This document shows positions 1 to 64,000 of a DNA stretch of 64,000 nucleotides, in pieces. Under the pieces are notes generated by a model. It searched no databases and was not told the origin of the DNA. It saw nothing but the letters and a program-made list of their open reading frames with translations. This stretch comes from Ophelia neglecta (lineage: Eukaryota), in assembly GCA_965285935.1 (NCBI GenBank), contig OZ260662.1, positions 67,952,001 to 68,016,000 of the forward strand, written 5' to 3'. Position numbers and translations under genes: made by a program. How positions within the stretch are numbered: position 1 is the first letter of the stretch; each line of letters opens with the position of its first letter.

Positions 1-1290
1 CGCATGACATGGGCAACTCTCAATTAATTGTTGATGCTATCCGCGTTTTCATGCACAGAACCAGAAAATTCTACAGCATTGTTTTAATTTCGTATTCTAG
101 TTTTTTTCCGTCCTCACATTGCTATCATTTTCATCTTATCCTTTTTTCACAATATCGGCTTTATTACCATTTTTATTTGCATTCCTGATTGAAAAAATAA
201 TTTGGCGCTTTAATGTATGTATATTTCAAATGTATATACTTGTATACACAAACAAGCGATGTGTGAGGTTTTATCTGAAAAGCACCTCCATCTTGGATAG
301 TGATAACATACTCTCCATGTATTAAGGTTCTTAAACAGATAATTGTTAAGAGCCTTGGCCGGGGAAACGTAATAAACCAGTTTTAAGACCGGGGAGGTAA
401 CTATGCAGGATTTTCAGATCGTATCCCGCATGTACCAGGATTTCTAGATCGGCGGCCTTTAAAAATAACTCTTAATACTGGTGTCTATATTTGGTTGGCG
501 TAAGGGTAAGTGAATATAGGCCGGGGGGGGGGGACCATCCAGCACGGATATTCCCCAAACTCTTACACCGGCTACATTGTACTATGGCCATTTAATATAT
601 AACTATATATATATTTGTGCTATGAAGCTTCGCTTTCACATTCTGACAATATTTTCGCCGTCTGTTGATATCTTGTTTTTTTATCATTACCTTTGTTTGT
701 ACCAATAGTGGTGGTACGATAAGGCGAGTTGCCTAGCTTTGATCGTGGGATGACTGATGACTACTATTAGACCTTGCCGACCCAGACATTACTGCTGGTC
801 GTCTGCTCAAAACCCAGGGAAACAAAAGTTTCTGAATTACTTGTAGATAGGAACTCCCGATCAAAAGAATCAATTTCTTCGGAGCAAAGTACACGTATTC
901 GTCATCAGAAAGAAATCCCCGTTCGCTAGTTGTTTTTTTTTTTGCTGATTATGGTAAATATATCAAAGCCAGAAGTTTGCTAAGTTCCTTCTATGGATCA
1001 TCCCTAACGGATGACGTATACTGAGAGGCAATGATCAATGCTCATCAATCAAAGGGATTTATTTTGGTTAGATGTGCAATTATTTGACCAGAAGCTGGTG
1101 CGGCATGTGTTATCGACCCTTGGAGCGTGTGATTGAGATGCATATGTCTTCGTCATTCATAGGTATTCTTCTTATCAAAGTATTTCATGTTCTATAGGCT
1201 TACCGGTACTTGTAAGAAAAGATCGTCCCAAATAGTCTGTCCAAATACCGGAAGTATACAATTATTTGCCAGACGGAAGGTCAGAACTTG

Positions 1291-1472
1291 TACAGTGAAA
1301 CCTGGTCTAAAGGGCTCCTGGAAATTAGGGGCACCTGATAATTAGGGACAGCTACATTAGGACCCAACATTTCGTTTTATATGTAAAAGAACCTTGAAAT
1401 TAGGGGCACCTTAGAAAGCAGGGCACTTTAAGACAGTCCCTTGCCTGTCCCTAATTTCCAGGTTTCACTGTA
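1291..1472. mobile_element. MITE, Tc1/mariner-pogo (Tigger-like)
   Basis: TA-CAGTGAAACCTGG ... CCAGGTTTCACTG-TA: perfect terminal inverted repeat with TA target-site duplication, and internal repeats of GAAATTAGGGGCACCT. Confidence 0.88.
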
Positions 1473-1789
1473 CTGTGCGCAGAAGTAATGTGCGAGCGAA
1501 GCCGGGTAGCACATATCATCTTTCTATACAAAAGGATTTTGTACTTTAGTGCAGTACTGAATGGAATAAGAATCTAATAGACCATGGAAGTCGGTTTCTA
1601 CGCTGCCTGATTATATATCTAACACAGATCTACTTGGTTACACTGTCTTGGCTCCCTATTCTTTGTTTTCCAGTCCAGAGTAGAAAATATGGCATAGTTA
1701 CTGCGTAAATGCCTTTTTTTCTTTTGGAATGAGAATAATGCATTTCATAAATCAATATTTGCTTCAAACAAGTGCCCCTTACCTTAATA

Positions 1790-3130
1790 GAATAACCTTT
1801 GAGCCCTCGTTCATCTTTTACGGTGAGATCTCAGACGAGATCTGTGGTCTTGCGACTGGTTCTGGTATGACAGTCGACAATCCCCTTCCTCTTCGCTGAC
1901 CTTTTCCTGGTTCAATGAAGTCTTGAATCAGATATGGGTCCCAAACTGTTGCACAATATTGCAGTATCGAGCGGACCAATGATGTATAGCCAAGGCCTTC
2001 ACTTTGGAGACCCAGGTCAGGCTTTGAGATTCATTCGGAGAAAGACAATAGATATGCTGGTTGATTGGCCGTCGCGACGATATGGTTTACCAAAATTAGG
2101 TCGTTGCTGATATTGACCCCAGGTACTTTTCATCTATGACCTCGTGCAAGATCTGTCTACAGATTGAGTACGATTGACTTAGGGGATGCGAGATCAGCTT
2201 ATGCGCTTGATATTGCATTCTGTAGCATTAAACCTTATACCCCCCTTCTGATCTCACAATTCAAGTGATGTGAGGTCTGCCTGGAGGTCAAGCAGGTCCT
2301 GCTCCCGGTAAATGGGGCGGTTTAAAAGTCTGTCTTCAGCGAATAACCGTACTGTTGAGCTCATATTCTGGAGGGGGTCATTCATATGCAACGTAAACAG
2401 GAGTGGGCCCAACACGTTTCCCTGGAACACTCCTGAGTCCACATGCACTGGTTCCGACTGGCCACCGTCGACCACAACACTCCGCTCACTGTTCTTGAGA
2501 AATGCAGCATTCCACTTGTGAGAATTCCCCTTAATGCAATAGTTATGAAGCTTGTTCAGAAGGCGTTGTTGGGGTACGGTGTCGAACGCCTTCACAAAAT
2601 TAAAGAAGGCCATGTCAATTTGGATCTATTGGCCACGTAAAGCCAATCAGTCGTCCAGAGTGGTAAAAAGCTGCGATTCTGAAGCCGTGCTGAAAGGGCG
2701 TGAGGATGTGACTGCACAGGATATGTTCAACAAATTTTCAGCACACACACGTGATGGAAATTGGTCGATAGTTCTCGGCAGGAATTTCGTTCCTTTTTTT
2801 TTAAATACTGGTGGAACAAAGGCGTTGAACCAGTCACTTGGTAGTTTGCCTTTACTGGGTGACTAAGAGAAAAAGACTGACAAGGTCGGACCAAGTTCAT
2901 TACACAACTTCTCCAATAGACGGCAAGAAATGTTATCTGGCCCAGAAGCATTTAGTTTGTTGATCTTCTGGTTAGCCAGCAAGTTGCTGATTCGATCAGG
3001 GTGTATTATTAGATCATTGATAGAGTGGTTTCGAGGGCCCTCGAGTTGGGATGGCGAATGTGTCCTACTATCTGATCGCGGCAGAGGAGAGGATCATGGG
3101 AGTGCCGAGGTCTACTTTCAACTTTTTTTG
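1790..3130 (-). mobile_element. Decayed non-LTR retrotransposon (CR1/L2-group LINE), reverse transcriptase region
   Basis: Minus-strand translation gives KAFDTVP..RLLNKL, GV(F)QGNVLGPLLFTLHMND, LFAED (degenerate F/YADD), LQADLTSL, YLGVNISND and YTSLVRSILQYCATVWDPY, and ASGPDNISCRLL upstream. It contains stops and frameshifts. Boundaries are approximate. Confidence 0.92.
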
Positions 3131-3744
3131 TAAAAGAAAAGCTGAAAATTCATTGTACCTTTTCTGTGGGTCTTTAATTTGCCTATTGTTTTCAGGATGA
3201 TGTTTGATCCCGGGGATTTGACAGAATTTGACTTCTCGCGCAGTCATGGTTTCACGGTGTGGCGTGAGTAAAGACGTTAATTTGCACCATCTCCCGGTTA
3301 CCTGGATATCCGGAAACTGTTTGGCTCCATTTCCCGGAATTTCCATTTGGAAAACAAACTTTCGCTCGCACACTTTAGTGCTATGTCTATATATAGTGTA
3401 TGTTTTATACGAGAAAGTATGCTGGAAATAGACTACCGTAAAAATTATTAAGATTTCGATTACAGGTGTACTAAACATGAGTCAGTATATGAGTGTTTAT
3501 AAAACTAATATAGGGAATGTAATATGCATTCAGCCAGGGCAAAAAGTTTTCAAATGTACACAAGACAATTGGGAGACTAAATTAAATAAGATTTTTTCAC
3601 ATATATTGTGATTTGATCGCGCCATACAGCAATGAGGATAGTGTGAATTGAGTGCGTGTTATAGTGGCAGGTTCGTACACGGATCCCCACCACTGAGCCG
3701 GGTGGCCGAACCCTTTATGACAAGCCGCAATGTGTCAGCATAAA

Positions 3745-4908
3745 TATATCCGCGAAATGCGGATATTATGTTTTCAGTAGCGCCGCCGCCGCCGCCGCAG
3801 ATTTTAATCGTTAACGCGATAACTCAAAAACAATTTCATACATCTTTTTCAAATTCAACACAGCCATAGACCTTATTGAGAGGAGGAACTGATTAGATTC
3901 TGGTGAAAATCCAATAATTATTAATTAGTTAAAACAATTAATTAATTACATCAGAAACGCATTTTCTGCAATAACACAAAAAATATTTGATACAACTTTT
4001 TCTAATTTGACACAGCCATAGACCTTACTGAGAGGAAGACCTGTATTTATTCTGGTGAATTTCTGATAATTATTAATTAGTTAAAATGATTAATTACTTA
4101 TGTCAAAAACACATTTTCTATCAAATATTCCAAAGTATAGATGATATTGGCTTGAAGTTTTGTGTCATGATTCATGTAATAACAATATACAATCTGTGTA
4201 ATAAGTTAACTAGTTAACTTTATTAATGACTTGAAAAAAAATTAGTTAAGGTGGTTTTGCATTATTCTTGAGGTCATATGGAACCAATTGTATTAATGAC
4301 CTGCCTTATTATTGAGGTTATATAGAAGCTACTACAATCTGTGTAACAAGTTAACTAGTACTGTGTAACAAGTTAACTAATTAACTTTATTAATGACCTG
4401 AAAAAAAATTAGTTAAGGCAGTTTTTCATTACTATTGAGGTCATATGGAACCTACTACAATGTGTGTAATAAGTTAACTAGTTAACTTTATTAATGACCA
4501 GAACATTTTTTAGTTAAGGTCGTTTTGCATTATTGTTGAGGTCTTATGGAACCTACTAATAAGTTCACTAGTTCACTTTATTAATGACCTGAAAAAAAAT
4601 TAGTTAGGGTCGTTTGGCATTAATATTGAGGTCATATGACACCAACTTTAAGAATGACCTGCATTATTATTGAGGTCAAATAGAACCTACTACAATCTAT
4701 GTAATAAGTTAACTAGTACTGTGTATTAAGTTAACTAGTTTAACTTTATTAATGACCTGAACAAAAATTAATTAAGGTCGTTATCTTTTGTGCCAACTAA
4801 AAACTACCATATTCACTACCTCGCCTTATGCCATGTTCCCCATTCGATTATTGCACGCATTCGCGGATATACCCTTTGCTGTCGGCCCCCCGACAGCGTT
4901 GGACTAGT
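3745..4908 (+). mobile_element. Non-autonomous Helentron-associated element (HINE/DINE-1-like) with internal tandem repeats
   Basis: Subterminal inverted repeats TATATCCGCGAA (3745-3756) and TTCGCGGATATA (4860-4871); 5' self-complementary ATATCCGCgaaatGCGGATAT; (GCC)n microsatellite at ~3780-3798; two ~150-bp repeats (~3820-4120) and an array of ~90-110-bp AT-rich repeats (~4190-4780); 3' hairpin GCTGTCGG-cccc-CCGACAGC (4878-4897) followed by CTAGT. Confidence 0.8.
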
Positions 4909-4912
4909 TAAT

Positions 4913-5135
4913 TACCGTTAATGATCTAATAAAAGACGCATATCTAATAGAAGATACACTCTTAGTTTAGAATAAGTTTTATCTATAGCTTACTGTTGGA
5001 TTTTAGGAATATTTAAGACTAATGAAATTTGTTTATTCCAACACAAGACGCATCCTCAAGTTTGGCATAAAAGTTCATTATTTTTTAGACCCGAAAATAG
5101 AAAAAAGGGAGTCTACTATTAGACCAAATACGGTA
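4913..5135. mobile_element. MITE, pogo/Tc2-like (TA-CCGT...ACGG-TA)
   Basis: Imperfect terminal inverted repeats TACCGTtaatgaTCTAATA and TATTAGAccaaatACGGTA. Confidence 0.65.
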
Positions 5136-7326
5136 GCTATAATGAAGCCAGCAACTGACTCTATTCTTTAATAACTGACAGAATTTCGCATGTTAGCCAT
5201 GTTGTGCCTTGTGATTGGCCTATTGTCGGAAGAAAAAAGTCCGCCCTTCTATTAAAACGTGAAAACAGAGACTGAAACAGATAATACCAAAATGAGATAT
5301 CGTTCCCAAGTTCAAATTTTTGCATTTTCCTATTTGCCTTTGGAAAACTGAATAATATTCTAATGCATTAGTAATCTAACAAGCACAGAATAACGCAGGC
5401 ACCATTTATTTGGCCATAATGTCGATGTTTGCCACTAAGGATACAACACATTTCCGGCGCTACCATGGTCAGTGTGGGAGGCGTGAAATAACAAGACCCT
5501 TTCAGACCTTCAGACTTCTTCCAGGCAACCTAACGATCAGAATTTGTGTAGCAATTAATCGCCGCTCCTGAACATAATTAGCACTGGCTCTACACTCAAC
5601 TTAATAAGTAGTATAACAAATAGCCCTTCAGAAAATCTATAATCACTCATCTATTAGCCAGAAATATCTTATTATTATTTTAGAGTGAGTCAACATTTGC
5701 TGAGGTGTTCCGCCCAGCTTGCAGATTTCGAGGAAGTTGAAGAAATAGGCCTTTTTTCAGTTTAGATGTGGAGGGTGGAGTTAGTTCCCTATGTAGGTGC
5801 AAATAATCAAATGTAGTTAATTTGGACACTACCGGTATACACTGGAAAGAGCCTAGAACATGCAAAAATGCCGAAATAACAGTGCCGAAATCGCGGAAAT
5901 ACCAAATTTACCGATTGAAGATTTTTTTTTGCCGAAATGACCGAAATTTCCGAAAAAGTTAATACGTATAGTTTTGCCCACAAACATGTATGTATCTACT
6001 ACCATCACGCTTATTTTACACAAATACCGCCAATGACAACCATTTATTGCCATATCTATACTAGGCCTAGGCCTATATGAATTTCATATATTTCATTTCC
6101 GTCACATTTAATACAATAATGCCTTTTGTCCCATTTGCCAAGTGATTGAATAATTGGAGATAGTTTAGTATTTTGGCCAATTTAGTGGGTGGTCCGTAAA
6201 ATATATGGTGATTTTCCGCTCACCGTTTGCTCTCCCCGGCGATATATAATAAACGCTCCCTAACGGCCTTGGAAAGCTCCATGTCAACCGTCTGTTCAAA
6301 TTGCTTCAACCTGCGGGGTCTCTACTCATATAAAATATATTTCACTATAGGGAATTGAAAGGTATGTAAACCATGCCCTGACGTTGGGTGGCCAAGTTAC
6401 AACCACAATAAATATTTGCTGTGTTTGCGGCTTAGCCGAAATGAGTGACGCTGACCTTTTCCCATACCTTCGAAAACTCCTTTACGTTCTTTTGCAAGTC
6501 AAGTAGAAAATTATTAGGTTTATAACTATAGAAAACGTCTCAAATTACCAATATCCGCCGAGCACTGGAAACCACTTAGTTTGAGCGATGATACATGTTC
6601 TGTCGGTGTTCTCATTAACACATGCTCGTAATGTTGAGAGGTGTTGGGTCTATTGAGGTCTACAGTATGCCACAGCTTACCTTGCAAATGACCTTCACTG
6701 ACAACCAGTCTCCTTATTTACATATTTCCGTCAACCGTGATTGGGCTGGCTCCAAATCATTTTCGCACCAAAACCACGATAATAAATCAATGCCGTAACC
6801 GATCTTTGTCATCGGCATCTACACTCAAACATGGGTGTCATAGTTTCTATAATGTTGGCCTAGGTCTATAAACAGAAAAGGCATCTGTGCACGCGTACAT
6901 CGTGTCATAATGTATTATGTTCTTTGTCCCTTCAAGCGGATTTTTCGTCTTTTTTTCTTTATTTTTTTTGTAGCATAATAGGCCTAGTATAGCTGTAAAG
7001 TATTACGACCTCGAGATTATGAATTGACGGTGATTGACGCATTAGAGAATTGCCAATTACATAGCAAACCTTCAAACTTCCCCACTCATTTTCCTCCACA
7101 GATGGCTGTATTAGTAGTAAGTAGTGAATTTTGTTTACTATAGTGACAATGCCAGGAAACAATACAGTAAATTGATGGTAAAAGTAATGTCAGCCAGAGA
7201 CACTTTTACCCGCTTAACTAATAATAATACATATGGATACTGCACTTACAAACATGGCCACACGTTCAAACTATATCAGAGGGACGATAACAGAATGAAT
7301 TAGGTTTAACTCCCAGGATAAACATA

Positions 7327-7496
7327 TACAGTGGAACTTGTGAATTAAGACAATTTAAGCTAAGGGCCTGGAAAATACTGGTCTGATTTCAGAGGTGGCC
7401 TGTTCAGAAAGGTGATTTAACATTGAACGTATAAATTACGGTCCTCATACAAGTGGTCTGAATTGACGGGTGGTCTGATTATAGGTGGTCACTGCA
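7327..7496 (+). mobile_element. Tigger-like MITE family, copy 1 (degenerate right end)
   Basis: Starts TACAGTGGAAC and shares CTGGAAAATACTGGTCTGATTTCAGAG and the GGTGGTCT repeats with the copies at 40690 and 55117. Confidence 0.8.
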
Positions 7497-10400
7497 CAGT
7501 AAAAAACATGCCTGAAAGACTGAAACCTGCCCTAAAGCTAGTTGAATTGCAATCGCCAGATTTCCAGAAAATAATCTCAATGTTGTTTGTAGTCCGTATT
7601 GAATCACAGCGTGTTCGAGTTACCCTTCGTTAATCGCCGTGGTTTTCTATAGGAAAAAGTGGTAGGCCTAATTATTTATGGGTAGCGTGGTAATCGCTGT
7701 TCTTCCAAGATATGTCTCGAGATAAGATAAGAGGAGAGTTATGAAGCCCACTAATCATCTCGTCTAATATCTGTTAACTTTTTCATTGCCCTGGATGAGA
7801 TAAACATATAGCCTATCCTTAGTTTTTTGGACAATTTTTTATGTCGTGCCACCCTGTTAATTGGCTAATGGAAACGACAACAGAAGCCATTCGGCCACCT
7901 AAAGGTAATAACGTGATTCTCAGGCACCGCCCGATTCTGTACATAATCACCACACAATTATTTTGAATAATGATTTTGCTTATAAACAAAAGGCCGCCGC
8001 TCGTAACTCGCGAGCCAAAAGCAAAAAAGCCACCACTGGCCATATTGGTAAATAAACCGCCCGCCTCTGTTGCATGGAGCTAGAAGAGAAATCACCTGAT
8101 CTCCCCACTACTTTACTATCATTTCATACTATCACTATACTTCGCTTTAGAATTTCCAAGAATTCTTGTTGCAATATAATTCCTATAGAATATAATTCTC
8201 CCTAATTATAAAATGCACGTGCCAAAAACCAAACCGCCCACCCTCGCCTTATCCTTCATTGGCAAAAAATATTGATAAAGCGGCCTCGTCAATCTTGATT
8301 ACAAAATTGCATCAGAATCCCCGGTTTTTGGACCTCCTTAAAAAGTTAAAAGTCCCTCGGTTTATTTCCCTGAGAAGATTGCCTGAGAATGACTTTATTA
8401 CAGGATATTTCGGTAGCCACACTTCAGGCCAGTGGGATAAAATCGCCGCCTGGTGTAACGATTGGATCATTGGCGTGCCGTCCATCAAGCTGACAGCGTC
8501 GAAAACAGATAGCCCCCGCCGGTCGCGAATTAGTGCAATATTTTTTTATGAATTACAGAATATTCTCTACCCTAGGCCCAGTCATCTTTAATAAATTATT
8601 TGACAAATAATAAGTATGTGTTCTATGTATAGCGTTTTACATGAACTTTTAATCATGTTGATTCAGTCTGCTGGTATCAAAAACGCCCAATGCAGACGTC
8701 TCTATCTATTTTGAGGCAATCCTGCTGGAACCTCTGATAAGAGGATCACCACCTCCTCCGCCGATTTGTTACTCAAACCCTGCCTATTTGTATAACTCCA
8801 ACCTCACAGTACTTATGTTGCCATCAATCCTGTGTGTCAAAGGTACAGACGACCTGTGAGTATTGTAATGCGATATTGGCCGCCCAATAACTGAAACCGT
8901 GCATGGTACAGTGGTTAGTGGTGGTATGTTCATAGAACATTCCCGGGACCGGGGTCCCAATCCGTTAGGAACAGGCCAGGGGCTCTGACGAGATGTGATC
9001 GCGTGTCAGCCCTAGACCCACCCCTGACATGATTTGCAATCCGTCTATGAACTCGTGAAGTGCCGACTTCCTGTAGTTCGCATCCTACTTCTCTAGTGCG
9101 GGAATGCCAACCACTTCACACCCATCTATTTAACATCTCTACAATTACAGGGTAATCAAATCCCTTCCACACACATCACACCTGATAAATTGCACTTGAT
9201 TTCCACTTTACTCACATCTGTCTTATTTTCCATGACCCTGGAAGTTTTTTTCATAGCGCACATATTTTTATGACACCCAAGGACATAATGAGCGAAGACT
9301 GTGGGAAAATATGGTGAAACTTGTCAGAACATGTCACGTCTATCTTCGTTTTACTGATTTAAAAAAAAATTCTAACTCAGTTCAGACATCGACCTTTGCA
9401 ATAATCATGAATCGATTGTTTAGTTTAAGACTATGAAAAGGTAGAAAATTTAATGGAACAGTATGCGTTTACATAAATAACATTTAACCGTTTTACAGTC
9501 ACATCATAATATTATAGACGTAAGGTACCTCTTTTATGCTCGTATGGTATGAACATTTTTAACATCATATATTTATATCTATATGAGTATTAACCGATAG
9601 TATTGGTAACATCCGAAAATGAGGCTGTTTTTCGATAATTCCATCTTGATAGAATAATAAATTTCCAAAAGTAATATAGAGAGTCGAGGCTTAGTTTTGT
9701 TTGGGATTTGATCCCAGACGTCAATTGACGCCATGTTGAATTTGGAGACGTAATTGCCACAAGGACATTTGAAGATAATTTCTTTTTGACTGTCTTGGAA
9801 ATTTCTTCAGAGATGTATCAACGCTTGCATTATACCGTGTTTGAAACTGGTTTCAAGATTTCATCTTTCATTTTATTGCTTTGAGTCTTCTTACCTGCAT
9901 CAATATGATAGTTTCAAGATTTTAAAAAATAGTATATAAGGGATTCTATATGTTCATACGCCATGCTGGCAGAACTCATTTTTACTGTATACATGTCTTA
10001 GCTCAAACCTTGAGAAAGTAAAACTGTGCCGTTCAGAACGCCCATGGCCATCTAACTTCAAAACATTAATTATTTGTTAGGAGTAGATAAAGCTACAGTT
10101 CAAGATTGTCCTTGTCAAACTCTTGAGATATATTTGCCCATTATTGAGATCACCCGCTAAGAATCCATACTCGGTTTTGATATCACAACTTTATGAACGC
10201 AAGTGCAATGAAACGAGATATATGTTAGCCACCAATTAAATAAGACTGGGCGGAAAATGACGTATTGGTAAATAGAACATGATGGGGTAGGTTTTCGCAC
10301 CTCATATCCCAGGCATCCGGTTTTCTAATCCAGTGTTCTCAATCATTTCTGATTAACACTTAAGTCGCTCTAATTGGCAATAGGAGGACCAAATGTCAAC

Positions 10401-13400
10401 GGCATAGCAACGATTTCTTTTGATTTCAGGTAACGCTTCTCGAGCTCTCACGTGTTTTCAATAAATTTCTCCTACCGAGATTTGCTCCGTCGACGCCTCC
10501 CGAAGAACACTTACCACCGCAGCCAATAAACACGAAAACACGACAAAAAAAGGTTCATGACCAGACCATGGCAATTTACAATGTACTATAAAAAGACAAA
10601 TTTTATACGCTCGAGCTCAATTGAAACGTTTATAATCGTAAACATTTTTGTCGTAGGACTCGAATCAGAGAACTTCAGTATTTCCGAAGTTTAATGTTCA
10701 AGTTTAACAAAACGCGAATATAAATACATGTAGTAGTATGTACATGTTTTACCTAGGTGATAATAGCTATACGTGACTTCGGTTATCATCAATAACACAG
10801 CATGGAAACCCTTATTGTTTTCTCTCAAATGTAACACGAAAGGAGGAGACCGAACTGATATGAACTTGAAGCAATTAAATTGCATTTTTATCTGTTCGAT
10901 TTCAGTATGTGGAACATCGCCTGGCGAAAACACCGTAAAGCATATTATTATAAATATATGTCAGTAATGACAACGCAATCTTTATTCGCTAGTATACTAG
11001 TCACAAAGCCAGTCTACTCGTTTGTGATACGTCTTTGAGTGTCTGCACATGGATGTATTTTAGTTTGACAATGGTTTTAAACAAACACACCCTTATTCTT
11101 AAAATATTATTGTCAGTGGGATCATTTAACGAGGAAGGACTTTCTTTACCATGGCAACTGAGGTAAATTTGAATTGGCGCTATATCTAAATATTAAAACC
11201 AACCCCAAAACTACAGATGTGCCCTATTTCATACTGACTTTCGAGTTTATACAATTCCTGCAAATATTGAGCTTGTCCTCCCCACTTCTTTCGCTGTTTC
11301 CGGTGTTAACTTTCAGTTCAAAAAAGTGGTGGATATATGTAACTAGCGTGTTATCTCAAGTATTGGTTTTAGATAAAAAGTAATAGTCTATAGCCCAAAT
11401 ACAGAAGAAAATTGTCTTGCTATGAGAATCCCCCCCCCCCCACTAGATTAATTGGTCAAAAAACTGTATTTATGAATAAGTATATATGGTATTGCATAAT
11501 ACCTCATTACCATCATAGACAGAATTTTGTCAATGAGAAATTGAAGAAGATCGATAAACTGGGGTGCCTTCCATTTGCAGAAATGTTGACATTCGTTGTG
11601 CAAGAGTGGTGGATTTCTACATTTATTCGTAGGGAAATCTGTAAAAAAAAAGTAGTTGCGTGACGACAGCAATGGTTTTATTGTTTAACTTTAAAAAAAA
11701 AGACTTTGGGCAATTGTACCCAGCGGATAAATTTAGGATTTATATTTTATTTCAAATTGATTTTATGATGTTGTAGAACAATTTCGTAGTCCGACACTTT
11801 AGTACGCCAGATGGTGGAGTGCTTCACCGAAAGAACAACACCCTGTACAGAACATTTAAATATATAAACATAATTAAATGAAATAACTTTGGATACCTCA
11901 ATCGAAGATATAGAAAGCTAAGATAGCTGTAATATGAGGGATGTCATATCTTACTTAAATACAGCAAAGCAAGCAGACAAATAGACAGACTCTTCCAGAT
12001 GTTTGCTTCGTGACAGACGAATATATATTGACATCGGATCTACAGCTGTTTGGATGAAACTACCTCACCTAGGATGCCTTTTGCCACAGTCATGAGATCT
12101 ACTATCTACTCCTTAAGCCGTACTGGTCACTACTCATTTAAATCAACATTAATAATATCAGAAATTTATTCATGCAGAAGATATGCGACAAGCTGTTCCA
12201 AAATTTTTATCCATATTAAAACGGAAATAAGCCTTTAGTAAGAGAGGTAATTGATAAGCATCACCTTCTGTACTGAGATCACTTTAGCGCAGTTTTATTC
12301 TTCTTAAAAAATCCTTTCTTACAAAAGAATAATTAAATAATGTTGCCAGGGAATGACAGAATTCAATAGCAGCAACTCCCAGAATCTTCTTTGGAATGAT
12401 GTCGGCCCTCCAAGCCTTATTGACACTGCCAGCGGCCAACAACTTTAGAACCGTCCCTGCGCCTATACAAGTAGGTCTGAAAATACAAATCGGAGTGGTT
12501 ATACTTGATATTGTCCCGGTTGAGTGCCTTGCACTGTTTATCTAATTCCATTAGTTTCTTATTTGCAAACAAAGCACACTTAGTAAAAGTTAGTGATACA
12601 AACAGGCCTCAAGAGGCGACCCGATTACGCACTTTCACGAAAATTAACATCGTTTGAAGAGACATATTGTACAAATTTAGAAGCAGAAAGACCCAAAATT
12701 TAGATTGGTTTCAACAAAAATTAAGAAAAAAAATGAAGGGTACTTCATTTTCAATCAAACTTCTTATTCAACTCTACTTGACATAAAAAATTCTGACCAC
12801 AAAATAAACTAAACTTAAGGTATTTTAACTAGAGTAAATTCTCGTGTAAAATCACCGTATCAAAGCAGCCGCTGATTACTTGTTGCCTTACCCCGATATC
12901 TCTCAATTGAATCAGTAGATGTGAAACGGATTGTATCAGCGCTATAAGAAATACCATGAATATCGTACTACTCAAATCTCAGATGGCTTTCTCAAGTTGC
13001 ATTGCAAACTGTGATAGCAACTGCACTTAATAGTACGACAATTCAACCTTGCTTGGCCCTTAATAAACAAAAGACTAAATACGTTTTTTAAATTTCGTAA
13101 GAAACATTGCATGATCATCAGTTGATCAACAGAATGGAACTATAGATAAACTGTCCTAGTGGGATGAGCAATGAACAACCGGCGTGAATGATCTGCACAA
13201 ACAATCCTTTCGAAAATCTGCTGTCACTTGACAAGCAAGCGCTGTGTGACCGCAACGCTGTATTGTCCCAAAGACAGTTAAAGTAGTGCAAGAACTTAAA
13301 GCGAATGGTCTCATCACCAATGGAAAAAAACGTGTTTTATCTCAGGGACGGGAAGGGGGTAGAAACATGCATAGACATCAGGGCATGTTCCGCAGACGTC

Positions 13401-16400
13401 GGTGGATTCTTCAGAACACGAAACAGTATTGGGTCTTACATTTAGCCTTTTTTATATGCATGGATGTGTTTTCAAAATTATGGAATGTGATACAATTGTC
13501 TCAACAAAGACTTTTCTCAATGAAAAAGACAAGTAAATACAAATTAGCTTTATGCCGGTTCATTCATCATTTGTTTCTCAATAATATATGGCTGCTTACC
13601 TCACGTTTCATTTGAACTTAAAAATGACCAATTTTGCCTCATATTTACCAAAGGGCCTATACATTGGGAGGAGATTTACATGAATGGGTCTGGTTTCCAA
13701 ATCTCAGAGGCATACCCATGGTCATCGAAGTAGGACCTCATTACTCCCCCGCCCCGAATTTGTTCCTTCTCAGTCATAAGTGAGCAGTATTTTTGGTACA
13801 TAACTTTTAATAAAGCGATGTTATTTCGGAACCATGCTAAGCTGAGCAAATAATACCGTTAATTGTGCCAAGGTAAAAATGCATGACTGGTACAAATACA
13901 AATACTGCTATTAAAATCGACAGACACAAAAGGTGAATTAGATGTTTTTTTCTTATCATTTGCATTAATCTAAAACACAAACAGAAATTCCTACATGTAT
14001 ATATTTAACATAACGTTGCATCTTTGTAAGAAGCATAGAGCTTGTGTTTGTGTCAATGATGGAATCTATTTCTAGAGTTTGGAATGAATAAAAAAGAAAT
14101 TTAATAGTCGGGCGTGGACACGATTAAATGAAAATGGAGAACATAGTTAAGTAACCCTTCCGGTCAGGTTGAGTATATTGAATGTAAACACGGCGAACAG
14201 AGCCAGTCTGAAACCGATAGTCGAACAGTTGTAAAGCAGACAACTTTCTTCAGGAACACTAATACCATTCGCTTCGTGCGAAGCCTAACTAACAGAAAGA
14301 TAATATGGGCTCAAGGCTATTTTCTGACGACCCATCGGTTTTTCTTCAATTTATATGATTATGGCCTTATCTTATTGCCTCATGTGAATAAAGAAAACAG
14401 TTCGCCTGTAGAACATTATTCAAAAAGAACTTCACGAAAGAAGAGGGGGTAAAATGTCCAATTTGCGGTCATGGCGCATGAGAAAAACTTTCAGGCTTAT
14501 GAACTTATTTCTTAAAAAGTGTTCCTAATATAGGTCTTCATGTATTATATATAGCTGCCGAAGGCCAACTAAATATAAATTGTTCCAAAGTGTTACCTCT
14601 ATTATATGAAAGCATGGACATGGGCATGAGAGCATTACGATAATTACGTATTGTGTTACGATGGGCAGGAGGTAATGGCTTTGGCGATCAGGTGATTTCG
14701 AGTAAGACGGTTGAAAAAAAGAATGCATGATTTACGTGATGCTTCCCTTTCAGGAAAAAATTCAATTTTAGAAAATGCCTCCCTAAGAAAAACGGTACTA
14801 GACTGGAGACATTGAATGGCCATCTGGCATGGTTGCATCTATTATTTGGACGTTGGTAATATCTTAGACAAAAAGGTTGAGGATGACAGTCTGCTAATCT
14901 ATGGAATATTAAGTCCTAAAATCTGACGAGCTGTCACTAAGCAGTGAGATTATTAACATCCCCCAGTCAGTTTTTTTACCATATTTAAAGGTTCGTTATT
15001 CCGTTTAAAAAACACGAAATTGCCTTGGCGCACCTGAGATTCGAAGCCCTGGTTGTCATTAAGTAACACCTAATCTCTCAACCAAATTATTAGCATACTT
15101 GCTGCTTACGTTGCTTAGAGCTGGGGAAGAAGTTTGATGAAAAAAGGGTGGACGATGGAGCAGTTAATTGCCTAGAATGATAATAGAATTAAGAGAGATT
15201 CCTGATATGTGACGTTTATAGTCCCATCTGGACGAAACGGCAAGACATCTTTGCAAGGGAATTTAGATTCAAAACCTTATATTAAATTACCACAGGACAG
15301 GGCATCAAAGCAGCTCAAGCTGATAAGTAGCAATGTCAAATATTTTTCGGACAACCACATACGTGGGGGGGGGGGTCATTGTTTTCTGAGGTGTCATAGA
15401 CCCTGCAGATTCTCTGAGTCTTTATCTGATAATCTGTTACTCTGTGTCTTCATCTCATTATATATACGTGTGTCTGCAAGCTATTTGTATTTGAGCACCA
15501 ATAAAATGTGGCATTTAAAGAATGAAGCTGTGAAGGGGTGTCGTAATTATTTATAGCTGGAGGTAGATTGGGATGGTAGCTGTTGTGATTTTTTACCCCC
15601 ATTCTCCATGGTAGAATTATTTGCCCCGCTTTGCTCCTTTTGCCAGTAGACCATGCAGACACCTTTCTTCTTCCTAGAGGTCATTAAAGAGCCATCGATA
15701 GCGAGCAAGTCGTAAATAATGACCCACCTAGCTTAGGTCTGTTATCCAGGTTATCCCTTTGATCCTATTCAAAAGGGCCAAAAGGGAGATAGGTCGACTA
15801 ATTGAATCATGCCTGTCTGATAAACTACTATGAACATTCACTGATGAACGGACAAATTTGTCGATAAAATTATTGAAACGGGTTCATTCTAACCTAATAC
15901 TTATAGGACAGTCTATTAAACCAAATTCGGTACTCATACTTTTGTTTCATTTCCGAATTGTCAGAAACACCACTTTACTATGTAACTACATGTAGATAAC
16001 AAGCTGGGGAAAAATAGCCATCATAGGCTGAACTCAACTTAAATAAGTTGTAAATACAAATATAAAGCATAAGAAGAAAATATATTGTTTTGGTTCAGCA
16101 GCAACCCTGCCCTGCTAACAGTGGTTTTTAAACCGCTATTTTTCTCTACTTACTAAATAATAGGCACGCTTATTGCATAATAGCCTATGATAATGGCTCT
16201 TAAAACCTGTACCTGCTTATTGAATTATTAAAAGTCCCTGCACCTTGTTTTCCAGTCCTTTTGTCTATGTCTAGGCCTATGCACCGAATATGTTTCATTG
16301 AGACAAAACCAATTACAACGGGAAATAGTATTAATGGTCCAATCGAAATAACTCAGACTAGCAGTGAAAATAAGCTTATCTGTCCTGCCCGGTATATTTG

Positions 16401-19254
16401 TCAATCGCGTGAAGACCTGCTATCGTGGAAGTGTATTTTCAGAAATAGGACGCACATCCAGGACATCTTTACTACCTACCGTAATAAGTTAATTTGTGCT
16501 TGTTCGTAAAGCTATAAATCAGCACTCGTTTATGAACAGGCGACAGATTGGTTACTTAAGAGCCACCACTGGAATGTGTAATAGTTCCAAATAGGTAGCC
16601 TGGATAAAAATATTATCCCCATGAGATATGTTCAAGATCTGTGAGATGTAATTGCCATGTAGGATTAGAGGGTACAGGACTTGTCTTTAGTTAAAGATCT
16701 TATTTTTGCCATGAAGGCAGTGTCATATATGTAAATCATGATTCGTTATAATCCACTATTCGGGGGTGCAATAAGCTCCTTGGAGCTTCCATTTTATTTT
16801 CCTTCCACTATTATGTATCGTTTTCCTATTTATTATTTAAAATCGGTATTCCTATGGATATGATGTATGCTAATTAAACTTCACAATGTTGGTAATGTCA
16901 GATTACTGGGAAGAGTTTACGATGTAATAACATTACCACTGCACAATTCGCTACTTTAAAAAGGATGGCATAGTAACCATAGAAAACTTTTGATGTTTTG
17001 ATGAGTGTGGGCCTGACAGTGGTGCTTCTCGTTCCTGGTGATTTTGAACCAATAAAAGGACTTTCCGTGACTTATGACTTTGCATTGTCTGCCACCCATC
17101 AACTCCCATTTTTACAAAATAAATATAACTATTGATTTATATTCAACGTTCCTAAAGATGATTTATTGTATTCATTTGAGGGTCACATAATATACTCACA
17201 GTGGAGGAGGATACTTGAGATAACAATTAAGAATATAACTTGTGAGTATATAACTTACAATAACGGAACAATGGGGGGGGGGGGGGGCAAAAAGTTGCTT
17301 ACGTTGGCGAAGTCTATCATCCCGCCTTTGTCTTGGTGCCTTGCGGTAACTGCAATATACGTAAATATCCTTTCCAAACAGATTTCCAAATAGAGTCATT
17401 CCTGGCATTTTCAGGGCCTCTTTATAAGGACAGTATTAATTCAGCTGCCCCGTTCTTACAATTATAACCAAATATCAATAAAAAAACTACAGGAAAGTAA
17501 TTCTAAAATACACCCTTTGCTTCTCCAAATGAATATATTGTTAGCTGTCTTGCTACGAAAATGGACAGGCTGAACTACGCAAACCATAATTATGTTTTAT
17601 CCAATTTGTTATTAGAAACTTTAACATGAGGGGCTTCACTAAGCAGGCTACCGTGCAAAACATATACAGAAACACTTATACTTGGCTATACATTATTTAA
17701 TTATATTATTGAATTGACATAAAATTGATTGTACCAGATTATGGTAATTGTTATAATATGTCTTTGCCATGTTGATAAATTAACTAGCTATTCTTTGAAT
17801 GAATTCTAATACAACAGCCATATTGAGTTGCCGCGAACGGAGTTTCTTCCTTGCCTTACCTATAATTAATATATCATATGGCACATAAACTCACATGTAG
17901 ACCTATATCTATATCATTAGATTATAGTCGGTTACCTGTTATATGATTCGTTAAGTACCGTACGAATATAGGGTGCACGAATAAGTTTGCGTGTATATGT
18001 ATAATAAAAAGTGAGACTTATGACCCTTATAGTACACGTTGACTGCCCATTCACTGACCTGTTAAAAGTAGGTGTCACTTATGGCCAATAAAATTCACTT
18101 CCTTGTAACTAAATGCTAGGCATATTCTGGACTAACCTGGCTGGTCTGTCGTGTTTATTTTGAAATGTTAAGAATACAAGATTTATCGCTCTGAACACCC
18201 AATACAAACTTAAGCGATCGCTCGAATTTGCTTCGACTTAGAGGCGTCACCAGGCGGGCTCTTCCAAACCTAAAACGTATTTTATCAATGGAAGCCCTTC
18301 TATTGTAGTTCCTCGTAAGTGCATGAAGCCCCCCTCCCCCCTCCGCCCCACGCGTTGTCAACCTTGCTGCTTCAAGACAATGCACTGTCAGACCGAGCAG
18401 CAGGTAAAACCTACATTAAATAACTGTCAATATCTCTTGATTGATTTGTTGCATTAAATATTGCTTTGATAAAATCACCAAACAAAACATATATAGCCAT
18501 AACACTTGAAACCTTAATATTATTAATATATAAAATAACCCTCATTGTAATAATGAAATTGCCTTCAATTATTATTCAACTGTTTACTTTTAAACTAATA
18601 AATGACATATAATTCCATGGAATTGTGTGCAGGTTTATCCAAACATCATGACGTCATAACCGGAAGTGGAACGGATACAGAGAAACGCATTTCAATGCGT
18701 GTACCTGCATGCAACTGATGAATAATATTATATAAAGTAGTTTAGTTTAAAAATCTTATCCATGGCTTTAGGCAAACGTCAGAAAATCATGGCAATTTTG
18801 TTTCGTTAATTCGTCTCCAATTGAAGCTGGATGATCACATTCTACGCCAACAATGACAATCTTTTGCGGTACTTTATATTATTTTGAGCAATAGTGCGCT
18901 CTGTGAAAGTCGATTCGACAACCCGTTTATCTAATTAGGCCAATAGATAGCATCCTTTTAGGATCGTAAGTCCATATGTTATCTGATTGTACGGCCGCCG
19001 GTCTAAGTATCCGGACTGGTCAGTTATTTAAATTAAAGAGACCTCTGGGATTGGAACTCACCAGCTTGGCGCCCATTATTCAGACCCTCTCGCACTAAGT
19101 GCTCCGAGAACCAACAGTTTGACTTCGGACGTCAGTATGTCTTAATAATTGTACACGATGACATTTTATATCAATTTTATTTTTGGTTTTATAATACCCG
19201 GGCTATCTGTGTTTTACACGGTTGCTAGCCCAGCTGGCGTCGTTGCTGTCTGCT

Positions 19255-19300
19255 GCGCCGCTAACTATAAGCGGTCCCGGGCCCGCCAACTATAAGCTGC
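19255..19300 (+). promoter_or_regulatory. Candidate core promoter of gene A (two TATA-like AACTATAAGC in a GC-rich patch)
   Basis: ctAACTATAAGCggtcccgggcccgccAACTATAAGCtgcc, 170-210 nt upstream of the proposed ATG. Confidence 0.4.
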
Positions 19301-19470
19301 CCAATTTACCTGGACACCTTGGTTCTACCAAATGCCTTCTGCATTGCCGAATTCAACGAAACTAAGCGTGCCAGAGTAGCCACAGTGACTATCTTCAGTT
19401 GTTCATGCAGGAGAATCTTAGCAATCTTCAGCTCCTTCGCCTGCCATAGAACCGCGTGTGAGCTGGTAAA

Positions 19471-22400
19471 ATGAATTCATGCATTCTGATAACAGTAACT
19501 TGGCATATTTTATTCTACTTTGGAACTTTCACGTTATTTCTCTTCGATCCTTGTGGTGGGAGCAGACAAGAAAACAATGATTCAACGGTGGTCGACTTAC
19601 CAGTCATAAGAGTTGGCTCCAGGTAGGCAATAGAAATATAGTTACTAGTCTATAGTTGGCATCCTCATTCATTATTAAATTCTATTGGATTTTCTTTCTT
19701 GGACCCTTTAGTTTATTGTTTTCAAACACTGATTTATCTCTCATGGACTATCAATTACTGCTATAAACACGCTTTAAATTTTGATTAATTTTATATTGGA
19801 TTAGTGAACTAGCCACCAGGTTATCAAAATGCATGCATGTCTTTCCATTGACTGAATGAATTATTTACAGACTTAATGATATGTACTTTTTAAAAAAAAA
19901 ACGACACGCTCGATGCGGTGCTCATGTAAAAAAAAAGAAATAATTTATAGCAAGAGCAGTTTTTTACGCAGCAGACGACTTTTCTTATTCGAGAAAGTCA
20001 TAAGAGCTTTAAAATAAGCAGGGCATGACTTACATCCGGTTATGTCTGTTGACTGACACACTCAACATAAATAAACTCAGGAGTCATATTTCTGTTGATA
20101 AGAAGAAATTCAATGCGCTTATCCTTGTTAAGTGGCAGTGATACCACCAACTCATACATTTGGCAAATCAGTATCTAGAATGCGTCTTTTCTAAATACAA
20201 TGTCGAATTGATCGATAAAATCACTATATATATCACGATGGTTCAAATAAGCTGAGGATTTCAAAATTTACAACATACAACTAGAACAAAGACTTTTCAA
20301 TATATGGCTTCCACCGCTCAATCTTTATAAAATAGTTACTTTATACAGTAGAAACAAGAACAAATTCTATGAAAAACCTAGGTACTCTCCCTCGTAAAAA
20401 AAAAATCGGCAATACTTTGGCTGTGGGTATTATCAATGGCTAAGATCTATGATATATACGAGTCTAGACAGCTGTTAAATTCCGTTCGTTCATAAACTCC
20501 TCATCACTTCATATCGCCAAGGCAAAAAACCTGAGCTATATGTTTCAGATGTGGGCAAATGGGGGCCGGAGGTAGTCTATGCAAATCAAAAGCCAATCAG
20601 ATTGAACAGGATAAAGTTAGATTTATAAATATAATGACGTGTTTTCTTTATTTTCTATGGCGTGTTATAAGGTGGTAAGACTTACGTGTAAATAAACTCG
20701 ACCGTAAACTTACAGTTTACCTATCATACCTCTGACTCGACAAAGGCATTATGATTGAAGTTTTAATGCAATTTGAAATTATGTGACTTAAATTTGAAGT
20801 ACCTGGATTAATGCCCTTCATCGATCACGTTTGTTATCATGTTATTGATGATCAATGCTCATTTTACAGCCATTACACACGTGGGCATGGCAATGTGTGC
20901 TACAAAGAAACAAGCCTCGGTTTTAGTCGAAGGAATTAAACAAATGTCATAATAACACCTATATCAATTGATAAACATACAATGCGATTATCATGCAATT
21001 ATACTTTTTACTAAGACCAACTTGTCGTTTTTACTGTAATACTGGCCGTAATTTATGTAACAGGTGTTTGTTTTAACAAGCCATAATTATGCGATAATTC
21101 ATATTCCATATTGATTGAAGTCATTAAGATATTGGTTGACGAATTAACTAGGTATGCAAGGGTAATTTGGTATTAATTGTTTTAAAATAACATAACAGGC
21201 AACAGATAAAACATCCGCGCCCATAAATTACAGTCTGCCTTCGGAATAACCGATAAAGCTTGAACCGGTGAATACTGGGCTCAATTACACTAATTCCTGG
21301 ATCAGGTCTTGGAGGGAGCTATTCCATGTATAGACGAATTGTGAATTTAAAACAGTTTCGACTGGTGGCAAGTCCCTACAAAACTCGTCTGGCACCGTTG
21401 GTTTTGCCAGGGATTCAAGAAAGTTTCTTTTATCCCAGGTTTTGCTGAGGTGTCCGGTGATTATCTGTGCATTAGTCTATCAGGAAGGCCACTGATCAAA
21501 GCTTAAAGAGGGCCGAATCTTGATATCACCTGTTTCTGACAGACAGAGCTCGTGGGATAAAGTATGGTCTGAGATTTTCTCCAGAGAAAAATATTGCAGG
21601 TCCATTTGAGATACTTTGGTGATGTGTAAGTTCACTTATAGGAATATGCCCATGGAGTTGCAGGCGGGCCTTGACAATAGAATAAAACCAATTGATAAAC
21701 CAAATGAGACCAACATTTAAGGCACCCACACACAAAATAAAATTCCTCTTAGTGGTATTTAACCTCCTTGATATGCATGACCATATGCAATAGAAACAAA
21801 TGTACAAACCATAGAATGTAACCACAAAGCATAATGTAACACAGAGAATAACATAATATTAGATAATACTAAACAAAACACCGGGCACACACCGAATTCC
21901 CTGCAGGCTAGCAAGCCCCCATCGGGACCCCACCCAAAAATTATTTTCCTGAAATACGCCTCGACCGATATGATATGGCCGTTTAAACTCAATATGCAGT
22001 ATTTTGCATTTTAAGCTTTTTTCTAAGTAAATGCCCCATTTATTAATGTGTTTTATAGTGTGACGGGTGTATCGGAGGAGAAACGATTAGTGAAGCACCT
22101 GTTGCGCGACTACCGGAAAGTAGGAAGGATGGGTCGTCCGGTGAGGAACTCCTCGTCAAGCCTCGTTGTCGAGTTCGGTCTCGGTCTGATCAAGATGGAC
22201 GTAATGGAGAAAGACAATAAACTCACAATGAGTGCTTGGTCCAGATATGTAAGTGATGTTGTTTTTTTCTTGATCTCCTTGTATAATGGCTCGACAGTCT
22301 GAAGAATAAGCAAATACTCTCTATAATTTGGTCCTGGATGGTCATAGATGTGCACCGAATGAAGTTATAGTTATCTCAGCACGGGGTAGTTCCACCAACA

Positions 22401-25400
22401 TTTAGAGGAAAACTGCAGAGAGGGTGTTAAAGGGGTCTGTAACTGACAGTGTTAATATACTTTATGGGTGGAGTTTGACATGCCTTAATTGGATTGCTAA
22501 TAGGGTCTCAACCTTACTCGAGGCATTGATAGCACAATCATCTCTAGGCCATATCTCGCCAAGGTCCTCTGTCAGAATAGACAGGGCTGGTCCGGCGATA
22601 TTATGTCAGGGAGTTGTTTCGACACGAACAATGGTAAAAAGTACAGTTTTACTCTGTGTCTCAGGTAAGAAAACCCAGCTTGTTTGAAAAGACAGTCTTG
22701 CCATTGACTAGCTAAGCTTACGTTATTACCTTTTGGACTATACCATATGCTGAAAACGAGCTGGTGTAAACAAACTTACCTTAAACTTTCATTCTAAATT
22801 AAAAATGAATCGATGAATTGTGCAATGAATGTCTTCATGTGACACTTCTAGTCACTAAGTGTACAGTCTTCTCTCTTACTCGCTTCATGAGGGCGCGACT
22901 GAGCGGTTATTTAACAAGCCTACCTGTTAGTTATTTTAATCAGGTACACACAAAAAAAACTATTCTTGAGATTAAATGAACACTGCCATGTTAGCCTAGA
23001 CATGACGGATGAAGCGTACACTACTGTCTGTCTTACTAAATAGAAAAACCGACCATTCCTTGATATGTATACATATATACAAATCTCTCTTTTGTAAAAG
23101 GACATTATCTAGTGAATATAGTTTGAGGTTGAATTTTCATCTGCGCTGGAAAATGGTGGAAACACCATAAAGGCCACTTTAGCCGTGTTGGATCGAGAAT
23201 CTCATATTTGTGACAATGGCATGAATATCAAAGACTCGAAGAAATGAAAACTTGTTTTTAAAAAATGTTAACTTTAAAACTATTGGAGAAAAGAAGCAAA
23301 TAAATAGCCAGACACATTCCCGGGCTAACACGTCATGTTTCAATAGAAAATAGTTTGATATCTCAAAATACAGAAGGGTTTTCCTTTATAAAATCGGAAA
23401 ATCGGCATAGCACCAAAGCCTCAGGTTTAGATGGATTACCGCCACGCCTGTTCAAGGATACCCTGCTCACATTGCCCTTGGTCGTGTATTCCTCCGCCGC
23501 TTATCAGGTAGTGGATAAGGGTCTATGAGCAGGGTAGGTCAAGGCTCGTGCGTATTCCAAAGCAGCACAATTTAAACGCATCTGCAGTACATCGATCAAT
23601 GATTGAGAAATTCTTAACAGACTGGAAACTTGCAAAGGTGAAAGCAATTTTCCAATCTGGTGACTTTACTCTGGTAAATAACTACAGGCCCGTCTCTGTG
23701 CTTCCATCCTATCTGTGATAGTTAAAGTTGTGGAATGGCATTTCTTCGATTTAATACCCAACTATCTTCAACTATATTCTAAATAGTGAAAAAAGTCAGG
23801 TTTTCGACCATAACACTTATCACTGGTAGCACACCAACTGCGTAGAATTTGGTTATTTAATTAAAAGAATTGTTTGACGCGAAATCCATTCCTGTTGGTA
23901 AGTAGACGTGTATCATTTTTTATGCCGCTGGTATGAGGGCAGTTATTTGCTTGTAGTTGGAGAATGCTGCATATAGACCTAAAGTAGTGACACTTGTACA
24001 CAATTTGGCAGGATTTATTCAAGGAGTTTTCTGCACATGGAGGTCTGTAAGGATATCTGAGTACAAAAAGGACAGTATCTGAGTAAACTTTGTTCAAATG
24101 CCAGTCTTCAAATGTCAGACTGTAATATTAGAGAACTGTGTTGTACTTTCATTTTGTCTTGTCATATGTTAGCAGGAATTAAACTATAGTACAGCGTGCT
24201 TTTCGTCAAAAAAGCTTCCTTCTTTATACAAGTCGTTACACAATAGCTACTTTTCGTAATAACTGCATTTTATCTTCGTAATATATCATGTTATAATATG
24301 CAGTCGGATTTGCAGTAAGGATATGTAAATCATTGTGTATCAAACAATTGGCTGAATAAAGATATATAAATTCGATTTTATTTAAAAATGATTTGATTCC
24401 AAGGAAATAAGTATAAAGAAAAATGGTCGAGTACGAGCAAGCATACACTTGTCTTTGACTATGCCGTAGCTGATAATGACACAATGAAACAGCTTACATC
24501 AAATAATGTCTTCTTTTATGAAGGCGGACTTTTCCACTTCATCTAAACAAAACTTAGGTAGTTGTTCATATTGAAAGACAAACCCAAGCAATATATGTTT
24601 CCTTCTAGGTAACCATAATTTGCGCGTACTTATTATATACTATTCAGTTGCGCTAATAAAAATTTCCAGTATGGGCAATATTTTCTCCTTTCTATTTGCA
24701 TTGTCTTTTGGTTGACATAACTTGATGAATTATTAGGACCGCGTTTTATTTAATGGATGTATTCTAGATGGCTGATTTGGCCTTGTCTTCCTGCCGAACA
24801 TCCACTCGTGTATTGATCAGATATTCTATAGTATAAACTGCTGTATTGCAAACCAAACGTCGGGGGTCCAATATACTTTATAATCTGGCCCCAAATAAAA
24901 AAAAATTGAAATCAAAATCTCGAATGAACTTTTTTGTGCCATCATTTATATAAGTTCACTGTTATATCTTAATTGAGTTTTTGTCACTTATATTAATTTT
25001 AGTTTAATTTACCATAACGTCTATAATCTATATTTTTACCTTTGAAGAGGGGTACAGTGGCCCCCAATACTGAAAATGGGGCAACCTTTACGTCCAATTG
25101 GAGGACGAAATTCCGAAGTATGGTTCAATACTGAATTGTTACGGTTATTTTCTCAATCATATTGGCAGATACGCCGGAGGGTCTGCAAGCAGGACTGAAT
25201 ACACTAGAAACATATTGTGAAACATGGAAATTGAAGTTAAGCACAGAAAAAAACTAAAGTGGTAGTTTTTAGAAAAGTGGGTAGGTTACCGGGGAATCTG
25301 GGGTTCAAGTATAAAAAAGCAAAAAGAAGTCTCGAACTTTTCTTATTTGGGTTTAGTCTTATCAGCGGGCGGCTCTTGGACGGCAGCCCAGAAGACCCTG

Positions 25401-28400
25401 GCGAAGCAGGCCACGAAAGCAGTTTTTTGTTTGAAAAAATATACATGAGATGAGAATATATATAGATATAACATGAGCCCCACAGACATGTGCTCTCTAT
25501 TGATAAATTAGTTATTCCTGTTTTAAACTATTCCTCTGAACTATGGGGCTTTCATCGGGGGGGGGGGGGTGAATGTAGAGAGGGTTCATCTCAAATTTTG
25601 TAAAAGTATTTTAAACTTAAAAGACAGTACAAAGAATGAAATGGTTTATGGGGAGCTTAATCGGTTTCCTTTACAAATTAATAGGTACCTAAATATAATT
25701 AAATTGTGGCTTAAACTGATTCAAGTAGGTGGTAATAAGCCAATGCATAAAGTCTATTTAATATTATACAGCAGACTACAGCAGGATAATTGGGCCAGTA
25801 AAGTAAAATCTCTTCTGTTCAAATACGGTTTCGGAGAAGCTTGGCTGAATCAAGGTGTTGCCGATGTAAAACAATTTATAGTAATATCTAAACAGAGACT
25901 CTTTGATTGCTTTAAGCAAGATTGGCATGGGAATATAAACGATTCCTCAAAGTGTATATTTTATCGGTTTGTTCATCCAGACTTTGGCGTTCTGCCTTCT
26001 GATATGGACTGTGATGTGAGCATAAAGAATAAAAAAAACCCTGTGCAGATTTAGGTGTCGCAATCATTATTTGTATGTGGAGAGGGGCAGCTGGCAAAGG
26101 CCACCTGTAGAGTTTTCAGAGCGCAAATGTAGTGTATGGGATAAGTTGGACGATGAATACCATTTTGTACTGGAATGTTGTTTATTTTTCGAACTACGTG
26201 CCAGATATATTCCAAGATACTATGTAGTAAGGCCTAATGTATACAAACTTTTGGAACTGCTTAGATCTACCAATAGTAAAACTCTAAATAACTTAGCAAT
26301 TTACATCGGAAAAGCATCTGATATACATAAATTTTTTCTGATTCCATATTATTCATTGAATTTGTAAGCATTTAATGGTCTCTCTGACGCCATGTATGTT
26401 CATTTATATGTTTTGACTATACAACACGTAGGGTGTATTCCCTTTTTTTGTTGAATAAAACACTCAATTATAAGTTACCCCTGCCTACAATTTTAGAAGT
26501 GGTCAGAGGGAGGGGTAGTTGAAACAATGATTAATTTTAAGAAAACGATTCTCTTTGTATTGATTTCGAATACATCAAGCTTTAAAAATAAACAAATGTT
26601 TCATGCCGGCAAATGTTTCACAAACCAGGAGCACAAGTTCTCGTTAAAACTCCGAGACTATTAAAATGAGTTCAAGAACCATCTTTGTCAAGCGACAAAA
26701 TATCTTTTCTTTGGTAGATATACCTCGAATATGTCATTTAAATTAACTCATTCTGGGTGGAAATTTGACCAGGCCTCAATGGCCATAGCTCACGTATTCG
26801 TTTCGTGGCCACGAATTTTAAATTAAACAGACATTTAAGTGCACCCAGCGTGACCCGCCCTCTGGCGACTGGTACCCTGACTTCCTGTCACGCGTTTCTT
26901 TACGTCCCATCATTCATAGCGACCGCATCTAATGTGATATCCAAGGCTCGCCGGGACTGACACATCCAGTTAGGTTACTAAGAGGGCAAGGCAGATGCAT
27001 CGATCTTGATTGACACACATCCAAGGAAGGCGAGATCGGGTGCATTCAATTAGGCTCCTCTGTCAGGTTCGACTCAGCAGTCGTGTGATAGAGGCCACAC
27101 CAGGCTACCCTTAATCAAATGCGAGTTGTTTTCAATCCCAGTTAGAAAATACATACCAGCGCAATTCAATGTAAAAAGGCCAAAAATGGGGAAAAAAGCA
27201 ATCTCCTAAAACATCTTAATTGCTTTACTCTGCAAGACGTCCGATTCATTTTCTACACAACGTTTTAGACTGTGAGCGAAGAGAGATTTGAGAGATTCCC
27301 TGTTCAAATGAACGTGTATAGAGGATGTATGAGACGGATCTATTTGCACGTTTTGCATGGTTACATGCAGGTATTGGGGACTAAAGCTGTCTAACCATAA
27401 AATAAAATGCTCATAATTTATAATAAGATAAAGCATCAATATTTGATCAATATCATGGCCTGGTTAATTTGCCTCATTTTACAATTTTTCGGAGATTAGT
27501 TATTTATGTAACCCAAAATATCAGACGTTAATGGTACAAGAAAGTTCATTTTTGTTTCTTTTTGTTACGAAACTAATTACGCAATTTTAAAATTTGATTC
27601 CAAAACTTATCAAATTTATTATTGTAACTAATTCAACGTAAATGTTATCTTGATTAGTCTTTTAGCGGATGCACAGTTCTGATGTAAGGAATTAAATTGG
27701 TAGACATTTAGGCATTTTCAGGTTCTCAAATTGATGTTACTAACTAAATAATTGAGTTAAGGCTATAATTTTTAAAATGTTATATTTTTCTTCTATTAAT
27801 CGGTGCAACTTCATAATCAATCGTCGTTATACATACCCGCTTGATCAACTCATATATTCGGTGACCGTAACTATATAGTAAAAGGCAAGATTTATACTGG
27901 GAAATTATTTCACTAAATTTCTCATCTTGGTAAACTTGTACATGTACGTAATATTTAACTTAACGTTAAATACCAATAATTAGGATTGATTAATGATTTC
28001 ATTTTGTTAAGTATGAAAATAGTTAAGAATCAATAAAGTGTATTTTCGTACAGATTATCATTTATAAGTTATGAAGTTAGAAAGTTTTAGAAGTCAATAA
28101 TAATCTAATATAGATTTGGAAGAAATTATGAGGCGTTTTGATTTTTGATAAGTAGAGTCAGAAGAGGTTAGAAGGAAAGCTCATCATTGAATAGTTTGGA
28201 AATTAAACAACCCCAAGTAATGGGTGTGTCGGATAAAATCTGACATTATATACAATCGGTCATCACTAACAATAAAAACTAGGAGTGGATACCCGGCAGA
28301 CAATGCAAAGCCAAATAATTTTTCAAGAAAAGTACAATATAACGGCATCATAAACCGTCTGCTGCAGGCCCACAAACACCAATCCTAGTCGACAAACTGC

Positions 28401-31400
28401 TGTACACCCAATATGTTGTAACCGCGACATTCCTTTAGTGGAAAGAATTGGTTTTTGCTGACGCTTATCAAACGATAACCAGTTTTATGAAATGATTATT
28501 TATGGAGTTTTGTTCTTTAACTTAAAATCAGCAGACCGAAGTGCACATATATAGATAGTAGGTCCCAGGCCGAACAGACCGATATTCGGTTGGACCGAAA
28601 TCTTCAGATTTGTAACAAGTGTTTGCTGATTTTTAGAATCCACATAGGTTTGCTATCTGTAGTACGAATAACAACAGCACAATAACTTTCTCAATCTGCT
28701 TTTACGGCCTAAAGAGCTCTAAGTCGAAGGGCTGAATGAAATAGTCTGTTGATTAGGCCCTTAAAACTTCAAACTGATTGAACAAAAGTCGAAAGATTAA
28801 TTTTACTGAGTTCCCACGTTGGTGAAAGTATATATACAAAAGGTGTGCTTTAAAACAAGAACCGCAGCATAGAATATGTGTGCATAGGTTGAGTTGGCAC
28901 TTTTGATTAGATTGACTCTAAAATTTACAGCTGCTATGGCTGTCATAGAAAAAGTCTCACCTTTATACCTGAAGTAAAAGGGGAGGAAACACTACACACA
29001 GGATCAGTGTAAGTTAAAGAAATAAAAAAAGTGAAATAAAGAATAACAAGTGGTGATTATTTTCGTTCTTCGGCCCTATTCTGAAACAAGGGAACCAACT
29101 TGACAAAAATGAAACGGCTTATTTACAAATGCTACTTCACAGATTGCGGAAAATAAGAACGTTGTTGCACCAGATGCACCGGCCTTTTCTTATCCTGCGA
29201 AAAAAGTATTGTTTTATTTTCTAAATGTAGAAAGGGTGACAAGGAACGTTGTTAGTCATCCCAGTTATTATCATAGTTGAGTGTTAATGTTTGCAAATGA
29301 TTTATCTTAAGTGGGTGGCTGGGTTGACCGAGTGCACACACGTACGTCTGTGCTATACAGTCGATGATTGATTGTTGTGGTGACGACCAACAAACTCTTG
29401 GCTAACTACATGGCAGCATTTTCAGTCATTATATTTATTACGAAAATAAACATTGCAGTACTCAGCCCGCGGGTTTTTGTGTCTAACTGGATGAGAGGGT
29501 ACGGTCAAATTCCGCCTTACACAGGTCGTACCATCCCTAAATCATTAAGAAGTTTTTGGTTACGCATCGACGCAAGAGACGAAACGGTAGAATGACCATG
29601 ACATTTCAACTTAGCAACTCATTACAGATACTGCAATTCCGCACTCCGGGGGAGGGGGGGGGGGGGTTCCTACGGTGAATGTAGACCTCAGATGTCCCTT
29701 ATGAATAAAGAGGCTGGTTTGTTGGCATAAGCTGCAACCCCTAAGGCCATATACCACATATTCTGATTTGGTCCATAAAACTGAGCCATATCGAACCATG
29801 TAGGATGATATTTTTCTTCTTTTATTAACAAGTTAATTCCTATTCCCTTTCTATTCTAGATTCAGTGATGCCTAGAGCATCATTGACTTCTAGTTACAAC
29901 TCTCATTTCAGTTTGCATGACCGATTCCGTATTTTGAGGGATCTTGTAAGTCCATGTAACAGCATCCGCAGAACAATGTAATAGCGGTAGTGCCCGTCGA
30001 TAAGGCATCTGCATCCACTTCCTGCGCCGATTGGGAAAAGCCTTTCATTTTGCCCAGAGCATGTGTGTTTATTCAAGAAGTTCAGTTGTTGGCAGTTGAC
30101 AATCAAAATTTGGCCCATTACTTAGGCCCAGTATGTGAGGCATGTTATTCTTCTTAGATAGCTCTACACAAAATGTGGCACTGACAGTTGTAAAAACAAA
30201 TGTATTTTTGCCTACAAAAACAGGAAACTTCCTTACGTTGGTTCGCCAATGATTGATCACGCCAGCTATATGGATAACGGGGGGTACGGGTACGCTAGGA
30301 ATATGCCATTGCATCTACTGGCTGCTCAACACGTAGTTGGTTTCATCAACTGGTAGCAGGTATAGCGAGGTATTGGGAGTAAACACTAACTGATAAAAGA
30401 AAATCTGATAATTTCTTTACCCCAGCAATCAAATTATGCTATCTACTTGGCACCACTTCTGCTGCCGGCGCACCCGGTATCATCGTGGGGGAGACAAATT
30501 GGTTGGACCACATAGCGACTCGATTATGGTCAACAGCAGTGGCTACAAGAAAAATCTTGACATACAGATTGATTACGATTGGCTTAACATGTGATTAAAA
30601 TTTTGATAAAAGTCAATGATTGAACACTACCGGTGATAATATACATGGTAAGGAGGTCTATAATTGTAGTAGGCTACTTATCCCCAGATGCACGCGGTCA
30701 GTCGAAGTTTGGCAAAGGTAGCTTCGATGATGAACGGTAAATCAATGGTGCCTCCTACATTCCTTGAAACTAACATTGTGACCTGTAACACATTAGTAAC
30801 GGTAGTAAGTACATGTAATAGAAGCAGACGTCTTACTTCGGTCAACAAGTGATAACAAGATGTCGAGTATGTGTATTCTATGTCCACGGATGAGAAGAAA
30901 ACCAAATTTTTGAGCATAAATCAGTCAGCACTTCATTTACAACTGTGAAGAGAGGGCAATATTCATATTGTGAAACTGTTGCAACCATACCATGCTTGAA
31001 AAGCGTGGCGAAGACCATTTTATCGTTTTTCAGAAATGGCTACCTCAAACATACCCTGCTCATACTGCCTGGTGTTTTTTTCCATTGCTGTATTAGCCAG
31101 AAATGAGGATTATGAAACAGACCATTGTTTATTGTTTAATGTATTCATTATCATATCATACGACATTATATAATACAGTTACTTCTCGTCACGCTGAAAT
31201 CATTCTCAGAATTTCTTTTTATCATAAGTATAAAGGCCTTAGATAGCACATCTGCCCCGTACCCGTTATTCTTTCTGTGACCTACTGTTATTATGAAAGG
31301 CAAGTCTCCACATTCGTCTCATTATAGTAAGGGGTTGAGTTTGAATCTGTCAAAGAGAATTGAGAATTCTTATGTATTTCTAATATAATTGTATTACACG

Positions 31401-34258
31401 TAAACATTATATTTTATTCTCAGAAATGGACGGACGAGTACATGAGGTGGGACCCGGAGCAGTATGGAGGGGTGAAATCTGTAAAACTACCAACACGCGA
31501 GATTTGGATGCCGGACATTATGCTGTATAACACGTGAGTTATTTTAATTCATAATTATGTCGATTTCAGAACCTTTCCGTGCTTTTTTAAACCATAGTTT
31601 GGAACCTATCATATGAAAGTATGCATATATATAAGTGTATAAATATATAGTGATTTTTTTACTCGACAGTGCAAGTACAGAGAAATTCGAGAGAGAGGTT
31701 CTAGCAGTGGTCCAATCAGACGGCGTAGTCTCGTGGTATCCTCATCGGATATTTCACAGTGCTTGCTCCATTGACGTTAAAAAGTTCCCATTTGACAACC
31801 AGACATGCCATATTTGGTTTGGTTCATGGACCCATCCCATTGAGGAGGTGACTTGTACTTTGCGAATATATAATATAAAAGTTTTTTAAGTGTCGGCCAT
31901 TTGTTAATCGCTTCATTATGAAACATTACATTCTAGTTACACTCAGATTGAACCATATCATGCTCGTGTACACTTTCTATTTGGGAGCCCCACCCCCAAC
32001 CCTGCTTTTTTGATAATATTATAATGTTAATTATATCATTGCCAATAATCGAATATTGACGAGCTGAACTTCTCGCAGGTGGACTTAGAGTTGGCGTTTC
32101 CCCAGGGTATTGACCTGAGTACTTTCCAGGCTGATTTCAAAGAGACCAGCAAATGGGACATCCTTAGATGTGACGCTATAAAGATAGGGGACGAACAGCC
32201 AGGCGGGTTCGCAGTGCTCGCATTCACGCTCCACCTTAAAAGACGGATGATATTTTCAGGCTATATATTGACATTCCCCGTGGTCTTCCTCAGCTTTCTG
32301 ACGTTACTCGTATTCTGGCTACCGGCGGAAAGCGCAGACAAAAGTAGTTTGGGTAAGTTGGGATTCCCTTGATAGACATTTCAATATTAAGATTAAGACA
32401 CAAATTATTATTACACCAAAATACCAACTGACTAGTCAGAACAGTTCCCATTAATTCTAATACTAGTATCTAGGTCATCACACAATACTACTGTGGTGGG
32501 GTGATGCCCTAACTGGCCATGATGTCCAAATTAAGCTTAGAGGAGATTACTTTGCACTAAGCTATTGCAGATCACTGACTCCTGGATCCTTTTGTGTCCT
32601 TATTCGATCGTTATTCTTTGTCCTTGTGACAGGCATGACAATATTTGGGAGCCTGCTATTATTGCTGTTGATTCTCGTGGAGGCGGCTCCCCCCACGGCT
32701 GCTGCAGTCCCTCTCCTCGGTAAGTGTTGTCACGACTTAGGTGCAAAAACACCAGAATCCCATTAAAGTAAAGCAGTGGTGGTAAAAAAAATAATTGACA
32801 CTTTGAAAGATTGCCGAAAACTTACAAAGTATCTCTAAGTTTGAAAGTAGACCTAAAAAGAGCACAATGAACCAAAGAACAGATGGATGTACTTGAGAAT
32901 ATCTTTCATAGTGTTTATTTCATATCTGTGAACCTTAATTCCCGCAAACTATAAGCTGAAAACTATTTTTCGTAACACACATAATCATATTGTCAACAAT
33001 TGATTTTAACATATTTATTTTCAATATTTTGGATTTTACAGAAGCTTAGCTTAAAAAATTGTAATCTCCAAAAGGTCATAATATACAAAAATATACACAG
33101 AGCGCATGTTGTGAAGGTAAATGGGTGAGATGGTAGTGAGACGATTGGTTTAAACATATTGTGAACAATTAAGTTAAGATCAAATGGTATGCTCATTATA
33201 GAAGATAGAAAAGATTTAATAGTTAATAGATAAAAAAGAACGGACACTCTAAATAAATAAATTGCTTGAAAGATAAATAACTGAAGCAAATTTACATTGT
33301 GTCAAATTACTGTAGTTTTTAATTGAGTGAAATTTCTGGTAGAATGGTAAAAAATGTAAGGAGTAGGAGAGGTGGACAATATACTTAACTTTTTATGACA
33401 TATCCAGACTATCAAACCTATTGGACCTTTTCAATGAGTTATGCCAGTCAGCCGCATGTCTTTTGAAAAAAAAAAAAGACATCTGCTGCTGATATTGAAA
33501 GGACACTGCCACATACGACTTTAAGGGATGTGTGCTTTCCATTCTACTAAACGGAGGTTACAGTTATTTAATTTACCTCATTGTTCGATTTACAGGCCTG
33601 TATTATTGCTTCAATATTGTCATCGTGATGTTATCTATATTCCTGTCAACAATCGTGGCTAAGCTCGGTGATCAGAAGGGAAGTCGGAAACCAGCACCGA
33701 AGTGGCTGAAAGTGGTATGAAATCATTTGCACTAAACTCGTTCTGTTCTATGTTTCACTGTTACATTATCGGGACCTACAGGCCACTTCTATAATGATCT
33801 TATTCCCTCGTTTCCTGTTTCAGGTTATCATAGACGGTATCGCTACCCTCATGTGTTTAAAAAAGCCGACACATATGCGGAAAAAGAAATCCGAAGAAAG
33901 AGGCGAAGGGGATGAATCTGTCTCCCTGGAGGACACCAAAGACACGCAAAGCAACAATGGCCTTGCTCCCGATGTGAATACGACGTTCCGAGACGAGATG
34001 TGCCAGGCCATTTACACACTACAGGCCATTTGCGATCATAAGGGATCAAGTTTTCAACATAGCAACCAACAGATGCGACGAGTGGTTAAATCCATGCAGG
34101 CTTATCTGATCGATAAATGCGATGATGAGATGAAGGCAGCGCATACCAAGGTCACTAACGAAGAATGGAAATTCATTGCACTTGTACTGGACAAAATATT
34201 TCTTATTCTGTATATTATTATCATAATTGTGTCAATAGTGTTTCTGTTTCCGAGATAA
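19471..34258 (+). CDS. Gene A: Cys-loop ligand-gated ion channel subunit, nicotinic acetylcholine receptor-like, non-alpha type, 8 coding exons, 514 aa
   Basis: Exons join(19471..19622,22059..22248,31424..31533,31670..31847,32079..32352,32633..32719,33596..33714,33824..34258) = 1545 nt. All introns are GT-AG with phases 2,0,2,0,1,1,0 and there is no internal stop. Motifs: signal-peptide-like start MNSCILITVTWHILFYFGTFTLFLF; EEKRLVKHLL..GRPVRN; WTDEYMRWDPEQYGG..IWMPDIMLYN; Cys-loop CSIDVKKFPFDNQTC; FGSWTH; M1 YILTFPVVFLSFLTLLVFWLP; M2 DKSSLGMTIFGSLLLLLLILVE; M3 LYYCFNIVIVMLSIFLSTIV; MA/M4 EEWKFIALVLDKIFLILYIIIIIVSIVFLFPR. Exon 1 is the least certain (supported by phase match and hydrophobic start). 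Confidence 0.93.
23410..23830 (+). mobile_element. Decayed LINE fragment (N-terminal part of the RT domain) in intron 2 of gene A
   Basis: KASGLDGLPPRLFK at ~23417 and DWKLAKVKAIFQSGDFTLVNNYRPVSVLP at 23620-23706, followed by a degenerate SGFRP. These are typical LINE ORF2 motifs, here interrupted. Confidence 0.82.
25080..26465 (+). mobile_element. 5'-truncated decayed LINE (RT C-terminus plus Cys/His-rich tail) in intron 2 of gene A
   Basis: ILADTPEGLQAGLNTLETYCETWKLKLSTEKTKVVVFRK; FDKLVIPVLNYSSELWG; VERVHLKFCKSILNLKDSTKNEMVYGELNRFPL; ERKCSVWDKLDDEYHFVLEC. It has several frameshifts and AATAAA at ~26454. Clade not assigned. Confidence 0.9.
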
Positions 34259-37200
34259 AGACAAGTGAAGGTTTGTTTTCAATTAATACCCTCTTTACAA
34301 GTGGAAAGTTGGTAATAGTAGTTGAATGATGTATACATCCTAGCCATTTTTAGGGGTAGCTAACCTATTAAGAGCTTGATGATCATGCAAAACATTCAAG
34401 CGTTTAAGCCAATATTAACCATAAGAATGATACATTGTGGTTCTAAGCCATACACCATAAGAAGGATACTTTGTGGTTCGAAACTCAACAATATCACTAG
34501 TTTCAAGAAGATGTGCAGCTTAACGAGAGGTTTTTTTAACTTTAAGTTGTCAATCACATTGTTGGACGCGTCACACTGGTCCCAGGAGTTACTGTACGTC
34601 TAATTCTACGTGTATTATTTTATCACTTGCATTTAGTAATTAACAATAGACGATCGTGAACAAATGTGTTTACTTGGTTCTTAGCCGTAAAATGTGCATA
34701 ATATTACAATTCCGTGCATAAATACTTACAAAGGAACGAAGTTCGTGTGACCCATTTCGTATGTCTGGGTGTCTGCCTGTTGGTATTCTGATTGGCTGTC
34801 AAATTCGTCGACCGATTTCGTTAAAACTTGGCAGAACAATCTATAGATCTCTATACAGACAACGTTCGCTTCGATTTTAGATGACGTAATTGGATCAAAC
34901 GAGATTAAGAGCGTAATGACCGTGGCACTTATTCACCGATCTACAAAATGGACGCCTGTGTGCATTGTGATTATTATGTACTAGTGATATTGATTTGGCT
35001 GACCGAGAGCCAATTTCAATGTTACAGCGTTCTTGTGAAAAGTTCTGCCAATTCAAAGCCATGGGTCGGAGTTTCATGTGTTCACTTACATGTGACTACT
35101 TCCTGTTATATTTTGTTTGGACATACAAGCAAACAAATATGATGCTTGTTATTACAAATGTGATTTAATGGGTTATTTTCTTATGGGGGGCATTCTTTGT
35201 TGATGGGTGAAGATGCTGGGATGCGGTAGCAAGTACTGTCATTTTTGACAAGTTTTTGACATGCCATACAGATTAGTAACTAATGGAAAGTCTAGACCTC
35301 GCTGAAGTCCAGTACCGCGATTATAACACCTCACGTGGGATCGTAAGGCAGTTTGACAGGTTTCTAAGAACACCATCGACTTGGGAATTTCAAGTTAATT
35401 AGCGAGGGCTCGAAATGGCCAGATAAAGGTGTGTTTAATATGTATTCCTTCCGACGCGTCCAGGCAACCTCCAGGGATAACATAGTGGATGGATTCTTTA
35501 TAAATTGTGTATAATCCCAGTTAAATGCTTGGTGATGGAAAATCCCTAAAAAATACATATTATGATGCGGAGGTAATTGAAAATTCTTCTAGTTAATTCC
35601 CAAATCTTTATTTACACTGTGTTTCTTCCATAAATATAAAATATTGAAAAAGATCTAAGGGGAAATGTTAGGATTCAGCTAAAGACTGCCGTCTGCTTTG
35701 CTCATTATTGTTCTGGCTACTAGCGTTAGCTTCTACATGCTTGCACTTCCGGTTTTTAACTAACTGTTAATTCGAGGAATGATCGTGCTCTTGACTCCCA
35801 ACAATATTTACCTCTATTTACCTCTATTAACAGGTCTAGAGATGTGTCTGTATTGTGTAAACAAGGCCTATGTTTGTATCTGTAATTACGGTGTCAGAAT
35901 CAGGCCGCAACTGAGTTCCGCAGACGGACACCTCTCAATCTCGATATAACCGAAGAGGACACCTGAAGCATTCCTTGGAGGTCATTTCCAAAGTATGAAG
36001 TATAGGTTTATTAGAGTTGTCATACGTACAACACAACGGTATGTTAATTAAACCTAAATCTCTCCAGATTCCCTGTTCCGCTGCAGGAGGGCAGGTTAAA
36101 GCCTAAGGTGGTCGTCTGGCAGACGGAGATATGAGGTTTACCACCTGGGACATTAAGCGATAATTATCGTCTGCGGACTGCATATCAAATGGCGTCAGCC
36201 CACTTGTCAAAAATCGCACTCCCCTTTCGGTGGCTTTATCTATGACGCACTACCGGAAACGGAACAACAAACACTGTCAGCAGCACTAGATAACTGGCGG
36301 GGGGGGGGGGTTCATTTAATAAATTATGTATTAAATTAAATTGATTTTAAACATTCAAAACAAGCAAACACAATTTGACGTTTTAAGACGAATCTAGGTG
36401 GTGCTTGTCCCGTGTTGATTCGTATGAGTCCACTCCAAGATAAATCATACGACCTTGTTAAATGTAGACTCCTGTGTTCTGATGTTGTTAACATGTGCCT
36501 AATGAACATAAAGTCATTCGGCATTAATCAAAATCTACGATAGTTTACGAGATGACGCTCCAACATTATGAAAATGAATGCAAAGAACAACATACTGCCA
36601 ATGTTTTTTTTCGACAATTTGATTAACGTTACTTCATTGAAGTAATTTAATGAAGGTTATTTTACATACGGACCTTTATGACTAGTACATACAGTGGAGC
36701 TCCAGTGGCACGGCTTTATGCCTAAAGCGCCCGGTTCATTAATTACTCCAAAGTCCTTTGGTACTGTGACAGGTGTGTAATAGTGCGTTGATATTAGGGT
36801 TTGCCGTGGCACAATCATAGCACATGTTGCCAGGATCTTCTTCGTATTATAAACTTAAAAAAAGGATCAATCATTAATGCATCCCTTCAATAGTTAATGC
36901 ATTACGAATTACCGACAATTTTTACTTCTTAAATATATACCTTAGCCTTACAGTTAATGCATCATTATGAGTTGTTCTTGTTAGTTTGTCGACAAAATCC
37001 GGAGGCTGTATTAATTGTAAACTTTATAAATGTCAAATCCGGCTATCAAAATCAGTCTTTATATAATAATATGGAGTGAAAAGCCTTGCCCGTTACCGTT
37101 TTCAAGAGCACCGATCAAAAACAACTCTATATAGCATGCGCCATCCTCTAATGGATGCATGAACCACAGTTAATGCACAGTCACCGGCCTAAATTCTAAT

Positions 37201-37489
37201 AATCTACCCGGTTTTATCTATAGTAGTACTCATCGTTTTGATAAATTTATAGAAATTCAGGCTTGGCGACCTAAATGTATAGTTAACATAATTATATCTC
37301 TGACATTTGGAAGATTTGGGTTGTCATAAGCCAACTGCTGCAATCATTTTGTGAAATATTAATATGTTTAAACTATTACATAGGTCTTTCGTAATTGTAT
37401 GTTATCGACATATTAAGTCGGAGATATTCATCAATCAGTCAGGCAGTCGTAGCCCATTGATTGTATGCAAATTCAATGTAATGATATCA

Positions 37490-38224
37490 TACACAAAAGT
37501 ACTGCTTTCCCGCTGTACACGGCGCCCGGCACAGACTACTACAGGAAAAGAGTTTCGGAAATTCCTGCCAATCACAGTGCTGGTAACTTAACAGTTTTGA
37601 CAAGTTATGCAAAGACTGTAGACGTTTTTGCATTGAAATATAAGTTTTTGCAAATTGACCTTGAAAAAAGAGGTGTCTAGGTTGCACCATTCAGCCGTAG
37701 GGAGACATTGAAATTGTATGATAGAAATGCAAATGGCAGCCATCTTGTTTTCCAGATTTTGCTGAATTTCAATCCCAAGCAACTTCTTCTTGCCCTGAAG
37801 ATGCACAAAAAATGTTATGATGATACCTTCAATATTTTTCGAGTTATTGATCGGACGTTCTTTTTCAATTGAAATATAGGTTTTTGCAATTTGACCTTGA
37901 AAAAAGAGGTCAAGGTCAAATTTGACATCACCAGTAGATTCATTGTTGCACCATTCAGCCGTGGGGAGACATTGAAATTATATGATAGAAATGCATATGG
38001 CGGCCATCTTGTTGTCCAGATTTTGCTGAATTTCAATCTCAAGCAACTTCTTGTTGTCCTGAAGATGCACAAAAAGTTTTATGATGATATCTTTAATATT
38101 TTTTGTCGAGTTATTGATCGGACGTCGTTTTGTGATCACGGCTCACGGCGCACGGCTCACGGCGCACGCTTCACGGGAATTTTGACAAAAATAAAATGTC
38201 CCCCCTCCCTCCGGGGGACATAAT
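37490..38224 (-). mobile_element. Second HINE/DINE-like element with two ~240-bp tandem units
   Basis: Terminal hairpin TGTCCCC-cctccctcc-GGGGACA (~38197-38220), a 7-mer microsatellite (CACGGCT/CACGGCG) at ~38137-38177, and two near-identical units starting TTGAAATATA.GTTTTTGCAA.TTGACCTTGAAAAAAGAGGT at ~37633 and ~37869. The left boundary is uncertain. Confidence 0.7.
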
Positions 38225-38496
38225 CAGCTAATATCTCAGAACTAATATTGAAAAAATCAGGCATCAACACTTGGATACAGTGTGCCAGTATTATGTGTGT
38301 AAAAAAAATAGCTAGGAAACTCACATACACTTTGCAATTACATTTCAATTCCAAATAGTTTCCTAGCCAGTAAATTACATTTCAATTTTGAAAGTTTTCA
38401 ATAGTTTACGTTTGGCTGGATTTGGGAGCTTTTTGGTCCCATAAACAGAGTAAAAAGTTTTTCCATCGCAAAATATATTATATATTTCATTATTTA

Positions 38497-38585
38497 CATT
38501 GTGAATCATTAAAACAGTTAAGCATAGTTACTAATACATCCATTGTGAATCATTAAAACAGTTAGGTATAGTTACTAATACAGCC
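38497..38585. repeat. 44-bp tandem duplication
   Basis: CATTGTGAATCATTAAAACAGTTA.G.ATAGTTACTAATACA at 38497 and 38541. Confidence 0.9.
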
Positions 38586-38957
38586 ATTATACTTAAGCAT
38601 TTTTATAACTGTAAGTGGGCCATTTAGTTATTAAATCATTTTAGACAATTCTTTTAAGCATACCCGTTCAAATTGCTGGACAAGTTAAAGCGTTCTGGAG
38701 TAAGTTACTTATGGAACACTTTAGCAGAAGGTGAATTTCGCAAAATATTAGTAAGGCATTTGTCAACTTAAATGCTATCATCAATACAATAGCCTTCTTA
38801 ACTGACCACGATCATATACGTTATATTATTATTGTATTTGCAACAGTCAGAATAGAGCTTAATCAATTTCCTCTATTCTGGCCTCTTTTCTCCATTTCCT
38901 GCTAAGAACGAAATCGATTTAGTAAACAGAATAGACAGATAAAATCAATTTAAGTAA

Positions 38958-39247
38958 GGGACGGACCATTAGATATCTAGGGGGGGGGCAGAGAACTTGG
39001 CTCTAGTTAGGAAATTTTTTTCATGAATAAAGTTGACAGAAAAAAATTTTTCACCACAGAATCCGCCAGATTATTTTTTTCCTCTATATAATATATTTTT
39101 TTACTTAAAAATAATAGGCAGATTTTTTTTTTTTTATGTATTTTTCTGGCAGATTATTTAATTTTGAGAAAATCAAAGCCAGAAAATTTATTTTCATTTT
39201 TTTCTGCCCCCCCCCCCCCCCCCCCTAGATATCTAATGGTCCGTCCC
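38958..39247. mobile_element. MITE, PIF/Harbinger (Tourist-like)
   Basis: Perfect terminal inverted repeat GGGACGGACCATTAGATATCTAG(G)n ... (C)nCTAGATATCTAATGGTCCGTCCC, flanked by TAA on both sides (38955-38957 and 39248-39250). Confidence 0.9.
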
Positions 39248-39970
39248 TAAGTAGGTCAGCCAGACAAGTTTAGGATTAACCAAAAGGTACATTTGATTTG
39301 GCCAACATTAGGCAGTTTGCCTGGTCGTCTCTAAGCAGATGCCTTAAATAGTTATCTGATAGTGACAGGGGGCATTATTGGGTAACACTTCTCTTAATAC
39401 ACAGATAATAGATGCTCGGGGTCAGACAAACGGTCAAGATAGGAGACTACCTAGCCGTGACCTGACGGAAGTGGTTGCAGAGAAGTTACAATACAACAAA
39501 AGCTACTGAACGGGTCAAGAAACTTAAAATGGCACAGCGCAGATTTGACTGGCGTGAAAAGCCATTCGCAGTCTGAAGAGTATATGCATATGCTTTCTCG
39601 GACGAGCTCCAAATGGAGCGACGCTCAGTCCTGATTTACTCAGGCTGCAAGAGCGAAACGATTTGGATCAAATGGTCAGCTACACAGGACAAGGAAATAT
39701 CGTCCAACACGTCGCCGACAGTCACCTCCAAGCAATCGCACGTGCGAAAGATTTTCGACGGGTGTAAGGAAGGTAATTTGACCTTTTTTTCTTATTGTAG
39801 AGATATTTCATATTGGAATAATGTGCGTTGATAGAATTAACTATTTGATTATTCAAATAGCATAATCAAGCCTGCATATTCCAATGCTATGATGGATGCC
39901 CGGGATTTTCATTCACAGTCACTGCCTTATCGGGACTGTTGACGTGCGGGTGTCCCTTGGGCTCAATAAG

Positions 39971-40090
39971 CATATAGGCCTATATATAGGTCTATATATA
40001 GGCCTTCATATAGGCCTATATATAGGCCTATATATAGGTCTATATATAGGCCTTCTTATAGCCCTATATATAGGCCTATATATAGGCCTT
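39971..40090. repeat. Palindromic 12-bp minisatellite (TATAGGCCTATA)n, ~10 units
   Basis: Directly visible tandem array with a few variant units. It produces the spurious IGLY repeat in ORF 39896..40120. Confidence 0.95.
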
Positions 40091-40689
40091 TCTCAGTATC
40101 TGCAGCTAAGTAAGGTATAAACTTATGTAGTTGTAAACATTTGTTCATATTTAGTTGTATGTTTACTAATGTAGGAGATGCCTGTCTTATAATCAAACTA
40201 ATGTAGGCCTATAGAATGGAGCGGAAAAAAGTCGAAATTTTTTTTTCGTCTTAATGTTATGAAAGCTTGTAAACCGCTTTCAATATCGATCAAATGGTCT
40301 ATGAAATACCGTGAGTCTACAATACTTCGGTCAAAATTGACTTGGCGGGTTGCGAGAACACCCAATATAATGGCTTTGTTGACCTTTTTTATTGAACGAC
40401 CACGCATCATGGCTTATACTTCTTAATCGATATTTAAAAGGTCGGCAATACTGGCTACTACCTCGCCTAGAATTCTGAAAAGAATCAGTGCATAGGCTTA
40501 TATATATATACATATTTAAAGAAACGTACACATTACTGGCATCAGAGGGAAAATTATTTCTAAGAGTAACGACCTTAATTACATTACCAAAAGCGCGCGC
40601 GCGCAACCGAGAGAATACTTGTGATATACATACATGAAGAATGAATGTGTTACAATGTGCCCCCCCCCCCCACCCGCCCTATATATATA

Positions 40690-40862
40690 TACAGTGCATA
40701 CTGTGAATTTAGACCACCAAAGGGACTGGAAAATACTGGTCTGATTTCAGAGTTGGTCTGTTCAACATTGAAAGTATATATATCACGGTCCACACATATT
40801 GGTGGTCCGAATTGACAGGTGGTTTGATTGTAGAGGTGGTCTTTCAGCCAGGTTTCAATGTA
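40690..40862 (+). mobile_element. Tigger-like MITE family, copy 2
   Basis: TACAGTG...CAGGTTTCAATGTA, with internal GACCACCAAAGGGACTGGAAAATACTGGTCTG shared with the other copies. Confidence 0.82.
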
Positions 40863-43800
40863 TGTTTATATGAGTGTGTCACGCCGTGTGTGTGAGATTG
40901 TTGTGTATGTGGCTGTGTGCAACTTCAATAGTCGGATAATCTGCGCTCTCCAATAGTCATCTTCTCTACAGGAAGCATCAACTGCGCATGCTGCCATGAA
41001 CTGCATATTCTAAACTAAGCGTGTACAATTTTTGCTGTGGAACTTTATTGCTTTCCATGGCTGTGCTCTTTATCTCATCGTTCGAAATCCCCGTCGAATA
41101 TCTTTTATTACTGGAGTCCCACCCGGTTTATACTGATGACTGTATACCTCCAATTCTACCTAGTGTCCTGAAGCCAATACATAAACAATTCCTTAATAGG
41201 GAACCGATATAATCCATTTCTTTGAAAACGAAAAACTGCGGTGGAGCCGGGACTTAAAGCTATTTTGTAATTCACCTTGTATATGTCCCCACTGTCCATG
41301 TCCCCATATACTAATATAAACACGTGATATACGTACTACTTGAACCTGTCTCTAATCATTTTGCCATGGTTACTGTAGTGTTATTGTGTGTTATAGGTAG
41401 GGTATACTATAGGTAGGGGGCATGCCTTCTTCGTTTTTTCTCTAATTAAAGGTCGAAAATGTGGCGATTATAACTTTTTAATATTTTTTTTCAATTAGAA
41501 TGAATAAACGTTATATTTCCCAATTATCACTTACAAACCATGAATGATATCATATATTTCTGCACTGGAACTCACCATCCATACACTCACAATTTGCCAT
41601 GTTGCATCTAAGAACACGTTAAAGGCCTACTAGTGCACATTTGAACAATGATAAAAACACGCACGTAGTCACCTCGATCCACCATCGTGATTCTGAAGAT
41701 GGCAAGCCCTATGGGGCAATTGCAGACTTCGAATTGTAGCTTTGATGAGGTTAGGGTCTATGTACTTTTTCACTATGGCTGCTTCTTTCTATGCAAAATT
41801 GAATTAAGACAATGTCATTTTGATTCATGTAGAAAATTAATGGTTCTGTCCGACCGAGTTTAGCCTCATCACTCATGTTTGCATCGACATTTTTTGGGAT
41901 TAATCAAATTTGGATGTGCCCTAGAAATTGGTTATCTGCCTACGATGCAGAGCTTCAGAAATCAGCCAAATTTTAATAGGCCATTGTGCTCCGACCACAA
42001 GGGGGTCATTCACCGTTTGTATTATGATAGTTAGGCTAAGAAGATGGAAATAAACATGATGTGGATATTGTGGAATGTTCTCAAATATGATAGTGTATTA
42101 TTCTGTGAAAGTAGAGTAATTTCTTTTTTAATGAATGGGACTTTTGACTTGAACCGTTGTGTGAACTTTATTGTTTTTTGTATGTTTTTAAGCATATTGT
42201 ATGCATTGCAACAATAAAATCCTGGGTAAACTCATGAAATCTTATGGTTCTCAAGTTGCCTTATCTCTCAGTATATTTCTTCGTTTTTCCACGGCATTTT
42301 CCTCTTCTGTTCGTGCATAAACTGATGAAGTTAGTTTTCAAATGTCAGTTGACATGCGCATGCTTGGTACTAATTTTCGATGCCATGACGTATCAGTCTG
42401 GGTCATTCCACAATGCCCTTTCTCCCCGTAGACAATTAATCTTTTTTTTTTTAGATGCCCTATGTTGATTTAACTCTGCTTTAGCGTTGGTGGACGACTC
42501 GCTGACCCCTTGCATTCATTGTCGACGGCCAGACGGCTGGACGATAATCTGATAGACATCTAGATAGCTCCGCCTGAATCACATGTGACTAACAAGCAAG
42601 CTTTTATGTCGCTGAGCGAATTTGTCGTCTGATATCCCTGCCGAATTAGATCAGCGTTCAATCGCGATGTCTTTAATGAAGTCTCAGCATCTCAGCACTT
42701 TTATAGATTTACTGTATGTAAAGATACGGCTCAGCCAGTATCAAACTATACGTCGACGTCTTTAGTAACTAATTAAATTCACTATAGGCCTCGGCGTCGG
42801 GGTCAGACAGGTGCACTCGAGGTCAGACGTGCTCCTTTGTAATATAAAGTGCAGGCTTGTGTCGCTATAAGCCGGCGGAAGCGGCGGCTGGATTGTTGCT
42901 GCGCATGCTTTGTGACCCGGTTATGGGGGTTTTGCCGTTATATGTAAAGGGACGAGACCCGGCGTCTTTTATCCCTTCATTAAAAAATATTCGCTTCCTA
43001 CGCCACTGCCCTACATTGTCCCCACACTAGCTTGCTCCAACTACTAGAAAGGGTTAGGTTAGAGCAACAGCGGGCATACTGATAGTATACTGCTATCCAG
43101 GGTACCCAGTAACACGGTTAACAGGGGAAAACAATTCTCAACCAAAAGCATAAGGACTAGAAATAGAAAGGGGGCCCGTACCCTGGAGGGGGGGGGGGTC
43201 TTCTCTTTTTTACACTTAATTTGTCATTGTCTGGTGTTATCTAAACCCCTTGCCATAGCAATAGGTAAGGAACGCAGTGCCAATCAGTGGGCATAATTGC
43301 TTTGGAGAGTTACACGCAGAGCAACCGAGGTTTTCTAGGGGCAGATAGCATCAATGTATTGGGTTATCTGACGTCACTGGGTGGAATATCAGACGCCGGC
43401 CCAGACGGGGTTTATTTTCGTGTGACGCCCGCCTCCCGGCCCGAGGAAGTCTGTCGGTCGACTGATATACCAATCAACCTATGTATAAGCATCCCCGGTT
43501 ATTACCACCTTATATTTAACCTAGGATGAGATATTATGATAGGCTACGAAGCGAGGAATCCGCCCTCTTAGATTTGTACGAAAGTTATAGGATGATTCTT
43601 AAAACTATCAAAATTTTAGCTAATTTTTAATATAATTTCATGCATTGTAATCACTGCTTAATACCAAGAATTTAGATCAGATGTAACATATACATGCACT
43701 TAGTTGTGGGTGAATGTCTTGAATACTTTTTTTCGCCCTGTATATCATTTTTGCTTTCTGGCGCGCGTGCTTCAGATTTTGAACAACGCCAAAAGTAAAA

Positions 43801-44339
43801 GTTTAATTTTCATCACATTTGGTGAAAATGTATCCGGTCCAACATCCCCATATGATAAATAAATAAGGTTGACCCACTTTTCTTATCGTTTTACAGATGC
43901 AAAAATGGCCTAAGTGTCATATTCATAGTTTTGAGGTAATCAAGGAAATGGTTATAAGATTGGTCAATTTACTAATAAGCAACCTATAGTTAAGTTTTCT
44001 ACGCGCTTTTTCATAAGGACATTCCTGTTAAAATCAAAATCTAATAAGCGAAGATATATCTGCGGTTTTGTTAATTAGGCCATAATTGATAAGAAAATAT
44101 GGCCCAAGTAAAAACAATCTTTAAACAAATAGACCTAATTGCCAACATCCGAATGGCCTTAGTGACAATGATGTGTGGTATGAAAATGGCCTGAGTTACA
44201 TCAAGTAGTGTAATAAATAGCCTAAGATACACACAAAAATGGCCTAACTAACAAAACTAAATAGACCCTACTACCTGGTCAGTTAGACCATTTATATATT
44301 GACCAATACTTGCGTTCACACTTCATGTGCACGTACCTA

Positions 44340-44398
44340 CGGTCTGTATCAAGGTCTGTATCTAGGTCTGTATCCAAGTTTGTATCTAGGTCTGGATC
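44340..44398. repeat. 12-bp tandem repeat (GGTCTGTATCWA), ~5 units
   Basis: ggtctgtatcaa ggtctgtatcta ggtctgtatcca agtttgtatcta ggtctggatc. Confidence 0.85.
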
Positions 44399-45401
44399 AC
44401 GTGGTTATTTTGGTCTGCATAACTCATAAGGCATAATTTTGATCAGAATGTCATGTAGGCTATTTTTAATAAGTGGGACGATATCCAAGTCACGACTCCA
44501 TTTACTAAAAGCTGATGTACGTTAACGAGTATAATACATAGCTTAAGTAGCCAAGTGGAAATTACCGTTATGCTTAGTTCCCAACCGAATGGGAATCGAT
44601 TTTATAAAAAAAAAAGATGATCACAACAATGTCGTATTCATGTCTTTAGCTGGGCAAAGATCCAAACCTATTGAGAAAACTTACCATGAGCCAAATGATT
44701 AGAACTTTAATTTGGGTGCGAGGCTTTGCTTTGGTAACCGATATGACATTTAGAAAAGTTACTATTTAATGATGATTTTTTTGTGAGGTTAAGTGATACA
44801 ATTGCCAAAATGAAGTTGTAAATTTGTGTTGGATACAGATCAGTAACATGACAGCCGAGAAAAGCTCAGCTCATCTGAAGGCCATCCAATTACATTCTTT
44901 ACATATCAAGATAAAAAGGCGCATCCTGGCTGTGTGGAAATTCACATAACCTGGCCCTTCTTCAAACTATACAGTTTTCTGGATATGTCATGTCTAACAT
45001 ACAGTTGAAATATGATTATATCGGCCGAAAGGGTTCATAGACCTGGCGGCAGTTTGATGGCATTTTTTAATCACTTGGTGTGGATGATTTTCCAAAGATG
45101 TTTTCCAAATGATATTTCGCCGTCGACAGAACGAAATGCCAAAAGAAATCAAGATGGAGGGTCGGCTAATTTGAGAATCAGGGACGATGAGATTTTTGTC
45201 CTGTTATTATTCAGTGGCTGTGAAACGACTTCGTAGTCCGGCAGTAGGCTGTTGCAATGCTAAATCCTACTTCCGTGGATGATACCATAGCTTAATGGAT
45301 ATAAACAACTGCACAGGATCCGACAGAAGTTTTATTCAGATACAATATTTTAGCTGAAGGGTGTATGGTAATGTAGTGCCCATTCCATAGTTTCTTTCAG
45401 G

Positions 45402-48400
45402 ATGTGGAAGGTCACTCGCTCGATGACCAGGGTTACCCTCATGATACTAACGTCACACTACTTCACACAAACTGTTGCAGGAACAGGAAATAGAAACAGT
45501 TCAGCTAACCAAAGGTATAGTTAAAGATTAAATTTCAATTCGCTGATTTGAATAGATTTACTTGATCTATTTACGGAGCGAAAAATATAATTAAGTTTCT
45601 TTCTGATCTACAAATGTTAATCTTTTTGTAGGGCTCATAACCATCAAAATCTGGGATATAAAATATCGGACGAAAAGAGATTGGTGAAGGTCTTACTCAG
45701 GAGTTACCGTCGTATTGGGAAAGTAGGGCGTCCTGTGGTGAATGTAAGTGACCCGGTCACTGTGTTATTTGGCCTCGGTTTGATACAACTGGACGTAGAC
45801 GAGAAGAATAATATGTTGGCTCTCAGCACCTGGGTCAGATATGTGAGTAAACACCGTCTGCTTCCGATAGATCCTAATCGTCTGGTATAATACTGGCCTC
45901 TTTCCTCCTCCTCCTAGCTAAACATTTACACTCCAGCCATTATTTGTAGTAAATAACCAAGAGGACCAACTCACAAGTTTTCGTTGTGTATTTTAATGAG
46001 AAAAGTCTCTAATGTATGCCTGATATGGCTAAAAAAATTATGCGCAGTATGGCTTTAATATGCTCAGTGGTTGTTCATTTAATCTAGTAATGCTGCGGCC
46101 TTAAAACATGTCCTTGCTAAATTTCGATCACTTCACAGAATTAAAAAATGATTTTGGGTATGTTCTTTTTAATATACTTTACTTGGGAAATGAAGTAGGC
46201 TTGAAATGAAGTAAAACGATGGACGACAGTTCGTGTTTTCCTTAATATAAATCGTTTATATCAAATCACTTAATTGCATGCATTAAAGCATTGGAAAGAT
46301 GAATATCTGCAATGGAATCCGGGTCAATTTGGAGGAGTTGACAGACTAAAACTACCACACAACAAGATATGGACGCCTGATATCATGCTGTATAATACGT
46401 AAATACACTTTTAGACAAATGGGACTTGTGTGATAAATGTTCCGAGTGAATGAACGACTTAAGTTTAAACACTGGCCGTATAAGATCGATGAGGAATAAA
46501 CGTTATCTTCTTCGCTATTTGTATTTTCAAATTAAACAAAGTTAACAACAGTAATTAGTATAAAAAATATTAAGAACGTTTTCAATATTAAAATCTCTTC
46601 TTTGAAATACGTGATTATGCATTGAGTTTAATCGGAAAGGGCCAACACAGAGGAGTACATTCGGTCAGCGCTGCTCATTGTCAGTCATACTGGCATGGTA
46701 CAGTGGTATCCGCATCGACTCTATCAGAGCGCATGCGCATTCGACGTCCGGAACTACCCGTTTGACAATCAAACATGCCATCTGGCCTTCGGCTCCTGGA
46801 CACACACACTCCAGGTGAGTAAATCCAAGGCAGAGCACCGACGAAGTCAAACTCTTAAACACTGATCTGACTTACCTGATGGCTATTGATCAGAAAGAAG
46901 AATGAAGACTACAGGATTTTATTCAAGGCACAAATTTGAAAATACGTTGATTTCTTGCGAAAGGATTCCTAGCCATTCTGTCAAAAACCAATATTACATA
47001 TAATGTAATCACTGTGCTTTGATAAACTAAGCAAGGTTGTCTTTGGTGATTCAGTTTGTAGACTAACCTTACTAAGTAGACACATATATATGTGTGCAGA
47101 AATATTATGTTTTATTTGTCGATGAAAAAATTGTTTTTATTCTAGGTGGGTTTCCTTTTTGCTTTTCGCGAGCTTTTCTTTAGGGTTTTGGTGTACTGAC
47201 AATTGGTTCCTTGATCAGGCCATGTTGGATCCTTTAAAAATGGTCTATTTTTCATGTATATGAACAACATAAAATAAATGGGAGGCAATTTGTTACTATC
47301 ATTACCCATGTAATACTTCAAGGGCGTCATGCGTCGTGTGTATTTTATAAAAATATTGTAATGGTAACCTGCCTGGCGGCTTTTTGTTTTGAGTGTCCTG
47401 TTGGTGGCAGATAAGGCGGGACACAGGACAAGTTTCCCATACCCGCCCACCTTAATTTTTGGTATGTTTTCAAATGCCATGTTATCATAATAGTGTTTTC
47501 ATTTAGTAAATGTAAGTCTAAGTAATTTCTTTAAGCAATCAATGAAACTAATATAAATATTAGTGGCTGTTATAGCATGAATTGCTTGCAATACTTTCTT
47601 TTCGTTGCCCCATTCTGATTTCCTTCTTGTCTTTTCCGAGGAATTGGACCTTCGATTGGCCTTTGAGAATGGTTTGGACTTAAGCACATTTCAGGCAGAC
47701 TACAAGGATTCCAGCAAATGGGAGATTACTGGGATTGAAGGTCGTAAACAGATGGTGGACGAGACATACGGCGTTCTCAGCTTCAGAATCGAGCTCCGTC
47801 GTAAGCTCATGTTTTCCAGTTACATTCTGACTATTCCAGCTGTCTTTTTAGCCTTCCTCACCCTTATCGTATTTGTCCTTCCGGCCGATGACGTCGAGAA
47901 GTCCATATTAGGTGAGTAGACAAAAGAAGCACTTCTACCATTTAAGAATATTTGAAAGGATGCATATATGTTATGGCAGAAATATAAAGGGTTTGCTTAC
48001 TCGCAAAGCTTCTTAAGTTTAAGAAAAAGGGTTTCAAAAGTAACTAACCAAATCTCTCATAACGACCTAATTTAGTCCAGACAGTTAAAGTCCAATATTC
48101 GATAATTTTGCAATGCGTTTAAACGAATATATAGATTTCTAAGTCTAATTTCGGAAACGGTTTTTTTTCAGGATTGACTATTTTCGGTAGTCTATTAATC
48201 CTTCTGCTTATCCTGGTGGAGGCTGCCCCTTCCACTGCCTCGGCAGTCCCTCTACTGGGTACGTGAGTTCCGCTTGTTATTTGCATATTTAGACTCAAGA
48301 CAAAGCAAAAATTGTCGTGTACCTTTATATAGATCACCGATTGTTCAAACTAGAAAAACATTGTTATATCCTATTTAACTGTGTTTTTTATCATTTTCAC

Positions 48401-49268
48401 TTTACTGTCTTTTTTCCAGTTTTCTTTTTTACGAAGGTTTGTTCTACCGTTCCTTTGTACGAATACACGTTATATTGTTTCTTTTTGACGAAGGTCTGTT
48501 CTACTGCTTTACTACCGTAATTGTGATACTGTCTGTGTTTCTGGCGTCCTTGGTTGTGAAACTCGGTAATGCAGACAACCAAGGAAAACGCCGAAGAGTC
48601 CCCGGTGCTGTTAAAAAGGTTAATTTTTCTCTAGAAATATTATTTAACATAATTATAGTGACAGTAATATCAAAAATAATAGCGACAACCAACAATTGGT
48701 TGTAGTTTATAGTTCGTGGTCTTATTTTACATAACTTTAATTAGTTTTAAAGCTGTTGTTTTATATACATCAGGTGATGTTTAGAGGGATAGCAAGGTGT
48801 TTGTTTATAGATCCTTTATACATAGAAACAAACAGTGATGGTGAAGCGAGTAATAAGTCGAAGAGACAAAGTAGAAAGTGTGAATCCGTATTCCTAGCGG
48901 ACCGAATGTCAGCACTACCAAACGCGGAAGGATATTTGACACGTGATTCTGACCCAGATCTCCATAGACTATTTACGTGCCAGGACTACAAAGTCACATA
49001 TAATGATGGGGTATCAAATGATTCCACCTTAACTGTCTCGCAATACACTCTTATTCAGACTCTTCAGACACAACTGAAAAGCATAAACTTTATTCTGGAA
49101 GAAATTGCGAAAAGGCAACAGGCGACAGAGGACCGAAATATTTGGGAAAAAGAAGTACACTCCGAGTGGAAATACTTAGCTTCAGTCTTGGACAGGCTCT
49201 TCTTCATCATTTACTTTGTCGCCATCATATTGTCGATATTATTGTTATTTCCATGGCGTGCAGATTGA
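45402..49268 (+). CDS. Gene B: tandem paralogue, Cys-loop nicotinic acetylcholine receptor-like subunit, non-alpha type, 8 coding exons, 528 aa
   Basis: Exons join(45402..45514,45632..45842,46289..46398,46640..46814,47641..47911,48172..48258,48494..48618,48774..49268) = 1587 nt, with the same intron phases as gene A and the same 110-nt and 87-nt exons. Motifs: DEKRLVKVLL..GRPVVN; WKDEYLQWNPGQFGG..IWTPDIMLYN; Cys-loop CAFDVRNYPFDNQTC; FGSWTH; M1 YILTIPAVFLAFLTLIVFVLP; M2 EKSILGLTIFGSLLILLLILVE; M3 LFYCFTTVIVILSVFLASLVV; EWKYLASVLDRLFFIIYFVAIILSILLLFPWRAD. The ATG lies 1 nt after an acceptor (tttctttcag, ends 45400), implying an upstream non-coding exon. Confidence 0.92.
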
Positions 49269-49743
49269 AGATTTGAGGGCCATTTCTCTAATTTTAGATA
49301 CCATATTTCGATGATTACGTATACTTGAGTTGTTGTACAATGCCGACGCAGTACCATAAGAACGTATTCCCCACTCTCTATAGTGTAGGAGGTATTTTGA
49401 TAAAAAGGTGCTTAGGTAATTATAGCAAAGAAAGAGCTGAAGATTAGTTCAGACTAAAAACTTCAACTGGGCGCTTCTGAACAAACATTTCGTTGGTTCA
49501 TAGTGAGAAGCACTTAATATCTGATTATTCTGTTAAAACGTTTACATAATTTAGTTAATTTCGTTGCAATGTATAAAAATGTTACTCTCGTGCCTATTAA
49601 AAGCAAATATATTGAGTTTAATTTTCTGACTAGTTTGCCGTTCATTTTCACCTTGTAAATTTAATAAGTGGTTAGATTATTTCCGTGAAATGCAGACTTA
49701 TTTGGGCGGAATGACATCCCACCTTGTAAAGTTTAATGTATAG

Positions 49744-49749
49744 AATAAA
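49744..49749 (+). terminator. Candidate polyadenylation signal of gene B
   Basis: AATAAA ~480 nt after the stop codon. The context is AT-rich, so this is weak evidence. Confidence 0.3.
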
Positions 49750-52616
49750 TAGAACAAAAAATGCTTAAGCATTTCTTCGAGATTTTTCAAAGTGAAACCG
49801 CAAACATTTTTAAATTGGTACTCGAAATTCTTGTTTAAAACCGTCTATTTCTTATTGTTATTGAAAAACTTTTTTGTTACTAGCCTTCTGTACTGTTATA
49901 CATGTACATGCTTTCTTATTACCCAAGCTGTTCCCGAGAAACACGTTTCATCGTGTCTCGTCCAATCTCGTCCTTTGACTACAACGTTAGGCTTGTCGGC
50001 CCTTTCTTTACTATCTTGTTTCTATCATTTAAAGATTTTGTGTAAGTAGTACTTCATATGATTTAATTTATTTTACCAAGCCTATGATACAAAATCATAA
50101 AATTATGCAGAAAAACAAGCAATTCTTAAAGGCCTTTATAATATCAGATTTTAAGAAAAATACACTTAGTTCTAAATTTCTGACCCTGAGTTATAAGCGC
50201 AGATTAAAATGAGCCGGAATTTTCCGAATTCATAAAAAATTATTTCACCAATTCATTAAAGTGAAACATGTACGAGCTTAGAGGACTGTTAAGCAGTGCA
50301 TCAAGCTTTAACAGAATCAATATAACATCAATTATTCCTTTGTAGATTGTTCATGTTTAGGTTATATTTGCCATTGGTTTAACCCCTACGTTGCAAAATG
50401 GTGCGATAATTTAGAGTGATCTAGTTCTTTATTCCTAGGACTAGGGGCGCTGGCCAGCTGCCTCATAATCAGGTTATCACAACGTACGTTGCAGAAGCAC
50501 GGAACGTGTCCAGTCACACTAAAAGCAATACTGTTTCACTTTACAAAGTTAACCATTTTATAGCACTATCGAGGCGATTTAATACCCTTTTTCTCTTTAG
50601 TTTGCAGGGACCTTTTACATCATTTCTCAGGTCTAGGGTTTGTTCAGACATTTATATCTTTGGTCTTTACATCTGAAGAGAACTGAAACCATCATAAACT
50701 CTTCTTTGGCATAATTATTCCATATATGCCATCAGTTGACCATTTAATGACTCGTTTGTTCTGTGTTCGTATCATGGAAGGCGGTGGACTACTTGTTTCT
50801 GGTGACGCCATAAAAGATCCGGAATGGGAAACTGAGTGCAAAAGGGTAAATTTTCAACCGTTGCTCTCCGCACCAAGCTGACACTATGGTGACGCTTGAC
50901 TTTGCAAAAGCTCAGGCGCCACTTTGTGTGCATGCGGATCATTAACAAAACCATAGTAGATCTATATACGTCTCTGCTATAGTGCATGCCCTTTCAGAAA
51001 ATTATAAAGCAAAATATTGCAAGTTGTCATTTTTATTGCAGTGAACTCATTACTGATCATTTTTTATTATATATGGGATTGCCATGAAGGTCTGTCCATG
51101 AGATATCAAGGGCATATGTTTTTGGAAGAAATATTGTTGGCCAAGAATCTTGTGTGTCAAAATGACGTCGTAATTTATCATCCAGAACTGTTCTGGTAAC
51201 TTAATGCCCATGTGAAATAAAAGCAATAGTCAAAAGCGTCTGTGGAGCAAAAAATAGCCTGGGTCTTAAATGACTTGCAGACGCTTGCGACAAAATAGGC
51301 CTTATCTGTGGCCAAAGACACAATTCATGCGTGTAATAGTATAATGTATTACAGCATGCTTTACTTGGAAGAATTTTCACGGCAAATAGAGCCAACTGTT
51401 CCCTTACTTGATGTGTTCGAACTTGTAGAAAATTACGTCATTTGAAGCGTGATATTATAACTGTGCAAGGATGTAATGGACACCATTCAGTAGTTTCCTG
51501 ATCTCATATCAACCAGAAAAAAAATAGTAATCGCAATTTTACAAATTAAAAAAAAACTCACAAACAAATAAGGATATCATAAGGTCACTTTAATAGATAC
51601 AATTGCTAATAAATCGAAATTACCCAAATGACAAGCAAGCAAAACACATACTCAGGAAACATATATCCCGAATAAATCCCGATCTAGAGGCGTCCTTATA
51701 CGTCTTGATATCTAGGTCACTTGAAATTAACCGGATGTGAGGACACATCGAGGCCAGGCCTCGTCACCTAGGCTTGAGTAGAACGGATGTAAGGTCACAT
51801 CGAGGTGCAAAGTTATAAATTGCACAGTTTTATATATATTAAAACATGAAAACATGAATAGTATACTGCTTTGCCAATACAAACCGAAGCCGTGCCACGT
51901 GATACCGCATCCTTGGTTCGGCAATTAGGCCCATCATTTGACCTTGACAGGTTACTTACAACTTGATAACAGCAGTGCATGTACTGGGGCACAAGACAAA
52001 TCAATTCAGTATGTTAACAAGGATCACGGAAATAAAATATGCTCTAAAAAACGTCTATCTGGGCCCTGGTACATATCAAGCCATTATGTTAAGCGGAAAC
52101 ACGGAAATAAGACATACTTGGAATGCGTCTGGGACCTTGCTTTCTTTTGTTCAGGAAATATTGTTATTTATATACATGTGCATTCTTATATTAATAAAAC
52201 CATAGTTATTTACACAACTTCAAAATAAGCTATGCCCCTAATACAAGAAGCTATGGCTTTCCAGGCAATGATTCAACACACATCATAGCAATATTTAGTC
52301 AAATTAGGTTTAACAGATCGGCATTCGACCACAAAGAGATGATAGGGGTGATTATTGGATTCTTATCCTATCCAGAACAGCTTAATTGTTGACAAACTGA
52401 ATAAAGTTCAGGTTATAATTCAGTTGGAAATTTGTTATACATATTACATTAACCAGGTGGTTATGAGCAACTGCACAAAATCGAAATACATGTATTAAAC
52501 AATTTGACACAATTCATGTAGTTTATTGATCGAGAACAATAGAATATTGAAGGTTTAAATCAAGTCGCAAAAATCTTAAGCAGCACGTTTTATTTTTATG
52601 TTCTCGCTCTGTCTTG

Positions 52617-53229
52617 TAGGGTGGCTGGATAAGGCCACCTAGATTTTATTTGTTATCTCGTTCCCCCAAGATAATATCTCGTTCCTTCAAGAAAAGTTTC
52701 TTGTTCCCTCAAGACAGGTATCTTGTTCCCTCAAGATAAAATTTCGGTTCCTAAAGATAATATCTCGTTCCTTCAAGATAGGTATCTCGTTCCTTCATGA
52801 AAGATATCTCGTTCCCTCAAGATATGTATTTCGTTCCCTCAAGATAGTATCTCGTTCCCTCAAGATAGTATCTCGTTCCTCAAAATAGCGTGTGCCATGC
52901 ATGGTTTGTTGAGCTAAATAGCCATTTATATTTTGGCTAGTTGAAGAAACAAATTAACTATTTTGAAGGAACGAGATACTTAACTTGAGGGAACGAGATA
53001 CTTATCTTGAGGGAACGAGATATGATCTTGAAGGAACGAAATACTGATCTTGAGGGAACGAGATATTATCTTGAGGCAACGAGATACTTATCTTGAGGGA
53101 ATGAGATATTATCTAGAGGGAACGAGATATTATCTTGAGGGAACGAGATATTATCTTGAGGGAACGAGACATTATCTTGAAGGAACGAGATAAAAAATAA
53201 AATCTAGGTAGCCATGTCCAGCCACCGTA
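52617..53229. mobile_element. Foldback non-autonomous DNA transposon with 6-bp target-site duplication (IS3EU-like termini)
   Basis: Inverted arms of ~270-300 bp start TA(G/C)GGTGGCTGGA..GG..ACCTAGATTTTATTT and are built from 21-22-bp units ATCTCGTTCCCTCAAGATA(N2-3). GTCTTG flanks both ends (52611-52616 and 53230-53235). Confidence 0.88.
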
Positions 53230-55116
53230 GTCTTGCTATTCATTTCCAGTGTTTTCAGGAAAAACAGTTTTTTGTTGGGAGGGGGGGGGGGACTGGGGGA
53301 GGCCGTTCTGGGACCCCCTCAGGCTTTAACTTGGCCATTAGTGGTCTATGACGATAGAAATATTTACTGTCGCTTTTGATGGGTGGGGTCATGCTTCCCT
53401 AAATGCAGTATTGATTTTTATAATCAAATATTTCGCTGATGCGATTTAAGACAGATTGGCCATTTACAAAATTCAATTCAGGGGACCGCGACTCGATGTG
53501 AATATATTGCCTCCGAAGAAAACATCATAAGCGTTTTCGTCTACGATGCACACCACACGAATACATTAAATGAGGGCTTCAATACAGTGATTGTTATATA
53601 GATGGGAGTAGAGACGACGGCCACATGTAAGCCTACACTGTGATCGAAATATCTATGATATATGATATTTCCTGATCCCATGCATAAAGTATTTATAAGA
53701 ATATGATAACCTTTTTTTAAGTCGACATTTGGATCTTTGCTTTCGTTCATCATTTGACGAGTTTCTAATGAAGGTCTGTTCCTCTAGTTCATTAACTTAT
53801 GAATAATAGAAAGATTTTTGATGTTTTAGATTCAGACGAGTGATAAGATCGATGAATGTACTGATAATATTCTTGAAGAATTACGATGTCGGACACTAAC
53901 AAAAATATTATTCTTCGAATGGAAACGGGTATTCCAATTAAAGCATTCAACGAAATTAAGAAATATCACTCCAGTGCGCCGAAATTTAAGACTATCCCAG
54001 CCAGCTTTATATGATAGATCATAGTTGGGGTCCTTTCCTTAGTGCCAAAGATCAGTCTCGCGGCTTCTATAGTATTTTTCTATTACATTAGCAATTCCAT
54101 AGAAGTAGCCTGATTTAAATAGAGCCGCATTAGTAACGCGGCCTGACATATGACTTTAAGACGGCATCAAGGTCCTTCCAAGACTCTTCTAGTTCATCTG
54201 TTTTAAAATATTCAGTCCCTTAGGAACTAAGCTCTTTAGCGATATGAAAGATCGATATCCTCCCAAAAACGGATACTTGGAATAATTCTTTTAAAAATGA
54301 GACAGACAATCGATACAATGGGTGGACCCCGAGTTGATAAGTGTATATAGGTGAATTATTCTGCCTCTTTGATAGCCACTGACCCACGACAAGGCATCAC
54401 CATTTATACCTCGAGATTTTAACTTATGAGACATGTATGCAAAAAATTGTCAAAATTCCTAGGTATAAATGAATAAATACTCGTATGAATTCGTCTCCAA
54501 AGTCGATGGCCCTTAGTCTTGTGCCACACATCCCCTCCGCGCGGTATTTTTAGATACTGATGTACCGCCGTAAATGATAGGTAGCTCGCGGATTATACAT
54601 TTAGGCTGGTGGAGTTAGACTAGATGGCCCTATTTAGTTTCTAAAATGTCTCAATAAGTCGATTGCCTTTGGAGTCATTTTGAAAAAATACTGACTGGTA
54701 AGGCATAGGCATGTCATGGGATCAACAGATTACTAAACAAATGGTCTAACAAGAGTCTTTCAAGAAACTTTGGTAAAAGTGATATCGGGCGATATTTACA
54801 AGATGCACATTTCTTTCTTATGAAAAGGTGTGCGAGTAGCAGAAATTGGTTATTAGTCGGTTCCTATGGCAACTAACCTCAAAAATTCAGTTTTAACTTT
54901 GTACACGGTCAAATTTTTTACACACATGGTGTAAAAATGGCAGTAAAATTGAGCTTTTCGTCGCTATTATAAAAAGATCTTCAAATATCGCTCATGATAA
55001 TATAACTTAGATTAATAATAATTAGTTAGCGTGGTTGCGTTCATTTTACTATCATGGTAGTTGCTGGATTCAGACACTGCTGGTCACTGGTCACTACCCA
55101 ATCTATATCACACAGA

Positions 55117-55280
55117 TACAGTGAAACCTGCCTCACAGCCCACCTCTAAAACCAGACCACCTGTCAATTCAGACCACTAATATGAGCACCGTGATGTAAA
55201 CTTTCAATGTTAAATAACCTGTCTAAGCAGACCAGTATTTTCCAGTCCCTTTGGTGGTCTTAATTCGCAGGTTTCACGGT
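55117..55280 (-). mobile_element. Tigger-like MITE family, copy 3 (inverted orientation)
   Basis: TACAGTGAAACCTGC...GCAGGTTTCACGG; contains CAGACCAGTATTTTCCAGTCCCTTTGGTGGTC, the reverse complement of the core in copy 2. Confidence 0.82.
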
Positions 55281-58274
55281 CTATACTTTTTCCTCATTTT
55301 TTTCAATCATTATTTCCATTAGCGCAAAACTCATATCAGGTCCATCTATATGATAACCTTAAAGAAACACAATACTCGATTGACCAAGTGTCAATTGTCA
55401 ACATAGTCGAAATGTCATCTCTTATAAGGCTCCTTATTTTGTTCAACCTTTCAGCATGTGATTGATTTGTTAATTAAATTATCACATAACCAGAGTTTGG
55501 TCTACATGTAGCTGTTTTCTGTCTCACTCTCAAACACAACACTTCATATCATTTATTCTGCGGTAGTCCTCATATAACTCTATATTATGTGTTATTCGGT
55601 ACTCGTCGTATGATGCTATATGTGTAACGCATTGTCCTGTGTTGAACTGTGTTGAACCTTGTCAGAATATTATGAGTTAACATTCTTTTGAGTGTATTCA
55701 TTTTCAACTTATTATTGATTAGCAAAAACCTGGCATATATGACCGCAATGACCGTTTAATATGACTATTTGTCAAATCCCCAAGACGTAAAAGCCCCAAG
55801 TTTTTCAGTGTTTCCATCATCGATATTAAGAACTGCTTCGTACTGATATATGAAAAGGCTTGACTAATTCTGGTCAAACCAATGAACCGACATTGCAACT
55901 TTACAAATAAGACTGCTTTAGATTGCCTTATTTCAGTTGCATTATTTGTTTACAAGCATGCATGCGCCTAATGGTATAAATGGATGAACTGATTATGTAA
56001 ATTATAGGTTCGTCCTGACGACTCAAAACGTAGTAGCTGATAATTTGACATGCTTGGTTTCTTCCAGCATCTAATACAGAATTCAACCTCTCTGCCAAAG
56101 CGTTAAATACTCGAAAAGAATGTGGTATTCATCGTTCAGTGACAATTTTTATCTTTATATCTAGTGTGCCTGGGATTGTGCCTCAGGTTCGTGTTTCCGC
56201 TAGCAGGTGTGTGCCTAATGCGCACTCTGGCGATGTTGCTATTAACTAAGTACCAAATACAATTCTCGTGTTGTTTGAGAACGCGTCTGGGATATTTTAC
56301 AGATCCGTATTTCGGAAGAATGTTGAATCAGAAGCAATACTTGTCGCTTGATGTGCCGAGGTAAGATGATTGCTAGCTTGATTCTATTGGTAAGCAAGCT
56401 CTAAGTCAAATTTACGTAGGAGTTTTGGACCGTAATTGCCAGCTGTAAAGGTGCACATGTCAATTTCACTTTTTTTTACGCTTATTATGACGATCAATTT
56501 AACTGCCTGCATTGAATTACCGAAGGCTAGGAAAGACTTGACATTTTACGAAAGATACTATAATGGAAAATGTAACCGTTTGTATCAGTACTATTGTTTA
56601 AAATGTTGAACAATAATAATATCAATATTTAACCCCGAATACACACTTAACCCCGAATAGTCCCTTTCGTATATTATAGTGAATATTGGATTTCTTAAAG
56701 ACAAACACAAAAATCCATTAACCTACCAAAAATCCATTAACCTACCATTAGTTTTTTAATAACAACAATTAAATGTTGATTTAATTCATCATTGGATTGC
56801 GATTGATAACAAATGAATTCAAATTAGCAGGTGGTGATATACAAAACACACTGCTGAGTGCTTAAACCTGCTCAACTGTCAGGCGCTAATCATAAAAAAC
56901 TGTAGACATGAACATAAGAAGTTACTATTAAAATTACAGATATTAGCCACCGCGGACGCTCAGTTCATCGAAGGTGAAACCTATGTAATTACGCCAGATT
57001 CGCTAAGCGATATACCGACAAGCAACCGTGTAGGTAAACTAGGAAAAATCCACGCTATACTGCACTCTAATTGGCCCCACATTGTATAAATTTGATTGAG
57101 GAACAATCCACGGTCTATTGCGCTCCAAACCCATATGTCGTAAATTAATGTTTTCATTCTAGCCATATACTTATTCTAATAATTTATAAATCGTTATAGG
57201 CCTACTAATATTAATTCATTGCAGGCAAGCAATAACTTAATGTATTGTATCTGTAGAGTAGAATAGCATTCACAAGCATGCCCCTTCACATGGCAATCTG
57301 AGATTATAGTATTTCATGATGGGCTTTAAATAGTTAATCTTCCTCTAATCACCAACCACTGTAATAAGCTGCCAGAGGTCAAAATAAAAATAAGATTAGT
57401 TGATGGAAACGGTTAACATTTGCGCCAGTATTGATGCTATAGTTAAACCAAAATAAACAAGTTCCAGCCGATCAAAAATTCAATTTGGATTAAAGATAAC
57501 GTTGCAGCCTAACAAAATATAACAGGCCATGCCACGCAGGCTGATAAACGTTTGATAGGATTTTATATGGATTTAGATGGGTTAAGATTTTCCTACGACT
57601 ATAAATGTTTATCGATTGATAAGGACGCTATGGTTATATTTGGAAACAAAGCCTTTAACAGTAGAAGGCGTCTGACGTATATGGTATTGGGTAAAAAAAA
57701 ATGATGGGACTGGCAGGATAATGTGATGGATGTAGCTTGGAATCGTTTGCAATTGATAAAAGTGACTGGTCTAACAAGCTCACATTTTCGCCTGGGGACT
57801 CCTGCATTTGGCCATTTTTTCCCTAGGAAAGCCTTTCATTCTGACCATCTGAGACTTCAAAAACATCAAATCCCCGGTTATACCCCGGTCCGAACTCATC
57901 AAGCAGACGACACTGCGTCTCTGAAGGTTTACATGTAATACAGCCAAAGCATGTTACAGGGTTTCGCTCCGCGAGGAGGGCTTCAATCAATGTACCGGCA
58001 CACCTGTTATTGCATTACTACATTGCTGTGGCGAATTATTATTATATGAGAATGCAATAAAGGATAGAGCGGTTTTATAGCGGTCATCCACCACTATATT
58101 ACTTGTGGCAAGCACAGGAGGGAATCTGATATAAGTATTTTATTACAAAGATGCACCTAGCCAAACACCTAGGGCAGAACTGATGAAGAGCTCAAGTTGC
58201 CTGTTGTGTTATCATTATACCTGAGTTTTACTCTAGACAATAAGATGTTGGCTGAATCGCTGTCAACACGCAAC

Positions 58275-58470
58275 ACCGTGGTGAGTACTATAGTTGATTG
58301 TGATCATGAGAGGTTCGAGTCCCTTCCAAGCCGCCTTTCCGGGCTAGATGTAGTCTAAGACAAGTGCAAGGCCTCAGATAACTGCACTTGAGTATGGTAC
58401 AAAGGTGAGCACGTTGACGCAATGTGCGTATCGCCCAGTAAGGCAGCGTGTCCCCAGCTTACACGTACCT
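58275..58470 (+). mobile_element. Possible degenerate tRNA-derived SINE
   Basis: Pol III B-box-like GGTTCGAGTCC at 58312-58322 with a weak A-box-like GTGGTGAGT upstream and a GC-richer body. There is no complete cloverleaf. Confidence 0.35.
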
Positions 58471-58971
58471 GTGTTCAAATCAAGGAAATTCTTTGTTATC
58501 TACTCAAGATAACCGCAATTGGATGCCCATTGTCTGGTGATACCTGCTGATGTAAATTTAGGCATTATCCAAACTAAGGTATGTGTGACATATATGCCTG
58601 GCGTGATATTCTTTTTTCCGTGTGATTTAATAGTGATTTATCCATAGCTGTATAATATTTGATAAGACCTCAATATTAAACAAGTATTCTAGTTTTATTA
58701 TTCCTTTTTTTCACGTGCCTTGCAGGGCTTCTATTTTATTCATTTGCATCCCCTATTTTTAGCGTGCTGTTACATTTACTTTTCATATATAGGCTATTTT
58801 TAAATCTCCCTTAGCCTATAGCTCTATATTGTATGCTTGATGTCAATTTTGTATGGGATTATCAATTGTGGTCAACTTGGTATAGGCCGGTTCAGGGTTA
58901 TTCTATACTTGCACAGACAGCCATACATGTCGGCCAATGTAATGAATCGGACATTGTTTAAGGCATAAACG

Positions 58972-59053
58972 ATTTGTACGAAATGACTAATGCACAAACA
59001 ATTTGTACGGAATGACTAATGCACAAACAATTTGTACGGAATGACTAATGCAC
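58972..59053. repeat. 29-bp tandem repeat, ~3 units
   Basis: ATTTGTACG(G/A)AATGACTAATGCACAAACA at 58972, 59001 and 59030. Confidence 0.9.
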
Positions 59054-59266
59054 ATCTGGTTGGCTTGGATCCTCTAAAGAGTTATTCCAAACTGCAAACT
59101 TGGTTGTTTTGAGAACAGATTTTTTTCTCTATGAATCAAATCAGGTTTTTATGTTTCTGTTAATACACTCGCTATTTCTTCCTCGCAAGGCTACATGCTG
59201 CTAAACAGAGGTATTTTATAGAATATTGAATGGGATCGAAAGCAATGCTTTCGTGTCCGTACTGCT

Positions 59267-59426
59267 CAGTGGCGGAATTTGGGAGGGGGGCAAGCCTGGC
59301 CCTTATTTTTGGACCCACGCAAGGTGGTTTCAGAGGGTGGGTAACGGACAATCAAGACATTTTTCTCGTCAGCCCTGGAATCCCCCCCCCCCCCCCCCAA
59401 ATCCTGAAATCCTGGATCCGCCACTG
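59267..59426. mobile_element. Short MITE with CAGTGGCGGA...TCCGCCACTG termini
   Basis: 10-bp perfect terminal inverted repeat plus G-run/C-run inverted subterminal sequence; CTGCT on both flanks. Confidence 0.75.
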
Positions 59427-62400
59427 CTGCTCTGATATCTACAGCCACTGGTATTGATATGATTGAACGGTACGCCTACGGTATGCTTTTAGCTGGGTGT
59501 ATAGAGCCATGTGGTGTGGTTATTGATGAGAATTGGGCGATGGCCCTTTTTTGTTGGCCACAGCTGGTGATCTGTTATTGGTGTGTGACAACACTGCATT
59601 TAATGTTTTTTTGAAGTTCTGATACATCAAACAACGCAGTCATTTTCAACTTTGCAATTTTAGACCACACCACTATACAGTGCATTTTCAAACAAATTTG
59701 AAACAAAAATGCACTACGTTCATCATGTCAAATTAGATAATTAAAGAGCAATTTGTCTTTTTGGTCATGTCAAATGAGTGAAACATGTTGTCGTTGTATT
59801 TCAGCTTTGTAACTTGAGCTAAAAAAAGTAAAAGGATACTCACCAGTCTTATTTTAGGGGTCAAACGCAGAAAGCCAAACATCCTAATTTGAGTACACAT
59901 GAACTCTTTCAGGAATTGTATTTGCAATGTTTATTCTAAAGTCATGACTTTAACTACATTTTCCATCAAAATGTGTTAACTTTTTGAAATAATTTAAAGT
60001 CAGTTATCTTAAGAAGCCTATTAATCAATTAGGCCAATACAAGAAAAAATTGTGTCTTGGTTTTTTTGAAATTGTAACAGTGTGGGTCGTCTTTAACGTT
60101 TGTGTTGTTGATGAAAACAACATCTGGTGGTCACATGTGTGACATAATTATGTTGTGAATAACGTCCTTACATTGTAAGACACGCAACTTATAATTTATA
60201 AGAATGGCACGATTTCGATCATTTATTAATAGTTTGCTTCAGCAAAACACCAATACAAACTCTTAGTTGATAAGTTGGGTATAACATTGCAGTTACTAAA
60301 CTTGCTACTTGGTTTCTCGAATGTTTTAATGTCGATGTTTTATGGGATAATCGCCTGGACGACTCCTTGCTACCCGCATCATAGCATCGGATAAATGTAG
60401 ATGTCATTTATGGTGCAGTTAAAATGACAAGTATAACTCATTTCGTTCTTTTGCTCCGTAGATGCCCCGTACTGGGCGAATTTATGTGATAACCAAGCCG
60501 TCCCGATAAGAATAATGATGCAAAATAGAGAATAATCTTCGTATCAACCAGCGGAATATAACAGCATAGGGTTGCTGAGATGACGCCTTAACAGCCGTGT
60601 GTATTCTCCTAGCCAATTATACATTTTTAAATTCTTGTTTTATCGAGCACACTTTGCAAATGCGCATGTTAATATTGACAGGGAGCTATTGTGCTTCAGG
60701 GCTACATATATTCATGCACCAGTGACTAGAAAACTTCTTCCTCACTCAAGTTATGCGACAATAAATGCCATTTTCTCTCCATTCGTTATTGTCAAAGGCA
60801 CAATGGGTTAGTATTTATCGTCCCAAGGCACTTGAATGTTTTCTCCGCTTATAATATTTGTTTATATGACATAGGATGACTTAAGAATATCAGATTCCTG
60901 AGAAAGGTACTGCAGCTTAACGGTACCTGAAAGGCACAGCATATATTCATTGACCACTTTACACAACTGCATTACAAGGACTTGACTGATGACCTTGACA
61001 TGACTTTGAGCTCTATGAAAACTGCGCTCCTTCGTCCGTGGTCATCTTGTCTGTCATAAGTGTTTGCCCTTGACCTCTCTGTGTGTCTGCTACCAACAAG
61101 ACGCAACAATTTCTCTCGGATTTTATCAATACCCTAACTCATATAGTCACTTCCCCATCTGGGAGTTTTCAGCTCTTCGTCCCATTTTCCTATCTATGTT
61201 AAGATATGGCTTAACATGCCGGAAATGAAAAAAAACTATGACTTCGTCTCGCTTTGGGTAATACAAGGAGAAGGAATTCATCGTATGTGATGAGCTCATT
61301 CCATGAATCCTCCGTTGCCATGGCAATAATGCTACCATTTAACAAAAAATCGAGTACTCAACTTTAAACTAGGGTCCATGTGTTTTAAATGGTGTATAGG
61401 CCTATGTAGAAGAGCCAGGAGTGATGTGACGCGGTCTTATTGCGAAACTCAAGTTTTAGACTAAATATATGTTTAGCCAGCGCAAACTAAGAATGTTGTA
61501 TGTACGGTGAATTAACAAATGATTATAAGCCGAGTGCCAATCAGAATAGTTGTTTTTTATGTGTCCACTAAGTACTGGATAATTTATGTGGCGTCATTGT
61601 GGCGTCAATGTGGCGTCATTTGGTCTACACCCGAAATCTCCGGAATGTTAAAGAACTTTTATGGAATGAGCCTTTATACTTTGGTGTTGTGTCCCTTTTA
61701 CCTGTCAGCTTTCCGACCGTTAACTATTATTTTTATTTATTTATTTGCTATATAAACACTGTTGTGCAGCGGGGATAGTGGGAACAGTATCACCGTGCGG
61801 CTAGAGCAATGCTAGAGGATCAAGCGGCGTTACCGTACGGCCAGCTCGCTGAGTCCCCTGACCACTTGATGTATGATGCCCAGTTCGAGATCCCACATAT
61901 CGTACTGACCACGAAGATTTGGAAATATTAAATCACTGCAATTATTGATTGTTGCTCTATTAAATCACATTTACCCCATATCCATTACAGTATTGCTCTG
62001 AGAGAATGTCTAATCACATTTGCTCTTGTCCTTTTACAGTATTGGTCCCATAGAAGAATACGAAGCCCGTGGACTTCATTTCGTGTGGATTGTAACCAGC
62101 ACAATGGGCAGGCCATATACTGATTGTGCCTAAGTGCTAGTCAAGTAGTATTATAATGCATTGCCGTTTTGTATTCCTAGTGTGGCTAAGTAGTAGGCAC
62201 AATGACTCTGGCAGACACGTTGTCGGGAGCACTCATACTATTTCTGTATATTTTATTGTTGTATGAGGTGATATCTAACATGATAGGCACGGAGTCACGT
62301 TCACGAAAAGATGGTGTCTCCACTGGAGTTTATAGGTAAGTTTATAAGATAGAGCATAATTTTAGGTTAAGAAGGCTATACTGTGATAACATGATTCTAC

Positions 62401-63032
62401 GTTACTCACCATTTTACAAAACGGCTTACTTTTACATGCAGAAAGAAATCAATACGAATAGGAGAGAAATATTATATGCCAGCTTACGTGACTCACTATT
62501 TATGAACCCAGCCCAACCAAGTAGATTCTGTATCTGTTGTATGAGCTACTTGATTATACAACATATTGATACATGCAAGTTTAGAAAAAAATTAATAGCA
62601 GTCCAACAGGAAATGAGTACTATTGTGTGCACACAATTATGTTCAGAGCTTGGAATCATCTGCAACAAAAACAAGGCCATTCTGATAGATTTAAATATGA
62701 ACAATAAACACTTTCATTGTCCGATGAAAATGGAAATTTATTCTTGATGAACTCAATACATATTTTCACTCAATAAGTTTCTGAACTAGGGACATTCGCT
62801 TACCCGTAGCTGTGGGCAAAGCGGAAGTTGATTTTCTAAACATGGATGGCAAGATTCTAAAAGGGCGTTTTTAGCAGATAAATCCCGGCAACATAAACGC
62901 TGCAGGATATTTCATCATTGAATTCTAAATCAATTGTCAGCCAGCATCTCTATGGCATTATTATTACGTATCTATAGCGGGATCTTGTGTGATATCCGTT
63001 ATATATTTCGAGTTTCATCATTTATTTTCCAG

Positions 63033-63249
63033 GCCCAAACCGAAGGCAGCAAAACAGGAGATTCGCGGATCCGGAAATTTAGACGCCCTCTGGCGACGAA
63101 TGTGCCATGCCCGTCAAAGCCTCGAGATGAACGGGTTAAAACATTCTGACATCTCCGAGAGTATGGCCCAGGCAAGGATCCGGTCACGAGAGGCAGAGCT
63201 GCAACGGATATCCGCAATCAGAGAAGCCGCTAATATAGACAATGGTTGA
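63033..63249 (+). CDS. Possible terminal coding exon of an unidentified gene
   Basis: Good acceptor (tttattttccag), a GC-rich open frame (R)PKPKAAKQEIRGSGNLDALWRRMCHARQSLEMNGLKHSDISESMAQARIRSREAELQRISAIREAANIDNG*, and clustered AATAAA at ~63525, 63536 and 63576. I recognise no homology and did not find the upstream exons. Confidence 0.35.
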
Positions 63250-64000
63250 TGGCTGGGATTTGAAGCTGTAAATTAGCTGCATGCCTCCTTCTGATTGTTT
63301 TGGAGATGTGAAATAGGCCCAACACTCTACAAAGCATAATCCGTAATCGAGGAATCAATGAGATACTAAACTAGGATGGTGAGCAAGATTTTAATAGGCT
63401 ACATTGTGGCGCAGAAGTCACACCGTCCCGTGTCAGCAGACAACGACAAAAACTCACGGGCATGAATGATGTCATACTTTTCTTGGCCCTGAGGGTCCAC
63501 AATTGTGCATTATTGTATGCATAGAATAAAAATGAAATAAAATACGGTTAAGGAGCACAAACATTGACTTTATTCAATAAAGTTTCACACATGTAGTTTT
63601 TAACCGATTATTTGTACAGTTGAATCTTGTATTCCGAATGGTGCCAATACTGAAAATTGTCTCCTTGGTAAAGTGAAGGTTACGTGTAATCAACGTTTAA
63701 CCCGTTTAATAATCCTATCCGGTCTTAGATGTCTCCAAGCCTGATTATTTTATGCTTATACAGTTAAGTCAAGGAACATTTTCACAATGTTTAGTACTGT
63801 TCAGTGCTTAATTTGCAAAAATGTTATTTCTTTTCATGCTGGAATATCTTATTTTTGATATATTTAAATAGTGCACACCGTTACGCTGAAATTATCCAAT
63901 GCTGAGCTTTCCAATGCTAGTGGCGGCAGCTTTGAGAAGGTTTATGTAAATTACTGAAATAATTCAGCAAGGAGAATTTGGACCGAACCTATATTTATTT

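What the first reader, a model, noticed from the sequence alone, without database searches (positions are those of the whole stretch)
19471..49268. Tandem pair of intact but highly atypical nAChR-like subunits: candidate novel (non-cholinergic?) heteromeric Cys-loop channel
Seen: two co-oriented genes ~11 kb apart with matching 8-exon structure and open frames. They are well diverged in sequence yet share the same odd features (short loop C without CC, extended loop F, WYPHR in the loop E region, M2 TIFGSLL). Established: ACh-binding alpha subunits carry loop C YxCC, lophotrochozoans have expanded divergent nAChR families, and cephalopod chemotactile receptors arose from nAChRs that lost the ACh site and are found in tandem clusters. 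Inference: this is an old duplicated pair under purifying selection that may co-assemble and respond to a ligand other than ACh, or act as unusual accessory subunits.
Basis: partly seen in the sequence, partly recalled or inferred. Interest (0 to 1): 0.85.

Follow-up and report, generated by a model that had tools for sequence, protein, structure and literature searches.

The report
Conserved annelid non-alpha nicotinic-type subunit genes
Two intact neighbouring genes encode nicotinic-receptor-like channel subunits from an old, conserved worm (annelid) subfamily that lacks the acetylcholine-binding cysteine pair and the usual pore-gate leucine; this is an interesting variation on a known theme, not a new kind of receptor.

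Summary
There are two co-oriented 8-exon Cys-loop receptor genes, g1 (about 19471-34258, 483 aa) and g2 (45402-49268, 528 aa). They are 11.1 kb apart, have identical intron phases, and are 48% identical. All the odd features are real:
- no loop C Cys-Cys, and a loop C 3-5 residues short;
- a 4-residue loop F insert;
- a WYPH(R) loop E;
- M2 with Gly at 9', aligned to Torpedo alpha Leu251.

They are not a self-contained pair. A third member lies about 44 kb upstream on the opposite strand. The genome holds about 12 genes of this no-CC/WxPH clade. g2's nearest paralogue is that upstream gene, and g1's is on another chromosome.

Each gene has its own orthologue in another assembly, and a sister lineage is 76% identical to a Capitella teleta protein, so the genome is probably an annelid. 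Synonymous sites are saturated, while pN is only 0.12 in the extracellular and membrane parts, which indicates strong purifying selection.

Sister lineages in the same genome are true alpha types (YxCC) with the same odd M2.

Best reading: these are non-alpha subunits of cation-selective heteromeric nicotinic-type receptors. The octopus chemotactile-receptor analogy is not supported. Expression and ligand could not be tested.

The parts
Uncertain: the donor is the weak GTTATT, and an alternative first exon (ATG 20559 or 20634 to about 20673, donor GTAAGA) fits the same phase.
22059..22248 (+). g1 exon 2: N-terminal helix, beta1-beta2, and the loop D Trp (SAW)
31424..31533 (+). g1 exon 3: loop A (WMPDIMLYN). 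The Tyr aligns with Torpedo alpha Tyr93.
31670..31847 (+). g1 exon 4: loop E with WYPHR, the Cys-loop (C-x13-C), and the loop B GSWTH
32079..32352 (+). g1 exon 5: extended and conserved loop F, short loop C without CC, M1, and the M1-M2 linker PAESADK
32633..32719 (+). g1 exon 6: M2 with 8' Phe, 9' Gly and 20' Glu
33596..33711 (+). g1 exon 7: M3
33824..34258 (+). g1 exon 8: intracellular loop, M4 and stop codon
45402..45514 (+). g2 exon 1: ATG and signal peptide; donor GTATAG, phase 2
45632..45842 (+). g2 exon 2: N-terminal helix and the loop D Trp
46289..46398 (+). g2 exon 3: loop A
46640..46814 (+). g2 exon 4: WYPHR, Cys-loop, loop B
47641..47911 (+). g2 exon 5: loop F, very short loop C, M1, and the linker PADDVEK
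48172..48258 (+). g2 exon 6: M2 with 2' Ile, 8' Phe, 9' Gly and 20' Glu
48494..48618 (+). g2 exon 7: M3. A duplicated 27-nt acceptor copy lies 57 nt upstream (48421-48447).
48774..49268 (+). g2 exon 8: intracellular loop, M4 and stop codon

Best explanation
g1 and g2 are functional non-alpha (complementary or structural) subunits of cation-selective, heteromeric nicotinic-type pentameric receptors in what is probably an annelid. They belong to an old subfamily of about 12 genes in this genome, conserved between annelid species. That subfamily arose from alpha-type ancestors by losing the loop C Cys-Cys and Tyr190, gaining a His in loop E (WxPH) and gaining a conserved 4-residue insert in loop F.

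Without a principal (+) face they cannot bind agonist alone. They would contribute the (-) face (loop D Trp, loop E Tyr and His, loop F) to an alpha-type partner. Alpha-type sister genes with an intact YxCC loop C and the same unusual M2 exist in the genome (L017, L013) and are the likeliest partners.

The pore keeps an acidic -1' (Asp or Glu) and a 20' Glu, which points to cation selectivity. It has Phe at 8' and Gly at 9' in place of the gate Leu. The hydrophobic gate must therefore sit higher (13' and 16' Leu), or gating is shifted towards easier opening.

Shown: gene integrity, family, motifs, orthology and purifying selection. Inferred: heteromeric assembly, the partner, ion selectivity, the agonist (acetylcholine or a close relative) and the gating consequence.
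For: Family:
- Pfam PF02931 and PF02932 hit the exons.
- The best solved relatives are heteromeric-type nAChR subunits. Exon 5 matches Torpedo delta, alpha6 and beta4. The fused exon 4-5 of paralogue L002 matches alpha6 at 3e-27, then alpha3, beta2 and beta4. Exon 3 matches beta3 and alpha1.

Retained residues:
- Loop A Tyr (Torpedo Tyr93), loop B Trp and loop D Trp.
- An acidic -1' in a linker aligned to Torpedo delta PAESGEK.

Lost residues:
- YxCC.

Evolution:
- The subfamily has separate orthologues for g1, g2 and L006. A Capitella homologue carries the same TIFGSLL M2.
- The tree support is 100/99 for the clade that holds g1, g2 and L006.
- pN 0.12 against saturated pS. Polymorphism follows the same pattern.

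Possible partners:
- Alpha-type sisters have YxCC and 9' Ser or Val with 8' Phe.
Against: - No expression data exist for this species: no RNA run holds the stretch.
- No functional data exist for any member.
- The loop E His is the residue that in the orphan Alpo4 (His131) caps the loop B Trp in a 'self-liganded' apo state. Alpo4 answers to neither ACh nor 5-HT (PMC10338036), so a non-cholinergic or otherwise unusual pharmacology is quite possible.
- A 9' Gly in several subunits of one pentamer would, going by L9' mutants of classical nAChRs (established knowledge), favour spontaneous opening. This fits poorly with a simple classical receptor.
- The joined full-length proteins could not be placed in a tree with named Lymnaea, Schistosoma or other reference subunits.
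Confidence: 0.5

Rival explanations
1. Members of this clade, alone or with each other (for example g1 + g2 + L006), form a receptor for a ligand other than acetylcholine. This would be comparable to the orphan Alpo4 or, functionally, to the cephalopod chemotactile receptors. The conserved loop F and the loop E His and Tyr would build a new pocket.
For: - The loop C CC and Tyr190 are lost.
- The His sits at the Alpo4 His131 position (PMC10338036).
- Loop F is extended and almost invariant across orthologues, whereas it is usually variable.
- The whole clade has an atypical pore.
Against: - The extracellular domain is strongly conserved between species, unlike the fast-evolving pockets of the CRs (PMC11526382).
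- The genes are intron-rich, not retrogenes.
- The closest solved relatives are ordinary heteromeric nAChR subunits, and CRT1 is weaker.
- True alpha-type sisters with an intact ACh (+) face share the odd M2, which fits alpha/non-alpha assembly.
Confidence: 0.27
2. g1 and g2 are dedicated partners: a co-regulated tandem pair that assembles specifically as one heteromer.
For: They have the same orientation, lie 11 kb apart and share their odd features.
Against: - They are not sister genes. g2 groups with L006 and g1 with L010 on another chromosome.
- In the other assembly no g2 orthologue lies within 16.5 kb downstream of the g1 orthologue.
- More than half of the nAChR genes in oysters lie in tandem arrays, so adjacency alone carries little weight (PMC6896357).
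Confidence: 0.12
3. One or both genes are silent or decaying copies from the lophotrochozoan nAChR expansion.
For: There is no RNA evidence. g1 exon 1 has a weak donor. g2 has a duplicated acceptor.
Against: - The frames are complete and the splice sites canonical.
- Orthologues have the same structure, with pN far below pS.
- No exon indels appear in the sample's contigs.
Confidence: 0.04

Closest known systems
Non-alpha subunits of heteromeric nicotinic acetylcholine receptors (vertebrate beta2/beta4/beta3 and muscle delta; invertebrate non-alpha subunits)
   Same: - Cys-loop, four TM segments and an acidic -1' and 20'.
- No loop C Cys-Cys.
- Loop A Tyr, loop B Trp and loop D Trp are kept.
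- These subunits give the best PDB scores.
   Different: - 9' Gly with 8' Phe instead of Leu-Leu.
- A loop E His at the position of the second Pro of the usual PP.
- A 4-residue conserved loop F insert.
- A loop C shortened by 3-5 residues.
Alpo4, the orphan nAChR-like receptor of Alvinella pompejana (PDB 8bx5; PMC10338036)
   Same: - It is an annelid protein and lacks the CC tip.
- It has the WxPH motif. By my count along the alignment, chain His163 is the paper's His131, which stacks on the loop B Trp159.
- It has GSWTH in loop B.
- It is the best PDB match for exon 4 (8.6e-12).
   Different: - Alpo4 is a homopentamer with 9' Leu, 6' Gly, 16' Met and 20' Asp.
- It keeps both loop C tyrosines.
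- It is only the 7th-best match over exons 4-5 and a weak match on exon 5.
- It is therefore not the same family in the narrow sense.
Cephalopod chemotactile receptors (CRT1, PDB 8eis and 9e6b)
   Different: - CRs are intronless, reported only from cephalopods, and have pockets under diversifying selection (PMC11526382).
- These genes have 7 introns, are conserved across annelids, and match CRT1 less well than classical subunits.
Expanded lophotrochozoan nAChR gene families (Jiao et al. 2019, PMC6896357)
   Same: They are a lineage-expanded, sequence-diverse set of nAChR genes that often lie in tandem arrays.
   Different: The large molluscan expansions are mostly intronless retrogenes and species-specific. 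These genes are intron-rich and have one-to-one orthologues in other species.

Membership tests
Cys-loop (pentameric ligand-gated) receptor superfamily | Neur_chan_LBD followed by Neur_chan_memb, with four TM segments | tested here: met
   PF02931 hits exons 2-4 and PF02932 hits exons 5 and 8 in both genes. The PDB alignments cover M1 and M2.
Cys-loop (pentameric ligand-gated) receptor superfamily | 13-residue disulphide loop C-x13-C carrying the FPFD motif | tested here: met
   Both genes have C-x13-C with FPFDNQTC or YPFDNQTC.
Nicotinic acetylcholine receptor family (cationic branch) | Closest to nAChR subunits rather than to 5-HT3, GABA, Gly or GluCl receptors | tested here: met
   All the top PDB matches are nAChR subunits; 5-HT3A scores lower.
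Nicotinic acetylcholine receptor family (cationic branch) | Acidic -1' ring, no Pro-Ala-Arg type anion motif, and an acidic 20' | tested here: met
   g1 has ...AESADK, g2 has ...ADDVEK, and both have 20' Glu. The g1 linker aligns with Torpedo delta PAESGEK. Selectivity itself was not measured.
Nicotinic acetylcholine receptor family (cationic branch) | Conserved 9' Leu hydrophobic gate in M2 | tested here: not met
   Gly aligns with Torpedo alpha Leu251. The same or another small residue is present throughout the clade, including the Capitella homologue.
Alpha-type nAChR subunit | Loop C Tyr-x-Cys-Cys | tested here: not met
   Neither gene has a vicinal Cys; g1 has one lone Cys. These are non-alpha subunits.
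Cephalopod chemotactile receptors | Intronless, reported only from cephalopods, with a fast-evolving hydrophobic pocket | tested here: not met
   The genes have 7 introns and an annelid affinity, and the ECD is conserved with pN 0.12. The CR features are taken from PMC11526382.
Alpo4-like family (family 43A of De Gieter et al. 2023) | Clusters with Alpo4 and the Capitella sequences in a full-length phylogeny | not testable with these tools
   Only the loop E His and the exon 4 similarity could be shown. The joined proteins could not be sent to a search, and no Alpo sequences were available as files.

The most novel reading that the evidence does not exclude
The 31-row clade in this genome comprises alpha-type members (L017, L012/L013/L015, L026) and the no-CC WxPH members, including g1 and g2. 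It could be a distinct, undescribed annelid (perhaps lophotrochozoan) class of nicotinic-type channels. In that class every subunit has 8' Phe, and most have lost the universal 9' Leu gate. The channel would then gate at another level of the pore. Its complementary face (loop E His and Tyr plus an invariant extended loop F) would recognise a ligand, or apply a regulatory mode such as protons or metals acting through the His, that differs from classical ACh gating.
Probability: 0.2. Interest if true: 0.7.

Novelty: new member of a known kind. Interest (0 to 1): 0.42.

Why it matters
Lophotrochozoan genomes hold many nicotinic-type genes of unknown function, and only one annelid orphan (Alpo4) has been studied structurally, without an agonist being found.

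This locus defines a conserved, intron-rich annelid subfamily with clear one-to-one orthologues. It shares the Alpo4 loop E His and naturally lacks the 9' Leu, the best-known gating residue of the superfamily.

It also points to specific alpha-type genes in the same genome as partners to try. This gives a concrete set of subunit combinations for deorphanising such receptors, and a natural experiment on where a pentameric channel gates when 9' is Gly.

It does not amount to a new kind of receptor on present evidence.

Tried and rejected
All searches were done exon by exon, by reference. The joined models were used only inside local scripts. Consequently there is no full-length phylogeny with Lymnaea LnAChR A-L, Schistosoma ACC or CR sequences, and no structure prediction.
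- The look-up of sequencing runs found only three runs of unrecorded library type from one sample and no RNA run, so expression and co-expression could not be tested. Read laying on those runs gave contigs that run through introns, so they are genomic DNA; they could only confirm the assembly and show polymorphism.
As a result the 5' part of the upstream neighbour L006 and the region downstream of the window were not read.
- Synteny test: the contig with the g1 orthologue was read 16.5 kb past its stop without finding a g2 orthologue. This is inconclusive, because the g2 orthologue lies on a separate short contig.
- dN/dS proper could not be computed because synonymous sites are saturated. Only pN against pS is reported.
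- The ESM Atlas search with the Capitella fragment returned only generic nAChR fragment clusters.
- Pfam found nothing on the long ORFs inside g1 intron 2 that look retroelement-like by eye.
- The side idea of a charge-selectivity switch between the two M1-M2 linkers was rejected, because both keep an acidic -1' residue and 20' Glu.
Full report
**Gene models.** Reading the open segments on the + strand and fixing the splice sites by hand gives two complete genes.
- g1 exons: 19471-19532, 22059-22248, 31424-31533, 31670-31847, 32079-32352, 32633-32719, 33596-33711 and 33824-34258 (483 aa).
- g2 exons: 45402-45514, 45632-45842, 46289-46398, 46640-46814, 47641-47911, 48172-48258, 48494-48618 and 48774-49268 (528 aa).
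- Every internal intron is GT-AG, and both genes share the phase series 2,0,2,0,1,1,0.
- Exons 3 (110 nt) and 6 (87 nt) have the same length in both genes.
- The two proteins are 48% identical (E 7e-148), and there are no further family members in the window.
- Pfam places Neur_chan_LBD on exons 2-4 and Neur_chan_memb on exons 5 and 8.
- The one weak point is g1 exon 1. Its donor is GTTATT, and an alternative first exon ending near 20673 has a GTAAGA donor in the same phase.
All database searches were made exon by exon, by reference, and the joined step was left out.

All of them are present.
- Both genes have the C-x13-C Cys-loop.
- Loop C has no vicinal cysteines. Against human alpha6 it is 3 residues (g1) or 5 residues (g2) shorter.
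- Loop F has a 4-residue insert relative to canonical nicotinic genes of the same genome.
- Loop E reads WYPHR in both genes.
- In M2 the Gly of TIFGSLL aligns without gaps to Leu251 of Torpedo alpha, the 9' gate residue.
- Loop A Tyr (Torpedo Tyr93), loop B Trp and loop D Trp are kept.
- The -1' residue is Asp (g1) or Glu (g2), and 20' is Glu, in a linker that aligns with Torpedo delta PAESGEK. This is the cationic signature, so I see no charge-selectivity switch.
- g2 also has Ile at 2', as does its orthologue.

**Not a self-contained pair.** A search of the whole 762-Mb assembly with g1 exon 5 gave 37 matches.
- About a dozen genes share the no-CC loop C, WxPH (WFPQ in one gene, L008) and a small residue at 9'.
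- One of them, L006, lies about 27 kb before the window on the minus strand. Its 5' end is some 44 kb from g1 and faces it head to head. The local cluster therefore has three genes.
- The tree used exons 4-5 (40 rows, 144 columns, LG+C20).
- It gives a clade with 100/99 support made of three lineages: L002 with the Capitella protein; g2 with L006 (98/90); and g1 with L010 on another chromosome (100/96).
- g1 and g2 are therefore not each other's nearest relatives.

**Age and constraint.**
- Exon-level searches found separate orthologues: 67-77% for g1 exon 5, and 82% and 70% for g2 exon 5. These are higher than the 52% between g1 and g2 on that exon.
- One ENA assembly holds a g1 orthologue with the same exons 2-8, including the long intron 2 (L043, 71.5% aa). 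It also holds a g2 orthologue with exons 4-8 (L041, 68% aa).
- A Logan contig holds an L006 orthologue.
- The L002 lineage is 76% identical to Capitella teleta CAPTEDRAFT_93192, which carries the same TIFGSLL M2. The genome is thus most likely an annelid, and the odd pore is old.
- Synonymous sites are saturated (pS 0.84-0.87), while pN is 0.12-0.13 in the extracellular and membrane parts and 0.40-0.48 in the intracellular loop.
- In the DNA contigs of the sequenced sample, all six indels in 31300-34300 fall in introns. The two variants in ECD/TM exons are synonymous. The intracellular loop has three replacements and one silent change.
- Loop F is almost invariant across orthologues, while the tip of loop C varies.

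**Relation to known proteins.**
- The best solved relatives are ordinary heteromeric-type nicotinic subunits: alpha6, alpha3, beta2, beta4, beta3 and delta.
- For exon 4 the best match is Alpo4 of Alvinella pompejana (8bx5, 8.6e-12).
- Counting along that alignment, the His of WVPH is chain residue 163 and the loop B Trp is chain residue 191. These are His131 and Trp159 in the paper's numbering.
- In apo Alpo4, His131 forms a cation-pi contact with the flipped Trp159 ('self-liganded'). Alpo4 does not respond to ACh or 5-HT (PMC10338036). g1 and g2 share this His.
- Their pore differs, however. Alpo4 has 9' Leu, 6' Gly and 16' Met. Over exons 4-5 Alpo4 is only the seventh-best match.
- Octopus CRT1 is a weaker match still. 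CRs are intronless, reported only from cephalopods, and have pockets under diversifying selection (PMC11526382). This is the opposite of what is seen here.
- Tandem arrays are the rule for expanded nAChR genes in bivalves: 55-65% of the genes (PMC6896357).

**Candidate partners.** The lineages that branch just outside the no-CC clade are alpha types.
- L017 has KFYPCC...YPD with 9' Ser. L013 has KYYPCC, and its neighbour L012 has 9' Val. L026 has CC with 8' Phe and 9' Leu.
- The unusual M2 is therefore shared by alpha-type and non-alpha members of one larger clade (95/88). This fits alpha/non-alpha heteromers better than it fits a receptor built only from g1 and g2.

**Verdict.**
The genes are real, intact, old and constrained.
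- The most likely reading (about 0.5) is that they are non-alpha subunits of cation-selective heteromeric nicotinic-type receptors, in which the 9' Gly and the loop E His modify gating and the complementary face.
- A non-cholinergic receptor formed by clade members remains a serious rival (about 0.27).
- Expression, assembly, ligand and selectivity could not be tested: no RNA run is on record.
- Another follow-up in this scan reported a different conserved annelid orphan nicotinic-type subunit elsewhere in this genome. That was used as a lead only.
- I file this as a new member of a known kind, with a natural loss of the 9' Leu gate across the clade as the point most worth following.

Noticed in passing
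G000:C2:67917900-67927000 (loci L006 and L034), about 27-34 kb before the window start, minus strand: A third member of the same subfamily (short loop C, WYPHR, 9' Gly) lies head to head with g1, about 44 kb from it. It is g2's nearest paralogue and has an orthologue in a Logan contig (L044).
   Followed up: partly
window 48421-48447 and 48478-48504: A 27-nt stretch containing the exon 7 acceptor of g2 is duplicated 57 nt upstream (93% identical). Using the upstream AG would add 19 in-frame residues between M2 and M3. g1 and the g2 orthologue support the downstream site.
   Followed up: partly
   Followed up: partly
window 32916-33218 (g1 intron 6): A high-copy repeat: summed contig depth rises from about 20 to as much as 17,000 in the DNA runs, with many loose ends. 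It is probably a short interspersed element.
   Followed up: no
window 23355-26367 (g1 intron 2): Several ORFs look retroelement-derived by eye, the longest being 161 aa at 25569-26054. Pfam gave no hit. The orthologous intron in the other assembly is also long (7.4 kb).
   Followed up: partly
L017 (G000:C8:55.7 Mb), L012/L013 (C8:80.27-80.28 Mb), L015 (C8:81.03 Mb): Alpha-type nicotinic genes with an intact YxCC loop C but 8' Phe and 9' Ser or Val in M2. They are sister to the no-CC clade. L012 and L013 are themselves a tandem pair.
   Followed up: partly
L009 (G000:C2:65048634-65048879, minus strand): This subfamily member has an in-frame TAA inside the exon 5 match, so it may be a pseudogene.
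   Followed up: no
window 39972-40089: A 12-nt tandem repeat (about 10 copies, unit ATATAGGCCTAT) lies in the g1-g2 intergenic region. It reads as a GLYI-repeat ORF.
   Followed up: no
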